This document shows positions 1-64,000 of a stretch of 64,000 nucleotides of DNA, one piece after another. The notes beneath the pieces were generated by a model. It was not told the origin of the DNA. It searched no databases and saw only the letters and a list, made by a program, of their open reading frames with translations. This stretch comes from an uncultured delta proteobacterium (lineage in GTDB: Bacteria; Myxococcota; UBA727; VGSZ01), in assembly GCA_963775425.1 (NCBI GenBank), contig CAVZJB010000006.1, positions 99,898 to 163,897 on the forward strand. Reading direction: 5' to 3'. The position numbers were made by a program, and so were the translations under genes. The stretch's first letter is position 1. Each line of letters begins with the position of its first letter.

Positions 1-770
1 ATGGAGCCTCGGTGCGTCGCGCGCGGCGTCGTCCTCGAACACCACCTCGAGGCTCTGTTCGGCGGCGATCACGCGGCACGCGGCGCCGGCGTCGAGGGCG
101 CGGAAGCGGTCGCAGAAGCGCTCGCCTGCGACGGCGAGGACACCGCGGTTCACGTCGGCGTCGAAGAAGGGGAACCCCGTGGGCGACAACGCGTCGGTGG
201 GTGCGGCGTCGGTGGCGAAGTCCGTGGGCGCGAGCTCGGTGGGCGCGTCGACGCGGGTGGACGAAAACGGGAGCGCGTGCGCGAGCACGAGCGGCGCGAG
301 CGCCGCCGCGTCGACGAGATCGTCGTCGTTGTCGACGAGCTCCGCGTGCGCGTTCACGAACCAACGGCCGAGGCTCGCGTCGAGCCGGACGCCGTCGACG
401 TCGAGCTCGGCGCTCAGCGTGCGCCGGCAGTCGCCGGGGACCCGGTGCCCGGGGCAATCGTCTTGCGTGCGTCCGCCGAGCGCGGGGTAGCGAAGGACGT
501 CCCCGGCCAGCAGCGGGAACGAGGGCGCGACGGGGGCGCCGCTCGTGTCGCTCGCGCCCTCGCCTTCGCCTTCGGCCCCGTCGTCTGCGCCGCCGCAGAC
601 GCCGTTCACACGCACGACGACGGCGCGCACGCGCGGGCATCGCAGGGCGCGCCCGCGCAGGCGACCCCGAGGCCCCCCGCGACGAGCGCGGCGGCGACCC
701 CGAGGGCGCCGGCGGGGAGCGCAGTCCGCGCTCCGGACGCCCTCTGCGATACCGAGATGCTGATCGTCAC
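1..770 (-). CDS. hypothetical exported protein; 3' end lies outside the window; leader and body are in different frames
   Basis: The reverse frame that shares codon boundaries with + ORF 1..792 has G/C at nearly every third position. It reads ...VNGVCGGADDGAEGEGEGASDTSGAPVAPSFPLLAGDVLRYPALGG...GRWFVNAHAELVDNDDDLVD...FPFFDADVNRGVLAVAGERFCDRF... A GTG at 768-770 overlaps the upstream stop (GTGA) and encodes the signal/lipobox-like ALPAGALGVAAALVAGGLGVAC. That frame stops at 606. Confidence 0.4.
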
Positions 771-1201
771 CGCTCCAGCTCGGCGCGGGTGAGGGCGACG
801 AGGGCGACGTAGTCGCTGCGGAGCCACTCGCGCGCCTGCATCTTGCGCAGGTCGCGGCGGAGCTGCGCGCGGCGGAACGCGCTCTGCACCGCCGCGTAGC
901 ACCCGGGCGTGACGCCAATCTGCGCCGCGTGCGTGCGTCGCGTCGCCACCGACGCAGCGGCGAAGCCGGCGACGAAGGCGGGGATCATCGCGAAGGCGGC
1001 GATGGGATTGAGCGCCGTGATCATCCCCGTGGCCAGACCCGACGCCACGCCGGTCACCACGCCGACCACGAGCGCGCGGTTGTCGGCGCTTTGCAGGATG
1101 GCGAGCAGCATCTCGTCGTCCAGCTCGCGCGCATCGTCAATCAGGCGGCGGGGCGCGACGACGGTCGGCAGCGCGAGGGCGGTGGTCGAGGTGCTTCGCA
1201 T
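767..1201 (-). CDS. hypothetical small membrane protein
   Basis: 144-aa ORF with G/C-rich third positions. It has a hydrophobic core (VVGVVTGVASGLATGMITALNPIAAFAMIPAFVAGFAAASVA) flanked by charged segments. I recognised no family. Confidence 0.6.
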   Translation of the reverse strand: MRSTSTTALALPTVVAPRRLIDDARELDDEMLLAILQSADNRALVVGVVTGVASGLATGMITALNPIAAFAMIPAFVAGFAAASVATRRTHAAQIGVTPGCYAAVQSAFRRAQLRRDLRKMQAREWLRSDYVALVALTRAELER

Positions 1202-1275
1202 GCCGCCAGGCTACTCCGCGGCGCGCGCGCGGGAAATGCGTCGCTGTGGACGACGAGCTCCCGCGGCCTTGGGGC

Positions 1276-3768
1276 TCACCCCGCGTTGCGGACGCCCGCG
1301 GCGATGCCGAGGATGGTCGAGAGCAAGGTGCGGTCCACGACGTCGTCGCGCTCGCCGCGGCGGCTGCGTGCGAGCAGCTCCACCTGCGCGCGGTGGATGG
1401 GCTCGATGTAGGGGTTTCTCAGCTCGATGGAGCGCAGGAGGTTCGGCTCCGACGACAGCAGCGGCGCCTCCGCAATCTCTTCGACGAGCGCGATGGTGCG
1501 CCGGCGCGCCTCGAGGATCTTCGGCCCCAGCGCGGAGCCGGCGTCGTCGAGGGCGAGGTACGCGCGGAAGACCGCTTCGTCGCTCTTGGCCAGGCTCATC
1601 TGCATGGTGTCGGTGAACGAGCGAAACGCCGCCCACTCGGCGCGCATGCGGCGAAGGAGCGAGACGCCCAGGGGGAAGAGGCCCTCGTGCACGCCGTACC
1701 AGCCCGGGAGGTTCGCGCGGTTCTGCGTCCACGACATCACCCACGGGATGGCGCGCAGGTTCTCGAGCGTGGCCGGCCCCGGGCGGCGCACGGGGCGCGA
1801 CGCGATCTTCAGCCGCGCGATCTCCTCGATGGGCGTCACCGCCGAGAAGAAGCGCAGGAAGTCCTCGTCCGTCACCAGCGCGCGGTACGCGGCCGCCGAG
1901 CGCGCCGACGCCTCTGCGACGGCCTCGAGAAAGTCCGGCGGCGCCTGCGGCTCCGGCGCTCCCTTGGCCACGAGCACGCCGTAGATGCCCTGCTCGAGGT
2001 TCCTGCGGGCGAGCGCGGGGTCGCCGTACTTGTCGGCGAGCGCCTCGCCTTGCTCGGTGATGCGCAGGCCGGCGTCGATGGTGCCCGGCGGTTGCGCGAG
2101 GATGGCGCGCGCCATGGGGCCGCCGCCGCGCCCGAGCGACGTGCCGCGCCCGTGGAAGAAGCGCCAACGCACGCCGTGACGACGACAGACGGCGCTGATG
2201 CCGTGCTGCGCGTCGTACAGCGCGAACGTGGCGGCGAGCGGCCCGGCGTCCTTGTTGCTGTCGGAGTAGCCGAGCATGAATTCCTGCTCGCCACCGGGCG
2301 CCGCGGCGCCGCTGGCCGCGCGGTACGCGGGGCTCGCGAGCAGCGACTCGACGACGCGCGGCGCCGCCTCGAGATCCTTCAGCGTCTCGAACAGCGGGAC
2401 GGGCTGCACCCGCGCCCCCGCCTCGCGCGCGACGACGAGGACCTCGAGGAGATCGGAGACGTCGTCGGTCATCGACACCACGTAGCGCGTGCCCTCGATG
2501 CCCGCCGCGCGCAGCACGCGCAGCGGCTCGAGGACCACGGCCACCTCCTCGCTCACGGCGTCGCCCACGCCGAGGAACGGGCGGCGCGTCGCGAGCTCCG
2601 CCTCGAGCGCCGCCCGCCGCCCATTCTCGTCGAGCGCGGCGTAGCCGGGGGCGCCGCCGGCGGCGAAGAGCGCGGCGACGGCGGCGCCGACCTTCTTCGA
2701 ATTCTCGCGCAGGTCGAGCGCGGCCAGGTGGCGCCCGAACAGCGCGGCGCGGCAGCGCGCGGGCGCAAGGAGGACCCCGGCGGTGCGCACCTGGCCCGCG
2801 TCGAGGAGGGCGCGCGACAGCGCCTCGACGGCGGGGACGGGATCGAAGTCGGGGTCGTCGTCGAGGGCGGCGACGGCGGCCTCGACGAGCGCGCGATAGG
2901 GCTCGTCCGCGCCGTCGGCCGCGCCGCTCTGGCTCACGTCGGCGAACAGCGCCACCAACGTCCGCCGCAGCAGCGCGTCGGCCTCGCGGCGGTGCACCGC
3001 CAGGGTGTCGCGCGTGACGTCGGCGGTGACGTTGGGGTTGCCGTCGCGGTCGCCGCCCATCCACGAGTGCAGCCCGAGGGGCAGGGGCGCCGCGAGCGGC
3101 CGGCCGAAGCACGCGAGGAACGCCGCGCGCATGGCGCGGTCGACGTCGACGACGGCGTCGGCGAGCACACCGACGTAGTGCAGCCCGCCGTTCACCTCGT
3201 CGTGCACCGTGGGCGCGCGGTCGCGCAGCTCGGCGGTGCCGAAGAGCGCCTCGACGTGGGCCGCGATGCGGGCGCGGGCGCCGTCGTGGTCGCGGTCGCC
3301 GAGGCCGCCGATGTCGTCGGCCACGGCGGCGAGGTGCTGGCGCACGGTGCGCCGGCGCATCTCGGTCGGGTGCGCGGTGAACGTGAGCCGGAGCGGCGTG
3401 CTGGCGACGAGCGCCTCGACGTCGTCGGCGGAGCGTCCTCGCTCCTTGAGCAGCGCGAACGCGGCCTCGAACGACTGCTTGCCGCCGGCGGTGCTCGCGC
3501 GGCGGCGGCGCACGCGCGCGTGCTCCTCGGCGAGGTTCACGAGGTTGAAGTAGAGGCCGAACGCGCGGACGAGCGTCTCGAGCTCGGCGGCGCTCAGGCC
3601 CGCGAGCCGCGCGGCGACGTCGGAGGTGTCCTGGCCGGCGCGCCGGCGCTCGACGAGCGTCTGGCGCAGGGACTCGACGAGGTCGAACGCGTCCTCCCCC
3701 GCCTGCTCTTTGAGGACGTCGCCGAGCAGCGCGCCGAGGTCGCGGACGTCATCGTGGAGCTCGCGCAT
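1276..3768 (-). CDS. ppc: phosphoenolpyruvate carboxylase
   Basis: 830 aa with the PEPC signatures FTAHPTE and GYSDSNKDAG and the C-terminal ...GVRNAG. Confidence 0.95.
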   Translation of the reverse strand: MRELHDDVRDLGALLGDVLKEQAGEDAFDLVESLRQTLVERRRAGQDTSDVAARLAGLSAAELETLVRAFGLYFNLVNLAEEHARVRRRRASTAGGKQSFEAAFALLKERGRSADDVEALVASTPLRLTFTAHPTEMRRRTVRQHLAAVADDIGGLGDRDHDGARARIAAHVEALFGTAELRDRAPTVHDEVNGGLHYVGVLADAVVDVDRAMRAAFLACFGRPLAAPLPLGLHSWMGGDRDGNPNVTADVTRDTLAVHRREADALLRRTLVALFADVSQSGAADGADEPYRALVEAAVAALDDDPDFDPVPAVEALSRALLDAGQVRTAGVLLAPARCRAALFGRHLAALDLRENSKKVGAAVAALFAAGGAPGYAALDENGRRAALEAELATRRPFLGVGDAVSEEVAVVLEPLRVLRAAGIEGTRYVVSMTDDVSDLLEVLVVAREAGARVQPVPLFETLKDLEAAPRVVESLLASPAYRAASGAAAPGGEQEFMLGYSDSNKDAGPLAATFALYDAQHGISAVCRRHGVRWRFFHGRGTSLGRGGGPMARAILAQPPGTIDAGLRITEQGEALADKYGDPALARRNLEQGIYGVLVAKGAPEPQAPPDFLEAVAEASARSAAAYRALVTDEDFLRFFSAVTPIEEIARLKIASRPVRRPGPATLENLRAIPWVMSWTQNRANLPGWYGVHEGLFPLGVSLLRRMRAEWAAFRSFTDTMQMSLAKSDEAVFRAYLALDDAGSALGPKILEARRRTIALVEEIAEAPLLSSEPNLLRSIELRNPYIEPIHRAQVELLARSRRGERDDVVDRTLLSTILGIAAGVRNAG

Positions 3769-3826
3769 GCGGCGAGCCTTTCACGTCGACGTCGGGCGAG
3801 CCAAGCGGCCGGACGCCGAGGGCGCG

Positions 3827-4948
3827 TCAGGCGAGGGCGGACAGCGAGTTGAAAAAGCCCATGCGCTTGGCGACCTGCGCGCCGGGGTTGCCGGGGACTT
3901 CGTAGTTGCGCACGAGGGCGTCCACCATCTGCTGCGGGCTCGAGTTGCCGAGCAGCGCGTTCTTGGTCTTGGAGAAGCGCGGGTTGTGGGTGATCTCCCA
4001 GACGGCGGCCTTGGTCTGCTCGGCCACCGTCATGTCCTTCGGCTCCTTGCCGAACTCCTTCTTGATGGCGGCGGCGCGCCCCGGATCCCACTGCACAATC
4101 CCCTGGGACATGTGGCGCACGTCCCAATGATTGTCGTTGGGCTTCGACAGCGACTCACCGGTCATGTTCGCGACGAGCGCGCGCGCCGCGGTCGGGCTCA
4201 GCGGGGGCACGCCGTGCGCCGGGTCGCCCTGGAGCGCGGCCTGGTAGGCCTCCTTCTGGTTCGCCGAGAGGCTGCCGCTCGGGATGCCGACGGCGTCCTC
4301 GACCCCCTGGCGCATGCGCGTGAGCATGCCGGGCTGCTGCGGCCCGGGCGCTTCACGCCGCGAGACCGACGACAGGCCGCCGGCGCCGGCAGCGCTGCCG
4401 CCGCTCGTGCCTCCGGCGTTGCCGACGCTGCCCGTCGACGACGCGGTGCGGTTGTTGTTCTGGTTCTGCGCCGCCTGGACGAGCGCGAGCAGCGTCTCCA
4501 GGTCGAGGTGCCCCGTGGGGTTGATGCCCGCGGCCTCCTGGAGCTTCTTGATGGCGTCCATCGTCTTCGGGTCTTCGAGGGTGTCGCCGGTCTCGAGCCC
4601 GAGCTTCCTGAGGTCTCCGATGGCGTCGACGTTCTGGAGCGCCTGCGAGAGCTTGCCGAGGTCGAGCGGGGTGTTCGGGTCGAGCCCGAGCGCCTGCTTG
4701 AGCGACTGCAGCCCCTTCATCATCTCCGGATCGGTGGCGCCGAGCGTCAGGCCGAGGTCCTGGACGTTGGCGTTGCCCGCGAGCTTCTGGACGCCGGGGA
4801 GCGCGGGGGCGCCGAGCGTTCGTGCCGTGCCGCCGTGGGTGAAGGTGGCGGCCGCCTGCTGCGCCTTCTTCTGACACAGGAGCGACTCCGGATCGTCCGT
4901 GGCTGCGTTGAGGGCGCCGGGTCGAACGCCGCCAATCTCGAGGGACAT
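3827..4948 (-). CDS. putative muralytic protein: peptidoglycan-binding-like repeats plus a C-terminal phage-tail-lysozyme-like domain; no signal peptide
   Basis: 373 aa. The central repeats resemble PG_binding_1 (AIKKLQEAAGINPTGHLDLETLLAL). The C-terminus (ANMTGESLSKPNDNHWDVRHMSQGIVQWDPGRAAAIKKEFG...VRNYEVPGNPG) resembles the phage tail lysozyme family. The N-terminus has no hydrophobic leader. Confidence 0.7.
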   Translation of the reverse strand: MSLEIGGVRPGALNAATDDPESLLCQKKAQQAAATFTHGGTARTLGAPALPGVQKLAGNANVQDLGLTLGATDPEMMKGLQSLKQALGLDPNTPLDLGKLSQALQNVDAIGDLRKLGLETGDTLEDPKTMDAIKKLQEAAGINPTGHLDLETLLALVQAAQNQNNNRTASSTGSVGNAGGTSGGSAAGAGGLSSVSRREAPGPQQPGMLTRMRQGVEDAVGIPSGSLSANQKEAYQAALQGDPAHGVPPLSPTAARALVANMTGESLSKPNDNHWDVRHMSQGIVQWDPGRAAAIKKEFGKEPKDMTVAEQTKAAVWEITHNPRFSKTKNALLGNSSPQQMVDALVRNYEVPGNPGAQVAKRMGFFNSLSALA

Positions 4949-5035
4949 GGGGGCTCCTGGTCCGTAGGGGTGACGCGGCGGTTATCGGCGCCGGTCCCGG
5001 CCCCCGCCATGTCCCACATCCCGTTGGCCGACGCG

Positions 5036-5845
5036 TCAGCGCTTCTTTTTGACGGGGGGCTTGGCGGCCGGCTTCTTCGCGGACTTGGGCGCCGGCTTGC
5101 CCGAGGGCTTCTTGGCGGCCGGCGCCTTCTTGGCCGGGGCAGCCGCGGCCTTCTTGGGCGCCGCCTTGGGGGCGGCCTTGGCCGGCGCGGCCTTCGCGGG
5201 CTTGACCGGCATGGCCGAGCGCGGGGCGGCCGGGGCGGGCCGCGTGGCCTGGCGCGGGGGGTTGGCGGGCTGCGCGCGGGCGCGTTCGGCGGCGGCGGCG
5301 GCCTCGCGGGCCTTCTGGGCGTCCGCCTCGTTCTTGGGGATGGGCTTGGCGGTGCGCCGCTCCTTGATGGTCTGTGGGGCCACCGGCGGCCACGGCGACC
5401 GGGACTTCTTTTCGTCCTTGTCGTTGCGCCACAGGACGCAGGTGATGGTCCCCTGCATGACGCTGTCGTGGTTCTGGTTCTCGGCCCAGACGTCGACGTC
5501 GACGCGGGCCTCGCCGTTGCTCTCGTAGCGCTCGGCGACCATCCCCGTCATGCGCAGGATGTCGCCCGGCCACACGAGCTTCCGGAAGCGCCCGGACACG
5601 CTCAGGATGCGGCCGTTCTCGAGCCACTTGCCGACGGCCTCGGTGGCGAAGGACAGCGCGATGGCGCCGTGGGCGAAGACGCCGCCGTAGCCCGCGCCCT
5701 TGGCGAAGTCGTCGTCGAGGTGCAGCGGGCTCCAGTCCTGCGACGCCCCGGCGAACTTGGCGATCTGCACGCGCGTGACAGCCGGCTTCGACACCGGCGT
5801 CACTTGCTCGCCCTTTTCAATCGAATCCCAATACAGCTTGGGCAT
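5036..5845 (-). CDS. MaoC-type (R)-specific hydratase/dehydratase with a C-terminal Lys/Ala/Pro-rich basic tail
   Basis: It starts at ATG 5845 (MPKLYWD), which overlaps the upstream stop by 1 nt (TGATG). It carries the hydratase-2 motif SQDWSPLHLDDDFA. The last ~100 aa are KPAKAAPAKAAPKAAPKKAAAAPAKKAPAAKKPSGKPAPKSAKKPAAKPPVKKKR. Confidence 0.8.
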   Translation of the reverse strand: MPKLYWDSIEKGEQVTPVSKPAVTRVQIAKFAGASQDWSPLHLDDDFAKGAGYGGVFAHGAIALSFATEAVGKWLENGRILSVSGRFRKLVWPGDILRMTGMVAERYESNGEARVDVDVWAENQNHDSVMQGTITCVLWRNDKDEKKSRSPWPPVAPQTIKERRTAKPIPKNEADAQKAREAAAAAERARAQPANPPRQATRPAPAAPRSAMPVKPAKAAPAKAAPKAAPKKAAAAPAKKAPAAKKPSGKPAPKSAKKPAAKPPVKKKR

Positions 5846-6294
5846 CAGCGCCTCGGCAGCCCGCCGCGGACAACGAGAGTGCGCTGGGCCTCGAAGCGGA
5901 CGTCGTCGGCTCGCTTGCCGGTGCCCACGACGTCGATCACGACGAACCCCATGGGGTTCCCGCTGGCCTGCTGCTCGTACACGTCCCGCAGCGTTGTGGT
6001 GATTGTGAGCTCGTCGCCGACGCACACCGGCGCGAACATGCTGACGTATTCCTGCGCGTGAAGCACCTGCTTGGGTTTCAGCTCGAGCAGGTCGATGACG
6101 TGCTGGAAGTCGCCGAGGGTGGCGGCGGCGGCGTGCGGGAGCATGAGCCCGGAGAGGCCGGCGGAATGCGCCACCTTCTCGTCCACGGACATCGGGTCGG
6201 TGACCTCGAGCGCATCCACGAAGCGCTGCACGAGCCCTCGCTCGACCACGATTGTCTTTTGGACCTTTTCGCCAAGATGGGCTTTATGCTTCAT
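5845..6294 (-). CDS. MaoC_N-like hotdog-fold subunit, probable partner of the downstream dehydratase
   Basis: 149 aa (MKHKAHLGEKVQKTIVVERGLVQRF...GDELTITTTLRDVYEQQASGNPMGFVVIDV). It is translationally coupled to the next gene, an arrangement like HadA/HadB-type heterodimers. Confidence 0.75.
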   Translation of the reverse strand: MKHKAHLGEKVQKTIVVERGLVQRFVDALEVTDPMSVDEKVAHSAGLSGLMLPHAAAATLGDFQHVIDLLELKPKQVLHAQEYVSMFAPVCVGDELTITTTLRDVYEQQASGNPMGFVVIDVVGTGKRADDVRFEAQRTLVVRGGLPRR

Positions 6295-6322
6295 CTTTTC
6301 AAGGACCTACGCGACAACGCAA

Positions 6323-6338
6323 AGCGTCAAAAGTGCCT
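6323..6338 (-). promoter_or_regulatory. weak sigma54-like -24/-12 element upstream of the MaoC pair
   Basis: The minus strand reads AGGCACTTTTGACGCT, which has GG-N10-GC spacing. It lies in the only AT-rich spacer of the window, about 30 nt upstream of ATG 6294. The -12 is ACGC rather than TTGC. Confidence 0.2.
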
Positions 6339-6385
6339 GTTCCAGCCTCTAACGTGCATCAGACCTGAGCGAAAAGCAAGAAAGA

Positions 6386-7447
6386 TCAATGTTCTTTTGA
6401 GCGGCGGTTCAACAGGAACTTCACCGGGTCTTCGCGCAAGCCCTTCAAAACGGCGTGGAGGTCCGACGCCGCCTCTTCGTCCCAGAAGAGCTTGCCGGCG
6501 CCGCCGCGCTTGTCCTCGACGGCGCCGAGCAGCCTGTCGGCGCGCTTCATCACAGCGTCGAGGGAGCGCATGGCCTGCGTGACGTTCGCGAGGAGCTGCG
6601 CCTGCTTGTGCGGGTCGGCGAGCGCGGGCTGCTTGTCGAGCAGGTCGAGCGCCTTGTCGACGCGGGCGATGGCGTCCTTGCCCTCGGCGAGGAGCGCGGG
6701 CACCTGATCGGATTCGAGCTTCGCGGTGGCGTCGAGGACGCCGGGCAATCGATCGAACGTCCCGCGCAGCGCGCGCCCGTCGCCGACCCCGACGGCCGCG
6801 CCGTGGACCAGCGCGCGCAGGTCGTCGGTGAAGGCGCGCAGGTCGTCGCCGCCCGGGACGTCGTCGTGCGCGAGCAGCGAATCGAGGCGCCGCATCAACG
6901 CCGACAGCGAGCGCATGAGCTCGATCGCCTCCTGCGATTTGGGCAGGAGCTCTTCGAATTTGCCGAGCAGTCCCGAGGCTCGGGACAGCAGCAAATCCGG
7001 TCGATCCTGGGAAATCCCATCGATGCGGGCGCCGTCCGCGAGGCGCGCGCCGCCGGGGACCGGCTCGAGGTCGAGGTAGTGCTCGCCGAGGACGCCGAGG
7101 GTGGTCACGCGGAAGCGCGCGCGGTCGGTGACGACGGGCATCGCGCGCTCCTCGATGCGCGCACGCACGCGCACCATCTTGTCGGGGCCGGCGGCCCGGT
7201 CCTGACCGGCGAGCAGCACGACGTCCTGGACGGCGCCGACCTCCACGCCCGACAGCCGCACCGACGCGCCCGGCTTGATGGGGCCCGCGAAGGCGAAGTC
7301 GACGTCGATGGTCTCGCCGCGCACGATCTTGAGCGGCCCGGTGACGACGAGGATCGCGACGAGGATCCCCATGGACACCAGGGCGAGGAGCCCCACGCGG
7401 AACGCGCGCGCCCGGTCCGCCGCTCGCGCCGGCCTCGGCTCCGTCAC
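6386..7447 (-). CDS. MlaD/MCE-domain protein with a long helical C-terminal extension
   Basis: The GTG start at 7447 overlaps the ATPase stop (GTGA). It has an N-terminal TM segment (VGLLALVSMGILVAILVV), an MCE core (GETIDVDFAFAGPIKPGASVRLSGVEVGAVQDV), and then about 200 aa of helical heptad-like sequence. Confidence 0.85.
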   Translation of the reverse strand: MTEPRPARAADRARAFRVGLLALVSMGILVAILVVTGPLKIVRGETIDVDFAFAGPIKPGASVRLSGVEVGAVQDVVLLAGQDRAAGPDKMVRVRARIEERAMPVVTDRARFRVTTLGVLGEHYLDLEPVPGGARLADGARIDGISQDRPDLLLSRASGLLGKFEELLPKSQEAIELMRSLSALMRRLDSLLAHDDVPGGDDLRAFTDDLRALVHGAAVGVGDGRALRGTFDRLPGVLDATAKLESDQVPALLAEGKDAIARVDKALDLLDKQPALADPHKQAQLLANVTQAMRSLDAVMKRADRLLGAVEDKRGGAGKLFWDEEAASDLHAVLKGLREDPVKFLLNRRSKEH

Positions 7448-8106
7448 GCGGCCTCCCGGTGGACGCGGCCGCCGTCGACACGCACCACGTCGGGGCGCAG
7501 GCGCAGGAGCGTTCGCGGGCTGTGGGTGATGACGATGAGCGTGGTGCCCGTCAGGGCCGCGAGCGCGTCGTCCACCTGGCGCGCCGCCACGGGATCGAGG
7601 CCCGTGGTGGGCTCGTCGACGACGAGGACGCCGGGCTTCAAGCACAGCGCGCGCGCGAGCGAGACGCGCTTTTGCTGGGCGATCGACAAGGACGCCGGGG
7701 CCGCCCGGCGCACGTCGTCGAGGCCGAGCTCGGAGAGGGCGGCGTCGACGCGGGCCTGCGCTTCGTCGCGGGACACGTCCTGGCGGTCCACGGCGAACGC
7801 GACGTTCTCCTCGACGTCGAGGGTGTCGAGCAGCGCGGGGTCCTGGTGCACGAAGACGAGCGGCGGCGCGGAGACGTGCACGCGGCCCTTCGCGAGCGGC
7901 AAGAGGCCCGCCGCGGCCTTCATGAGCACGCTCTTGCCCGCGCCCGATCGCCCGACGACGGCGTGCACCCGGTCGCGCGCGAACGACAGCGTGACGTCGT
8001 CAATGACCACCCGGCCGCCGAGGGCGACCGTGACGCCTTCGAGCGCGAGCGCCGGTGTGTCGTGGGACGCGGCCTCGCCCGCCGCGGGGACGTCCTCGAC
8101 CGTCAT
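7444..8106 (-). CDS. ABC transporter ATP-binding protein (MlaF-like), degenerate signature motif
   Basis: Walker A is GRSGAGKS, the Q-loop is FVHQD, the signature is LSIAQ (not LSGGQ), Walker B is LVVDEP, and the switch is ITHS. The ATG at 8106 overlaps the upstream stop (ATGA). Confidence 0.9.
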   Translation of the reverse strand: MTVEDVPAAGEAASHDTPALALEGVTVALGGRVVIDDVTLSFARDRVHAVVGRSGAGKSVLMKAAAGLLPLAKGRVHVSAPPLVFVHQDPALLDTLDVEENVAFAVDRQDVSRDEAQARVDAALSELGLDDVRRAAPASLSIAQQKRVSLARALCLKPGVLVVDEPTTGLDPVAARQVDDALAALTGTTLIVITHSPRTLLRLRPDVVRVDGGRVHREAA

Positions 8107-8852
8107 ACGGCGCTCCTGCCGACGAACCACGCGACGTCGAACAACACGCTGGCGATGAGGCACGCGACGACGCCGCCGACGACGGCGTTGGTGGCGGCGC
8201 GGCCGACGGCTTCGGCGCCGCCGCGCGCGCGCAGCGCCGTGCGCACGGCCATCACGAACACGAGCGCGCCGTTGACGGCGCACTTGGCGACGAGGAGGCC
8301 GAGGCCCGCGAGCGTGACGGCCTCCGGGTGAAAGAACGTGAACGGGTTCACGCCGCTTCGGCCCCACAGGGTGATCACGCCGGCGATCTCCCAGGAGACG
8401 AAGCCGAGGAGCCCGAGGCCGACGGCGCCGGCGACGAGGGCGGCGCCCATGGGGGCGAGCACGCTGCGCGCGGGGTCGAGCCCGAACAGCGAGAGCGCGT
8501 CGAGCGTGTCCTCGGACTGCAGCGTGGCCACCTCCGCGGCGAAGCCGGCGCCGACGCGCTGCGCGAGGGTGAGCGCGACGATGAGCGGGCCGAACTCCTC
8601 GACGCCCAGCACGATGTACTCGGGCCCGATGAAGCTCTGGTCGCCGAGCAGCCGCATGGCCTGCCGCGCGGCTTGATCGCCGAGCGCGACGCCGACGGCC
8701 GCGACGGTGACGGTGACGAGCAGGAGCGACCCGGGCAGCACCTCGTCGAGCCGGCGGAGCAGCGCGCGGCCGTCGAGGCGCCAGGGCGTGAGCGCGAACG
8801 TGAGCGCGCGCGTCGTCGACGCCAGCGCGAGCTGCGGCGCGGCGGCGGTCAT
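8103..8852 (-). CDS. MlaE/YrbE-like ABC permease 2
   Basis: 249 aa and polytopic (…EEFGPLIVALTLAQRVGAGFAAEVATLQSEDTLDALSLFGLDP…). This matches the MlaE conserved core. It has an ATGA overlap with the upstream gene. Confidence 0.85.
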   Translation of the reverse strand: MTAAAPQLALASTTRALTFALTPWRLDGRALLRRLDEVLPGSLLLVTVTVAAVGVALGDQAARQAMRLLGDQSFIGPEYIVLGVEEFGPLIVALTLAQRVGAGFAAEVATLQSEDTLDALSLFGLDPARSVLAPMGAALVAGAVGLGLLGFVSWEIAGVITLWGRSGVNPFTFFHPEAVTLAGLGLLVAKCAVNGALVFVMAVRTALRARGGAEAVGRAATNAVVGGVVACLIASVLFDVAWFVGRSAV

Positions 8853-9688
8853 GACGCGCCTCCGACGAGGGACAGCGCCGCGTTGAGGACCATGACGCCA
8901 CACAGGGAGAGCACGCTGCCCGCGTAGACGGCGCGGCCGATGGCGCCGGCGGAGCAATCGGCGCTCCTCTCGACCGAGACGCCCGCGTGGCACGACGACA
9001 GCCCGACGACGGCGCCGAAGAGCGTCATGCGCACGAGGCCGTTGGCGAGGGACGCGGGCTCGAGGTACTCGACGAACGACCACCAGCTCGTGGCGATGGA
9101 TTGGCCGCCGACGAGGTCGGCGACGACGAAGCCGACGGCGAGCACGACGCTGCACGAGGGCACGTACAAGAGCGCGGACGCGGCGACGGTGGCGACCACG
9201 CGCGGCGCGATGAGCACGCGCTCGGGGTCGAGGCCGAGGGCGCGCACGGCGTCGAGGCGCTCGCGGGCGGCCATCATGGCGACCTCGGCCGTGTTGCGGG
9301 CGCCGGTGCGCGCGGCGAGCCCGACGCCGAGGAGGAGCGGGCCGACGTCGCGGTACGACGACAGCGCGGCCGCCCAACCAAAGACCTCGCCGGCGGCGTA
9401 CCGCTTGATGTAGCCGAGGCCCTGCATGGCGACGATGCCGCCGACGGCGGTACAGGCGACGAGCATGAGGGGCAGCGCGTCCCTGAGCAGGCGATCGAGC
9501 TGGCGCAGCGTCTCGCGCCCGTCGACCTTGAGGCGCACCATGCCGTCGACGGTCTGCGCCGCGCGCACGAGGATCGCGCCGAGCTCCTCGATGACGAACA
9601 TCACGCGGAACCCGAGCGCCGTGATCAGCGGCGCGCCCAGCGCCAGGGGCAGCGCGGCCGTCGTCGGAGGGTGCGCACGCCTGATCAC
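8849..9688 (-). CDS. MlaE/YrbE-like ABC permease 1
   Basis: 279 aa (…YRDVGPLLLGVGLAARTGARNTAEVAMMAARERLDAVRALGLDPERVLIAPRV…). The GTG start at 9688 is uncertain. Confidence 0.85.
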   Translation of the reverse strand: MIRRAHPPTTAALPLALGAPLITALGFRVMFVIEELGAILVRAAQTVDGMVRLKVDGRETLRQLDRLLRDALPLMLVACTAVGGIVAMQGLGYIKRYAAGEVFGWAAALSSYRDVGPLLLGVGLAARTGARNTAEVAMMAARERLDAVRALGLDPERVLIAPRVVATVAASALLYVPSCSVVLAVGFVVADLVGGQSIATSWWSFVEYLEPASLANGLVRMTLFGAVVGLSSCHAGVSVERSADCSAGAIGRAVYAGSVLSLCGVMVLNAALSLVGGAS

Positions 9689-9722
9689 GCCGCCCTCCGC
9701 CGTCCGGGGGACACCGGTGCCG

Positions 9723-10421
9723 TCACGGGGAGGCCTCGACGGGGGCGAACGCGGCGGTGCGCGCGTCGGCGGCGAGCGCCGCGGGCGTGCCGAGGAAGAC
9801 CGGCTTTCCCTCCTCGAGGACGAGGGCCTGCGCGCAGCGCGGGAGCACGACGTCGACGTCCTGGGTGGCGATGACGACGCAGCGCTCGCGCTCGCCTTCG
9901 AGGAGGAGCGCGAGCACCTCGGCGGCGGTGTCGGGGTCGAGGCCGGCGGTGGGGTCGTCCGCGAGGAGCAACGCGGGGGCGACCGCGAGCGCGCGCGCGA
10001 TGCCGACGCGCTTCTTCATGCCGCCGGAGAGCTGCCGCGGCAGCTTGTCGGCGTCGGTGCCGAGGCCGACGCGCGCGAGCGCCTCGCGCGCGGCCTCCCG
10101 CTCGGCGACGACGGCGACGTTGCCCAGGGCGGTCTTCGCGTCGTCGAGCGCGTCGCGCTGAAAGACCATCGCCACGCGCCCCGCCGGCGTCGCGAGCGCG
10201 CCCTCGCTCCCGCACAGCCCGGCGAGCGCCGCGAGCAGCAACGACTTGCCGGCGCCCGGCCCGCCGAGGACCGCGAGCGGCGCCCCCGGCTGCACCGTGA
10301 ACGACAGCGGCCCGAGCGCGAGCCCGCCGCGCCCGCGGGCCGACAGCCCGTCGACGACGAGCCGCGCTCCCGCGTCGGCTGCCGCGGTCCCGCGCGCGCC
10401 GTCGTCTGCCTCGCCGGTCAT
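9723..10421 (-). CDS. ABC transporter ATP-binding protein (MlaF-like), degenerate catalytic residues
   Basis: Walker A is GGPGAGKS, the signature is LSGGM, Walker B is LLLADDP (Asp where the catalytic Glu is expected), and IATQD stands where the switch His is expected. The ATG at 10421 overlaps the UbiB stop (ATGA). Confidence 0.85.
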   Translation of the reverse strand: MTGEADDGARGTAAADAGARLVVDGLSARGRGGLALGPLSFTVQPGAPLAVLGGPGAGKSLLLAALAGLCGSEGALATPAGRVAMVFQRDALDDAKTALGNVAVVAEREAAREALARVGLGTDADKLPRQLSGGMKKRVGIARALAVAPALLLADDPTAGLDPDTAAEVLALLLEGERERCVVIATQDVDVVLPRCAQALVLEEGKPVFLGTPAALAADARTAAFAPVEASP

Positions 10422-12199
10422 TGGCCCTCACCGCCGGCGTCGTAGGGCGGGGGCTTGCCCCCCGCGTCGGGCTGGACCAAGCGGCGCCGCCCGCCGGCCG
10501 CGAGGAGGCCCCGCACGGTCAGCTTCGGCAGGCGCCCGCCCGTCAGGTACCAGGCGAAGGCGACGCCGAAGCAGCCGCCGGCGACGACGAAGAGCGCGGC
10601 CGCGATGAGCGGAGCCATCACGAGGGACACGCCGGCGCGGGTGAGGATGTCGAAGCCGCCGAGGATGCAGGCGGCGGCGAGGGCGCCGCCGAAGATGGTC
10701 ATGCCCAGGCCGCGCAGCGCGTTTTGCAACCCGTCGAGGTCGGCGCTCTTGACGACGACCTGCACCTGGCCACGCTCGAGATCCATGAGCGCCTGGCCGA
10801 GCTGCAGCGGCACCTCCTGCACGAGGAGCCCGAGCTGCAGCGCGGTGCGCAGCCCGCCGGCCTTCCACTGCCGCGGGTCCACGCGCTCCATGAGGAGCTC
10901 TTCGGCGCGTCGGGTGAGCACCGGGCCGGGGTCGAAGCCCGGATGCAAGGTGCGCACGATGCCTTCGATGGACACGCTCGCCTTCGACAGGATGGCGAAC
11001 TCGCGGGGCAGGCGGACGCCGAACCTCGTCGACAGCTCGACGAGGTCGGAGAAGACGCCGGCGGTGCTCACCTCGGACACCGTGAGCCCGAGGTAGCGAT
11101 CGAGCAGCCGCGCCACCTGCGTGCGCAGGTGTGCGATCTCGATGCGCTTGTCGCTCTCGCCGATGCGCACGATCAGGCGGGCGAGGGTGTCGGCGTCGCG
11201 CAGCGACAGCGCGAGGAGCACGAGGAGCAGGCGGTCCTGCGTCTCCCGCGACACGCGTCCGACGAGGCCGAAGTCGATGAAGGCGATCTTGCCGTCGTCG
11301 GTGACGAGGAGGTTCCCGGGGTGGGGATCGCCGTGGAACATGCCGTCGATGAACACGTGCTCGAAGGCCACCTCGACGAGGCGCTCGATGATCGTCTCGG
11401 CCTCGGGGGTGCCCTTCAGCTCCGTGATGCGCCGGCCGTGGATGCGCTCCATCACGAGCACCGTCGCCGACGACAGCTCCGGATACGGCCGCGGCACGTG
11501 GACCCCGGTGCGCGTCGCGTTGGCGGTGGCGAACGCGCGCAGGTTCCTCAGCTCGGACGTGAAGTCGAGCTCCACGCGCAGCGCCTCCTGGAACTCGCGC
11601 ACGAAGTCGGCGGTGTGGTACCGGTGCGCCTCTTCGACGACGCGCTCGAGCAACTGTGCGAGCACCACGAGCATCTCGGCGTCGCGCTTGACCTGCTCCT
11701 GGATGCCCGGCCGTTGCACCTTGATGACGATGTCGTCGCCGGAGGGGAGCTTGGCGGCGTGCACCTGCGCCATCGACGCCGACGCCAGCGCGGTCTCGTC
11801 GACGGACGCGAACACCTCGTGCATGGGCCGGCCGAGCGCGCGCTCGACCTGCGCCCGCACGTCGGCGAAGGGAAAGGGCGGCACCTGATCCTGCAGGCGC
11901 GACAAGGCGGTGATGAAGTCGGCGGGGAGGAGGTCGCCGCGCGTGGACAGGATCTGCCCGAGCTTCACGAACGTGGGCCCGAGGTCCTCGAGCATGGTGG
12001 CGAAGCGCTCCGCCGCCGGCCGCTGGTCGACGCCGCGGCCCGTGTCCCGCACGAAGCGGCGCACGAGCGGGATGGTGCGCATGGACGGCGCAAAGCCGTG
12101 CCGCGCCATCACCGCCGCGATCTCGCGGAGCCGCCCGAGCCGCGACGTCGCATGCTCGAGCGCGCGCTCCTGTGCCTCCGGCCGGGGGTCCGCCGCCAT
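10418..12199 (-). CDS. ubiB: UbiB/ABC1 (AarF/ADCK) atypical kinase family protein with C-terminal TM segments
   Basis: 593 aa. ABC1-family features are present (FVKLGQILSTRGDLLP, ASASMAQVHAAKL, HGDPHPGNLLV, IDFG). The C-terminus is hydrophobic. Confidence 0.9.
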   Translation of the reverse strand: MAADPRPEAQERALEHATSRLGRLREIAAVMARHGFAPSMRTIPLVRRFVRDTGRGVDQRPAAERFATMLEDLGPTFVKLGQILSTRGDLLPADFITALSRLQDQVPPFPFADVRAQVERALGRPMHEVFASVDETALASASMAQVHAAKLPSGDDIVIKVQRPGIQEQVKRDAEMLVVLAQLLERVVEEAHRYHTADFVREFQEALRVELDFTSELRNLRAFATANATRTGVHVPRPYPELSSATVLVMERIHGRRITELKGTPEAETIIERLVEVAFEHVFIDGMFHGDPHPGNLLVTDDGKIAFIDFGLVGRVSRETQDRLLLVLLALSLRDADTLARLIVRIGESDKRIEIAHLRTQVARLLDRYLGLTVSEVSTAGVFSDLVELSTRFGVRLPREFAILSKASVSIEGIVRTLHPGFDPGPVLTRRAEELLMERVDPRQWKAGGLRTALQLGLLVQEVPLQLGQALMDLERGQVQVVVKSADLDGLQNALRGLGMTIFGGALAAACILGGFDILTRAGVSLVMAPLIAAALFVVAGGCFGVAFAWYLTGGRLPKLTVRGLLAAGGRRRLVQPDAGGKPPPYDAGGEGQ

Positions 12200-12255
12200 G
12201 AGCCCGCACGATCGCAGCCCCCATCATCGCAAGCCAGAAAACGGCGCGAGGGCAC

Positions 12256-12407
12256 GGCGGAGCTGCCGCCGAAGCCGGCGCGCGGGCCCGAGCTGGCAAC
12301 GCCGTCGAGCCAAAAAAAGCGCGGCGGAGCTGCCGCCGAAGCCGGCGCGCACGTGAGCTCACGTTGGCGAGCCCGGGGAGCGCGCCGGCTTCGAAGGCAG
12401 CTCCGCC
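12256..12407. repeat. intergenic structured repeat: three copies of a 28-nt unit (two direct, one inverted) around a 14-bp perfect palindrome
   Basis: GGCGGAGCTGCCGCCGAAGCCGGCGCGC occurs at 12256-12283 and 12323-12350. Its reverse complement, with 2 mismatches, is at 12380-12407. ACGTGAGCTCACGT lies at 12351-12364 between the inverted copies. An A7 run sits at 12312-12318. Confidence 0.85.
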
Positions 12408-12476
12408 GCTCCGGGCGCCCGGAGGGCGCGGCTGTTCGCGAGCGTGAGCGAGCAAAAACCGCTACGATCCTCGCGC

Positions 12477-13109
12477 ATGAGCGGGCGCACCTACATCGCC
12501 ATCGCGGGGAACATCGGCGCCGGCAAGTCCACGCTCGTCGAGTTCCTCTGCCGCACCTACGGCGTTCCGCCGTTCTTCGAGCCCAACGAGGACAACCCCT
12601 ACCTCGCCGACTTCTACGAGGACATGAAGGGGTGGGCGTTCCACTCGCAGGTCTTCTTCCTCACGCACAAGTTCCGCATCCACCAGGAGCTCGACAAGAC
12701 GCCGGGCATCGTGGTGCAGGACCGGACGATCTACGAGGACGCCGAGGTCTTCGCGCACGCGCTGCACAGGAGCGGCAAGCTCACCGAGCGCGACTGGAAG
12801 ACGTACTGCGAGCTGTACGAGACCATCTGCAACGCCATCCAGCCGCCGGACCTGATGGTGTATTTGAAGTGCTCGCTCAAGACCACCAAGCAGCGCATCA
12901 AGCTGCGCGGGCGCGACATGGAGCAGAGCATCCCCACGTCGTACTTGAAGCTCCTTCAGGAGAGCTACGACGCGTGGTTCGCGCGCTGGAAGAAGAGCGA
13001 GGTCCTCGAGATCGACACCGACAAGCTCGACTACGTGAGCGACCTCGTCGATCGCCTCGACGTCCTCGCGCGCCTCGAGCGCTACCTGCCCCGCACCCGC
13101 GCGGCCTGA
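12477..13109 (+). CDS. deoxynucleoside kinase
   Basis: It has the P-loop GNIGAGKST and dNK-family blocks (FFEPNEDNPYLADFY, FHSQVFFL, DRTIYED). The start is ATG 12477; an alternative GTG is at 12444. Confidence 0.85.
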   Translation: MSGRTYIAIAGNIGAGKSTLVEFLCRTYGVPPFFEPNEDNPYLADFYEDMKGWAFHSQVFFLTHKFRIHQELDKTPGIVVQDRTIYEDAEVFAHALHRSGKLTERDWKTYCELYETICNAIQPPDLMVYLKCSLKTTKQRIKLRGRDMEQSIPTSYLKLLQESYDAWFARWKKSEVLEIDTDKLDYVSDLVDRLDVLARLERYLPRTRAA

Positions 13110-13269
13110 ACGAACGCTGCGCGCTCCGTCGCTGCGCGCTCCTACATCGGCGCCGTGGGCGTTGGCGCCGCGGTTGTGTGCGCTCACCCTGAGCGAACGC
13201 GCTGCCACGCCGCCCTCCCGTCGGCCCAGGTCGAGGCGCGAGCGGCATGAGCCGTGCATCAGACGGCGC

Positions 13270-13644
13270 ATGCTCCACCGATTCATCGACGACATCCACA
13301 CCGTCTCCGACATGCTCGACGCGACCGCGCCGCGCGAGACCGCGGCGGTGCTGCGCGCGAGCCTCGATGAGCTCGCCGCCGACGTCGCCCACGCGCGCGC
13401 CGCCGGCCCCCTCGACGCGCACATCGTCGACGCGGCCGTGCTCTTCGACGCGGTCCAGGACGTGCGCCGCCTCGCGGGCGTCCTCGATCCCGACCTGCGA
13501 GCGGTGGCCGAGCGCGTCGACCGCCTGCTCAAGGACATCACCGCCGCCGTCGCCGACGACCTCAGCGCGGCCGCCCTCGATGACGCGACCGGCGAGACTC
13601 CGGCCGCGGCGCCGCCGGCTTTTGAGCCCCGCGCGTCTTCTTGA
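13270..13644 (+). CDS. hypothetical acidic helical protein
   Basis: 124 aa (MLHRFIDDIHTVSDMLDATAPRET...) with G/C-rich third positions. Its 3' end overlaps the convergent RluA-family gene by about 83 nt, which lowers confidence in one of the two ends. Confidence 0.4.
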   Translation: MLHRFIDDIHTVSDMLDATAPRETAAVLRASLDELAADVAHARAAGPLDAHIVDAAVLFDAVQDVRRLAGVLDPDLRAVAERVDRLLKDITAAVADDLSAAALDDATGETPAAAPPAFEPRASS

Positions 13645-14440
13645 CGGCCCCCGCCGCCTTGCCCGGCCCCGCGCGCGGCGCGGCGCGTGTGTCGCTGCGC
13701 TTGAACTTCTCCACGAGCGCCGCGATGGGCGCGGCGTCGATGCCGCGCTCGGCGAGCGCGCGCGAAAACGCCTGGGGCACCGGCGCCGTCACGAACGCGC
13801 GGCCGCCCTGCGGCAAAGGGAACGAGAGGCAGAGCGCGAGGAGGCCGATGCCGGCGGCGTCGGGCCAGCGGGTGGTGGCGCCGTAGGCGACGTCGCCGGC
13901 GATGGGGTGGCCGACGTGCGCGAGGTGGCAGCGGATCTGGTGCATGCGCCCGGTCTCCGGCCGGCACTCGAGCAGCGCGCCCCCGGCTTCGCCCGCGGCA
14001 CGCGCGAGGACGCGGACGCGGGTGAGCGCTCGCACGCCCTGTTCGTCGACGGTCTGGTGCGCGAGCGGCCCCTTCCTGGCGCCGGGGTCGTCGATGCGCG
14101 ACAGGCGCGCGTCGATGTCGAGCTTGTCCCACGGGGGCGACCCCTCGACGAGCGCGAGGTAGCGCTTGTCGACGAGGTGCCGGCGGAACGCCTCCGACAA
14201 CGCCTGCTGCCCGAACGGCGTCTTGGCCACGACGCAGACGCCGCTGGTGACACGATCGAGGCGGTGAACGGGGCGCGCGGCCGGGGACCGCTCCTGCGCG
14301 ACGTCGAGGAGCGTCGGCCGCGGCACGCCACGCCCGGCGACCACCGTCATGCCCGCGGGCTTCACGAACACCGCGTGGTGCGGCCCTTCGTCCACCAGCG
14401 TCGCGCTCGATTTGCGACTGGAGGGAGCGGCCGCGTTCAA
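13562..14440 (-). CDS. RluA-family pseudouridine synthase with a basic C-terminal tail
   Basis: It has the catalytic motif HRLDRVTSG and the KRYLALVEG and HQIRCHLAHVGHPIAGD blocks. The start is uncertain. A TTG at 14440 overlaps the upstream stop (TTGA); in-frame GTG codons (TLVDEG at 14398, AVFVKPAG at 14371) are the nearest alternatives. Confidence 0.8.
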   Translation of the reverse strand: MNAAAPSSRKSSATLVDEGPHHAVFVKPAGMTVVAGRGVPRPTLLDVAQERSPAARPVHRLDRVTSGVCVVAKTPFGQQALSEAFRRHLVDKRYLALVEGSPPWDKLDIDARLSRIDDPGARKGPLAHQTVDEQGVRALTRVRVLARAAGEAGGALLECRPETGRMHQIRCHLAHVGHPIAGDVAYGATTRWPDAAGIGLLALCLSFPLPQGGRAFVTAPVPQAFSRALAERGIDAAPIAALVEKFKRSDTRAAPRAGPGKAAGAVKKTRGAQKPAAPRPESRRSRHRGRPR

Positions 14441-15900
14441 TTGAGCGACAGGATGAGCGGGATGCGCGCGTCGGTCGGTGGCCCCGGGAACGGCGCGAAC
14501 TTCCACTTCTTCGCGGCGCGCACGATGCACTCGCCGCCGGGCGACGCCTGGGTGAGCGCGTCCTCGAAGCGCGCGCCGGAGACCCTGCCGTTCGGCTCCA
14601 CGCCGACGACGAGGTACTTCTTGCCGTGCGGCACGCTGCCGCTCTTGGCCGCCTTCTCGATGCAGTCCTGGATGGCGGGCTGGTTCTGCTTCACCACCGC
14701 GGCGACGTTCTCCGGATCGAGATCGCTGCCGTCGATGAGCGTCTTTGTGGCCGCGGGCGCGTGCAGCGTGACCGCCGCCGCGTGCTTCTCGTCGTGCTGG
14801 AGCAACGCGAGCGAGGCGCGCTCCTTGGCGGAGATGTCCGCGGCGAGGCCGCCGCCGACGTCCGCGTGCGCGACGCCGCCGCTGCCGCTGCCGCCGCCGG
14901 TGTTGAACGCGCCGCTGAGATCGGAGGCGCTCACGCCGCCGGCGGCGCGGGCGCGGTGGCGGGCGGCGTTTTGCGCGCGCACCTTCTTTTCGCACAGCGC
15001 CGGGTCCGGCATCAGCTTGCACTTGAGCTTGGGATCCTCGTCGCCGCTGTCCCAGGCGACTTGCTCGGGCGGCTTGAAGTCGTCGTGCTTCTGGGCGACG
15101 ACGGCGATGGCGCTGTGCAGGCCGGGGATCTCGATGACCTCGTTGTAGTCGAGGAAGCAGACGCCGGCCAGGAGCAGGAGGCCGCCGACGGCGACGCCGG
15201 CGTACATGCGCTGCTTCTTGGCGCGGTTTTGCAGACCCGCCTGCATGATGAACACGCGGGTGCTGTCGCGCGGCGGCTGATCGCCGAAGCCGGGGTTGCT
15301 CACGGCGGCGAAGGGATCGTTGACGGGGATGCCCGTCGCGGACTCGCGCGCGCGCTTGGCCTCGTCGAACGGAATGATCTCCGCGCCGGCCTGGCCCTCC
15401 TCCGACGGCGGTGGCGGCGGCGGCCGCTTGGGCGGCGGCGCCGGCCGCGCCTCCTCGAGCAGGAACGAGAACTGCGGGACCTCGCGCAGGCGCGTCCACG
15501 CCGACATGGTCTCGTTCCACAGATAGGTGCGCTCGGTGATCCGTCCCTCGCGGTACAGGCGCGTCACGTCGTCGCGCTTGGCGGGGCCGTGCTGCTTGCC
15601 CTTGATGGCCACGTACCAGTCGACGTCGGCGCCGCGGGGCGGCGGTCGCCGCGCGGGCGGCGGGGACGGTGACGTCGTTCGGCGATTGGACGGAGCAGCC
15701 GTGCTTGATCGCGGCGCCGCGGCGGCGGGGGCGCCGCCGGCAGACTGCGCCACCGCCTGGTGGGAGCCCGACAACGCGCCCGGCTCGCGCACGACGAGGA
15801 TGTTGCCGCAGGTCTTGCAGCGGATCTTCAAGACCTTGCCGCGCACCTTCTCGTCGCCGATCGAATACCGCGTCTGGCAGCGGTCACAGCTGAACTTCAC
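14437..15900 (-). CDS. zinc-ribbon (MJ0042-type) / GYF-domain / TM protein with an AgmX/PglI-like C-terminal domain
   Basis: The N-terminus is MKFSCDRCQTRYSIGDEKVRGKVLKIRCKTCGNIL. A GYF-like segment follows (WYVAIKGKQHGPAKRDDVTRLYREGRITERTYLWNETMSAWTRL). There is one TM helix (YAGVAVGGLLLLAGVCF). The C-terminal ~100 aa look TonB-C/AgmX-like. Confidence 0.8.
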   Translation of the reverse strand: MKFSCDRCQTRYSIGDEKVRGKVLKIRCKTCGNILVVREPGALSGSHQAVAQSAGGAPAAAAPRSSTAAPSNRRTTSPSPPPARRPPPRGADVDWYVAIKGKQHGPAKRDDVTRLYREGRITERTYLWNETMSAWTRLREVPQFSFLLEEARPAPPPKRPPPPPPSEEGQAGAEIIPFDEAKRARESATGIPVNDPFAAVSNPGFGDQPPRDSTRVFIMQAGLQNRAKKQRMYAGVAVGGLLLLAGVCFLDYNEVIEIPGLHSAIAVVAQKHDDFKPPEQVAWDSGDEDPKLKCKLMPDPALCEKKVRAQNAARHRARAAGGVSASDLSGAFNTGGGSGSGGVAHADVGGGLAADISAKERASLALLQHDEKHAAAVTLHAPAATKTLIDGSDLDPENVAAVVKQNQPAIQDCIEKAAKSGSVPHGKKYLVVGVEPNGRVSGARFEDALTQASPGGECIVRAAKKWKFAPFPGPPTDARIPLILSLN

Positions 15901-15973
15901 GTAGTCACCCGGGGTCGGCCGAGGATAGCAACGCGCGGTTGTCTTCGTCGATCTCCCACCTTATCTGGCCCCC

Positions 15974-17071
15974 ATGATTCGGCGAGTGGGAATCCTCACA
16001 GGCGGTGGCGACTGCCCTGGCTTGAACGCAGTGATCCGCGCCGTCGTCACGCGTGCGGAGCAGGTCGGGGTCGAGATCCTCGGGATCCGCGGCGGCTGGC
16101 GCGGCTTCCTCGAGAACGACACCGAGGTCCTCACGCGCATGCGCACGCGCGGCATCCTCCACGAGGGCGGCACCATCCTCGGGACCACCCGGGCCAACCC
16201 GTTCCAGGTCAAGGGCGGCCCCGAGCGCGTCGACGCGGCCTTCCGCGCCTGGCGCCTCGACGGTCTGATCGCGGTCGGCGGGGAGGGGACACTGACGCTT
16301 GCCACGCGGTTCCACGAGCGCGGCCTTCGCGTGGTGGGCGTCCCCAAGACCATCGACAACGATCTCGACGGAACCGAGGTCACGTTCGGCTTCGACACCG
16401 CCGTCTCCGTCGCCACGGATCTCATCGATCGGCTGCGCACCACCGCGGAGGCGCATGAGCGCGTGATGGTCGTCGAGGTCATGGGCCGAAACGCCGGCTG
16501 GATCGCCGTGCACGCCGGCCTCGCCGGCGGCGCCGACGTCATCGTCGTGCCGGAGCGCCCGGCCACCATCGACGACATCGTCCAGGTGGTGCTGACGCGC
16601 CGCGCCGAGGGCAAGCACTTCTCGCTCGTCGTCATCGCCGAGGGGGCGCTGATCCAGGAGAAGGAGGGGGTGTCACCGCACCTCGTCCTCGCCAACAACG
16701 AGCCCGACGCGTTCGGGCGCCCCCGCCTCGGCGGCGTCGCCAACTACGTCGCGCGGTGCGTCGAGGACGCCACGGGCATCGAGACGCGCGTGACCGTCCT
16801 CGGCCATGTCCAGCGCGGCGGCATCCCCACCGCGCGCGACCGCGTGCTCGCGCTGCGCTACGGCGTGCGCGCCATGGACGTCATCGCGGAAGGCCAAAGC
16901 GGCGTGATGGTGTCCTTGCGCGCCGACCAGATCGTGGTGGTGCCGCTGTCGGAGGCCACCAAGCAGCGCAAGCTCGTCGACGACGCGTGGCTCGCCCTCG
17001 CGGACGTCTTCACCGACGTCAAGTACGCCCGCGGAAAGAGCGAGGGCCCCCGCGCCGCCACGGCGGAGTGA
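15974..17071 (+). CDS. pfkA: 6-phosphofructokinase
   Basis: It begins MIRRVGILTGGGDCPGLNAVIRAVV and contains GGEGTL and PKTIDNDL. The phosphoryl-donor determinants are mixed: Gly at the 104-equivalent position and Lys at the 124-equivalent position. Confidence 0.92.
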   Translation: MIRRVGILTGGGDCPGLNAVIRAVVTRAEQVGVEILGIRGGWRGFLENDTEVLTRMRTRGILHEGGTILGTTRANPFQVKGGPERVDAAFRAWRLDGLIAVGGEGTLTLATRFHERGLRVVGVPKTIDNDLDGTEVTFGFDTAVSVATDLIDRLRTTAEAHERVMVVEVMGRNAGWIAVHAGLAGGADVIVVPERPATIDDIVQVVLTRRAEGKHFSLVVIAEGALIQEKEGVSPHLVLANNEPDAFGRPRLGGVANYVARCVEDATGIETRVTVLGHVQRGGIPTARDRVLALRYGVRAMDVIAEGQSGVMVSLRADQIVVVPLSEATKQRKLVDDAWLALADVFTDVKYARGKSEGPRAATAE

Positions 17072-17077
17072 CGGCGC

Positions 17078-17734
17078 TCAGCCCTCGAGGACGCGCGCCG
17101 CGAGCCCGTCGAGGTGATCGCCGGGCGACATGACGAACTCGCAGCGGGCGTCGCCGCGCGCGAGGCAGCGGATTTCGCGCGCGTGCAGGTCGAGGTCGAA
17201 CGCCTCGGAGCACCAACCCGCCGAGTACCCCGCGGAGAACAGGCACGCGGGCTCCGTGACGGTGCGCCCGTTGGCCGCGAGCACCTCCGACTCGAAGGTG
17301 TTCGGGTGGACGTAGTGCAAGCAGTAGCTGTCGTCGGGCGTGGGGGCGCTGTCGGGGAGGATGTCCACGAAGGCCCAACCCGCGTGCGCGAAGTGCACCG
17401 GCCCCGCCGCCAGCCGCGCGACGCCGTCGGTGACGCCGAGGCGGGCGGAGAACACGCCGCAGTCGGCGCGCCCAATCTCGCGGGCGGTGTTGTACAGGAG
17501 CTCGCGAGCCGCCTCCTTGCCGAAGCTCTGCTCGAGGGCGTGCGACCAGGCGAGGTAGAAGCTCTCGGCCCGCATCAGCACATAGCGGTCCTCGCCGACG
17601 TGGATGGTGCCCTCCTCGGGGTTGCGCCGAAAGCGCGAGAACAGGCTCTCGACAAAGCCCTCCGCGACGGCGAACGACGGCTCGAACCGCTCCGGCACGC
17701 GGACGCTCTTGAGCATCGTGTCCTCCTGCTTCAC
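17078..17734 (-). CDS. stand-alone XylR_N + V4R (4-vinyl reductase) sensor-domain protein
   Basis: 218 aa. The C-terminal V4R-like Cys pattern is ACLFSAGYSAGWCSEAF...REIRCLARGDARCEFVMSP. The N-terminal half resembles the A-domain of XylR/DmpR activators. Confidence 0.7.
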   Translation of the reverse strand: MKQEDTMLKSVRVPERFEPSFAVAEGFVESLFSRFRRNPEEGTIHVGEDRYVLMRAESFYLAWSHALEQSFGKEAARELLYNTAREIGRADCGVFSARLGVTDGVARLAAGPVHFAHAGWAFVDILPDSAPTPDDSYCLHYVHPNTFESEVLAANGRTVTEPACLFSAGYSAGWCSEAFDLDLHAREIRCLARGDARCEFVMSPGDHLDGLAARVLEG

Positions 17735-17782
17735 TTCAGAAGATATCGTCGTCGTCGGAGCTGCGGAAGCGGGCGACCCGCG

Positions 17783-25810: not shown

Positions 25811-27948
25811 TTGGCCGGATCAAAACAGGAAGCTCGCGCGGCCCCCGCTCAGCCGGGGCCGGCCGGGCAGGGAGCGGGGGTCACGCCCGCTGCGTTCACG
25901 CTCGTCCACTCGGTGATCGGCAAGAAGAGCACGCTCTTTCCGCCGACGCGGCTGATGAACCCGGTGACGTACATCGGGCGCACGCCGGGCAACGACATCA
26001 TCCTCGAGAGCGACAACGTCTCCCGCCGCCACGCCAAGCTCGTCGTCGGTGACACCGGGATCACCGTCCACGACCTCGACAGCCACAACGGCATCTTCCT
26101 GAACGGCAAGAAGGTGCGCTCCACGCCCGTCAATGTCGGCGACCTCCTGTACGTCGCCGACATCTGCATCGAGCTCAAGAAGAGCCCCGACGCCGACCAG
26201 TTCGCGCACCAGCCGTCGCGGATCGCGTCCCATGACGAGATCACCGGGGAGGAGGACCCGGCGGTCCGCTCGCTGGCCACGCTCCTGCGCGCCACCGAGC
26301 TCATCAGCGGCGACGACGACGAGGCCTGGCCGGTGCAGGCCATCGAGCTGTGCCGCGAGCTCACCGAGGCCACCGTCGCGGTCCTCGTGGCCGTCGACAG
26401 CGACGGCGCGCTCGAGACGCCGGTGGTGCTGCAGCCGGAGAACAACCGCAAAGGCGAGGTCCCCGTCCTGTGGCCCATCGTCAAGAAGGCGCTGGACGAG
26501 GGGACCGCGCAGTTCTCGGCGGACATGAGGCGCGAGCCAATCTCCAAAGACGAGTCGGTGGTGAAGAGCGACGTCGGCGCGGTGATGTGCGTGCCGGTGC
26601 TCGTCGACGGCCAGAGCGACGGCGCCGTCTACCTGGCGCGGCCGTCGCCGGGCCAGGTGTTCACCGAGCGCGAGCTCGAGGCCGTCTCCGCCGTCACCCA
26701 GCTCTTCGCGCTGCGGCGCCGGCGCTCGCAGAAGGCCGCGTACGACTTCGAGCCCCACGGCGACATCGTCACCGCCCGCGCCAAAGCCGAGGCCGCAGAG
26801 GAGAAGCTGCGCGAGGCGCAGAGCGACGTGCGCTCGCTCACCGAGCGCATCCACGGCCTCGAGGCCGACGCGCTCAAGCTCCGTCAGCAGATCGACATCG
26901 AGAAGCAGAACGCCGTCGAGGCCAAGCGCGAGGCCGACCGCGGCCGCGCGGAGGCGCACAAGCTCGAGCAGGGGCTGCACAAGACCGACGAGGACGTGAA
27001 GAAGCTGAAGGACGCCCTCGTGCGCAGCGAGGAGGAGCGCCAGCGGCTCAAGGAGACCCTCAAGGAGCGCAACGCGGAGCTCGACAAGCTGCGCGATGCG
27101 GTGAAGCAGAGCGAGGCCGACCAGGAGCAGCTCCGCAGCGAGATCGCCGACCACGTCCGCCGCGGCCAGGCGGGGGACGACGACCTCAAGGCCAGGCTCG
27201 ACCAGCTCGAGCAGGAGCGCGCGGCGCACGAGGCCACCAAGAAGGAAGCCGACGAGATGCGCGACGGCTTCGAGAAGGCGGTGGCGGAGCAGGCGGCCAC
27301 CGTGGAGTCGCTCAAGCAAGCCATGCGCGCCACGGCGCCGCCCATGCTCGCCGACCACGTCGAGGGCGCGGCCGTCGAGGGAAAGCCCCTCGTCACCGAC
27401 GTCGCCACCGGCACCATCGCCGCGCTCTACATCACCCTCCACGGCTTCGACGCGTGGGCGCAGTCGGCCGAGCCGGCCGCGGTGAAGAAGCGGCTCGACC
27501 ACTTCTGCAACTCCGTCGCGCTGCGCGCGAAGGCGAACGGCGGCCGCGTGCAGCAGGTGCTCGGCAGCGCCCACCTCGTGGTCTTTCCCGCCGACGCCGC
27601 CAGCGTCCGCGCCGCCGTGCGCTGCGGGCTCGAGATCGAGTCGCTGGTCCCGGTGGAGGACGGCGTGGGCGTCGGTTGCGCGCTCCACGTCGGCGGCTCG
27701 TCGTCGGGCTTCTTCGGCGAGGGCGACAGCGCCACCCTGGTGGAGGCCGGCGAGGCCCTCTCGGTGGCCCGCGGCGTCGGGGCGCTCGCCCACGAGCCGC
27801 TGTTCTACGCCACGCAGGCCGTGCAGAAGCTCGTCACGGGTGATCCCACCTTCGCCTTCGCCATCGCCGGCCCCGCCGCGCTGGTCGGCGGACCCACGGT
27901 CTTGCTCTTCAGGGTATCCTCGGCGGAAGGCGCGGGAGGGGGCGCCGC

Positions 27949-27952
<4 letters not shown>
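25811..27952 (+). CDS. FHA - GAF - coiled-coil - degenerate class III cyclase-like multidomain protein
   Basis: FHA: YIGRTPGNDIILESDNVSRRHAKLVV...HDLDSHNGIFLNG. GAF-like: VMCVPVLVDGQSDGAVYLARP...FTERELEAV. About 200 aa of heptad-rich sequence follow. The C-terminal cyclase-like fold (IAALYITLHGFDAW...GSAHLVVF) has both metal Asp positions substituted. The TTG start at 25811 is the only start codon upstream of the FHA core. Confidence 0.8.
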
Positions 27953-30042
<2,090 letters not shown>

Positions 30043-30057
30043 ACCGCGGCCGCGCCC

Positions 30058-30117
30058 GATCCAAGCGGCGATCCAAGCGGCGATCCAAGCGGCGATCCAA
30101 GCGGCGATCCAGGCGGG
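30058..30117. repeat. 12-bp tandem repeat, 4 perfect copies plus 1 degenerate, in a convergent intergenic spacer
   Basis: GATCCAAGCGGC occurs x4 (30058-30105) and is followed by GATCCAGGCGGG. The array lies between the kinase stop (30042) and the stop of the minus-strand gene (30142). Confidence 0.9.
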
Positions 30118-30141
30118 CGCGAGCCCCCTAAACCGACGGCG

Positions 30142-30585
30142 TCACTCGACGGTGATCGGGACGGTCACGCGATCCGTCATGCGCTGGCACCAGGCGTCGG
30201 TGCAGATGAAGAAGCTCACCTTGGCGTCGATGGACGCCGCGCCCGCCTTGCCCGCGCGGAACGTGGTGCGCACCTCGGGGGCGGCGCTCTTCTTGTCGAC
30301 GATATCGCCGCGGCTGAGCTTCGGCTTTTGCGGCGTCACGCCCTTGGCGTTTTCGAACACGACGTCGAGGGGCGCCTCCGGGTGGATCTTCTTGCCGTTC
30401 TTCGGCCGGATGACGAGGTCGAACTTGCCGGTGGCGCCGGCCTTGACCGTGGTGTCCGTGCCGCTGAGGTCGAGGGTGTAGTCGTCCTTGGTGGCCTTCT
30501 CTTCGGCGGCGGGCGCGGCGTTCACGGGGCCGGCGGCGGCGAGGGGCGCGGCGGCGAGGGCGAGGGCGAGGGCGATGCGGTTCAT
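30142..30585 (-). CDS. secreted protein, DsbD N-terminal (DsbD_N)-like
   Basis: ATG 30585 is preceded by GAGGAG. The signal peptide is MNRIALALALAAAPLAAAGPVNA. It is a beta-rich body with the C-terminal FFICTDAWCQ pair of Cys, which resembles the yQaC.d..C motif of DsbD_N domains. Confidence 0.6.
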   Translation of the reverse strand: MNRIALALALAAAPLAAAGPVNAAPAAEEKATKDDYTLDLSGTDTTVKAGATGKFDLVIRPKNGKKIHPEAPLDVVFENAKGVTPQKPKLSRGDIVDKKSAAPEVRTTFRAGKAGAASIDAKVSFFICTDAWCQRMTDRVTVPITVE

Positions 30586-30641
30586 GGAGCTCCTCACGGT
30601 TCGGACGCGCAGGCGCCCGGTTTGATTCAAAGGCGGTCGCC

Positions 30642-31713
30642 TCATTCGAGGGCGGCGCCGAGCCTCTCGATGAGCGCCCGGGCGTCCGGTGTCAGGGCTT
30701 TCGGCACGCGCAACTGGACGGTGACGAGGACGTCGCCGGCCTTGTCACCGCCGAGCCGCGGCATGCCGCGGCCGCGGATGCGGAACACCTGCCCCCCCTG
30801 CGTGCCGGCGGGGATGGTCATGACCGCGCTGCCGTCGGGGAGGGGGACCTCGGCGCGCCCGCCGAGCAAGGCGTCCTTGATGCCGATGCGCAGCGTGGTC
30901 TTCAGAATCGGCGCCGCTGCGCTCGAAGCGCGCGTCGCCGCCGACGTCGACGACGACGTAGAGGTCGCCGGGCGCGCCGCCGTTCTTCCCCGCTTCGCCG
31001 CGGCCCTTCAGGCGGAGCTTGGTGCCGGTGTCGACGCCGGCGGGCACCGTGACCTTGAGGCGCTCCTTCTCGCGGCGCGTGCCCTCGCCCGCGCACGCCT
31101 TGCACGTGTAGCGGCGGATGGTGCCGAGGCCGTCGCAGCGCGGGCAGGTGCGCTTGAGCGGGAACGTGCCCCCTTTGGTGCCCGTGCCGTCGCACGCCGG
31201 GCAGGTCTCCGGGGGCTTGTCCTTCGGGTAGCCCTTGCCGTCGCAGGTGGCGCAGGGGCGGCCGAGCTCCATCTCGAGCATCTTGTCGCAGCCCGTCGCG
31301 GCCTCGGTGAGCGTGATGTCGAGGGTGTGCTCGACGTCGACGCCGGGCTCCGGCCCGGCGTTGCGCTTCTGGTTCCTGCGCAGCACCTCGCTGAACGCGT
31401 CGGCGAAGCCGGCGAACGGCGGGTCCGGCGCCGACGACGACGACGGCGCGCCGAACAGGTCGTAGCTCCGGCGCCGCTTGGGATCCGAGAGGACGTCGTA
31501 GGCCTCGGTGATGAGCTTGAAGCGCTCCGTGGACTTCGGGTCGTCGCCGGTGACGTCCGGGTGGAGCTGGCGCGCGAGCTTGCGGTAGGCGCGCTTGATC
31601 TCGGCTTCGCTGGCTCCCTTGGGGACGCCGAGGGTGCGGTAGTAATCACGGACGGCAGCCACGGCGGAAACGTAAGGCAGGCGACGTCGACGCGCCACCC
31701 CCGGCCGTGACAT
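30642..31713 (-). pseudogene. dnaJ: DnaJ-family chaperone (J domain + 4x CxxCxGxG zinc finger + C-terminal domains) interrupted by a 1-nt frameshift near 30906
   Basis: The J domain is DYYRTLGVPKGASEAEIKRAYRKLARQLHPD. The zinc fingers are CATCDGKG, CPACDGTG, CPRCDGLG and CKACAGEG. After ...ARFERSGAD the frame becomes Arg/His junk. The expected continuation LKTTLRIGIKDALLGGRAEVPLPDGSAVMTIPAGTQGGQVFRIRGRGMP... is in the neighbouring frame (ORF 30642..30869). The true start is probably GTG 31662. Confidence 0.8.
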
Positions 31714-31724
31714 GTTGGGCGCCG

Positions 31725-32717
31725 ATGACCGACGGTTGGGACGAGCGCACCGAGGCGATCCCGGGCCACAAGGGCGACAAGTCCTTCGAGCTCGAGCTCG
31801 ACTTCGACGAGGACGTCGAGCTCGAGGAGACGCAGGCGCTGCAACGCCCGACCGTCGTCGTCTTCGAGCCCGCCCCCATCGGGCTCGCCCACGCGCTCTC
31901 GGTCCTCGGGTACTCGGTGCAAAAGGGCGTCACCGGCGTCGACGTCATGGGCCTCGTGGCGTCGCAGGCGCCGGCCGTCGTCGTGTGCGCGCCGGCGCCC
32001 GACCCGGAGCGGCGGCGCCTGCTGGCAGCCGCGCTGCGCCTGCGCTTTCCGGGGCTGCCCGTGATCTACGTGTCCACGCACGCGCGGCAGGAGGAGGCCG
32101 TCGTCGGCGCCGTGCGCGAGGGCGCGCGCGCGGTCATCGCGTGGCCGCTGCCGGCGTCCGAGGACGTCGCCCGCGTCCTCGGCCCGTACGTGCAGGCGGA
32201 CGGCGCGCTCGCCGTCGACGAGGACGCGATGGTCACGCCGCCGCGACCGCTCACCCGCCCCCGGGACCTGCGCCGCCCGCCGCCCCGCGGCGCCGGCACG
32301 CTCGTGGAAAAGACCGCGCCGGCGTCGTCCGAGGACGCTTCGTTCGAAGACGTGGCCACCCAGGTGACCTCGCCGCCACCGCCGCCGGAGCTGCCGGCGA
32401 GCGCGCTCAGGCCGATGCCGGTGTCCCTCCCGTCCAACCGCAACCTGCTGTTGGGCTCCGACGAGCCCAACACCCAGCCGAACCTGCGCCCAGCCGCCGT
32501 CGTCGCCGAGGAGGCCGCCGCCGACAAGCGCGGCGAGATCGGCCAGCTCCTCGCGGCGGTCTCGCCGTTTTTGTGGTCCCTCGAGGACGCCGCGCGCTGG
32601 GCCGAGGGCCTCGCCGACGCCGGCGACTCCGCCGCACGGAACCACGCGCGCGCGATGCACCTGCTGGCCAAGATCCTCGCCCAGCTCCAGGCCCGCATCG
32701 ACGAGACCGGCGCCTAG
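31725..32717 (+). CDS. hypothetical protein with a receiver-like alpha/beta segment lacking a clear acidic pocket
   Basis: It begins MTDGWDERTEAIPGHKGDKSFELELDFDEDVELEE, followed by VVVFEPAPIGLAHALSVLGYSV...AVVVCAPAPD...PVIYVST. The C-terminal part is Pro-rich and then helical. Confidence 0.6.
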   Translation: MTDGWDERTEAIPGHKGDKSFELELDFDEDVELEETQALQRPTVVVFEPAPIGLAHALSVLGYSVQKGVTGVDVMGLVASQAPAVVVCAPAPDPERRRLLAAALRLRFPGLPVIYVSTHARQEEAVVGAVREGARAVIAWPLPASEDVARVLGPYVQADGALAVDEDAMVTPPRPLTRPRDLRRPPPRGAGTLVEKTAPASSEDASFEDVATQVTSPPPPPELPASALRPMPVSLPSNRNLLLGSDEPNTQPNLRPAAVVAEEAAADKRGEIGQLLAAVSPFLWSLEDAARWAEGLADAGDSAARNHARAMHLLAKILAQLQARIDETGA

Positions 32718-34193
32718 CTACAGCACGACCTTCTGCCAGCCGCCGGACCAGAACTTGATCCCGGTGGCCGTCAGCAAGGCCGCGGCGTAGCAGGCGGTGG
32801 CGTACCAGCAGCCGATGAGGCCCTGGTCGAGGACGATGGCGAAGACGTACGCGAGCGGGACGAGACACGTGAAGTGCAGCGTGAACTCGACCACCATGAC
32901 GAAGCGCGACTTGCCGGCGCCGTAGAGCGCCTGTGTCAACACGAGGGCGCCGGCGGCGAGGGGGGCGATGACGCCGCAGAAGCGCAGGCTGCGGGTGGCG
33001 ATGACGATGACGGCGTCCTTGAGCGCCTCGTTGCGCGTGGCGTCGGCGGGCATGAACAGGCGCAGCACAGGCTCGGGGAACAGCGACAACAGCACGCCGA
33101 CGCCGGACATGACGAGCACGATGACCAGGACGCTCTGCCACCCGTAGCGCGCGGCGAGGCCCGGCTTCTTGGCGCCGAGCGACTGTGACACCAGCGTGGC
33201 CGTCGACGTGCCGAACGCGATGCACGTCATGAAGATCACCATGGTGACGCTGATGATGAGCTGTGTCGCCGACGTGTTCACGCCCGCGAGGTGCTCGCGC
33301 GCGTCGATCTGCCCCACGATGCCGTAGAACAGCAGGAAGCCCGTCATCACGAAGGTGGTCGCGCAGCCCGAGAAGAACGACAGGCGCGCGACGGTTCGCG
33401 CGATCTCTCCGTCGAGGTTCTTCATGCGAAAGACGCGGAACTGCCGGCGGTCTTCGGCGCGCAGCGCCCACATGAGCATCATGATCGTGCCCGCGGAGCT
33501 CGCGATGACCGCGGCCCAGGCGGCGCCGACGACCTCGAGGCGCGGCGCGCCGAGGTGGCCGAACACGAACACCCAGCACAAAAGCGCGTTCAGGATGTTC
33601 ATCAGGATGGCGACGGTCATGTGCACGCGCACCCGGCCGATGCCGTCGTAGAAGCTCTTCATCGACGTGATGAGCACGAGCGGGATGATGCCGAGCAGGC
33701 GGACCCGGCAAAACGACACGCCCAGCTCGCGCACCTCTTCGTCCGCGGAGAGGTGCTTGATGATCATGGGACACACGGCCAGCGCCACCGCGGTCACCAG
33801 CACCGACGAGATGGTCGCGAGCGCGAGCGAGTTGCTGAGGACGCGGCCCGCGCCGGTGACGTCGCCGCCGCCGTAGCGGCGCGCGGTGAGCGCCTGCGTG
33901 CCGACGGCGATGGCGGAGAGGAAGCCGCCGAAGCCCCAGTAGATGATGATGGAGAAGCCGAGCGCGGCGGTGCCGGCGACGGCGGTGCGCTCCGGCAGCC
34001 TGCCGACGAAGATGGTGTCCACCTGGTTGATCGCGGTCTGCGTGAGCATGCCGATGATGACCGGCAGCCCGAGGGCGATGATGCGCTTGAGGAGCACCGG
34101 CTCGAAAAAGAGCACCCGTGCTGTGAGGCCGGGATCGCTCACCAGCGTCGACGGAACGGTGCCTACGAGGGCGGTTGTCGACGGTTGCTCCAC
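32718..34193 (-). CDS. MATE family efflux transporter
   Basis: 491 aa with 12 predicted TM segments. The N-terminal block is typical of MATE (LLKRIIALGLPVIIGMLTQTAINQVDTIFVGRL). Its stop TAG directly abuts the TAG of the convergent gene. Confidence 0.9.
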   Translation of the reverse strand: MEQPSTTALVGTVPSTLVSDPGLTARVLFFEPVLLKRIIALGLPVIIGMLTQTAINQVDTIFVGRLPERTAVAGTAALGFSIIIYWGFGGFLSAIAVGTQALTARRYGGGDVTGAGRVLSNSLALATISSVLVTAVALAVCPMIIKHLSADEEVRELGVSFCRVRLLGIIPLVLITSMKSFYDGIGRVRVHMTVAILMNILNALLCWVFVFGHLGAPRLEVVGAAWAAVIASSAGTIMMLMWALRAEDRRQFRVFRMKNLDGEIARTVARLSFFSGCATTFVMTGFLLFYGIVGQIDAREHLAGVNTSATQLIISVTMVIFMTCIAFGTSTATLVSQSLGAKKPGLAARYGWQSVLVIVLVMSGVGVLLSLFPEPVLRLFMPADATRNEALKDAVIVIATRSLRFCGVIAPLAAGALVLTQALYGAGKSRFVMVVEFTLHFTCLVPLAYVFAIVLDQGLIGCWYATACYAAALLTATGIKFWSGGWQKVVL

Positions 34194-34353
34194 GCGTCCG
34201 CTGTCCTATCCGACGGGTCGCCGGCCGGCAAGCAGCGCGGCGGAGCGGAATGAACAACAGCGACGGAGGTTTATCGCCGCGCACGGATTTTTTCCGGTTG
34301 CGGTGTGGAGGAATCTGGCCGTACGGTGCCCGCGCAAGATCAGGGGTTTGTCG

Positions 34354-35097
34354 ATGTCGCATGCCTGCCGGTTGGCCGCTCTCGCCCTCGCCCTCTCCCT
34401 CGGTGGCGCCTTCCTGGCCGCCTGTCCCGGGCCGGAGTACCCGAAGTGCGAAAAGGACGACCAGTGCAAGAAGAACAAGGACGGCAAGGCCATCAACGAG
34501 TACTGCCTGTTCGGCAAGTGCCAGCAGTGCGCGAAGGACTCGCACTGCGCCGCCGGTGAGCGCTGCAACAAGGGGCGCTGCGAGAAGGCGTGCACGGCGG
34601 ACACCCAGTGCGGCGCCGGTCAGATCTGCGAGGAGGCCGCGTGTGTCCCGGCCCAGTGCGGACCCTCCAAGCCCTGTGGCGGCGGCATGAGCTGCGACGC
34701 GGGCCGCTGCAAGGCGCCGACGACGACGCCGACGACGACGACGGACACCGGCACGGCGGTCGACTGCCAGAAGAAGCAGACGGTGCACTTCGACTTCAAC
34801 ATGTCGGATCTGCAGCCCCAGGCCCGCGAGGTCCTCGACACGTTCGCCAAGTGCATGCAGAAGAACGCGGACTGGAAGCTCACCATCGAGGGCCACTGCG
34901 ACGAGCGCGGCACCACGGACTACAACCTCGCCCTCGGAGAGCGCCGCGCGAGCTCCGTGAAGGACTACATGGCGCGCCTGGGCGTCGAGAAGTCGCGCAT
35001 CAAGACCATCTCCTACGGCGAGGAGAAGCCCCTCGATCCGGCGTCCACCGAGGCGGCGTGGGCGAAGAACAGGCGCGCCGAGCTGGTGGTGCAGTGA
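34354..35097 (+). CDS. pal: peptidoglycan-associated lipoprotein (Pal/OmpA family) with a ~95-aa Cys-rich insertion
   Basis: The lipoprotein signal is MSHACRLAALALALSLGGAFLAAC. Four repeats of a D..C..G..C..G.C type follow, then a PTTTPTTTT linker, then an OmpA-C domain (TDYNLALGERRA, NRRAELVV). Confidence 0.9.
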   Translation: MSHACRLAALALALSLGGAFLAACPGPEYPKCEKDDQCKKNKDGKAINEYCLFGKCQQCAKDSHCAAGERCNKGRCEKACTADTQCGAGQICEEAACVPAQCGPSKPCGGGMSCDAGRCKAPTTTPTTTTDTGTAVDCQKKQTVHFDFNMSDLQPQAREVLDTFAKCMQKNADWKLTIEGHCDERGTTDYNLALGERRASSVKDYMARLGVEKSRIKTISYGEEKPLDPASTEAAWAKNRRAELVVQ

Positions 35098-35981
35098 CCC
35101 GTCTTTGGCGCGTGTGCTGCGCGGCGGCTGCGTCGGCGGCGATCGTCGCCGGGGGCTGCGTGACGACGAGGGCGGAGGGCGAGACCCTCAAGCGCGACAT
35201 CGCCGCGCTCAAGAGCCAGGTCGCCGCGGTGCAGCGCCAGGAGTCGGACGCAAAGACCAAGGATCGCGCGCAGCTCGACGAGCTCGACAAGCGCGTCGCC
35301 GCGCTCGAGCAGACGCTGTCCACGCTCAGGCAGGCCGACGCCGACACCGGTGTGCAGCTCGACAAGGTGGTCGCCGAGGTGCAGTCCCTGCGCGGCGACG
35401 TCGAGACCGCCAAGCACGGCCTCGAGGAGACGACGGCGTCGGTGCAGAGCATCCTCGCGCACCCGCCGGTGGCGGTGGCCGCGGGCGGTGCCACGGCGCC
35501 CAAGGAGGCCGACCCGAACAAGCCGGTGACCATCGCCGGCCAGGAAGTGCCCGCGGACGCCAAGGCGCACTACGACTTCGCGAAGAAGCTCTACGACGAA
35601 AAGAAGTTCCAGGACGCCGCCGACGCGTTCGACCTCTTCCTGCGCCGCCACAGCGCGGACGCGCCCGACTTCAAGACCAACGCCGCCTACTGGAAGGCCG
35701 ACAGCACCTACCAGCTCGCGGACTCGTTGAAGGATCCCGAGGCCAAGAAGAAGGCGCTCAAGCAGGCCATCCTCGCGTACCAGACGGTGCTCGAGGACCC
35801 GAAGAGCAAGAAGGCCGACGTCGCCCTCTACAAGGTGGGCCAGGCCTTCGAGGACCTCGAGTTCAAGGACGAGGCCGGCACGTTCTACGAGGAGCTCTTG
35901 AAGAAGTACCCCAAGAGCATCTACGCCAAGGACGCCAAGTCCCGGCTGCGCAAGCTCAAGCGCTCCCGCCACCACCGCTGA
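35094..35981 (+). CDS. ybgF: Tol-Pal system protein YbgF/CpoB-like (coiled coil + TPR)
   Basis: The GTG at 35094 overlaps the pal stop (GTGA). It has a signal/lipobox-like N-terminus (AAIVAGGC), a coiled-coil segment, and C-terminal TPR-like repeats (AHYDFAKKLYDEKKFQDAADAF..., ALYKVGQAFEDLEFKDEAGTFYEELLKKYPKS). Confidence 0.8.
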   Translation: MTRLWRVCCAAAASAAIVAGGCVTTRAEGETLKRDIAALKSQVAAVQRQESDAKTKDRAQLDELDKRVAALEQTLSTLRQADADTGVQLDKVVAEVQSLRGDVETAKHGLEETTASVQSILAHPPVAVAAGGATAPKEADPNKPVTIAGQEVPADAKAHYDFAKKLYDEKKFQDAADAFDLFLRRHSADAPDFKTNAAYWKADSTYQLADSLKDPEAKKKALKQAILAYQTVLEDPKSKKADVALYKVGQAFEDLEFKDEAGTFYEELLKKYPKSIYAKDAKSRLRKLKRSRHHR

Positions 35982-36049
35982 TCAAGCGCGGCCGCTCCCT
36001 CCGGTCGCTGATCAAGCGCGGCCGCTCCCTCCGGTCGCTGATCAAGCGC
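35978..36049. repeat. 30-bp tandem repeat (2.4 copies) that begins inside the ybgF stop codon
   Basis: CTGATCAAGCGCGGCCGCTCCCTCCGGTCG occurs at 35978-36007 and 36008-36037, with a partial copy at 36038-36049. Each unit carries TGA in the ybgF frame and a GCGGCCGC palindrome. The repeat fills most of the 76-nt convergent spacer. Confidence 0.9.
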
Positions 36050-36057
36050 AGAGCGGG

Positions 36058-39000
36058 TCAGCGCACGAGGACGTTGCCGCGGGCGCCGGTGGGGCCGGTG
36101 TTGCCCGCGGAGCTGCCGCCGGTGCCGGCGTTGCCGAGGACGAAGGTGTTGCCCACCTGCGTGACCGAGGAGCCCCCGACGGACGCGATGCCCCCCGACG
36201 GGCCGCCCGCGCCGCCGCCGCCGTGGCCGCCGCGCCCGCCGTGGCCGCCGTTGCCGCCGCGGGCGCCGTTGCTGCCGTCGTCCTGCTCGCCGCTGCCGCC
36301 GTAGTCGTTGCCGGCGTTGTCGCTGCCGTTCAGGTGCCGGCCCCCGCCGCGCCCGCCTGCGCCGCCGTCCTGCCCGGTGCCGCCCTGGCCGCCGTTGCCG
36401 CCGCCGCCGGTGTTGAGCGTCGACGACGTCACCGTCACCGTCGACGCGAACGCGTAGATGGCGATGCTCGCGCCGCCCGAGCGCCCGCCGCCGCCGTGGA
36501 CGCCGCCGCAGCCGCCGGCACCGCCGCCGCCGCCGGCGCCGCCGTAGGAGTCACAGTCGGTCTCGCCGCCCCCGCCGCCGCCGCCGCCGCCTCCGCCTCC
36601 GCCCGCGCCGCCGTCGGTGCCGTTGTGTCCATCCGTGGGAGCGTAGCCGCCGGCGCCGAAGCCGGCCGCGCCCGGCAGGCCGTCGGTGCCCCCCGTTCCG
36701 CCGCCGCCGTCGTGGCCGCACACCTGTAACGACGTCCCCGTGCACGCGCCGGCGTACGAGGCGTTGGACTGGTGCGCCGTCACGCCCTTGCCGCCCGCGC
36801 CGCCGGCGGCGGAGCCCTGGGCGCCGGTGTTGCCGGACTTGCCGGCGCGGCCGCCGTCGCCGCCCGCGTGGCCCGTGCACTGCGGGTTGTCGACGCCGGC
36901 GCCGCCGACGGGCTGGGAGCACGTGTTGCACAAGAACGTGGAGTCCTCGCACCCCTGTTGGCCCTTCTTGCCGTCGGGGCCGGGGGCCGCCGGCGTGCCG
37001 CCGCCGCCCGCGCCGCTCGCGCCGTTGCCGCCGCGGCCGGCGGTGATGGTGGACGAGCGCACCTCGATGGTCGACGACGTGGCGAACAAGCCGTAGGCGC
37101 TGCCGTCGCCGGGAGCGCTCTGTCCGACGAGCTCCACGCGATCGAGGACCACGCCGCCGATGTTGTCGGCGCGCGCGGCCATGGCGCTGTTGACCTGGAT
37201 GACGGCGACGTCACCGTCGTCGCGCTGCCAGTCCGCGCTCGAGTAGCCGCCGAACAGCGACACGCCGTCGGCGAGCGAGAGCGTGCTCGACAGCGTGTAG
37301 CTGCCGCCCGCGACGTACACGTCGAGGCCGCCGAGCGCCGCACGCGCCACCGCGGTGTCGATGTTGCGCAGCGGCGCGTCCGGGGTGCCGGCGTTGCCGT
37401 CGTTGCCGTTGGTGGCGACGAAGACGGCGCCGCCGATGGAGCCGTCGATGCCGTCGCAGTCCTGGTCGGTGAAGGGGGCCGAGGCCTCGGGCAGGTCGGG
37501 CCCGGGGACGACGGTGCACGCGTACTCGCAGCCGTCGGTGCCCGCGGTGCCGAGGTCGCCGTCGAGGTCGACGAAGCCGCCGGCGCAGCTATAGGTGCAC
37601 TGCGCGCCGTTTTGCACGACGGTGGTGCCAAAGATGGGGTCGCAGACGTGGCCGGCGCCGACGAGCGAGACCGCCGCCTGCGGCGTGGCGCCGTCGTTGG
37701 AGGCGATGGAGAGCGTGGCCGCCGCCGGCCCGGGGGCGCCGGCGCTGAACGTGACGTCGACGAACAACGACGGGCCGCCGAGCGCCACCGCCGCCGGCAG
37801 CGGCGTGCGCGGCACCGCCGTGAACGACCCGGGCGGGTTGATGGTGAGCCCGGTGACGACGAGGGAGCCGAAGCCGTTGTTGCGGATCTCGAGCGGCAGC
37901 GTCTTTTGCGTGCCGACGTCGATGGTGCCGAAGTCGAGCGCGCTCGCGGGCAGGGCGATCACGGGCTGGATGCCCTGACCGGTGAGATCGACGTCGACGG
38001 AGGGCACGTCGGGGTCGTCGGTGTCGACGCGCAGGGTGGCGGCGTCGACGGCGCCGGTGGGGGCGGGCGGCGCGGTGTAGGTGACGTTCACCGAGAGGTT
38101 GGGGGTGTCGTCGCCCGGGTTTTGGAGCGGGGCGACCTCGGCGGGGAGCGCCGGCAGCGCGAGGGAGAAGCGCGCCGCCGCCGGCCCGGTGACGGAGAGG
38201 CCGGTGACGTGCAGGCGCCCGGGGCCGCCGTTTTTCACGACGAGCGGCAGCGCGCGCCCCGTGCCGACGAACACGTCGCCGAACGCGAGTGTGTCGCCCA
38301 CCTGCACGCTCGGCGCGAGCCGCGCCGTGGCCGACAGCGCCGCGGAGGCGACGTCGCCGGCGTCGGAGGCGACGCGCAGGGTGTCGGCGAAGACGTCCTC
38401 GGTCTGCGGCGTGACGGCGACGGTGACCGTAGCCTGGCCCTGGGGCACGAGGACGAGCGGCAGGGCCGGCGCGCTCTGCACGGTCCACGCGGCGGCGCTG
38501 GCGAGCGACACCGACGCCACCGTGACATCGGCGTCGCCCACGTTCTGGACGACGATGTCGCGTGACGACGTGCGGCCGACGAACGCGTTGTCGAAGGCGA
38601 CGCTGCCGGGGGTGAGCAGGAGCGCGCCGCTGGTCCCCGTGCCGTGGAGGACGACGTCGTGCTGCACGAGGGCGCCGTCGTCGGCCAAGGTGCCGAGCGT
38701 GAACGTGGCGGTCTGCGCGCCGCCCGCGGCGGGGGTGAAGGTGGCGTGGACGACGAAGCTGTCGAGGGGGGCGCCGTCGGCGCCGGTGCAGATGCCGCCG
38801 GTGCAGGCGTCGGCGCCGGCGGGGCAGTCGCCGACGCCGCCGGGACAAAAGCCGGTGAACGACGCGAGGAGCGCCGCGTTCGACGACAGGTCGGGGACCG
38901 TGAGCGAGAACGGGCCCGTCGCCGGCGTGAGCGTGGCGGAGGCGACGGTGAGGAGGGAGTCGGAGGCGCCGCGGTTGCGCACGAGGACGTCCACGGACTG

Positions 39001-39693
39001 CGACGCGCCCACGGGCACCTGGCCGAGGTCGACGTCGGTGACGTCGGGGACGAGGGCGGCGGGATCGGTGGTGATGCTCGGGACGGGGATGCCCTTGAAC
39101 TCGGCTCGCAAGGTGACGGACAGGAGGCCGCCCTCGCCGCTGTGGAGCACCTTGAGCTCGGAGACGTCCGGGACGCCGTCGTTGGGGACGTGGGTGAGGA
39201 GCAGGCCGAGCTCGTCCCCGGGCGCGAGGTCCTGTTGCAGGAAGCCGGAGGGCTCGACGCTGAAGGTGCCGGCGTCGTTGTCGTCGATGACGATCTGCAA
39301 GACCGTGAGCGGCGCGTCGCCCGTGTTCTTGAGCGTGATGTTGCGCTCGACGGGAACGCCGAGGCGCTCGGCGCCGAACTCCACGTCGCCGGGCGGCAGC
39401 GCCTCGAGGACGCCGGCCGGCTCTCCTTCGCCCTCGCCCTCGCCTTCCCCTTCGCCTTCCCCTTCGCCGACGATGACGTCGTCGGGGGGCGCGCAGACGC
39501 CGGCGTTGCACAGCTCGCCGGCGCCGCAGTCGATGTCGAGGACGCACTCCGCCTTGGGCGGCGCCTGGGGAGGCTCGGTACAGCCGTCGCACGAGCCCGC
39601 GAGCGCCGCCGCGAGGAGCGCCGCGAGGAGCGCGAGCTGTTCCGACGTGCGCGTCGCGGAGACGGGCACGGAGCGGGCTCTGGTGGGTGCCAT
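36058..39693 (-). CDS. large exported protein: Cys-rich N-terminus, (GE)8 linker, ~5 Ig-like choice-of-anchor-D-type modules, DUF1565-like beta-helix, ~330-aa Gly-rich (PGRS-like) C-terminal region
   Basis: 1,211 aa. The signal-like N-terminus is LALLAALLAAALAGSC, followed by GEGEGEGEGEGEGEGE. The repeated modules are of the type FG...VG......L.N.G...L.V (for example LDFGTIDVGTQKTLPLEIRNNGFGSLVVTGLTI). The beta-helix part reads AVFVATNGNDGNAGTPDAPLRNIDTAV...VYVAGGSYTL. The C-terminus is GGxGG-rich, with a run of 13 Gly. Confidence 0.8.
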   Translation of the reverse strand: MAPTRARSVPVSATRTSEQLALLAALLAAALAGSCDGCTEPPQAPPKAECVLDIDCGAGELCNAGVCAPPDDVIVGEGEGEGEGEGEGEGEPAGVLEALPPGDVEFGAERLGVPVERNITLKNTGDAPLTVLQIVIDDNDAGTFSVEPSGFLQQDLAPGDELGLLLTHVPNDGVPDVSELKVLHSGEGGLLSVTLRAEFKGIPVPSITTDPAALVPDVTDVDLGQVPVGASQSVDVLVRNRGASDSLLTVASATLTPATGPFSLTVPDLSSNAALLASFTGFCPGGVGDCPAGADACTGGICTGADGAPLDSFVVHATFTPAAGGAQTATFTLGTLADDGALVQHDVVLHGTGTSGALLLTPGSVAFDNAFVGRTSSRDIVVQNVGDADVTVASVSLASAAAWTVQSAPALPLVLVPQGQATVTVAVTPQTEDVFADTLRVASDAGDVASAALSATARLAPSVQVGDTLAFGDVFVGTGRALPLVVKNGGPGRLHVTGLSVTGPAAARFSLALPALPAEVAPLQNPGDDTPNLSVNVTYTAPPAPTGAVDAATLRVDTDDPDVPSVDVDLTGQGIQPVIALPASALDFGTIDVGTQKTLPLEIRNNGFGSLVVTGLTINPPGSFTAVPRTPLPAAVALGGPSLFVDVTFSAGAPGPAAATLSIASNDGATPQAAVSLVGAGHVCDPIFGTTVVQNGAQCTYSCAGGFVDLDGDLGTAGTDGCEYACTVVPGPDLPEASAPFTDQDCDGIDGSIGGAVFVATNGNDGNAGTPDAPLRNIDTAVARAALGGLDVYVAGGSYTLSSTLSLADGVSLFGGYSSADWQRDDGDVAVIQVNSAMAARADNIGGVVLDRVELVGQSAPGDGSAYGLFATSSTIEVRSSTITAGRGGNGASGAGGGGTPAAPGPDGKKGQQGCEDSTFLCNTCSQPVGGAGVDNPQCTGHAGGDGGRAGKSGNTGAQGSAAGGAGGKGVTAHQSNASYAGACTGTSLQVCGHDGGGGTGGTDGLPGAAGFGAGGYAPTDGHNGTDGGAGGGGGGGGGGGGGETDCDSYGGAGGGGGAGGCGGVHGGGGRSGGASIAIYAFASTVTVTSSTLNTGGGGNGGQGGTGQDGGAGGRGGGRHLNGSDNAGNDYGGSGEQDDGSNGARGGNGGHGGRGGHGGGGAGGPSGGIASVGGSSVTQVGNTFVLGNAGTGGSSAGNTGPTGARGNVLVR

Positions 39694-39746
39694 GGGACCT
39701 CCGCCCCTGCAAGGCTAGCAGCCGCGTCGACGACGTCGACCCGGGA

Positions 39747-40556
39747 TCAGCGAAAGGAGGGCGCGGCGGCGCGGGCGATGACGTCATGCAGCGCGTCGAG
39801 GCCGTCCCCGAGGGCGGCGGGTCCCGGCTGCAGGATGAGCTCGCTTTCGATCTCGTGCACGGGGAGCGCCTCGAAGCCGGGGCGCGCGCGGATGGCGGCG
39901 GCGTCGACGCGCTTGCCGCACCAGCTCGCGATGACGACGTCGGGGCGGCGCGCGACGACGTCGGCGACGGTGACGATGCGCCCGGACGCCGCCTGCGACA
40001 GGCGGGTGTGCGCGCACACATCGACGCCGCCGGCGACCTCGACGAGCTCGCTGACCCAGCGGATGCCGCTGATGAGCGGGTCGGGCCACTCCTCGAAGAA
40101 CACCCGGGGCCGCCGCGGGAGCGCGGCGCTGCGCGCGGCGACCTCACGCACGTGCTGCGCCAGCTCGGCGGCGAGCGCCTCGGCCGCCGCGGCCTTGCCG
40201 ACGAGCGCGCCGGTCATGCGCACGCACTGCAGGATCTCGGCGACGCTGCGCTGGTTCTGGACCCAGACCGGGACGCCGCGCTTGACGAGCTCGCGGGCGA
40301 TGTCGGCCTGCAGGTCGGAGAAGCCGATGACGAGGTCGGGCGAGAGGGCGAGGAGCTTGTCGAAGTTGGCGTCCAGGAAGGAGCTCACCCGCGGCAACGT
40401 CGTCGCCTCGCGTGGCCGCTTCACGAACGCCGACACACCGACGACGACGTCGCCGGCCCCGATGCGAAAGAGCGTCTCGACGGACTCCTCCGTCAAGCAC
40501 ACCACCCGCCTCGGAAGCGGCGGCGCGGCCGCGAGCAGCGCGTCGACGTCGTCCAT
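39747..40556 (-). CDS. periplasmic-binding-protein type 8 (BtuF/helical-backbone metal receptor-like) protein without a signal peptide
   Basis: 269 aa (RVVCLTEESVETLFRIGAGDVVVGVSAF...PDLVIGFSDLQ...FFEEWPDPLISGIRWVSELVEVAGG...PDVVIASWCG). There is no N-terminal hydrophobic leader. Confidence 0.7.
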   Translation of the reverse strand: MDDVDALLAAAPPLPRRVVCLTEESVETLFRIGAGDVVVGVSAFVKRPREATTLPRVSSFLDANFDKLLALSPDLVIGFSDLQADIARELVKRGVPVWVQNQRSVAEILQCVRMTGALVGKAAAAEALAAELAQHVREVAARSAALPRRPRVFFEEWPDPLISGIRWVSELVEVAGGVDVCAHTRLSQAASGRIVTVADVVARRPDVVIASWCGKRVDAAAIRARPGFEALPVHEIESELILQPGPAALGDGLDALHDVIARAAAPSFR

Positions 40557-40600
40557 GCGCCGACGCTACAGCGCCCCGTCCGCACCCGAAACCGCGGCGG

Positions 40601-43600
40601 CTACGCCCGGCGCCGCGCGCGCCACACGTAGAAGGCGGGGACGGCGACGAGGTTCAGCGCGGTCGACGTCACCAGGCCGAAGCACACGATGAACGCCATC
40701 GGGGCCTCGAGCTCGCTGCCCGCCGCCGCCAGCGACGCCGCCAGCGGCAGGAGCCCGAAGAACGCGGCGCCCGCCGTCATCGCGATGGGCACCAGGCGCT
40801 CGCGGGCCGCCTGCAGCACGACAGCCTCCACCTCCGCGCTCGACGTCACCCGGCCCCGCGCGAGGAGCTGGTTTTTGTGCGCGACCAGCATGATGCCGTT
40901 GCGGCTGATGATCCCCGCCAGCGTCACGAAGCCCACCAGGCCCGCCATCGACAGGCCGTCCGGCAACAGGAGCGCGCCCACGACGCCGCCCGCCATCCCC
41001 AGCGGCAACCCGCCGAGGATCACGCCCGCGTCGACGACGGAGCCGAAGGCCATCCACAAAAAAGCGAACAGCGCGCACGTGACGAGCCCCGCGACCAGCG
41101 CCAGGCGCGCGCTCGCCGACCGCCGCTCCACCGCCTGCCCGGCGAGCTGCCACGCGGCGCCCTTCGGCAGCGCGGCGGCGGCCATCACCCGCTCGATGCG
41201 CGCGGCCGCCCCCGACAGCTCCCCCGGCGCCGCGCGCGCGGTGATGGTCACCACGCGCCTGCCGCCCTCGTGGTCGATGCGCGCGGGCTCGGCGCCGTCC
41301 TCGAGGGTCGCCAGCGACGACAGCGGGAGCGCGCTCGCCCCACCGCCGCGGTGGGAGAAGACCGGCAGGTCCGCGAGGCGCTGGCGGCCGCGCCAGCCGT
41401 CGCCGCCGGCGATGACGACGGGGACGCGGAAGCCGCCGGGGGCGTTGGCGTCGGCGACCTCGAGCCCGCGGCGCCAGGCCGCCACCGCGTCGACGACGTC
41501 GCCGCGGCGGACGCCGGCGACGGCGAGCCGCGCGTCGTCGAGGGCGACGTCGGTGGTGGGCACGTCGACGAGCGACGCCGCGCGGGCCGAGCGCACCCCG
41601 TCGACCGCGGCGAGCCGCGGGAGCAGCGTGCGGGCCGCGCCCCGCAGCGCGTCGAGGTCGTCGCCGAACAGCTTCACCGCGATGGGGGCGCGCTCTCCGG
41701 AGAGCAGCTCGTCGATGCGCTCGCCGAGGAACCCCTCGACGCCGAAGCGCACGCCCGGCACCTCGGCGATGCGATCGCCGACGGCGGCCGCGACCTCGTC
41801 GGGGTCGCCGGCGTCTGCGGGCAGGACGAGATCCATCTCCATGCGGTTCACCGGCGCGGCGTCCTCGTCGAGGGAGGCGCGTCCGGCGTGCACGGCCACG
41901 TGCGGCAACCCCGGCGCGCGGCGCAGCGCGGCGTCGACGCGGGCGCCGAGCGCGGTGGTCTCCTCGAGCGACGTGCCCGGCCACGCCGTGACCTCGGCGA
42001 TGAGGACGCCCTCTCGAAATTCGGGCAGGAAGCCGCCGCCGACGAACGGGAGCACGGCGAGCGCGGCCGCGGCGACGACGGCAGCGACCACGACGACGGC
42101 GCCGGGGCGGCGCGCGACGCCGGCGAGCACGCGGTCGTAGCCACGGCGCAGCGCGCGCGCGAGGCGGGTGTCGCCGGCGTCGTGTCCGTCGTGTTCGTCG
42201 TGTTCGTCGTGTCCGTCGTGTCCGGAGGCGATCGCCGGCAGCAAGAGCGCGCTCATCGCCGGCGTCACCGTGAGCGCCACGACGAGCGACGCGGCCACGG
42301 CGAGCGCGTACGTCACCGCGAGCGGAGAGAAGATGCGGCCGGCGAGGCCGCCGAGGAGGATCACCGGGAGGAGCACGACGACGACGATCAACGAGGCGTA
42401 GACCACGGCGCTGCGGACCTCGGCGGACGCGTCGCGCACGACGTCGAGGGCGGCGCGCGGGACGGCGCTCGCGGCGTTTTCGCGCAGGCGCCGCCAGATG
42501 TTCTCGACGTCGACGATGGCGTCGTCGACGACCTCGCCGACGGCGATGGCGAGGCCGCCGAGGATCATCCCGTTGAGCGTGACGCCGCGAAACAGCAGCA
42601 CCGCCGCCGCCGCGAGCACGGACAGCGGGAGCGCCGTGAGGCTCACGGCGGCGAGCCGCGGTGAGCGCAGGAACGAGACGAGCACCACGACGACGAGCAG
42701 CGCGCCGAGGCCCATCGCGCGGGCGAGCGCGACAAGCGACGTGCGGATGAAGTCCGCCTGGCGAAACGTGGGCGCCTGCCGCACGGCGCCCTGAGGCAGC
42801 TCGGCGTCGAGCGCGACCAGCGCGCGCTCCACGGTGGCGGTGAGGCGCGGGGTGTCCGCCCAGGGCAGCTTCTCGATCTGGAGGTACACCGCGGGGTGTC
42901 CGTCGTACAGCGCGCTGCCCACCGGCGGCGCTTCGCCCGCGACGACGTCGGCGACGTCGCCGACGCGCACGGGCAGGCCGTCTGTTTGGCGGATGACGGT
43001 GGCGGCGACGGCGTCGAGGTCGCCGACCTCGAAGAGCGCCTGGGCGCGCACCGGTTGCTGTTGCGCGCCGACGACGACGTGGCCGAGGGGCGCCAGGCTC
43101 TGCGCGCCCGCGAGCGCGTCGCGCAGGTCGGACAGCGTGACGCCGCGCGCGAGCATCACCTCGGGGCGCGGCCGCACCTCGACGCGCGGCGCGCCGCCGC
43201 CGTGGACGGTGACGCGCGCGACGCCTTCGATGGCCTGCAGGCGCGGCGCCGCCTTCCACCGCGCGAAGCGGCGCAGGGCGCGGAGCGCCTCGGGATCGTC
43301 GCCGGGGACGGTGTAGCAGAGCTTGAGGAGCGCCCCGACGGGCGCGGTGATGGGTGCCATCTGCGGCGCCGGCAGCGACGGCGGGAGCCGCTCGCGCGCG
43401 GCGGCGACGCGCTCCGCGACGAGCTGGCGCGCGCGAAACACGTCGACGTCGTCCTCGAAGGTGAGCTGGAGGACGGCCAGCCCCGGCGACGACGTGGAGT
43501 GAAGGCGCGCGACGTCGGGGATGCCGAGGAGCGCCTGCTCGAGCGGCGTGGTCACGAGGCGCTCGACGGCGGAGGCGTCGAGCCCTTGTGCCTCCGCCTG

Positions 43601-43756
43601 CACGGTGACGAGCGGCGGCGTGAAGTCCGGCAGCGCGTCGAGCCGCGCGTTGCCCGCGGCGAGCACACCGCCGACGACGAGCGCGGCCGCGGCGAAGAGC
43701 ACGAGGACGCGGTGCCGGATGGAGCCGCGGATGACGGCGTCGAACAGCGCGTTCAC
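40601..43756 (-). CDS. heavy-metal-efflux RND transporter (CusA/CzcA family) with a His/Asp-rich insertion
   Basis: 1,051 aa. The TM4 block AIAVGEVVDDAIVDVEN resembles the CusA-type motif. The insertion ASGHDGHDEHDEHDGHDAGD follows the sixth TM region (DNA 42177-42226, 9-bp periodic). Confidence 0.92.
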   Translation of the reverse strand: MNALFDAVIRGSIRHRVLVLFAAAALVVGGVLAAGNARLDALPDFTPPLVTVQAEAQGLDASAVERLVTTPLEQALLGIPDVARLHSTSSPGLAVLQLTFEDDVDVFRARQLVAERVAAARERLPPSLPAPQMAPITAPVGALLKLCYTVPGDDPEALRALRRFARWKAAPRLQAIEGVARVTVHGGGAPRVEVRPRPEVMLARGVTLSDLRDALAGAQSLAPLGHVVVGAQQQPVRAQALFEVGDLDAVAATVIRQTDGLPVRVGDVADVVAGEAPPVGSALYDGHPAVYLQIEKLPWADTPRLTATVERALVALDAELPQGAVRQAPTFRQADFIRTSLVALARAMGLGALLVVVVLVSFLRSPRLAAVSLTALPLSVLAAAAVLLFRGVTLNGMILGGLAIAVGEVVDDAIVDVENIWRRLRENAASAVPRAALDVVRDASAEVRSAVVYASLIVVVVLLPVILLGGLAGRIFSPLAVTYALAVAASLVVALTVTPAMSALLLPAIASGHDGHDEHDEHDGHDAGDTRLARALRRGYDRVLAGVARRPGAVVVVAAVVAAAALAVLPFVGGGFLPEFREGVLIAEVTAWPGTSLEETTALGARVDAALRRAPGLPHVAVHAGRASLDEDAAPVNRMEMDLVLPADAGDPDEVAAAVGDRIAEVPGVRFGVEGFLGERIDELLSGERAPIAVKLFGDDLDALRGAARTLLPRLAAVDGVRSARAASLVDVPTTDVALDDARLAVAGVRRGDVVDAVAAWRRGLEVADANAPGGFRVPVVIAGGDGWRGRQRLADLPVFSHRGGGASALPLSSLATLEDGAEPARIDHEGGRRVVTITARAAPGELSGAAARIERVMAAAALPKGAAWQLAGQAVERRSASARLALVAGLVTCALFAFLWMAFGSVVDAGVILGGLPLGMAGGVVGALLLPDGLSMAGLVGFVTLAGIISRNGIMLVAHKNQLLARGRVTSSAEVEAVVLQAARERLVPIAMTAGAAFFGLLPLAASLAAAGSELEAPMAFIVCFGLVTSTALNLVAVPAFYVWRARRRA

Positions 43757-43778
43757 TCCGGCGCCTCGGCGTCGGGTG

Positions 43779-44978
43779 TCACGGAGGAGCCCCCGGCCGC
43801 GCGCCGCCGGCCGCGCCGAGCTCCCCGAGGAGAGCGGCGGCGCCGCGCGCGACGACGGCGTCGCCGCTCGACAGGCCGCTGTAGATGACCGCGCGCAGCT
43901 CGTCGCTCGCGGCGACGTGCACCTTGCGCGGGGCGAAGCGGCCGGCGGCGACCTCGACGAACACGAGCCGCTCGCGCGCGCGCCGGACCACGGCGCGCGC
44001 CGGGACGACGACGCCCGCGACGTCGCGGCGCACCTCGACGGCGACGGTGGCGCCGGGCAGGAGCGCGCCGGCCGCGTCGGGGGGCACCTCGAGGCGGTCG
44101 CGGCGCGTGCCGTCGGCCTGCACGACCAGGCCGCGGCTCAGCAGCGTCGCATCGATGGTGGCGTCGATGCCGCGGACCGCGTACGCGTCGCCGGCGGCGT
44201 CGCCGGGGGGGACGGCCAGGTCGATCCAGCGGGGCCCCGGCTTGACGATGCGCGCGACGACGGCGCCCTGCTCGACGAGCGCGCCGGCGCCGCTTTGCAG
44301 CTCGGCGACGACGCCGCCGGCGGGGGCGCGCAGCTCGACGCGGCCGCCGGTGGTGCGCGCGAGGTCGGCGCCCGCGCGCTGCAGGCTGTCCGCGCGCGCC
44401 TGCTCCCCGGTGAGCTTGGCCTCGGCCTGCGCCCGCTCCGCGTCGGTGGCGAGGCCGGCCTTGACGAGCGCGGTGACGCGCTCGAGGTCGCGCTTGTTGG
44501 CGTCGACCTCGGCGCGCGCGGCGTCGATGCGGCCGGCGAGCTCGTGCTGCTGCGCCTCGAGGCTCGCGCGCGACGCGGCGTCGACGAGGGGCTCGAGCGA
44601 GGCGAGCAGGGCCCGCGCCTCGACGTGCTCCCCGAGGCGCGCGGAGGTGGCGGCCAGGCGCCCCGTGACGGGCGCGACGACGAGCGCGTCCTCCTGAGGG
44701 CGGCCGACGACCTTGCCGAAGCGGAGCGCGCTCGTGGTGAGCGTGCCCTGCGCCGCCGGCGTGGTGAGCAGGCCGAGCGCGGCCCGCTCCTTGTCAGTGA
44801 GGACCACCGCGCCGCCGGCGTCCACGCGCGAGATGGGGGCGCGCGCCTCTTCGTCGTCATCGTCCTCGTGCGCGCCGCAGCCGGCGCCCGCGACGAGCGC
44901 ACACGCGGCAACGAGCGCCCCCGTGACGGCGGCGGCGGCGGCCGCGCGCAGGGTCACGAAGAGAGCTTCAGGATCCAC
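43779..44978 (-). CDS. RND periplasmic adaptor (membrane fusion protein), lipoprotein-like
   Basis: GTG 44978 is preceded by GGAGG. The N-terminus is ALVAACALVAGAGC, followed by an acidic stretch HEDDDDEE. It then has a coiled-coil hairpin and beta-barrel segments typical of CusB/CzcB-type adaptors. Confidence 0.85.
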   Translation of the reverse strand: MDPEALFVTLRAAAAAAVTGALVAACALVAGAGCGAHEDDDDEEARAPISRVDAGGAVVLTDKERAALGLLTTPAAQGTLTTSALRFGKVVGRPQEDALVVAPVTGRLAATSARLGEHVEARALLASLEPLVDAASRASLEAQQHELAGRIDAARAEVDANKRDLERVTALVKAGLATDAERAQAEAKLTGEQARADSLQRAGADLARTTGGRVELRAPAGGVVAELQSGAGALVEQGAVVARIVKPGPRWIDLAVPPGDAAGDAYAVRGIDATIDATLLSRGLVVQADGTRRDRLEVPPDAAGALLPGATVAVEVRRDVAGVVVPARAVVRRARERLVFVEVAAGRFAPRKVHVAASDELRAVIYSGLSSGDAVVARGAAALLGELGAAGGARPGAPP

Positions 44979-45005
44979 GGCGCCTCCACCGGGAGCGTAG
45001 CTCGA

Positions 45006-45655
45006 TCAGCGGAACAGTTGCATGACCTCGAGGACGTAGACGGTGCCCGCGGCGGTATCGTCGTCGACGGACAAGCGCACGTCGGTGCCGCCGTCGATGG
45101 CGTCGACCTCCGTCTGCAGGAAGCCGCGGCTGGCCGAGGCGAGCAGCGTGCCGTCGTAGCTGCCGTCGCGCAGCTCGAGCGTGGCGGTGCGCCCCTCGAA
45201 CACGAGCTCGAGCGCGTAGACACCGCCCGCGGCGAGCTCGGCCTCGTCGAAGTCGGCGGCGGCGTCGCGCACGCCCTCGCGGTTGATGAAGAGCCCGGCG
45301 GTGGCCGAGGCGTCGTCGAGGTCGAGCTCGAAGCCGAGCCCGGGTGCCCCGCCGGCCTCGAACAGCGCGATGCGCGTGGGCGCGGCGGCGTCGACGAGCC
45401 GGAAGCGCATGCGCAGCGTCGTTCGCCGGCTCACGTCAAACGTGACGTCGGTGGGCACCGTGAGGGTGGGCGCCGGCGACGTTGGTCGTAATGGACTCGC
45501 GTCGAGGCGCCCGCTCACCACCATCTGCGCGGCCGACGTGCGGATCTCGAAGGCGCGCGCACCGTCGAGGGCGCCGAGGCCGGCGCGAACGCCGGCGGCG
45601 CCGCCAGCGCCACGACGACGCAGACGAGTTGGAGGGCAGGGGCGAACGGCGACAT
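45006..45655 (-). CDS. hypothetical secreted beta-rich protein, first gene of the RND operon; leader and body are in different frames
   Basis: The body is ...AFEIRTSAAQMVVSGRLD...TFDVSRRTTLRMRFRLVDAAAPTRIALFEAGGAPGLGFELDLDD...VYALELVFEGRTATLELRDGSYDG...VYVLEVMQLFR. ATG 45655 encodes the signal peptide MSPFAPALQLVCVVVALAAPPAFA in another frame. An alternative in-frame ATG at 45524 would give a leaderless protein. Confidence 0.45.
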
Positions 45656-45963
45656 GCGGCGCGATGCGACCCCGAGTCTCCGCGTCAGGTACGTGCACAT
45701 CGCACCTCGAGCGAATCGGCGCTCCCGGCCCCGCTCCCGCAAATTGGCCGGAATGACGACGAGGTGGCGGATCGTGGGCTAACGTCCCCGCGTGACTCGA
45801 GCGGCCGTCCTGCGCGCGCCACGGGGGCGCGCCCCGCGTCCGGGAGCACCTCGGGGAGCGCCCGCCCTTGTCGCGGCGATCGCGCTGATCGCGGCGCTCG
45901 CGTGCGGGTCCGGCGCTCGCCACCGCCGACGGCACGCCCCTCGACGCCGTCGTCACCCAGCAC

Positions 45964-48900
45964 GTGTTCGGCGCCGCCGTCGGCGTCGGCAACACGCTCA
46001 TGGAGTTCAGCCGCGGCGTGAACTTCGCCGTGCGCAGCGATCGCTCCGAGGCCACCATCCCGCTGTCGCGCATGGATCCGGACGCCACCGTGGTGCAGGC
46101 GTTCCTCGTGTGGGCGGGCACGTTCCAGCCGAGCCAGGGCATCCCCCTCGATCGCGACGTCGACTTCACCCTCCCCGACGGCACCTTCTTCAACGACCTC
46201 AGCGTCGACGCGCCCGAGCCGGGGGAGACACCGTCGGCGCTCAACCGCTGCGTGTCGCGCAACCTGAACATCGGCGGGCAGACCCAGCCCATGTTCGAGT
46301 GCCGCCGCGAGGTCACGCAGCTCCTGCAGCGCCTCGGCCCCGGCGGCGCCGTCGGCACCTACGGCGTCGAGGACGTCCAGCTCGAGGCCGGCGACTGCAA
46401 CAACGACCCCGGCCGTTGCGAGGCGGCCTACGGCGGCTGGGCCATCGTCGTCCTGTGGGAGTCGCCGACGGAGTCGGTCAAGCGCGACCTCGTCGTCTAC
46501 GACGGCTTCTTCGCCCTCGACGAGCAGGGCAGCACCTTCGGCGGCTTCTCGTCGGGCATCGGACCCGCCTTCGACATGAACGGCTTCACCATCGGGCCCA
46601 CCGCCGACGGCGAGCTCACGTTCCTCGCCTTCGAGGGCGACGCCGACCTCGGCGTGCCGCCGCAGAACCTCCCGAGCAACCCGGTGCGCTGCAACGACGG
46701 CAAGTGCGAAGACTTCATCCAGATCCGCACCGACGGAAACCCCACGTTCAAGAAGCTCCAGGACGCCGCCAACCGGCCCGGCAACCTGATGAACGGCTCC
46801 GACAACACCGGCGGCGTGCACCCCGGCCTCGACATCGACACCTTCGACATCGGCCCCTCGGGGCTCAACGTGCTCCGCGCCGGCGACACGCACCTGTTCC
46901 TGCAGCCAGGCTCGGGCGATGGCGTCGCCGACGACGGCAGCGGCGGCTCCGGCGAGCTGTTCCTCCTCGGCATGACGTTCCTGTCGGTGGAGACGTTCTC
47001 CCCGCGCTTCCTCAACAACTTCACCGAGAAGGTGGTGCTCGAGCCCGTGGCGGGCGCGGGCGAGACGCTGCACTACCTCTTGCGCGTCGAAAACGACGGC
47101 AGCGCGCCGGCCGAAAACGCCCTCATCCGCGACCAGCTCCCCGCCGGCGTCAGCTACGTCCCCGGCTCCACCTCCAACACCTGCGGCGTCGCCAGCGGCG
47201 ACAGAAACGGCACGAGCCCCGTCCTGCAGGGCACAGGGCTCAACGTCGGCACCATCCCCATCAACGGCCGCTGCGAGGTGCGCTTCAACGTCACCGTCGA
47301 CGCCGACGTCGCCGACGGAACGGTCCTCGACAACTTCTTCACCGTCGCCGCCGACGGCGTCCCGCCCATCCTCATCGGGCCCGCCACCACCGTCATCCAG
47401 GCCGCGTCCATCGGGCAGCCGACGAAGACCGTCAGCGTGCTCGGCGGCGGCGAGCCCTCGCAGGGCTCCACCCTCAACTACACCATCCGCGTGCCCAACA
47501 CGGGCACGCGCAACGCGCCGGGGGTCAGCGTGACCGACGCGCTGCCGCCCGAGCTCGAGAACCTCCAGATCGTGTCGTTCCCCGCGGGCGCCGACAACCG
47601 CTCCAGCGCCACAAACGTCGACATCACCGGCATCACCATCGCGCCGGGCGCGTCGGCGGACGTGGTGTTCACCGCGCGCGTCAAGGCGGGCACGCCCACG
47701 GGCACGCGCATCTCCAACCAGGGCCGCGTGGACCAGCCGTCGCTGTCGACGCCGCTGCGCACCGACAATCCCGCCACGCCGGCGCGCCCCGACCCCACGG
47801 TGATCACCACGGCGTCGGGCGTGTCGCTCACGTCTTCGAGCAAGAGCGCGCGCGACAAAAACGGCGGCCGTTTGCAGCCGGGCGACGTCGTGGAGTTCAC
47901 CGTCCACGTCGCAAAGACGGGGAGCGCCTCCACCGTCATCGACCTCGACGACAGCCTGCCGCTTCACATGGGCGGCTGCGTGGTGGTGTCGTCGCCGCCG
48001 GGCGGCTTCGCCAACTGCACGCCCGGCGGCGCCAACGGCACGGGGCGCGTCGTGGGCGCGGTCGCCGTGGCCGGCGCGGGCGGCGGCGACTTCGTGTTCT
48101 CCGCCGTCGTCGACGCCACGGCGCCCGACGGGTTCTCCTTGGTGAACACGGCGCACCTGACGCCGGAGGCGGACCCGTCGTTCGCCGTCGACGTCAGCTC
48201 GGCGCCGCTGGCCGTGTTTGCGCGGCCCGACTTCACCACGTCGCGCAAGGCCGTCGTCGACGGCAACGGCGGCGACGCGCGGCCCGGAGACGCGCTCACG
48301 TACACGGTGACGGTGGTGAACAACGGGAGCGTCGCGGCGCAAAACGTCGTCGTCACCGACGCCGTGCCCGGGGGGCTCGGGAGCGTGGTCGCGCTCGACG
48401 GCGGAGCGTTCGCGCCGAGCGGCGGCGCGCCGCCGGCGAGCCCGGGCACGGTGACGTGGACCGCGCCGGCGTTGGCGGCGGGCGCCACGGCGACGTTCCG
48501 CTTCACCACGCAGATCCTCGCCGGGACGCCGAACAACACCCGCATCCGCAACACGGCGCTCGTGCACGGCGACGCGCCCGCAGCGGACTTCACCACGCCG
48601 CCCGTCGACGTCGTCGTGCGCGCGTCGCCGGCGCTCGTGGTGACAAAGACGGTGGCGGACCTCGGGCCGCCGCCTTTCCGCCCCGGCGACACGGTGCGCT
48701 ACACGCTCCGCATCCAGAACACCGGCGACGGCGCCGCCAGCAACGTCGTCCTGCGCGACACGCTCGACCCGAGCTTCGAGACGGCCCTCACCAACAACGG
48801 CGGACGCGTCGCCGGCGGGGACGTGGTCTTCGACACCTCCACCGTGGCCGCGCTCTCCCGCCTCGAGCCGCCCGGCGTGGGGGCGCCGGGTGCCGACGTC

Positions 48901-51900
48901 GTGACGCTCACCTTCGACGCGCGCCTCTCTGGCGTGCTCGCGAACGGCACCGTCGTCGCAAACCAGGGCCGCACCACCGCGGATCAGCTCCCGTCGCCGG
49001 TCTTGTCCGACGACCCGGGCACCGCCACGGCGAACGATCCCACGCGCTTCACGGTGACGAGCCAGGCCGTCGTCAGCATGGACAAGACCTTCGTCGACGA
49101 CAACGCCGGCGCGCTGCTCCCCGGGGACACGGTCACCTACACCCTTACGCTGAACGACACGGGGGACGCGCCGGCCGGCGCGGTCGTCGTCACCGACGTC
49201 CTCGACAACCGCCTCACGTTCGTCGCCTCCCCCGACGGCGGCGCCGTGTCCGGCGTCGGCGGCGGCGGCGCGGGCGGGACCGTCACCTTCCCCGCGCGCG
49301 ACGTCGTCCCCGGCGCCGCCGTGCAGCTCCGCTTCACCGTGCGCGTCGCCACCGGGCTCGCCAACGGCACCGTCATCGCCAACCAGGCGCGCGCGGCGTC
49401 GCCGGTGGCGGCCACCACCGTGTCAAACGATCCGAGCACGGTGACGCCGCTCGATCCCACGCGCCTCACGGTCGAGTCGCGCCCCGTCCTCGACGACGTG
49501 CAAAAGACCGTCACCGACCTCGACGGCGACGGGCGCTTCGAGCCCGGCGATCGCGTCCGCTACACGATCACGGTGCCGAACACCGGCAGCGAGGCCGCCG
49601 CCGCCGTCGTCGTCACCGACGTGCTCCCGGCCGCGCTCGAAAACGCCGTCGCCGGCCAGGGCGGCGTGGTCGTGGGGGCGGCGGCGCGGGGAGCGGCGGC
49701 CCCGGCGGCACCGTCACGTGGCCGCTCGGCGCCGTCCCCGTCGGCGTCACGCGCACGCTCACGGTGGACGCGGACATCGTGCGCCCCTTCGGCGACGCCG
49801 TCCCCGTCGACAACCAGGCGCGCGTCACGGGGAGCAACTTCGCCGCCGTTGTCTCGGACGATCCGGCCACGGCCACGCTCGACGATCCCACGCGCTTCCT
49901 CACGTTCTCCAAGCCGCACCTCGTCGTCGAAAAGGCCGTCGCCGACCCGGCGTCCCCCGGCGGGCCCGGCATCGTCGCGCCCGGCGACACGCTCACCTAC
50001 ACCATCACGCTCAGCCAACGACGGCGGCCGCGCCGCCGACGCCGTCACCGTCACCGACCTCGTCGACACCCGCCTCGACACCGTCACGCCCCTCGACGGC
50101 GGCGCGCTCGCGGGCCGGACCATCACGTGGAGCGTCGCCTCCATCGCCACCGACGCCGTCGCCACGCTGCGCTTCACCGCGCTCGTGCACGTGCCGCTGC
50201 CAAACGGCGTGATCATCCCGAACCGCGCGCGCGCGGTGCTCGCCGAGCCGGGCGTCCCCGGTGTGCCCTTCCTCTCCGACGACCCGCGCACCGCCGCCGC
50301 CGGCGACACCACCGACGTGCAGGTGGTGTCCGCCGCCGATCTGTCCGCCACCACGCTCGAGACGCTCGACCCGCTCAGCGGCGCCCCCATCACGTTCGCG
50401 CAGCCCGGGCAGGCGGTGCGCTACCGCCTCGTGGTGCAAAACCGCGGCACCGACGACGGGCGCCGCGTGCGCGCGCGCCTGGTGCTGCCGCCGGAGGTGG
50501 AGCTCGTGTCGGCGCCCGGCGCCACGGTCAACGGCGCCACCCTCGTGTACAACCGCCAGGGCGTCGCGGCGCTCGCGGACGTCGCGCCCGGCGACGTCGT
50601 CACCCTCGACGTCGACGTGCGCCTCAAGGCGCCGCTGTCCGTCACGCAGCCCATCTCGGCGCAGGCCGAGCTGACGGCCGCCGGCGTCGCCAACCCGTTC
50701 CGCTCGGACGATCCGTCCACCGCCGCCTTCGGCGATCCCACGCTGCTCGATGTGCTCAGCCTCGTCGTCACCAAGGACGTGGCGCCGTCCCGCACGGCCG
50801 CGCCCGGCGACGTGCTCACGTGGACGATCACCGCGGCGTCCGGCGGCACCATCGCCGTCGGTCCGAGCACGCTCACGGACGTCGTCTCGCCGGCGCTCAG
50901 CACCGTCACGCCCGGGCCGGGGCTCAGCTTCGACGCGGCGAGCCGCACGCTGTCGGGCGCCCTCGCACCCATCGCGCCAGGGACCTCGCGCACGCTCACG
51001 TTCACCGCGCGCGTCGGCAACACCGCCGCCAACGGCACGCGCATCGAGAACCAGGCCACCGTGCAGAGCGCCGCCCTCGGCGCCGTGCTCTCCGACGACC
51101 CCACCACCGCGGCGGCGCTCGACCCCACCGTGGTGCTCGTCGACGCCACGCCGGTGCTCACCACGTCCACCAAGGTCGCCGCCGACGTCGACGGCGCGCC
51201 GCTCTTGCCCGGCGACACCGTCCGTTACGTCGTCACCGTCGTGAACTCCGGGCGCGGCACCGCGGACGACGTGCGCGTGACCGACGTCCTCGACGCCAAC
51301 CTCTCCGTGCTCGCGGTGGAAAACGGCGGCAACAACGCCGGCAACACCATCTCCTGGGACGCGTCCACCACGCCGGCGCTCGCGGCGGTGGCGCGCGGCG
51401 CCAGCGTGGTGCTCGCTTTCACGGCCAAGGTGAGCCCCGCCGTCGTCGACGGCACGTCCATCCCCAACCAGGCGTCCATCGTGTCACGCGACGTGAGCGG
51501 CGCCGTGCGCACCGACGATCCGTCCACGCCGGCGCCGGGCGATCCCACCGTCGTGCGCGTGACCGCGCCGAAGCTCTCCCTCACCAAGCGCTTTGTCGAC
51601 AACACCCCGCACCCGGGCGGCGGGGTCGACGTGGAGCCCGGCGACGCCGTCGAGTACGACGTCACGGTGCGCAACACGGGCGGGGTGGCCGCCACCGGCG
51701 TCGTGGTCACCGACGTCCTGCCGCCCGGCGTCCTCGTCGACGTCAGCGTGCTCGACGGCGGCAGCGACGACGCCGGCCTCGTGACGTGGACGGTACCCCG
51801 CGTGCCGCCGGGCGGCAGCGCCGTCGTGCGCGTGCGCGCCACCGTGGATCCGCTCGCCACGGGAGGCACCCGCATCGAGAACCGCGCCGAGGCCACCGCC

Positions 51901-54900
51901 AACGAGGTCGGCCTCGCCGTCCGCTCCGACGACCCGGACACGGCCACGCCCGACGACGCCACCGTCCGCGTCGTCACCGCCAGCGAGCTCTGGCACGGCA
52001 CCGTCGAGCTGTTCGACGCCGACAGCGGCGCGCCCATCGTCACGCCGGTCATCCCGCAGCAGCGCATCCGCGGGCGCATCACGTTCCAAAACGACGGCAA
52101 CCAGACCGCGCAGGCGGTGGTGCTCACCGTGCCCGTGCAGCAAGACCGCATCGTCGTCGACAGCACCACCGGCGGCGGCGTGGTCGACCAGGCCGGGGTG
52201 CGCTGGGACGCGAGCCAGAACCCCGCGTTCGTGCGCATGTCCACCGGGCAGGGCGCGCAGGTGGAGTTCACCGGCAGGATGGCGTCACCGCTGCCAGACG
52301 ACATCGACATCCCCGTCGAGGGCCTCGTCGTCACTGCCGCCGTGCCGACGCCGCCGGCGGTCATCGGGCCCGCGGTGCTGCACACCAGGAGCCGCCCCGA
52401 CCTGAGCGCCACCACCAAGGAGGTCATCGACGACGACGGCGGCCTCGTCGAGCCCGGCGACCTCCTCACGTATCGCATCACGGTCCTGAACGACGGCGGC
52501 GTGAGCGCACCCAACGTCCACGTCTTCGACGCCATCCCCGGCGGCATGGTCTACGTCGCGAATTCCACGCGGTTGCGCGGCCAGCCCGTCGCCGACCCCG
52601 CGCCGTCCGTGTCGCCGCTGCAGGCGCCGTCGTCGGCGGGGCAGCCGGCGGGGCTCGCCGTCGGCGACCTCGACGCGGGCCGCAGCGCCGTCGTCGAGAT
52701 GAAGGTGCGGGTGTCGCCGGCCGCGCCGCGCGGGGTGCGCATCGACAACCAGGCCGTCCTCACGGCCTCGGGTGCGCCCGACGCGGTGAGCGACAACCCC
52801 AACACGCCGCTCATCCTCGGTGATCCCACGCCCGTCATCGTCGGCGGCGGCGCGTCTCTCGTCGCCGAGAAGGTCGGCGCGCCCTCGCCGGTGGTCGCGG
52901 GCGACGCCCTGCACTTCGACATCCACATCGAAAACGTCGGCACCGAGCCCGCCCTTGGAATCACCGCCGACGACGTCGTGCCGCGCGGCACGCACTACCT
53001 CACCGGCTCGCTCGTGGTCGACGGCGTCCCCGCCACCGACGCCGCGGACCGCGACGACGCCGACGTCTCCGGCGCCGGCCTCGTCACCGTGCACCTGCAC
53101 CGCGCGCTGCTGGAGGCGGGCGAGGGCGTCACCCTCGGCTTCGACGTCAAGGTCGACAGCGCGAGCGTGGTCGAAAACCAGGCGCAGGTGGCGTCGGAAA
53201 ACGCGGGCTCGCTCCTCACCGACGGAGACCCGTTGGTGCCGGGCGCCCAGCCGACGGTGGTGCCGGTGAAGAACGCGCGCGCCATCGTCATCGACCCCGA
53301 CACGGTCCGCATCATCGACGACCGTGGGGGCGTCCTCTTGCCGGGAGACACCGTCACCGTGCGGGCCACCGTGCGCAACCAATCGCTCGAGCACGTGGTG
53401 CTCGACGGCGTCGAGCTTGGCGTCAGCGCGCTCCTCGACGTCGTGCCGGAGGCGGTGACCGCGGCGGATCCGCGGCTGCGCTTCGACGCCGCCCAACGCG
53501 TGGTGCGCTTCGTCGACGGCACCAGCGTCGACATCGAGGACGGCGGCGCGTTCGACGTCACCTTCCCCGCCACCGTGAGCGGCGACGCGCGCACCGGAGA
53601 CACCGTGCGCGCGCTCGGCAGCGCCCACGTGCACACGCTGGACGGCGCGCTCGAGAAGAACGCGAACCTCGGCCGCGCCGCGCTCACCGTCGGGTTGTTG
53701 CCGGGCACCGGCGCCATCGAAGGCACGCTGTTCCTCGACGGCGGCGAGCACGACGAGGTGTTCCAACCCGAGACCGACGCGCGGGTGCGGGGCATGTCCG
53801 TGCTCGCCTTCTGGCGTGACGACACCGAGCCCGTGCAGACCGCCATCGCCGACGACCAGGGCCACTTCCAACTGCTCCCCGTGCCCGCCGGCCGGTATCG
53901 CCTCGAGCTGCGCTCGCCGGGCGGCGCTTCGTTCGGCGCCGTCGGCGCGAGCGAGCTGCAAAGCGGCGAGGTGCGCGAGCGCGACATCGCCGTGACGGCC
54001 ACGGGCGCGGTCTACCTGAGCGGCTCGCAGCGCGTGCCCGAGGGGGCACGCGTGCAGCTCTTCGCCGACGACGGCGACGCCGACCCCGACAACGACGTCC
54101 TCGTGTCCGATCGCCTGCTCGGCGAGGGGCAGCAGGGCCAGCCGGTGACCGCGCAGGGTCTGTATCGCTTCGACCCGCCGCCCGGCCGGTATCGCATCGC
54201 CGTGGAGCCGCCCGATCCGCTGACGTCGTTCCCGTCGTCCGCGGTCCCCGTCGCCGCCGACAGCGCGGGCAACCCCTTCGGCGCGTTCGCCGCGCTCGAC
54301 GGCGCCGGCGACGTCGAGGGCGTCACCGCGCCGCTGCCGGTGTTCAATCCGCGCGGCGCCGGCGCGGGCGGCGCGGTCAACGGCGGCGAGCCGTACTTCC
54401 TGCGCTTCGACGTGCAGGCCGGCGGGCCGCCGCTGTCGCGCAACTTCATCCCCGTGGACGCGCTCAAGTCGCAGCTCACCTTGACGAAGACCGCGAACCA
54501 CAAGCGCGCGAGCGTCGGCGACATCGTGAGCTACACGGTGCGCGTCGACAACCGCGCGCTCGCCGGGGTCACCACGGCAGACGGCGGCGTCGAGATCATC
54601 GACACGTTGCCGTTCGGCTTCCGCCTCGTCGACGGGAGCTACCGCCTCGACCGCATCACCACGGACGGCAAGGGACAACAGCGCCGCAGCCAGGTGGTGG
54701 TGAAGGACCACGGCGGCACCGCGCACGTCTTTGGGCCGTTCGAGATGCTGCCGTCGTCGGCGTACGAGCTGCGCTACAACGTCGTCGTCGGGCCGGGGAC
54801 GACGACGGGCCCGCACGAAAACCGCGCGGCGCTGCGCATGGCCGCCGGGCAGGTGCCGCTGAGCGAAGACGCGCTCGCGTCGGTGCAGGTGGTCGCCGAC

Positions 54901-57900
54901 GGCCTCTTCGACCTCGGCACCATCCGCGGCAAGGTCTTCTGCGACGACGACGGCGACGGCTGGCAGGACGCGGGAGAACAAGGGCTCCCCGGCGTGCGCA
55001 TGGTGGTCGACACCGGGCAGTGGACCGACAGCGACGTCACGGGCAAGGCGCACTTCTCCGCCATCCCGGCGGGCATGCACCTGGTGAAGCTCGACGAGCG
55101 CACGCTGCCGCCGGGGACCGTGCCCGAGAAGGTGCGCGAGACCTTCTACATGTCGCCCGGCCTCCCCGCCGAGATCTCGTTCGGCGCGAAGTGCGTGTTC
55201 TCGTCCGAGGACAAGCCCGAGGTCGTCGTCAACGAGGCCGCCTACGCCCCGGGCGAGGGCGAAGGGCCGGTGAAGCACCACCTCGAAGGCCAGGCGAGCC
55301 CGGCCAAGCTCACCGTCGACGGCGTCGCCGTGGATGTGCAGCGCGCGGACCTGGGCGTCGGCGTCGAGGGCGAAGATCCTGCGTTCGCCGGCGCCGCGGG
55401 CCCGAACCTCCCCGCCGTCGTCGACGGCGGGCTGCGCCCGCGCGTCGAATTCATCCCGCGCGTCGACGGCGGCGCCGCGCCCGTGGCGTGGCAGATCGAG
55501 ATCGAGGCCCTGGGCCTGCCCGCGCCCTCGGGCGCGGAGCCGCCTTCCTCCGGCGTGGGCAGCGCTTCTGCGCCGCGCGCCGTCGAGGTGGATCCGCTCG
55601 CCCAGCCGCGGACGGTGTGGATGTTCGCGGGCCACGGGGCGCCGCCGTCGCACGTGTTCTTCGACGGCAAGGACCCGCAGACGGGATCGGAGGAGCTGTT
55701 CGAGCACCAGCTCTATCGCGCCACGCTCACCGTCGGGTTCGAAGACGGCGCGCGCGCGACGTCGGCGGCGCGCGTGTTCGGCGTGCGCGCGGGCGCGGGC
55801 GCGGACGACGCGCCGGGGCAGACCTTCGAGATCGACTCCGTCGACGGCGAGCTGTTCTCCCGCGCGGGCCGGCCCACGGCCCGCCTGTCGGGTTGGCTCG
55901 GGGGCCACGCCACGGCGCTGCGCGGAAAGAAGGTCACCGTCGTCGTGCACACCGATCAGACCGGCGCGGCGGCGCGCTCGCTGACGGCGCGCCGGGCGGC
56001 GGCGGCAAAGAAGGCGCTCGTCGGCTTCGGCCTCGCCGCCGACGACGTCGCCGTCAAAGGCGCCGGCGACGCGTTCCCCAAGATGCCGAACCTCCGCCGG
56101 CGCGATCGGCTCACCAACCGCCGCGTGGAGATCGTCGTCGACAAGAGCGAGAGCGCGCTGCCGCCGCTGGCGGCGCCTGCCGCCGTTGCGCCGTCGGCGC
56201 GGGTGAACGGCAAGGAGGTCGCCGGCGACGGCGCGTTCGCCGTCGACGTCTCCGTGCCGCGCGGAGACGCGCTCGCGGTGGAGCTCGTGTCGTCGACCGG
56301 GGCGGTGACGCGCGTGGTGAAGAGCGACACGCCGGCGGCGGCGAGCACGGAGACGCCGGCGGCGCCGCTGTCGGTGTCGTTCAATCCGGGGTCGCGCGCC
56401 CTGACGCTCGACGGCGACCCCGTGAGCGCCGCGCTCCTCGGCGTCCGCATCGCGCGCGCGGCGCTGGCCGCCGACGGGAGCGCGGTCATCGAGCCCGCGC
56501 TCCCCCCGAAGCCCGCGGCGGCGGACGGCGCGAACGCCATCGTGGCGTGGACCGTGCGCGTCTTCGTCGAGAAGGACGGCGCGCCGGCGTTCGCCGAGGA
56601 CGACGCCGCTATCGGTCCCGTGGTGCGCGAGCTTTCGGGTGAGGGCAGGCCGCCGGCGAAGATCGCGTGGGACGGCCTCGACGCCGACGGCCAGAAGGTG
56701 CCCGGCGGGCGGCTGCGCGCGCGGCTCATCGTGAAGACCGCGGGCGGCGACACCGGCATCTCGCCCGACGCGCCGCTTTTGGCCGGCGCCGCGGGCGTCG
56801 CGGGGGCGCCGGTGGTCATCGCCGATCCACTCGACGCGCACGGCAAGCTGACGGCGGCGGCCAACAACGCGGTGAAGGCGCTGGCGGCGCAGGCCAAGGA
56901 CGCGGCGGCGGTGAAGATCACCGTGCACAGCGACGACAGCGGCACGCAGCTCAACCGGCGCTTCCGCACGCAAAACGGCGCCACCGCCATGAAGGCGCTC
57001 CTCGTCGCCGCGGGCGTGCCCGCCGCCAAGGTGAGCGCGGTGGGCATGGGCTCGGACAAGCCGTTGGTGCCGAACCTCAGCCGCAAGATGCGCGAGGAGA
57101 ACCGCCGCGCCGAGGTGGTGTTGGTTGCGCCCGCGGCGCCGGCGCCGACGTCGACGTCGACGCCGGTGGCGCCCGCGCTGCGCGCCAACGGCCAGCCGCT
57201 CGCGCAAGACGGCGAGCGCCTCGGCGGGCAGGTGCCGGCGACGCGCAGCGGCGAGACCGTCCTCGACCTCCGCGACGCCGACGGCGCGCGCGCCACGCTC
57301 CACGTCCGCCCGAACGACGCGGGCGAGGTCTGGGAGGGCGACGCCCCCGCGTACGCAGCGTGGGTCGCCATGGCCGCGCCCGTCGAGCTCGCGCCGCCCG
57401 CCGAGGCCGCCGCGGCCCCTGTCGGGGGGGCCGCGAGCGGCACGCCCGTCGAGGGTGCGGGGCGCGCGCGGCCCGTCGCCGGCGCGGCGCCTGTCGACGG
57501 CATCGCGCCGCTCACGCCGGCAAAGCCGAAGAGCGCGGGCCCGCCCACCTGGTACCCGGACGTCCAGAAGCTCGGGGCGCACGACCTCGTCGTCGAGCTC
57601 CCCGCCGACACCAGCGCGCTCCACGCGGACACGCTCCTCGTGCGCGGACGAACCAATCCGCAGAACAAGCTGCGCATCGGCACCGACGAGGTCGCCGTCG
57701 ATCCCGACACCGGGGCCTTTGTTCACGTCGTCAAGCTGCCCGAGGGCGACAGCGACCTCGTCGTCGAGGCCACCGACCCCACCGGCAACGTCGGCCGCAT
57801 CAAGCGCGCGGTCAACGTCGACACCACCGGCTGGTTCGCGCTCCTCCTCGCCGACACGGCGTTCGGCGGCGACGGCGCCGACCTCGGCGAACGCACACCC

Positions 57901-60798
57901 TTCACCTCGGTCAAGCTCGGCGACACGTTCCTCTACGGTCGCGGCGCGGCGTTCGTGCAGGGCCGCTGGCACGGGCCCTGGATGTTCCAGGACTACGCGC
58001 TCACGCTCGACGTCGACACGCGCCGCTGGCAGAGCGACGTCTTCGATCCCGAGCTCATCGATCCCGAGCGCTTCTTCCCCGTCTACGGCGACTCCTCCGT
58101 CGAAAACGTCGACGCCACACGCTCCGCGTTCCCGCTCTACGTCGACCTCAAGGCGGACAGCTCGAGCCTCATCGTCGGCAACGTGCGCACGGACCTCCAG
58201 GCCGGGTCGCTGTTCCGCTACCAGCGCGCGCGCAGCGGCGCCCAGCTCGTGTTCGACCGCGGCTGGACCGCGCCCCTCGAGACGCCGTACGCCAGGGTGA
58301 ACGGGCACGCCGACGGCCCGGCGGCAGCGGCGGACAACAATCCGTGGCGCACCACGGTGACCACGTTCGTGGCCGGCGGCGGCGGACAGCGGCACGCGCG
58401 CGTCGAGCTGCTCGGCACGGGATCGAGCGTGTACTTCCTGCGGCACGAACGCGTGGTCGAGGGCAGCGAGAGCGTCGCCATCATCGTCCGCGACGCCGTC
58501 ACCGGCGCGGAGGTCTCGCGCACGCCGCAGGTGCGCGACGTCGACTACAACATCCGCTACGACGAGGGCCGGGTGATGTTCAAGGAGCCCGTGGGCGCGT
58601 TCGCCGACGACATCTCGGGGCTCACCATCAACCACAACCTCGGGCAGGTGCAAAACGCCGACCGCGTCTTCGTCGAGGTCGAGTACGAGCACCAGGAGGA
58701 CGACCCCTTCATGGGCGTCGGCGCCGGCGCCCAGTTGAAGCAGCGCGTGCTCGGCCACGCCGAGGTCGGCGGCGGCTACGTGTATGAGTCCCGCGAGGGC
58801 GGCGCGCTCGGGTACCAGCTCGGCGGCGGACACGTGAGGCTGTTCGTCGACGACAACACGTGGATCCAGGGCGAGCTGCTCGGGTCGCAGTCGGTGGACG
58901 CCGGCAACTTCGTGTCCCTCGACGGCGGCCTCACCTATTCGTCGCTCGGCCAGAGCCTCGATCAGAAGGACGGGCAGATCGGCCGCCAGATCTTCCCCGC
59001 CGACCGCGCCGGTGTCGCCTTCAAGCTCGAGGGCAACGCGCAGCTCGGCACGACGCTCGGCCGCAAGGACAACGCCGACGCCAACCTCCACGCGTACGTG
59101 CAGCAGTTGCAGCCGGGCTTCTTCGCCGACGCGTCCATCGTCGAGCAGGGGCAGACCAAGTGGGGCACCGAGGCCGCCTGGCGCATCGTCGACGACGGCA
59201 AGCTCAAGCTCCGCTACGACGGCGTGGTGAGCGAGATCCCCGAGGTGCAGCCGCTCACCGAGTTCCGCACGCTGCATCGCGAGATCGCCACGGCGCACTA
59301 CGAGCACCGGGTGCTCGCGCCGCTGACCGTCTTCGGCGAGTACGGCTTCGGCTACACCTACGACAGCGGATCGTTCGGCCGGAGCGCCATCGCGCCGTCG
59401 CACGACTTCGTCACCAACGTCGTCGCGCTCGGCGTCGACTGGCAGCTCCTCGAGCGCGTCGAGCTCGGCTTGAAGCAGGAGCTCGTGCTCACCGGCGATC
59501 CCAACCAGCTCAAGGGGCCGCTCGATCAGCTCGTGAGCCACCTGCTCGTCAAGTACGCGCTCACCGAGGACCTCTCGCTCGTCGGCGGCAGCGACCTGCG
59601 TTGGAGCGGCGAGAACCAGGAGCACCTCGGCGTCTCCTACGCCATCAACAAGGGCGCGCGCGTCTACGCGAGCGAGCGCGTGGGCGTGCTGCCCGCGCCC
59701 GTCACCGGCACCATGGGCTTCAACACCACCACCGTCGTCGGCGGGGAGACCGACGTCGGGCCCGGCTCGCAGGCGTACGCCGAGTACCAGCTCGACGGCG
59801 GCTTCTCCGGCGATCAGAGCCGCGGCGTCGTCGGCTTGAAGACCGCGTACCGCCTGCCGTTCGGCTTCGCGCTCAACTTCGGCTACGAGCGCATCATGCT
59901 GGTCGGCGGCACGGTGCCCACCACCGAGGGCGGCAACGTCCCGCCGGGCGCCTTCACCGACGGCACCTTCTACGCCGCGCCCGGCGCCAACGCGGGCGGC
60001 GCGTTCCTCGCCGGCGAAGGCTCGCGCGACGCGGTGTCGGCGGGGGTCGAGCTCAAGCGCGGCGAGGCCGTCGTCGCCAGCCAGCGCTTCGAGCTGCGCT
60101 ACGACAACCGGACCGAGGCGCGCGGCGGACACGACCGCCTCTGGCTGCTGTCCGGCTCCGGCGGCTCGGTGCGGCTGAGCCCCGAGCTGTCGCTGCTCGG
60201 GCGCTACAACATCGCGCTGGCCCAGGATCTCGCGCTGTCGGAGCGCGAGGCGTACTTCGAGGAGGGCGCGTTCGGCGTCGCTTATCGCCCCGTGACCCAC
60301 GATTGGTTCAGCGTGCTGGCCAAGATCTCCCGGCGCGTCGACGTGCGGCCGCTGTCGCTGGAGGCCGGCACCAGCGACGACTACACGGCGCACGCCATGA
60401 GCGTCGAGCCCATCGTGGAGCTGCCGTGGAAGGTGCAGCTCGTCGAGAAGCTCGCGCTCAAGCACGCGAGCGAGAAGCTCGACGACGTGCCGGAGGCGAA
60501 CGCGCTCACGGGTCTGTGGATAAACCGCGTCAACCTCCACGCGCTCGGGCTCATCAAGTCGCTCGGCGTGAAGCAGCCGCTGCCCGGGGAGATCGACCTC
60601 GGCGTCGAGTACCGCGTGCTCGCCGGCTTCACCTACGGCACGGTGGAGCACGGCCCGCTCGTCGAGGTGCAGGTGGCGCCGGTGGAGTACTTCCGCGTCG
60701 GCGTCGGCTACAACTTCACGAGCTTCTCCGACGACGAGCTCGACTCCGGCAAGCTCGACCGCAGCGGCTTCTTCGTCCGCGCCGTCGGCAGCTTCTAG
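45964..60798 (+). CDS. giant cell-surface/outer-membrane protein: N-terminal domain, >=16 DUF11-type repeats, SdrD-B/Cna-B-like modules, two OmpA-C-like modules, ~990-aa C-terminal putative beta-barrel
   Basis: The ORF is 4,944 codons. PGDT(V/L)xYT(I/L)T(V/L)xNTG...VVVTDVLP repeats recur through about 53400. The OmpA-like blocks end in NRRVEIVV (~56140) and NRRAEVVLV (~57125). The C-terminus is ...YNFTSFSDDELDSGKLDRSGFFVRAVGSF. The probable leader is encoded from GTG 45792 in another frame. An internal out-of-frame stretch runs from about 49675 to 50015. Confidence 0.85.
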   Translation: MFGAAVGVGNTLMEFSRGVNFAVRSDRSEATIPLSRMDPDATVVQAFLVWAGTFQPSQGIPLDRDVDFTLPDGTFFNDLSVDAPEPGETPSALNRCVSRNLNIGGQTQPMFECRREVTQLLQRLGPGGAVGTYGVEDVQLEAGDCNNDPGRCEAAYGGWAIVVLWESPTESVKRDLVVYDGFFALDEQGSTFGGFSSGIGPAFDMNGFTIGPTADGELTFLAFEGDADLGVPPQNLPSNPVRCNDGKCEDFIQIRTDGNPTFKKLQDAANRPGNLMNGSDNTGGVHPGLDIDTFDIGPSGLNVLRAGDTHLFLQPGSGDGVADDGSGGSGELFLLGMTFLSVETFSPRFLNNFTEKVVLEPVAGAGETLHYLLRVENDGSAPAENALIRDQLPAGVSYVPGSTSNTCGVASGDRNGTSPVLQGTGLNVGTIPINGRCEVRFNVTVDADVADGTVLDNFFTVAADGVPPILIGPATTVIQAASIGQPTKTVSVLGGGEPSQGSTLNYTIRVPNTGTRNAPGVSVTDALPPELENLQIVSFPAGADNRSSATNVDITGITIAPGASADVVFTARVKAGTPTGTRISNQGRVDQPSLSTPLRTDNPATPARPDPTVITTASGVSLTSSSKSARDKNGGRLQPGDVVEFTVHVAKTGSASTVIDLDDSLPLHMGGCVVVSSPPGGFANCTPGGANGTGRVVGAVAVAGAGGGDFVFSAVVDATAPDGFSLVNTAHLTPEADPSFAVDVSSAPLAVFARPDFTTSRKAVVDGNGGDARPGDALTYTVTVVNNGSVAAQNVVVTDAVPGGLGSVVALDGGAFAPSGGAPPASPGTVTWTAPALAAGATATFRFTTQILAGTPNNTRIRNTALVHGDAPAADFTTPPVDVVVRASPALVVTKTVADLGPPPFRPGDTVRYTLRIQNTGDGAASNVVLRDTLDPSFETALTNNGGRVAGGDVVFDTSTVAALSRLEPPGVGAPGADVVTLTFDARLSGVLANGTVVANQGRTTADQLPSPVLSDDPGTATANDPTRFTVTSQAVVSMDKTFVDDNAGALLPGDTVTYTLTLNDTGDAPAGAVVVTDVLDNRLTFVASPDGGAVSGVGGGGAGGTVTFPARDVVPGAAVQLRFTVRVATGLANGTVIANQARAASPVAATTVSNDPSTVTPLDPTRLTVESRPVLDDVQKTVTDLDGDGRFEPGDRVRYTITVPNTGSEAAAAVVVTDVLPAALENAVAGQGGVVVGAAARGAAAPAAPSRGRSAPSPSASRARSRWTRTSCAPSATPSPSTTRRASRGATSPPLSRTIRPRPRSTIPRASSRSPSRTSSSKRPSPTRRPPAGPASSRPATRSPTPSRSANDGGRAADAVTVTDLVDTRLDTVTPLDGGALAGRTITWSVASIATDAVATLRFTALVHVPLPNGVIIPNRARAVLAEPGVPGVPFLSDDPRTAAAGDTTDVQVVSAADLSATTLETLDPLSGAPITFAQPGQAVRYRLVVQNRGTDDGRRVRARLVLPPEVELVSAPGATVNGATLVYNRQGVAALADVAPGDVVTLDVDVRLKAPLSVTQPISAQAELTAAGVANPFRSDDPSTAAFGDPTLLDVLSLVVTKDVAPSRTAAPGDVLTWTITAASGGTIAVGPSTLTDVVSPALSTVTPGPGLSFDAASRTLSGALAPIAPGTSRTLTFTARVGNTAANGTRIENQATVQSAALGAVLSDDPTTAAALDPTVVLVDATPVLTTSTKVAADVDGAPLLPGDTVRYVVTVVNSGRGTADDVRVTDVLDANLSVLAVENGGNNAGNTISWDASTTPALAAVARGASVVLAFTAKVSPAVVDGTSIPNQASIVSRDVSGAVRTDDPSTPAPGDPTVVRVTAPKLSLTKRFVDNTPHPGGGVDVEPGDAVEYDVTVRNTGGVAATGVVVTDVLPPGVLVDVSVLDGGSDDAGLVTWTVPRVPPGGSAVVRVRATVDPLATGGTRIENRAEATANEVGLAVRSDDPDTATPDDATVRVVTASELWHGTVELFDADSGAPIVTPVIPQQRIRGRITFQNDGNQTAQAVVLTVPVQQDRIVVDSTTGGGVVDQAGVRWDASQNPAFVRMSTGQGAQVEFTGRMASPLPDDIDIPVEGLVVTAAVPTPPAVIGPAVLHTRSRPDLSATTKEVIDDDGGLVEPGDLLTYRITVLNDGGVSAPNVHVFDAIPGGMVYVANSTRLRGQPVADPAPSVSPLQAPSSAGQPAGLAVGDLDAGRSAVVEMKVRVSPAAPRGVRIDNQAVLTASGAPDAVSDNPNTPLILGDPTPVIVGGGASLVAEKVGAPSPVVAGDALHFDIHIENVGTEPALGITADDVVPRGTHYLTGSLVVDGVPATDAADRDDADVSGAGLVTVHLHRALLEAGEGVTLGFDVKVDSASVVENQAQVASENAGSLLTDGDPLVPGAQPTVVPVKNARAIVIDPDTVRIIDDRGGVLLPGDTVTVRATVRNQSLEHVVLDGVELGVSALLDVVPEAVTAADPRLRFDAAQRVVRFVDGTSVDIEDGGAFDVTFPATVSGDARTGDTVRALGSAHVHTLDGALEKNANLGRAALTVGLLPGTGAIEGTLFLDGGEHDEVFQPETDARVRGMSVLAFWRDDTEPVQTAIADDQGHFQLLPVPAGRYRLELRSPGGASFGAVGASELQSGEVRERDIAVTATGAVYLSGSQRVPEGARVQLFADDGDADPDNDVLVSDRLLGEGQQGQPVTAQGLYRFDPPPGRYRIAVEPPDPLTSFPSSAVPVAADSAGNPFGAFAALDGAGDVEGVTAPLPVFNPRGAGAGGAVNGGEPYFLRFDVQAGGPPLSRNFIPVDALKSQLTLTKTANHKRASVGDIVSYTVRVDNRALAGVTTADGGVEIIDTLPFGFRLVDGSYRLDRITTDGKGQQRRSQVVVKDHGGTAHVFGPFEMLPSSAYELRYNVVVGPGTTTGPHENRAALRMAAGQVPLSEDALASVQVVADGLFDLGTIRGKVFCDDDGDGWQDAGEQGLPGVRMVVDTGQWTDSDVTGKAHFSAIPAGMHLVKLDERTLPPGTVPEKVRETFYMSPGLPAEISFGAKCVFSSEDKPEVVVNEAAYAPGEGEGPVKHHLEGQASPAKLTVDGVAVDVQRADLGVGVEGEDPAFAGAAGPNLPAVVDGGLRPRVEFIPRVDGGAAPVAWQIEIEALGLPAPSGAEPPSSGVGSASAPRAVEVDPLAQPRTVWMFAGHGAPPSHVFFDGKDPQTGSEELFEHQLYRATLTVGFEDGARATSAARVFGVRAGAGADDAPGQTFEIDSVDGELFSRAGRPTARLSGWLGGHATALRGKKVTVVVHTDQTGAAARSLTARRAAAAKKALVGFGLAADDVAVKGAGDAFPKMPNLRRRDRLTNRRVEIVVDKSESALPPLAAPAAVAPSARVNGKEVAGDGAFAVDVSVPRGDALAVELVSSTGAVTRVVKSDTPAAASTETPAAPLSVSFNPGSRALTLDGDPVSAALLGVRIARAALAADGSAVIEPALPPKPAAADGANAIVAWTVRVFVEKDGAPAFAEDDAAIGPVVRELSGEGRPPAKIAWDGLDADGQKVPGGRLRARLIVKTAGGDTGISPDAPLLAGAAGVAGAPVVIADPLDAHGKLTAAANNAVKALAAQAKDAAAVKITVHSDDSGTQLNRRFRTQNGATAMKALLVAAGVPAAKVSAVGMGSDKPLVPNLSRKMREENRRAEVVLVAPAAPAPTSTSTPVAPALRANGQPLAQDGERLGGQVPATRSGETVLDLRDADGARATLHVRPNDAGEVWEGDAPAYAAWVAMAAPVELAPPAEAAAAPVGGAASGTPVEGAGRARPVAGAAPVDGIAPLTPAKPKSAGPPTWYPDVQKLGAHDLVVELPADTSALHADTLLVRGRTNPQNKLRIGTDEVAVDPDTGAFVHVVKLPEGDSDLVVEATDPTGNVGRIKRAVNVDTTGWFALLLADTAFGGDGADLGERTPFTSVKLGDTFLYGRGAAFVQGRWHGPWMFQDYALTLDVDTRRWQSDVFDPELIDPERFFPVYGDSSVENVDATRSAFPLYVDLKADSSSLIVGNVRTDLQAGSLFRYQRARSGAQLVFDRGWTAPLETPYARVNGHADGPAAAADNNPWRTTVTTFVAGGGGQRHARVELLGTGSSVYFLRHERVVEGSESVAIIVRDAVTGAEVSRTPQVRDVDYNIRYDEGRVMFKEPVGAFADDISGLTINHNLGQVQNADRVFVEVEYEHQEDDPFMGVGAGAQLKQRVLGHAEVGGGYVYESREGGALGYQLGGGHVRLFVDDNTWIQGELLGSQSVDAGNFVSLDGGLTYSSLGQSLDQKDGQIGRQIFPADRAGVAFKLEGNAQLGTTLGRKDNADANLHAYVQQLQPGFFADASIVEQGQTKWGTEAAWRIVDDGKLKLRYDGVVSEIPEVQPLTEFRTLHREIATAHYEHRVLAPLTVFGEYGFGYTYDSGSFGRSAIAPSHDFVTNVVALGVDWQLLERVELGLKQELVLTGDPNQLKGPLDQLVSHLLVKYALTEDLSLVGGSDLRWSGENQEHLGVSYAINKGARVYASERVGVLPAPVTGTMGFNTTTVVGGETDVGPGSQAYAEYQLDGGFSGDQSRGVVGLKTAYRLPFGFALNFGYERIMLVGGTVPTTEGGNVPPGAFTDGTFYAAPGANAGGAFLAGEGSRDAVSAGVELKRGEAVVASQRFELRYDNRTEARGGHDRLWLLSGSGGSVRLSPELSLLGRYNIALAQDLALSEREAYFEEGAFGVAYRPVTHDWFSVLAKISRRVDVRPLSLEAGTSDDYTAHAMSVEPIVELPWKVQLVEKLALKHASEKLDDVPEANALTGLWINRVNLHALGLIKSLGVKQPLPGEIDLGVEYRVLAGFTYGTVEHGPLVEVQVAPVEYFRVGVGYNFTSFSDDELDSGKLDRSGFFVRAVGSF

Positions 60799-61809
60799 TC
60801 AGCTCGTGAGCACGACCTTGCCGATGTTCTTGCGCTCCTGGATGAAGCGGTGCGCAGCGGCGGCGTCGACGAGCGGGAAGCTCCTGGCGATGATGGGCTT
60901 GATGCGGCCGGCGTCGTAGTCGGCGAGCAGGCCGAGGGCCTCGCGCCGCAGCAGGTCGATGTGGTCCCACAGGTGACCGAGGTTCACGCCGATGACGGCC
61001 TTGTTGTCGTTCATCAGCTTGATGGGGTGAAACCACGGGAGCTTGACGACGGAGAGGAGCGCGCGCACCCGCGACGGCGCCATGCCCGACGACGCCTGCG
61101 ACAGGCCGAAGCAGAACAGCCGGCCGAGCGGCGCCAGGCAGCGGTAGCTCTTCGCGAACGCCCCGGTGGCGTCGAGGACGATGTCGACGCCGCGGCCGTC
61201 GGTGATGCGCTTGACGGCCTCTTCGAAGTCCTCGGTGCGGTAGTCGATGCAGTGCGTGACGCCCATCCCCCTGAGCGTCTCGTGCTTGGACGCCGAGGCC
61301 GTGCCGATGACCTCGGCGCCGGCGATGCGGCACAACTGGATGGCCGCCATGCCGACGCCGCCGGCGGCGGCGTGCACGAGGACGCGCTCGTCGCTCTTCA
61401 CGTTGCCGAGCGTGCGCAGCATCAGCAGCGCCGTCAGGTAGTTCACGGGGATGGCCGCGCCCTCCTCGAAGGACATCGCCGCCGGCATCGGGAAGACCTG
61501 CGCCGCCGGGACGGCCACGGCCTCGGCGTAGCCGCCGAAGCGGGTGAGGGCGAGCACGCGGTCGCCGGCCTTCACGCCGGTGACGCCGTCGCCGGTCTGC
61601 TCGACCACGCCCGCGACCTCGTATCCGACGACGCAGGGAAACGGCGGCGCGTCGGGGTAGACGCCCAGGCGGGCGGAGACGTCGGCGAAGTTGATGCCGC
61701 TCGCCGTCACGCGGACGAGCACCTCGCCGGGCTTCGCCGCAGGGTCCGGTCCCTCCCGGACTTCGAGGACTTCGGGCGGGCCGGCGCGAGGGATCCAGAC
61801 GGAGCGCAT
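60799..61809 (-). CDS. NADPH:quinone oxidoreductase / zinc-independent MDR family (VAT-1-like)
   Basis: It begins MRSVWIPRAGPPEVLEVREGPDP...GEVLVRVTASGINFAD and contains the nucleotide fold VLVHAAAGGVGMAAIQL. The stop codon abuts the giant-gene stop. Confidence 0.88.
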   Translation of the reverse strand: MRSVWIPRAGPPEVLEVREGPDPAAKPGEVLVRVTASGINFADVSARLGVYPDAPPFPCVVGYEVAGVVEQTGDGVTGVKAGDRVLALTRFGGYAEAVAVPAAQVFPMPAAMSFEEGAAIPVNYLTALLMLRTLGNVKSDERVLVHAAAGGVGMAAIQLCRIAGAEVIGTASASKHETLRGMGVTHCIDYRTEDFEEAVKRITDGRGVDIVLDATGAFAKSYRCLAPLGRLFCFGLSQASSGMAPSRVRALLSVVKLPWFHPIKLMNDNKAVIGVNLGHLWDHIDLLRREALGLLADYDAGRIKPIIARSFPLVDAAAAHRFIQERKNIGKVVLTS

Positions 61810-61898
61810 GACGCGGCGGTACCGCCGCTGGCGCGCCCGCGTCAATGCGGAATGCGTCGCGTTCGCGCTATCGTGAACCGGTCTTGGCGGAGGGGCGT

Positions 61899-63575
61899 AT
61901 GGGAGCGGACGTCGACGTGCTGGTCATCGGAGCGGGCCCCACGGGCCTCGCGCTCGCGATCGAGCTTCATCGCTGGGGGCTGCGCTGCCGGCTGGTCGAC
62001 AAGCTCGCGGCGCCGGCGCGGGTGACCAAGGCGTCGGGCGTGATGCCGCGGACGCTCGAGGTGCTCGACGGCATGGGCGTCGGCGAGCCCCTGCGGGCCG
62101 CGGGCCTCCCGCTGCGCGGGATGACGACGTGGGCCGAGGAGCACCAAAAGCTCATGGACCTCAGCTTCGACGGCGTGGACTCCCCGTGGCCGATGGTGGT
62201 GAGCCTCCCGCAGTACGAGACCGAGCGCCTCCTCACCGAGCGGCTCACGGCGCTCGGCGGCCGCATCGACCGCTGCCTCGACGTCGTCGGGCTCGAGGAC
62301 AACGACGACGGCGTGCGCGTCACCCTCGAGCGGGACGGCGGCGGCCGCGAGGACATGACGGCGTCGTACGTCGTCGGCAGCGACGGCGCGCACTCCTTCG
62401 TGCGCCATCACCTCGGGCTCACCTTCGAAGGCGCGGCGTACCCCGAGGACTTCCTCGTCGTGCACGCCGGCATCGACTGGGACCTGCCGCCCGATCGCAT
62501 CGGCATGGTGCTCAGCAGGAAGGGGATGATCTTCGGCAACCCGCTGCCCGACGGCCGCTGGATCATGACCGGCGATCTGCCTCAGGGCACCGAGCACCAT
62601 CACACGCCGACGGTGGCCGACGTGCAGGCGCTCCTCGACGGCCGCGCGCCGCCGGGGAGCAAGGCGCGCGACCTCGTGTGGGCTTCGTACTTCCGCATCC
62701 ACCACCGCCAGGTGAACCGCTACGGCAAGGGCCGCATGTTCGTCGCCGGCGACGCCGCCCACGTGCACTCCCCCGCGGGCGGCCAGGGCATGAACACCGG
62801 CATCCAGGACGCCGTGAACCTCGGCTGGAAGCTCGCGCTCGTCGTCACCGGCGCCGCCGACGCCAGGATCCTCGAGAGCTACGACGCCGAGCGCCGCCCG
62901 GTGGGCAAAGAGGTGCTGAAGTTCGCCAACCAGGTGCAGGTCTCCTCCACCATCCACCACCCGGTGCTGCAAAAGCTCAGGGACACGGTGCTCGTCGCCG
63001 CCGGCCAGCTCGAGGTGGTCCGTCACCTCACGCTCGGCCAGATGAGCGAGGTGGCGTACACCTACCGTCACGGACCGCTGGCGGCCGAGCACACCGACCC
63101 GGGCTTCCACCTGCACCGCGACGCGCGCCACGCCACCTTCGACGACTGCCTCGCGTTTCATCACGGCCCCGTCGCCGGCGACCGCGCCCCCGACGTGCCT
63201 CTCGGAGACGGCCGCCTGTACTCCAGGCTCGGCGGCGCGGCATTCCACGCGTTGCTGTTCGAGGGCACGCACCGGCCGCTCGACGCCGAGCCCGATCTCA
63301 TCCGGATGGCGCGCGCGATGCGCGAGGCCTGGGGCGATCGCGTGCGCGTGAGCGTGGTGACGCCGTACGCAGAGCCGCCGGAGGCCGTCGCCGACGACGT
63401 CGACGTCGTCACCGATCCCTTCCAGGCCGCGCACAAGCGCTACGGCGCCCGCGGCCCGTGCCTCTACCTCGTGCGCCCCGACGGCTACGTGCTGTACCGG
63501 TGCCAGAGCCCGGACGCCGCCCGCGCGGCGCGCTTCGCCACGGGCGCGGGCATCAAGCTCGCGGTGCCCGCGTGA
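61899..63575 (+). CDS. FAD-dependent aromatic-ring monooxygenase (PheA/TfdB family)
   Basis: GGAGG is followed by ATG 61899. It contains DVLVIGAGPTGLALAIEL, the DG motif region, and DAAHVHSPAGGQGMNTGIQDAVNLGWKL. A C-terminal thioredoxin-like part is present. Confidence 0.9.
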   Translation: MGADVDVLVIGAGPTGLALAIELHRWGLRCRLVDKLAAPARVTKASGVMPRTLEVLDGMGVGEPLRAAGLPLRGMTTWAEEHQKLMDLSFDGVDSPWPMVVSLPQYETERLLTERLTALGGRIDRCLDVVGLEDNDDGVRVTLERDGGGREDMTASYVVGSDGAHSFVRHHLGLTFEGAAYPEDFLVVHAGIDWDLPPDRIGMVLSRKGMIFGNPLPDGRWIMTGDLPQGTEHHHTPTVADVQALLDGRAPPGSKARDLVWASYFRIHHRQVNRYGKGRMFVAGDAAHVHSPAGGQGMNTGIQDAVNLGWKLALVVTGAADARILESYDAERRPVGKEVLKFANQVQVSSTIHHPVLQKLRDTVLVAAGQLEVVRHLTLGQMSEVAYTYRHGPLAAEHTDPGFHLHRDARHATFDDCLAFHHGPVAGDRAPDVPLGDGRLYSRLGGAAFHALLFEGTHRPLDAEPDLIRMARAMREAWGDRVRVSVVTPYAEPPEAVADDVDVVTDPFQAAHKRYGARGPCLYLVRPDGYVLYRCQSPDAARAARFATGAGIKLAVPA

Positions 63576-64000
63576 CGGCGCCGCTCGGCGCGCTCAAGTA
63601 CCTGTACATGGGCACGTCTCGCTTCGACGACGACGTCCGCTACTACAAGGACGTCATCGGCGCCGAGCAGCTCTGGAGCTTCGACAAATTCGGCGCGCGC
63701 GTGGCGGCGTTCTCCGTCGCCGAGGGCCCGCTCCTCCTCGTCGCCGATCACCGGCCGGCGCCGAGCTGCATGCCCGTGTTCGCCGTCGACGACCTCGACG
63801 CGTGCGCGGCCGGGCTGCGCGCGCGGGGCTGGAAGGAGAAGCACGCGGTGGAGATCCCCGACGGGCCGTGCTTCACCTTCGAGGACGCGAGCGGAAACGA
63901 GCTCGCCGTCTTCGGCAACGTCCGGCCCGACGCGTTGACCAGGGCGTTCGTTGAGCCGTCGCCGGCGCGCGCAGGCGACGCGTCCGCGCGCCGAACATCA
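63572..64000 (+). CDS. VOC (glyoxalase/bleomycin-resistance) family protein, runs to the window end
   Basis: I translated this manually because it is not in the ORF track. The GTG at 63572 overlaps the upstream stop (GTGA). It reads VTAPLGALKYLYMGTSRFDDDVRYYKDVIGAEQLWSFDKFGARVAAFSVAEGPLLLVADHRPAPSCMPVFAVDDLDACAAGLRARGWKEKHAVEIPDGPCFTFEDASGNELAVFG... There is no stop before 64000. Confidence 0.6.
   Translation, partial: MTAPLGALKYLYMGTSRFDDDVRYYKDVIGAEQLWSFDKFGARVAAFSVAEGPLLLVADHRPAPSCMPVFAVDDLDACAAGLRARGWKEKHAVEIPDGPCFTFEDASGNELAVFGNVRPDALTRAFVEPSPARAGDASARRTS

Follow-up and report, generated by a model that had tools for sequence, protein, structure and literature searches.

The six-gene locus at positions 6386-12199 of the analysed window, a stretch of 64,000 nucleotides, is from its sequence best read as an Mla/MCE-type envelope lipid transporter with a pair of distinct ATPases and a pair of distinct membrane subunits. 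We propose that it encodes an MCE transporter with heterodimeric NBDs and heterodimeric TMDs, in which one ATP site would be catalytic and the other degenerate, and in which a UbiB protein is a likely co-expressed accessory. We put the probability of this reading at roughly 0.7. Its firmest part is the NBD heterodimer, which the motif comparisons make highly probable, while a functional coupling of UbiB to the transporter has about even odds.

All six genes lie on the minus strand, and the open reading frames and Pfam domains confirm the order given by an earlier sequence-only reading: UbiB/ABC1, ATPase-1 (A1), permease MlaE-1 (E1), permease MlaE-2 (E2), ATPase-2 (A2) and a long MCE protein (Table 1). 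That reading had the genes chained by start/stop overlaps. Four junctions do show 4-nt overlaps (ATGA at 10418-10421, 8849-8852 and 8103-8106, and GTGA at 7444-7447), but ATPase-1 and MlaE-1 are separated by a 34-nt spacer containing GGAGGG, the ATPase-1 TGA being at 9723-9725 and the first possible MlaE-1 start a GTG at 9688. In homologous loci, unlike the window, this junction is also overlapping. The Pfam domains reveal no MlaB/STAS gene in the operon, and it contains no MlaC or MlaA gene either. When relatives were checked, the A1-E1-E2-A2-MCE order and its overlapping stops and starts were found to be kept at 40-77% identity, also at loci with different flanks and thus in different genomic contexts.

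Table 1. Genes and ATP-site motifs of the locus (positions in the window).
Feature	Position	Strand	Remarks
Long MlaD/MCE protein, 353 aa	6386..7447	-	PF02470, E = 5.1e-13
ATPase-2, 220 aa	7444..8106	-	PF00005; NBD with consensus catalytic residues and degenerate signature
ATPase-2 Walker B LVVD164-E165 (7612-7626) and switch His ITH195S (7519-7530)	7519..7626	-	both intact
ATPase-2 signature LSIAQ, residues 140-144	7675..7689	-	at LSGGQ position; aligned to LSGGE/LSGGQ
MlaE-2, MlaE-family permease 2, 249 aa	8103..8852	-	PF02405, E = 3.1e-30
MlaE-1, MlaE-family permease 1, 279 aa	8849..9688	-	PF02405, E = 3.9e-40
ATPase-1, 232 aa	9723..10421	-	PF00005; NBD with putative degenerate catalytic half-site
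ATPase-1 H-loop IATQ187D	9858..9872	-	Gln instead of switch His, by alignments
ATPase-1 Walker B LLLAD155-D156	9954..9971	-	D156 at catalytic-Glu position; aligned to DEP of solved NBDs and MlaF
ATPase-1 ABC signature LSGGM, residues 131-135	10017..10031	-	intact
UbiB/ABC1-family atypical kinase-like protein, 593 aa	10418..12199	-	PF03109, E = 1.6e-68

The motif positions were obtained from HMMER alignments to solved NBDs and from hmmalign comparisons with E. coli MlaF, LptB and 20 single-copy MlaF sequences. The Walker A motifs are located at G53-S60 in ATPase-1 (GGPGAGKS) and at residues 52-59 in ATPase-2 (GRSGAGKS). The motif assignments made earlier by eye hold for both proteins: next to an intact signature, ATPase-1 has D156 and Q187 in place of the catalytic Glu and the switch His, and in ATPase-2, where Walker A, LVVDEP and ITHS are intact, LSIAQ replaces LSGGQ. 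The substituted positions are thus indeed the catalytic Glu, the switch His and the signature Gly-Gly.

The hmmalign comparison included 12 loci with two ATPases, and in every one of them the catalytic substitutions are found in ATPase-1 and the degenerate signature in ATPase-2. All motifs are consensus in the 21 single-copy MlaF controls, and not one of the 21 Mla loci with a single ATPase shows the complementary pattern, which is therefore far beyond chance. This supports, as far as sequences can tell, the prediction of one consensus and one degenerate ATP site, and also the view that selection maintains complementarity throughout the family and that it is no quirk of one sequence. Among 56 ATPase-1 relatives, the catalytic-Glu position is occupied by D (38), E (13) or A (5) and the switch-His position by Q (20), H (20), T (6), A (4), S (4) or N (2), and at least one of the two is substituted in 55. 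Glu and His are both kept in a single relative, P0044; its probable partner at the same locus is P0195, with the signature LGDGP, a pairing drawn only from their matching 19,700-bp longest contigs. The signature residues S132, G133 and G134 are invariant in all 56. In the ATPase-2 family, the Walker-B DE and the switch His are present in each of the 119 sequences scored, and the first signature Gly in 0 of 117 (P 82, V 17, I 7, L 6, others); the more than 50 signature variants among these 117 members are a sign of relaxed constraint. Two related 2+2 Mla loci from other lineages show complementary defects of the same kind. At the Kofleriaceae locus (L056) the switch His is replaced by Ser, which is kept in 119 and exchanged for Tyr in one of the 120 closest homologues, and the partner signature is LSDGM, while the Bdellovibrionaceae locus (L012) combines a Walker B DD and a switch Asn with the partner signature ISYGM.

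The substitutions in ATPase-1 could also be taken to mean that it is a pseudo-ATPase without nucleotide binding, an MlaB-like structural or regulatory scaffold that leaves all energy coupling to ATPase-2. Such a role would fit with the variable middle of its Walker A (GGPGAGKS, GGPRAGKT, GSASSGKS and others among the relatives) and with an operon that has no MlaB/STAS gene to stabilise the NBDs. We consider it improbable, since the residues that bind Mg-ATP are kept (Walker A Gly and Lys and Walker B Asp in 56/56 relatives, Q-loop Gln in 52/56, D-loop GLD invariant), the invariant signature is what would be expected if ATPase-1 completes the active site of ATPase-2, and ATPase-2 alone could not form a composite ATP site. 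Nor does ATPase-1 appear to be in decay, because its AlphaFold2 model is a confident canonical NBD fold (pLDDT 93.2); this fold matches generic NBDs, MlaF being eighth in rank. An Asp at the catalytic-Glu position can allow residual activity, and in 14 of the 56 relatives Asp occurs together with an unchanged switch His, so that hydrolysis at the degenerate site may be slow and not lost.

Another option considered was that of two homodimeric half-systems, (ATPase-1)2(MlaE-1)2 and (ATPase-2)2(MlaE-2)2, which would either share one MCE hexamer or compete for it. Each ATPase gene does lie beside one permease gene (A1-E1 and E2-A2), and homodimers make up the canonical MlaFE complex (PMC13492129). 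However, an ATPase-1 homodimer would have both sites without catalytic base or His, and an ATPase-2 homodimer both sites without functional signature. The strict complementarity, with SGG invariant only in A1 and Glu/His only in A2, would be left unexplained, while the heterodimer predicts it, and the A1, E1, E2 and A2 genes occur together in every locus examined. These points make the half-systems very improbable.

The two ATPases are 36% identical, and neither is specifically nearest MlaF or MceG in the sequence and fold comparisons. In a crude NJ tree, A1 and A2 fall into separate orthologous clades, as do E1 and E2, with the E1 orthologues in one clade, so that the ATPase and permease duplications look old. 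MlaE-1 matches solved MlaE and YrbE1A/B structures; as it matches YrbE1A and YrbE1B about equally and MlaE better, the permease duplication looks independent of Mce. MlaE-2 is the more divergent paralogue, 36% identical to MlaE-1 over 119 aa, with only 6 clusters (50% identity) at E <= 1e-30 among 1.84 billion representatives.

The description of the last gene as a single MCE-domain protein with a helical tail of ~200 aa was also correct. An N-terminal membrane helix is followed by one MCE domain (PF02470, residues 44-129) and by the tail, which ends in a conserved GxxGKLFxDE...DLKAVLKxLRxxP motif. The family profile matches MlaD and also Mce1B (8fed_B), the latter over profile positions 10-292 including the helical needle. 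A single-sequence AF2 model of low confidence (pLDDT 46.5) has a TM helix, beta strands and then helices over residues 150-352.

It is instructive to compare the locus with known systems. MlaFEDB of E. coli, A. baumannii and P. aeruginosa (PDB: 6xbd, 7cge, 6z5u, 7ch8) also consists of an MlaE-family permease, a hexamer-forming MCE/MlaD protein and an ABC ATPase, with their genes lying together; the LSGGM signature is common to MlaF and ATPase-1, and most single-copy MlaF proteins share the TxGLDP D-loop region with both window ATPases. In MlaFEDB, on the other hand, a single ATPase and a single permease each form a homodimer and both ATP sites are consensus, whereas the window has two of each and, as predicted, one degenerate site, is without MlaB/STAS, MlaC and MlaA, and has UbiB linked. 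In addition, MlaF (269 aa) has a C-terminal extension that the window ATPases (220-232 aa) do not have, and MlaD has 183 aa, compared to 353 aa for the long-type window protein. Actinobacterial Mce1/Mce4 (YrbEA/B, MceG, MceA-F; PDB: 8fed/8fee) also has a heterodimeric MlaE-family permease pair and, like the window, MCE proteins with a long helical needle, but relies on one shared ATPase (the MceG homodimer) and six Mce proteins, as opposed to two ATPases and one MCE gene (PMC13492129). With only one such gene, the window protein presumably forms a homohexamer, and the host is a diderm Myxococcota-like organism. The compositions that the sequence-only reading had quoted for both systems agree with this 2026 review (PMC13492129). 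Veillonella parvula MlaEFD and Brucella abortus Mpc are, like the window, compact operons without MlaC, with an MCE protein ~2x the size of E. coli MlaD whose coiled-coil/helical extension has been proposed to bridge the periplasm (PMC10665443, PMC12436622); as described, they have one MlaE and one MlaF, with no heterodimeric NBDs, degenerate site or UbiB.

The closest parallels for the ATP sites are found among the type IV exporters PatAB, TM287/288, TmrAB and TAP1/2, in which one NBD has a non-consensus Glu and His and its partner a non-consensus signature, like in the window. The degenerate site of PatAB combines the Walker-B Asp and H-loop Gln of PatA, exactly the residues of ATPase-1, with the PatB signature SAGQ, non-consensus as in ATPase-2 (PMC9541285). 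These exporters are fused TMD-NBD half-transporters, whereas the window encodes separate NBD subunits, an MlaE fold and an MCE hexamer, a difference in ABC architecture from which we infer that the asymmetry arose independently. Full-text literature searches turned up no MlaF or MceG described as heterodimeric or degenerate, in line with what the sequence-only reading had supposed, and the one-sided ATP-site asymmetry in Mla/MCE-type transporters thus appears to have no earlier description.

Members of the UbiB/COQ8/Cqd1-Cqd2/ABC1K group have links to the handling of quinones and isoprenoid lipids. The window UbiB has the motifs common to this group, plant ABC1K included, namely KxGQ (79-82), the Ala-rich loop ASASMAQVH (139-147), the catalytic Lys (K160), HxDxHPGN (HGDPHPGN, 289-296) and a DFG-like motif (IDFG, 308-311), none of which varies among 8 operon-linked orthologues and E. 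coli UbiB. Its two predicted C-terminal membrane helices resemble those of E. coli UbiB (29% identity), but its gene is translationally coupled to an MCE transporter and lies outside a ubiE-ubiJ-ubiB operon. The score against the NCBIfam ubiquinone-pathway equivalog TIGR01982 is 374.8 bits, under the 487.55 cutoff.

UbiB adjoins the transporter in 12 of 13 core-family loci, usually with its stop codon overlapping the ATPase-1 start. It could still be a mere neighbour, through co-transcription or inherited gene order, that serves an unrelated process, such as quinone biosynthesis or some general function in the membrane, next to an independent transporter. Complete 2+2 transporters indeed occur without adjacent UbiB in one core-family locus (L092), where an RND pump takes its place, and in a distant clade (L088/L089), and the 2+2 systems L056 and L012 have no UbiB within 10 kb. 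At L084, an opposite-strand MscS-like gene splits ubiB from ATPase-1. Since a much wider block is also conserved, with dNK, pseudouridine synthase and GYF genes upstream and hotdog-fold genes downstream, part of the linkage could reflect shared ancestry. A mere neighbour is nevertheless the less likely reading. The 4-nt overlap with ATPase-1 recurs in the window, L081, L082 and L090 (a single shared base in L086), the adjacency survives an altered downstream context (L091, L086) and is present in 4/4 metagenome contigs that include upstream sequence, and the kinase is neither above the ubiquinone-pathway cutoff nor in any ubiE-ubiJ-ubiB arrangement. The searches of full-text literature gave no report of a UbiB-Mla linkage, so linkage of UbiB to an MCE transporter appears not to have been described earlier; the authors of a study on Cqd1 speculated that it might be accessory to a system for lipid transport, and compared this to Mla (PMC10214851).

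In the mechanism that we propose, the locus would encode a trans-envelope MlaE-fold ABC lipid transporter with a doubly heterodimeric inner-membrane core, ATPase-1:ATPase-2 on MlaE-1:MlaE-2. Six copies of the long MCE protein would cap this core as a homohexamer, and their helical tails would form a periplasmic tube. A head-to-tail NBD dimer would create two composite ATP sites. The consensus site, made up of Walker A, Walker B and H-loop of ATPase-2 and the LSGGM of ATPase-1, would act as the motor, and the degenerate site, made up of Walker A, Walker B and H-loop of ATPase-1 (D156, Q187) and the LSIAQ of ATPase-2, would bind ATP with poor or no hydrolysis. Binding should be possible there because the Walker A Lys, the Walker B Asp and the Q-loop are conserved. 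With one catalytic and one degenerate site, one ATP would be hydrolysed per cycle, and the degenerate site would have the role of a hinge held by nucleotide, or of an allosteric site, like its counterparts in the heterodimeric exporters PatAB and TM287/288. UbiB, membrane-anchored and translationally coupled to ATPase-1, would most likely be an accessory that prepares, extracts or gates hydrophobic cargo. An isoprenoid or quinone class for this cargo is a doubtful guess, while it is plausible from the UbiB linkage that the transporter is dedicated to a particular lipid.

The operon consists of six minus-strand genes (window 6386-12199), for which coordinates and domain assignments are collected in the first table, and the DNA around it has a G+C content of ca 73%. 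The sequence-only reading had all of these genes chained by start/stop overlaps. This is borne out at four of the junctions (ATGA at 10418-10421, 8849-8852 and 8103-8106, and GTGA at 7444-7447), but at the remaining one ATPase-1 and MlaE-1 do not overlap: 34 nt separate them, with a GGAGGG box in this spacer. No further MlaE, MlaD, ABC or UbiB genes were found elsewhere in the 64-kb window, and a Pfam scan of the six proteins of the operon and of six encoded next to it gave neither MlaC nor MlaA. An Rfam scan of window 5800-12700 had no match, and a promoter scan found no sigma-70-like site, as expected at 73% G+C.

Coordinates of the operon genes, the adjoining gene pair and two related systems
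Feature	Location	Strand	Description
UbiB/ABC1	window 10418-12199	-	593 aa; PF03109, E = 1.6e-68
ATPase-1	window 9723-10421	-	232 aa; PF00005
MlaE-1	window 8849-9688	-	279 aa; PF02405, E = 3.9e-40
MlaE-2	window 8103-8852	-	249 aa; PF02405, E = 3.1e-30
ATPase-2	window 7444-8106	-	220 aa; PF00005
MCE protein	window 6386-7447	-	353 aa; PF02470 at residues 44-129, E = 5.1e-13
Hotdog-fold pair	window 5036-6294	-	FAS1_DH_region, then MaoC dehydratase; ~90 nt downstream of the MCE gene
L056 2+2 system	L056:9857-15919		Kofleriaceae MAG JBDTJY010000253.1; A-E-E-A, then two different convergent long MCE genes
L012 2+2 operon	L012:9249-13123		Bdellovibrionaceae MAG JABJQG010000010.1; A-A-E-E-D (ATPase-ATPase-MlaE-MlaE-MlaD)

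The upstream neighbour of the operon is a divergent deoxynucleoside kinase (dNK) gene. Between it and ubiB, in window 12252-12409, lie three copies of a G+C-rich element of 29-32 nt, CGGCGGAGCTGCCGCCGAAGCCGGCGCGC, two of them direct (12252-12283 and 12319-12350) and one inverted (12380-12409). Each copy can fold as a hairpin, with a T-run after one of them on the minus strand. The element, which could be an operator or REP-like, has no further copy elsewhere in the window, where chance alone would give 0, nor was it found in the related loci. On the other side of the operon, the hotdog-fold pair is syntenic in most related loci, and a lipid-related tie to the transporter is possible; the C-terminus of the MaoC protein is a long Lys/Ala/Pro-rich tail that is histone H1-like. 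Unrelated to the transporter, window 3827-4948 (minus strand) encodes a 373-aa secreted-looking protein with PF01471 peptidoglycan-binding and PF18013 phage-tail-lysozyme domains.

The motif positions of the two ATPases were established by HMMER alignments to solved nucleotide-binding domains (NBDs), and by hmmalign together with E. coli MlaF, LptB and 20 single-copy MlaF proteins. Both routes agree with the motifs that had been called by eye, which are given in the second table.

ATP-site motifs of the two window ATPases
Motif	ATPase-1	ATPase-2
Walker A	GGPGAGKS (53-60), intact	GRSGAGKS, intact
Q-loop	Gln	Gln
Signature	LSGGM, intact	LSIAQ (140-144), degenerate
Walker B	D155 + D156 at the catalytic-Glu position	D164 + E165, intact
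H-loop	Q187 at the switch-His position	H195, intact

Degenerate-site ABC proteins are recognised by loss of Glu/His in one NBD and loss of the signature in its partner, and this is what is found here, with D156 and Q187 in ATPase-1 and LSIAQ in ATPase-2. It is established for ABC structures that in a head-to-tail NBD dimer both half-defects fall into one composite ATP site (PMC9541285). The second site, composed of the ATPase-2 Walker motifs and H-loop and the ATPase-1 signature, is predicted from the motifs to be fully consensus. The two ATPases share 36% identity over 179 aa, and MlaE-1 and MlaE-2 36% over 119 aa; both pairs are old paralogues.

The same pattern is seen among the relatives. 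A protein search yielded ca 56 relatives of ATPase-1. Each comes from a metagenome or MAG bearing the label Myxococcota or Deltaproteobacteria, and the nearest is 64% identical. All 56 sequences keep S132, G133 and G134 of the signature region, Gly and Lys in Walker A, Asp in Walker B and the D-loop without change, while the catalytic-Glu position is occupied by Asp in 38, Glu in 13 and Ala in 5, and the switch-His position by Gln and His in 20 each, Thr in 6, Ala and Ser in 4 each, and Asn in 2. Only one relative, P0044, retains Glu and His together. Another protein, P0195, has the signature LGDGP, and since the longest contig of each of these two proteins is 19,700 bp, they probably share one locus.

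The ATPase-2 family shows the complementary behaviour. All but a few members have the GRSGAGKS Walker A and the FVHQDPAL Q-loop, and both the Walker-B DE and the switch His are present in 119/119 sequences scored. The first signature Gly, on the other hand, is absent throughout the 117-member set (Pro in 82, Val in 17, Ile in 7, Leu in 6, others in the rest), and the more than 50 signature variants in this set indicate relaxed constraint. A metagenome-contig search seeded with the ATPase-2 Q-loop segment returned 20 loci, 8 of which are genuine members of the family; the remaining 12, with ABC ATPases that have [FY]VHQDPAL in common but no relationship to the family, were discarded.

A substituted ATPase-1 is paired with a signature-degenerate ATPase-2 in all 12 two-ATPase loci, compared to none of the 21 single-copy MlaF controls, which are consensus at every motif. 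These results, with which both family sets are concordant, confirm the complementary ATP-site defects that had been proposed from the window. We also considered that the substitutions might reflect decay of pseudogenes. This is ruled out because both families retain many invariant residues and because the AlphaFold model of ATPase-1 is a confident, canonical NBD (pLDDT 93.2; among its fold neighbours, which are generic NBDs, MlaF ranks eighth).

Conservation of the gene order, on which the first proposal also depended, holds as well. The five-gene order ATPase-MlaE-MlaE-ATPase-MCE is kept in all encoding contigs examined from relatives (loci L081-L087, L090-L093, L096, L097 and L099-L104), mostly with 4-nt overlaps. 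The MlaE-2 type is rare, with only 6 clusters (50% identity) at E <= 1e-30 among 1.84 billion representatives. UbiB lies directly upstream in 12 of the 13 core-family loci that have upstream sequence (window, L081, L082/83, L084/85, L086/87, L090, L091, L093, L097, L100, L101 and L104). It should be pointed out that this adjacency weighs less because far wider synteny is also conserved; the linkage does persist at L086 and L091, where the downstream context differs.

Some of these loci have additional features. At L092 (1222-5480), an RND efflux pair (membrane-fusion protein and ACR_tran) stands upstream of ATPase-1 and replaces UbiB, while at L084 (8062-8946) an opposite-strand MscS-like channel gene splits ubiB from ATPase-1. 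Directly after the MCE gene of L091 there is a gene of the vitamin K epoxide reductase family (VKOR, 9863-11173), which, at this single locus, is a weak hint of quinone chemistry. A distant clade, L088/L089, with ca 40% identity and another context, has the core of two ATPases and two permeases (2+2) without UbiB. It encodes, beside topoisomerase VI genes, a 169-aa MCE-like protein without the long helical tail (L088:9326-9835, L089:5154-5663), for which there is no Pfam match on record and which scores 54 against the MlaD HMM.

As a control, the best 80 genome matches to the ATPase-1 profile were inspected. The profile here picked generic ABC motifs, so that the set holds mostly canonical Mla or other ABC systems and no core-family member. 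An MlaE gene adjoins ca 59 of these 80 matches, and 57 of the ca 59 Mla loci combine a single MlaE with a single ATPase and, in most cases, one MlaD; the remaining two are 2+2 systems. In the Kofleriaceae system (L056), the first ATPase has Ser in place of the switch His and the second the signature LSDGM. Of the 120 closest homologues of the first (at least 78% identity), 119 likewise have Ser at the switch position and one has Tyr, with intact signature and Glu. No UbiB is present within 10 kb of this system, and its two MCE genes suggest a mixed MCE hexamer. In the Bdellovibrionaceae operon (L012), the first ATPase has a Walker B DD and a switch Asn and the second the signature ISYGM, which looks like an equal complementary asymmetry in another phylum. 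Both systems retain the MlaF-like C-terminal DPxVxQF motif. In a crude neighbour-joining tree without support values, the MlaE-1 orthologues, including those of L056 and L088, are separated from MlaE-2, and ATPase-1 from ATPase-2, suggesting that the duplications are older than these lineages.

Concerning the class of the transporter, both permeases carry PF02405 and match solved MlaE structures, MlaE-1 also YrbE1A/B, which places them in the MlaE-fold class. The two PF00005 ATPases flanking them are, by pairwise score and fold, no nearer to MlaF than to other NBDs. Assignment of the ATPases to MlaF or MceG by similarity was attempted with BLAST, phmmer against the PDB and Foldseek, but all yielded generic NBD neighbours and were not used for membership. 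In the MCE protein, a membrane helix at the N-terminus is followed by a single MCE domain and, as first read, a helical tail of ca 200 aa, with a conserved C-terminal GxxGKLFxDE...DLKAVLKxLRxxP. Its family profile matches MlaD at 2.7e-12 and Mce1B (8fed_B) over positions 10-292, helical needle included. The single-sequence AlphaFold2 model is unreliable (mean pLDDT 46.5), and from it only the secondary-structure order was used, which is the same. The protein is of the long-MlaD type, which in Veillonella and Brucella has been proposed to bridge the periplasm (PMC10665443, PMC12436622).

The system differs from the known ones in several respects. Canonical MlaFEDB has one ATPase and one permease, both as homodimers with two consensus sites, whereas the window has paralogous pairs with complementary defects. 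MlaFEDB also includes the STAS protein MlaB, while none of the six operon proteins has a STAS domain, and MlaF has a C-terminal 'handshake' extension, whereas the window ATPases (232 and 220 aa) stop shortly past the NBD core. Actinobacterial Mce systems have two YrbE permeases, to which the side-by-side MlaE-family paralogues of the window are analogous, although the window duplication is probably independent of YrbEA/B; the Mce systems have, however, six Mce genes (a heterohexamer) and a single shared MceG, compared to one MCE gene and two ATPase genes here. The type IV exporters TM287/288 and PatAB have fused TMD-NBD chains with a 6-helix fold, in contrast to the stand-alone NBDs of 220-232 aa and MlaE-family membrane subunits of the window. 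PatAB has the identical combination of Asp, Gln and degenerate signature (PMC9541285), so that the window system would be a convergent solution on a different ABC fold.

Mla, Pqi, Let, TGD and mycobacterial Mce each have a single ATPase species, as tabulated in a July 2026 review (PMC13492129). In the full-text literature, for which coverage is incomplete, we found no MlaF1/MlaF2-type nomenclature, no heterodimeric or degenerate MlaF/MceG and no UbiB-MCE/Mla linkage, in line with the earlier impression that the asymmetry is undescribed for Mla/Mce systems. The components are familiar, and it is their combination and the predicted asymmetric motor that, on evidence that is computational throughout, appear new.

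By what means UbiB/COQ8/Cqd proteins act on membrane lipids has long been a question. The window UbiB is 29% identical to the E. coli protein and has two C-terminal hydrophobic helices. Its KxGQ motif, Ala-rich loop, catalytic Lys, HxDxHPGN and metal-binding Asp are all invariant in an alignment of eight operon-linked orthologues with E. coli UbiB. It falls below the NCBIfam equivalog cutoffs TIGR01982 and NF003404 (374.8 bits vs 487.55 and 282 bits vs 667, respectively), and the context is not ubiE-ubiJ-ubiB: the gene lies between dNK and the transporter genes.

A mechanism can be proposed in which ATPase-1 and ATPase-2 would sit as a heterodimer on MlaE-1 and MlaE-2 beneath an MCE hexamer. 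ATP would be hydrolyzed at the site formed by the ATPase-2 Walker motifs and the ATPase-1 signature, while the site formed by the ATPase-1 Walker motifs and the ATPase-2 signature would bind ATP with slow or no turnover, leave the NBDs in partial engagement and fix the stroke at one ATP. UbiB, co-translated with ATPase-1 and membrane-anchored, would be an accessory that extracts or licenses a hydrophobic cargo. This last is the weakest step; it accords with current ideas on the UbiB family and with published speculation likening Cqd1 to Mla (PMC10214851). The full reading, that UbiB works as a subunit of the transporter or as its dedicated partner and, driven by ATP, extracts or licenses an inner-membrane lipid of isoprenoid/quinone type for an asymmetric one-stroke Mla-like pump that feeds a helical MCE tube, is tentative, and we give it a probability of roughly 0.3.

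In diderm bacteria, mycobacteria and chloroplasts, MCE/Mla transporters are central to the traffic of envelope lipids, and to our knowledge the ATPase of every described member is a homodimer whose two ATP sites are equivalent. If true, the proposed mechanism would provide the first degenerate-site ABC motor of the MCE class and would, for the first time, tie the UbiB/COQ8/Cqd family directly to the mechanism of a lipid-transport machine; the tight, translationally coupled operon offers a concrete bacterial hypothesis of UbiB lipid action. A conserved lineage in which the NBDs are heterodimeric and one site is degenerate would form a fourth architecture beside Mla, Mce and Pqi/Let. It would also be a natural experiment, in that the one-active-site solution would have arisen independently outside the exporter fold, and the window system lets the ATP consumed per lipid and the role of the second site in an MCE pump be tested. 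Since related 2+2 systems are also present at the Kofleriaceae locus, with its abundant and highly conserved ATPase family, and at the Bdellovibrionaceae locus, the principle may be widespread among these lineages of lipid-rich predators.

What the first reader, a model, noticed from the sequence alone, without database searches (positions are those of the whole stretch)
45792..60798. 14.8-kb gene for a giant protein that fuses surface repeats, two OmpA-like peptidoglycan anchors and a very large C-terminal beta-barrel
The translation shows these parts in order:
- A ~340-aa N-terminal domain I cannot assign.
- At least 16-17 DUF11-type repeats (PGDxxxYTxTxxNxG...VTDxLP).
- Three SdrD-B/Cna-B-like modules (for example GTIRGKVFCDDDGDGWQDAGEQGLPGV at ~54915).
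- Two OmpA-C-like modules, at ~55925-56140 and ~56900-57125.
- About 990 aa (~57815-60795) of alternating hydrophobic/polar strands ending in ...FFVRAVGSF. A C-terminal aromatic residue is the hallmark of outer-membrane beta-barrels.

The domain order is topologically odd. With a C-terminal barrel as in a type V autotransporter, the >3,000 upstream residues should be exported. Yet the two peptidoglycan-binding modules sit between passenger and barrel and would be expected to stay periplasmic. The barrel region is also several times larger than known autotransporter barrels. This may be an undescribed envelope-spanning adhesin or anchor architecture.
Basis: partly seen in the sequence, partly recalled or inferred. 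Interest (0 to 1): 0.8.

Follow-up and report, generated by a model that had tools for sequence, protein, structure and literature searches.

The report
Giant adhesin fused to huge barrel
This roughly 5,000-residue gene joins a long adhesin-like stalk, two cell-wall-binding modules and a predicted outer-membrane barrel of about 40 strands, and it is the fused form of a widespread two-gene system (stalk protein plus giant barrel) that I could not find described anywhere.

Summary
The giant ORF is real: 45964..60798 (+), 4,944 codons. It encodes a signal peptide cut off by a frameshift. Two compensating frameshifts (~49.68 and ~50.01 kb) also put 113 codons out of frame. These are probably assembly indels.

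Confirmed parts:
- an orphan ~360-aa head
- 17 DUF11/CLIPPER modules
- an SdrD_B module
- two canonical OmpA modules
- a ~990-aa C-terminal domain

The C-terminal domain matches no Pfam or NCBIfam family. AlphaFold2 predicts about 40 (38-42) beta-strands. Foldseek matches only outer-membrane barrels, all weakly. The C-terminus carries a family-conserved motif ending in an aromatic residue.

The barrel family has 7,211 clusters. In 9 of 9 stand-alone members examined, a CLIPPER/SdrD_B repeat protein gene lies immediately upstream. Where both termini could be read, each protein has its own signal peptide. OmpA modules, when present, sit at the N-terminus of the barrel protein.

So the "odd" domain order is a gene fusion of stalk with OmpA-barrel. 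Most likely the barrel anchors or exports the stalk and is tied to peptidoglycan. Surface exposure is inferred, not shown. No description was found in the literature.

The parts
45792..45911 (+). Sec-type signal peptide (VTRAAVLRAPRGRAPRPGAPRGAPALVAAIALIAALACGS...), read in frame position mod 3 = 0, which is not the frame of the main ORF
   Evidence: Three-frame translation. The orthologue P0032 has a signal peptide in frame, followed by ...AVALADGTPLSLVTRQSVFGS, matching window ALATADGTPLDAVVTQHVFGA.
45895..45915 (+). Frame disruption 1: an indel separating the signal peptide from the mature protein
   Evidence: GC3 frame plot and three-frame translation; orthologue alignment.
45922..47040 (+). 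Orphan N-terminal head domain (~370 aa, Cys-containing) of unknown fold
   Evidence: No Pfam, NCBIfam or PDB hit. One homologue only. The AlphaFold2 model is unusable, pLDDT 34.7.
47041..53682 (+). 16 consecutive DUF11/CLIPPER Ig-like stalk modules
   Evidence: Pfam DUF11 406 bits and TIGR01451 353 bits. Internal HMM. Lys/Asp/Asn motif positions are kept in most repeats.
49678..50010 (+). Segment whose true coding frame is shifted (frame disruptions 2 and 3, compensating). The main-ORF translation here is junk; the other frame encodes part of two CLIPPER repeats
   Evidence: GC3 switches from mod 0 to mod 2 and back. Pfam DUF11 hit in the other frame. The orthologue L004 aligns on both flanks but not across this stretch.
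53767..54480 (+). CarboxypepD_reg/SdrD_B-like module (aa 2602-2660) plus a second, unassigned beta module
   Evidence: Pfam CarboxypepD_reg 31.6 bits against a cut-off of 32.3; SdrD_B E 0.0075.
54496..54897 (+). 17th CLIPPER/DUF11 module
   Evidence: Internal HMM; Pfam DUF11 27.7 bits.
54916..55233 (+). SdrD_B module, the conserved last stalk module before the barrel half
   Evidence: Pfam SdrD_B 36.1 bits. The same module ends the stalk proteins of split systems.
55234..55896 (+). Low-complexity linker plus an Ig-like module preceding OmpA1; candidate membrane-crossing segment
   Evidence: Direct reading of the sequence. No Pfam hit. The crossing role is inference.
55897..56154 (+). OmpA-like peptidoglycan-binding module 1 (keeps HTD...RRA...NRRVE)
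   Evidence: Pfam OmpA 30.8 bits. PDB hits Rv0899, OprF, Pal, E down to 6e-7.
56155..56841 (+). Ala/Pro-rich linkers and an Ig-like module (weak FlgD_ig match) preceding OmpA2
56842..57129 (+). OmpA-like module 2 (HSD...NRRAE; the canonical Arg is Gly here)
   Evidence: Pfam OmpA 34.7 bits. PDB hits OmpA-family, YfiB, Pal, E down to 8e-10.
57130..57582 (+). Ala/Pro-rich (38%) tether between OmpA2 and the barrel unit
   Evidence: Composition.
57583..57822 (+). Ig-like domain (Glucodextran_B-like) conserved at the N-terminus of the barrel unit across the family
   Evidence: Pfam 31 bits. AlphaFold2 residues 17-93 have pLDDT ~80-87. Covered by the family profile in stand-alone barrels.
57823..60798 (+). 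Giant C-terminal beta-barrel domain (~990 aa, about 38-42 predicted strands) with an inserted conserved small beta domain (aa ~4129-4209) and the C-terminal motif GFFVRAVGSF, then the stop codon
   Evidence: AlphaFold2 pLDDT 72.7, pTM 0.61. Foldseek matches at E <= 0.001 are nearly all outer-membrane barrels. 7,211 homologous clusters. Conserved terminal motif. OMP_b-brl, BBP2 and DUF481 hits in homologues.

Best explanation
The gene encodes the single-chain (fused) form of a widespread, uncharacterised two-component surface-fibre system.

Component 1 is a Sec-exported fibrillar stalk. It consists of an orphan head, 17 CLIPPER/DUF11 modules (most keeping the Lys/Asp/Asn positions used for isopeptide bonds), CarboxypepD_reg-like modules and a terminal SdrD_B module.

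Component 2 is a dedicated outer-membrane protein. It has periplasmic OmpA-type peptidoglycan-binding modules on Ala/Pro-rich tethers, an Ig-like domain, and a barrel of about 40 strands presumably inserted by BAM through its conserved C-terminal aromatic motif.

Proposed working:
- The barrel sits in the outer membrane.
- The OmpA modules pin it to the cell wall.
- The chain passes once through the very wide barrel lumen, somewhere between the SdrD_B module and the first OmpA cassette.
- The stalk and head therefore project from the cell surface as a load-bearing adhesin.

Shown here: the domain content, the predicted barrel, the conserved gene adjacency and fusion, and the signal peptides.

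Inferred: outer-membrane location, peptidoglycan binding, surface exposure, lumen threading and adhesive function.

The three frame disruptions are most likely assembly indel errors.
For: Domains.

Barrel:
- The AlphaFold2 model shows ~40 long strands with alternating 2-4-residue turns and longer loops.
- Foldseek matches at E <= 0.001 are nearly all outer-membrane barrels, including LptD, BtuB, MtrB, SprA and SlpA.
- Homologues carry weak OMP_b-brl, BBP2 and DUF481 matches.
- 143 of 179 family members end in F, Y or W within the motif G-x-F-[LVI]-[NR]-x-[VI]-[GA]-K-[FY].

Coupling of stalk and barrel:
- 9 of 9 stand-alone barrels have a CLIPPER/SdrD_B protein gene immediately upstream on the same strand, from a few bases of overlap to 50 nt apart.
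- In the five pairs read in full, both proteins have their own signal peptide.
- 31 of the 150 best representatives are fused giants of up to 6,889 aa.
- The tail domain that ends split stalk proteins lies just before the barrel unit in 11 fused proteins.

OmpA belongs to the barrel half:
- 50 of 181 family proteins have 1-3 OmpA modules.
- In the 1.3-1.7-kaa class these start about 100 residues from the N-terminus (P0025).

Reality of the fusion:
- P0087 (4,991 aa, 46% identity) has the same architecture in an independent assembly.
- The window ORF has no internal hydrophobic segment.

CLIPPER as an isopeptide stalk domain of Gram-negative fibrillar adhesins, including one with an OmpA-like anchor: PMC12617251.

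Indel errors elsewhere in the window: a DnaJ-like gene loses its frame.
Against: - There is no experimental evidence for any family member. Surface exposure of the stalk and passage through the lumen are pure inference.
- I could not inspect model coordinates, so barrel closure and the exact strand number are unverified. pLDDT is only 72.7, from a 30-sequence alignment.
- All Foldseek TM-scores are low (0.1-0.25).
- No energy source or mechanism for moving ~3,300 residues across the outer membrane is evident.
- If the three frameshifts are real, this copy is a pseudogene lacking a signal peptide.
- The window protein lacks the ~90-aa tail domain found in most other members.
Confidence: 0.55

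Rival explanations
1. Envelope-internal tether. The barrel and OmpA modules link the outer membrane to peptidoglycan, as SlpA or OmpA do. The long Ig-like stalk stays in the periplasm as a scaffold and never crosses the outer membrane.
For: The OmpA modules, and in other members the tail domain, adjoin the C-terminal end of the stalk and are periplasmic by necessity. No translocation mechanism is known. Both split proteins are simply Sec-exported.
Against: CLIPPER, SdrD_B and SpaA modules are typical of cell-surface fibrillar adhesin stalks (PMC12617251). Seventeen or more Ig-like modules plus a head would be several times longer than a periplasm is wide (general knowledge). Many members have no OmpA module at all (P0014, P0050, P0138). 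A barrel of about 40 strands is unnecessary for a mere anchor.
Confidence: 0.15
2. Secretion pore rather than anchor. The giant barrel works like a TpsB or usher that exports the stalk protein, which is then released or cleaved off. In the fused form this would be a cleaved autotransporter.
For: The split two-gene form resembles two-partner secretion in gene order: cargo gene, then barrel gene. The very wide lumen could pass folded Ig-like domains. An inserted, conserved small beta domain after the first ~7 strands recalls an usher plug (my comparison from memory).
Against: Repeated fusions, and periplasmic OmpA or tail domains flanking the junction, argue for permanent attachment. No POTRA, TPS or usher domains are found. 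No cleavage motif was identified.
Confidence: 0.15
3. Artefact or pseudogene. The long ORF is produced by open frames in 73% GC DNA or by assembly errors joining separate genes, or the gene is decaying, given its three frameshifts.
For: There are three frame disruptions. The window contains other frame-broken genes. Long spurious ORFs abound on both strands. Split versions exist elsewhere.
Against: GC3 stays at 0.93-0.99 in one frame over 14.8 kb. Every segment has protein-level homologues. Independent assemblies encode the same fused architecture (P0087 at 46% identity and others). No internal signal peptide marks a hidden gene start. The two internal shifts compensate each other exactly, as expected for sequencing indels.
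Confidence: 0.07
4. The C-terminal ~990 aa are a soluble beta-rich repeat domain, not a membrane barrel.
For: There is no Pfam or NCBIfam match. Foldseek TM-scores are low. Barrel closure was not inspected.
Against: The 25 best Foldseek matches include 23 outer-membrane barrels, at probability about 0.9-1.0. The family shares a conserved C-terminal aromatic motif. Homologues carry OMP_b-brl, BBP2 and DUF481 hits. Loops alternate short and long. Stand-alone members have signal peptides.
Confidence: 0.05

Closest known systems
Classical (type Va) autotransporter adhesins
   Same: Signal peptide, N-terminal passenger and C-terminal outer-membrane barrel ending in an aromatic residue. The passenger is presumed to be displayed through or with its own barrel.
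   Different: The barrel has about 40 strands and ~990 aa, against 12 strands and ~280 aa. There is no PF03797 match. The passenger is made of Ig-like isopeptide-type modules rather than a beta-helix. Periplasmic OmpA modules lie between passenger and barrel.
Inverse autotransporters (type Ve: intimin, invasin)
   Same: The same three functional modules: a periplasmic peptidoglycan-binding domain, an outer-membrane barrel, and an Ig-like repeat stalk with a terminal head.
   Different: The order is reversed (LysM, then barrel, then passenger). The barrel has 12 strands (IAT_beta). The peptidoglycan-binding domain is LysM rather than OmpA. There is no sequence relationship.
Two-partner secretion (type Vb, TpsA/TpsB)
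   Same: The split homologues are a cargo gene followed by a dedicated barrel gene, both Sec-dependent. The split and fused forms parallel Vb versus Va.
   Different: There is no POTRA/Omp85 barrel and no TPS domain. The barrel family is unrelated and much larger.
Deinococcus SlpA and OmpM-type outer-membrane-to-wall connectors (PMC9388160)
   Same: A wall-binding domain N-terminal to a very large C-terminal barrel (30 strands in SlpA), joined by a long tether. SlpA gave the best Foldseek query TM-score (0.22-0.23).
   Different: SlpA uses an SLH domain and a coiled coil rather than OmpA modules and Ala/Pro linkers. It is trimeric and has no adhesin stalk. There is no sequence similarity.
Three D. 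radiodurans outer-membrane barrel proteins predicted as 38-stranded with N-terminal Ig-like domains (SI Table S3 of PMC9388160)
   Same: The same gross core: an Ig-like domain followed by a barrel of about 38 strands.
   Different: They are only listed in a supplementary table and are not characterised.
Acinetobacter silvestris CLIPPER fibrillar adhesin B9T28_05395 (PMC12617251)
   Same: [quoted passage not shown]
   Different: It ends with the OmpA-like domain and no C-terminal barrel is described. It is 2,129 aa long.
Plug-and-barrel and threaded complexes (LptD-LptE; RcsF-OmpA/C/F, PMC4942254)
   Same: A polypeptide that has its N-terminal part outside and its C-terminal domain in the periplasm, by passing through the lumen of a barrel. 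This is the topology proposed here for the stalk.
   Different: Those are small lipoproteins in 16-26-strand barrels with unrelated sequences. Threading here is only inferred.
T9SS translocon SprA
   Same: A single-chain giant barrel (36 strands, stated to be the largest known in bioRxiv 10.64898/2026.03.07.710327) whose lumen passes folded cargo.
   Different: There is no TIGR04189 match for the window protein. The cargo signal, partner proteins and phylum differ.

Membership tests
OmpA-like peptidoglycan-binding domain (PF00691) | Profile match above the curated cut-off | tested here: met
   The whole protein scores 49.4 bits against a cut-off of 27.2, in 2 stretches. The modules alone score 30.8 and 34.7 bits. 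PDB OmpA-like domains match at E 6e-7 and 8e-10.
OmpA-like peptidoglycan-binding domain (PF00691) | Conserved Asp and Arg that contact diaminopimelate (their role recalled from the A. baumannii OmpA and Pal structures), plus the NRRxE motif | tested here: inconclusive
   OmpA1 keeps HTD...ARRA...NRRVE. OmpA2 keeps HSD and NRRAE but aligns Gly where the Arg is expected (alignments).
OmpA-like peptidoglycan-binding domain (PF00691) | Actual binding to peptidoglycan in the periplasm | not testable with these tools
   Needs a pull-down or structural experiment.
DUF11/CLIPPER fibrillar-adhesin stalk domain (PF01345) | Tandem profile matches | tested here: met
   Pfam 406 bits in 14 stretches; TIGR01451 353 bits. 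The internal HMM finds 17 modules.
DUF11/CLIPPER fibrillar-adhesin stalk domain (PF01345) | Lys/Asp/Asn triad for an intramolecular isopeptide bond (PMC12617251) | tested here: inconclusive
   Motifs at the expected positions (xK[TV], VTD, xNQA) occur in about 13-14 of 17 repeats. Two repeats lack all three. No structure or mass spectrometry.
Classical autotransporter (type Va) | C-terminal 12-strand Autotransporter barrel (PF03797) | tested here: not met
   No such Pfam hit even at E <= 10 on the C-terminal 1,032 aa. The model has about 40 strands.
Two-partner secretion (type Vb) | POTRA plus Omp85-type barrel in the transporter, and a TPS domain in the cargo | tested here: not met
   No such hits in the window protein, the stand-alone barrels P0019, P0033 and P0035, or the precomputed Pfam lists of the upstream partners.
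Inverse autotransporter (type Ve) | LysM, then IAT_beta barrel, then C-terminal Big_1 passenger | tested here: not met
   None of these Pfam families was found, and the order is the opposite.
Chaperone-usher | Usher barrel (PF00577) with plug, plus a periplasmic chaperone gene | tested here: not met
   No Pfam hit. FimD appears only as a weak Foldseek match, TM 0.14-0.20. No chaperone gene was seen in the neighbourhoods.
SlpA/OmpM outer-membrane-to-peptidoglycan connectors | N-terminal SLH domain and coiled coil before the barrel | tested here: not met
   No SLH hit. The linkers are Ala/Pro-rich, not coiled coil.
T9SS SprA/Sov | Match to TIGR04189 | tested here: not met
   No hit for the window barrel at E <= 1. 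Only noise-level hits (E 0.065-0.09, ~10 bits against a cut-off of 200) for P0019 and P0026.
Unnamed giant-barrel family (this work, profile A1) | C-terminal motif G-x-F-[LVI]-[NR]-x-[VI]-[GA]-x-[FYW] at the very end | tested here: met
   The window ends GFFVRAVGSF. 143 of 179 members end in an aromatic residue.
Unnamed giant-barrel family (this work, profile A1) | Ig-like domain directly N-terminal to the barrel | tested here: met
   Glucodextran_B-like, 31 bits, aa 3874-3953. It is modelled with pLDDT ~80-87 and is also present in P0010, P0013 and P0014.
Unnamed giant-barrel family (this work, profile A1) | Genetic coupling to a CLIPPER/SdrD_B repeat protein (adjacent upstream gene or fusion) | tested here: met
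   Fused in the window. Adjacent in 9 of 9 split loci.
Unnamed giant-barrel family (this work, profile A1) | A closed transmembrane barrel located in the outer membrane | not testable with these tools
   Model coordinates could not be inspected, and there are no experimental data.

The most novel reading that the evidence does not exclude
The giant barrel family is a previously unrecognised outer-membrane export-and-anchoring pathway for isopeptide-stabilised fibrillar adhesins. It exists in a two-gene and a fused single-chain form, analogous to type Vb and Va but built on a non-homologous barrel. That barrel has about 38-42 strands, more than the 36 of SprA, the largest barrel solved so far. 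Its lumen would be wide enough to hold or pass folded Ig-like domains. In many lineages it is bolted to peptidoglycan by OmpA modules.
Probability: 0.4. Interest if true: 0.88.

Novelty: categorically new. Interest (0 to 1): 0.75.

Why it matters
If the inference holds, thousands of bacterial lineages share an undescribed way of putting very long, covalently reinforced fibres on a diderm cell surface. These include Myxococcota, many Alphaproteobacteria and Deferrisoma, going by the names attached to homologues.

It would add a new class to the catalogue of outer-membrane secretion and anchoring machines. It would also provide a single-chain barrel larger than any solved.

It would explain how Gram-negative CLIPPER/SdrD_B "fibrillar adhesins" that lack a known sorting signal are anchored.

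Cultivable carriers of the simple two-gene form (Cereibacter, Pseudovibrio, Chelativorans) make the idea directly testable.

For annotation, it shows that the "TonB-dependent receptor" label on these ~1,150-aa proteins is probably wrong.

Tried and rejected
- AlphaFold2 of the N-terminal head with its single homologue gave pLDDT 34.7. The model was unusable and was not searched.
- PDB sequence or profile searches gave nothing meaningful for the barrel profile (best E 0.08), the head, the ~90-aa tail domain of split partners and the small conserved domain inside the barrel. Pfam likewise found nothing.
- I suspected the tail domain was a degenerate OmpA-like fold. There is no support for this beyond one weak hit in P0087, so I dropped it.
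With the single protein it found only one partial MAG locus, so the source organism was not identified.
- P0006 first looked like a stand-alone close homologue. It is an N-truncated fragment with an out-of-frame end, so I did not use it.
- Eight literature searches found no paper linking these parts. The T11SS hit is probably a word-prefix artefact: "DUF11" also matches longer DUF numbers.
- The upstream RND efflux genes are divergently transcribed and absent from homologous loci. I rejected a type I secretion link.
- A lipoprotein reading of "ALAC" in the signal peptide was not adopted. The lipobox is imperfect and the orthologue has an ALA|D signal-peptidase I site.
Full report
**1. The ORF and its frames**

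The window has 70-76% GC and long open frames on both strands. One ORF, 45964..60798 (+), 4,944 codons, has third-position GC of 0.93-0.99 throughout. It is clearly the coding frame.

In that frame, 45792-45911 encodes a typical signal peptide (VTRAAVLRAPRGRAPRPGAPRGAPALVAAIALIAALACGS). The main frame then continues ...ALATADGTPLDAVVTQHVFGAAVGVGN.

The only homologue of the N-terminal domain, P0032, has a signal peptide followed in frame by ...AVALADGTPLSLVTRQSVFGSSIGVGN. The window therefore carries a frameshift at about 45,895-45,915.

A second anomaly lies between ~49,678 and ~50,010. GC3 moves to another frame and back. The main-frame translation there is Arg/Ser/Pro junk. The other frame reads a normal repeat (GGPGGTVTWPLGAVPVG...PGDTLTYTITLS) and hits DUF11. 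The orthologous locus L004 aligns on both flanks but not across this stretch. Deleting one C in CTCAGCCAACGAC restores YTITLSNDGG.

A DnaJ-like gene at 30745..31713 (-) also falls out of frame. I therefore attribute these disruptions to assembly indels rather than gene decay. A repaired protein has 5,000 residues.

**2. Domain content**

- Pfam and NCBIfam find DUF11 (406 bits, 14 stretches), the related DUF7619, DUF7507 and DUF7927, SdrD_B (aa 2990-3044), a CarboxypepD_reg-like module (aa 2602-2660), OmpA (two stretches) and a Glucodextran_B-like Ig domain (aa 3874-3953).
- An HMM iterated on the repaired protein finds 17 DUF11-type modules: 16 in a row, plus one between the CarboxypepD_reg-like modules and SdrD_B.
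- DUF11 has been renamed CLIPPER. It was shown crystallographically to be a CnaA-like, isopeptide-bonded stalk domain of fibrillar adhesins. One example is a Gram-negative adhesin with an OmpA-like anchor (PMC12617251).
- Motifs at the Lys/Asp/Asn positions are kept in about 13-14 of the 17 repeats.
- Both OmpA modules match solved peptidoglycan-binding domains (Rv0899, YfiB, Pal, OprF) at E 1e-6 to 1e-10. Module 1 keeps HTD...RRA...NRRVE. Module 2 has Gly at the Arg position.
- Each OmpA module is preceded by an Ig-like module. The OmpA modules are connected by Ala/Pro-rich linkers, up to 38% A+P.
- The head (aa 1-360) and the last ~990 aa match no Pfam, NCBIfam or PDB sequence.

**3. The C-terminal domain**

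AlphaFold2 on aa 3860-4944 with 30 homologues gave mean pLDDT 72.7 and pTM 0.61. The model contains:
- an Ig-like domain;
- about 40 long strands (my count is 38-42), joined alternately by 2-4-residue turns and longer loops;
- a small, highly conserved beta domain inserted after the first ~7 strands.

Foldseek against the PDB returned 36 matches at E <= 0.001. Apart from two apolipoprotein B entries, all are outer-membrane barrels, including LptD, BtuB, MtrB, SprA, SlpA, FimD and porins. Probabilities are ~1 for most, but TM-scores are only 0.1-0.25, best for 30-strand SlpA. So it looks like a membrane barrel with no close structural relative.

Distant homologues carry weak OMP_b-brl, BBP2 and DUF481 hits. 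Across 179 family proteins the C-terminus follows G-x-F-[LVI]-[NR]-x-[VI]-[GA]-K-[FY], and 143 end in F, Y or W. The window ends GFFVRAVGSF.

I could not inspect coordinates, so closure and the exact strand number remain unverified. For scale, a 2026 preprint calls the 36-strand SprA the largest known barrel. The SlpA paper lists three D. radiodurans proteins predicted as 38-stranded barrels with N-terminal Ig-like domains. That is the same gross layout, but homology is untested.

**4. The family and its genomic logic**

A profile search of 1.84 billion cluster representatives found 7,211 clusters at E <= 1e-3 and 2,986 at E <= 1e-30. Lengths among 148 family representatives from that search:

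| Length | Number |
|---|---|
| <= 1,300 aa | 82 |
| 1,300-2,000 aa | 35 |
| > 2,000 aa (up to 6,889), barrel always C-terminal | 31 |

Database names are uninformative. Examples are "SdrD B-like domain-containing protein", "uncharacterized repeat protein (TIGR01451 family)", "TonB-dependent receptor" and "hypothetical".

The decisive observation is gene neighbourhood. All nine are immediately preceded on the same strand by a CLIPPER/SdrD_B repeat protein gene. The seven complete ones are 1,390-2,761 aa, and two are cut by a contig end. The genes range from a few bases of overlap to 50 nt apart.

In the five pairs read in full, both proteins have their own Sec signal peptide. P0025 also has one.

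The stalk proteins end ...CLIPPER, SdrD_B, then a conserved ~90-aa tail domain with no Pfam or PDB match. That tail domain lies just before the barrel unit in 11 fused giants.

OmpA modules occur in 50 of 181 family proteins. In the 1.3-1.7-kaa class they start about 100 residues from the N-terminus, straight after the signal peptide. In fused proteins with both, the order is stalk, SdrD_B, tail, OmpA x n, Ig, barrel.

The fused proteins are therefore end-to-end joins of the two gene products. The OmpA modules belong to the periplasmic N-terminus of the barrel protein.

The window protein follows this plan, except that it has [Ig-OmpA] x 2 and no detectable tail domain. P0087 (4,991 aa, 46% identity) shows the same architecture in an independent assembly. 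The window ORF has no internal hydrophobic segment that could be a hidden signal peptide.

**5. Mechanism**

Shown:
- a Sec signal;
- an adhesin-type stalk;
- canonical OmpA modules;
- a predicted giant barrel with a conserved terminal aromatic motif;
- strict genetic coupling of stalk and barrel.

Inferred:
- The barrel is inserted in the outer membrane by BAM.
- The OmpA modules bind peptidoglycan.
- The junction region is periplasmic.
- For the stalk to be outside, the chain must cross the membrane once between SdrD_B and the first OmpA cassette, most simply through the barrel lumen.

That topology is allowed. A classical autotransporter linker also descends through the pore to the periplasmic start of strand 1. 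RcsF-OMP and LptDE are precedents for threaded or plugged barrels.

A lumen of this size could hold the conserved CLIPPER-SdrD_B junction modules as a plug, or pass folded Ig-like domains. This is speculation.

The rivals are a periplasmic scaffold, a secretion pore with release of the stalk, an artefact or pseudogene, and a non-barrel fold. They are weighed in their own section.

**6. Comparison and novelty**

Membership in types Va, Vb and Ve, the chaperone-usher pathway, SlpA-like connectors and SprA was tested through their defining domains and failed for all. The resemblance to them is functional only.

Eight full-text searches found no paper connecting DUF11/SdrD_B proteins with a dedicated barrel. 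The CLIPPER survey does not contain the words "barrel" or "secretion".

I therefore rate the system as a kind not yet described. Two caveats apply: all functional statements are computational, and the library searched is incomplete.

Its "topological oddity" is resolved by the fusion history. Its suggestion of an undescribed envelope-spanning adhesin/anchor is supported and extended to a large family.

Noticed in passing
window 30745..31713 (-), frame change near ~30950: A DnaJ-like gene (J domain plus CxxCxGxG zinc finger) runs into out-of-frame junk in its C-terminal part. The GC3 frame pattern goes 1, 0, 1 over 30091-31651. This points to indel errors in the assembly.
   Followed up: partly
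window 5011..9721: The GC3 coding frame switches many times and there is no long high-GC3 ORF. This may be one or more frame-broken genes.
   Followed up: no
window 40601..44978 (-) and 45006..~45650 (-): A divergently transcribed RND efflux pair (AcrB-like, 681 bits; HlyD-like membrane-fusion protein), plus a small unassigned ORF next to the giant gene. Similar efflux genes were not seen in homologous loci, apart from a truncated membrane-fusion gene about 9 kb away in L009, so they are probably unrelated.
   Followed up: partly
window 60799..61845 (-) and 61845..63575 (+): The downstream genes are a zinc-type alcohol dehydrogenase and an FAD-dependent aromatic-ring monooxygenase. They have no evident link to the giant gene.
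   Followed up: partly
L003-L014 (ends of the stalk genes) and fused proteins P0050, P0051, P0053, P0066, P0067, P0082-P0084, P0102, P0108, P0138: A conserved ~90-aa tail domain (consensus ...FGA...RVVR..LS..AF......P.VLRL.Y.......RL..V......W....L.IE) ends the split stalk proteins. It sits just before the barrel unit in many fused proteins. It has no Pfam or PDB match and is absent from the window protein.
   Followed up: partly
window ~58348..58590 (aa ~4129-4209): The most conserved part of the whole barrel family is a small beta domain inserted after the first ~7 strands (GTGxSxYFL..GSE.V...RD..TG....VDY.I.Y..G). It has no Pfam or PDB hit and could be a plug.
   Followed up: partly
L014 6356..10948: In this locus the barrel gene is also followed by a second 1,530-aa SdrD_B/Beta_helix/DUF11 protein. 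Some systems may therefore have two cargo or stalk proteins.
   Followed up: partly
L002 7342..10218: The barrel homologue P0006 (60% identity) is an N-truncated fragment with an out-of-frame C-terminus, lying between glycosyltransferase genes. It is either a remnant or an assembly problem.
   Followed up: partly
L004 665..8732: The closest orthologue of the head and stalk is itself split by a frameshift in its metagenome assembly: P0032 ends in junk and the next gene continues the protein.
   Followed up: partly
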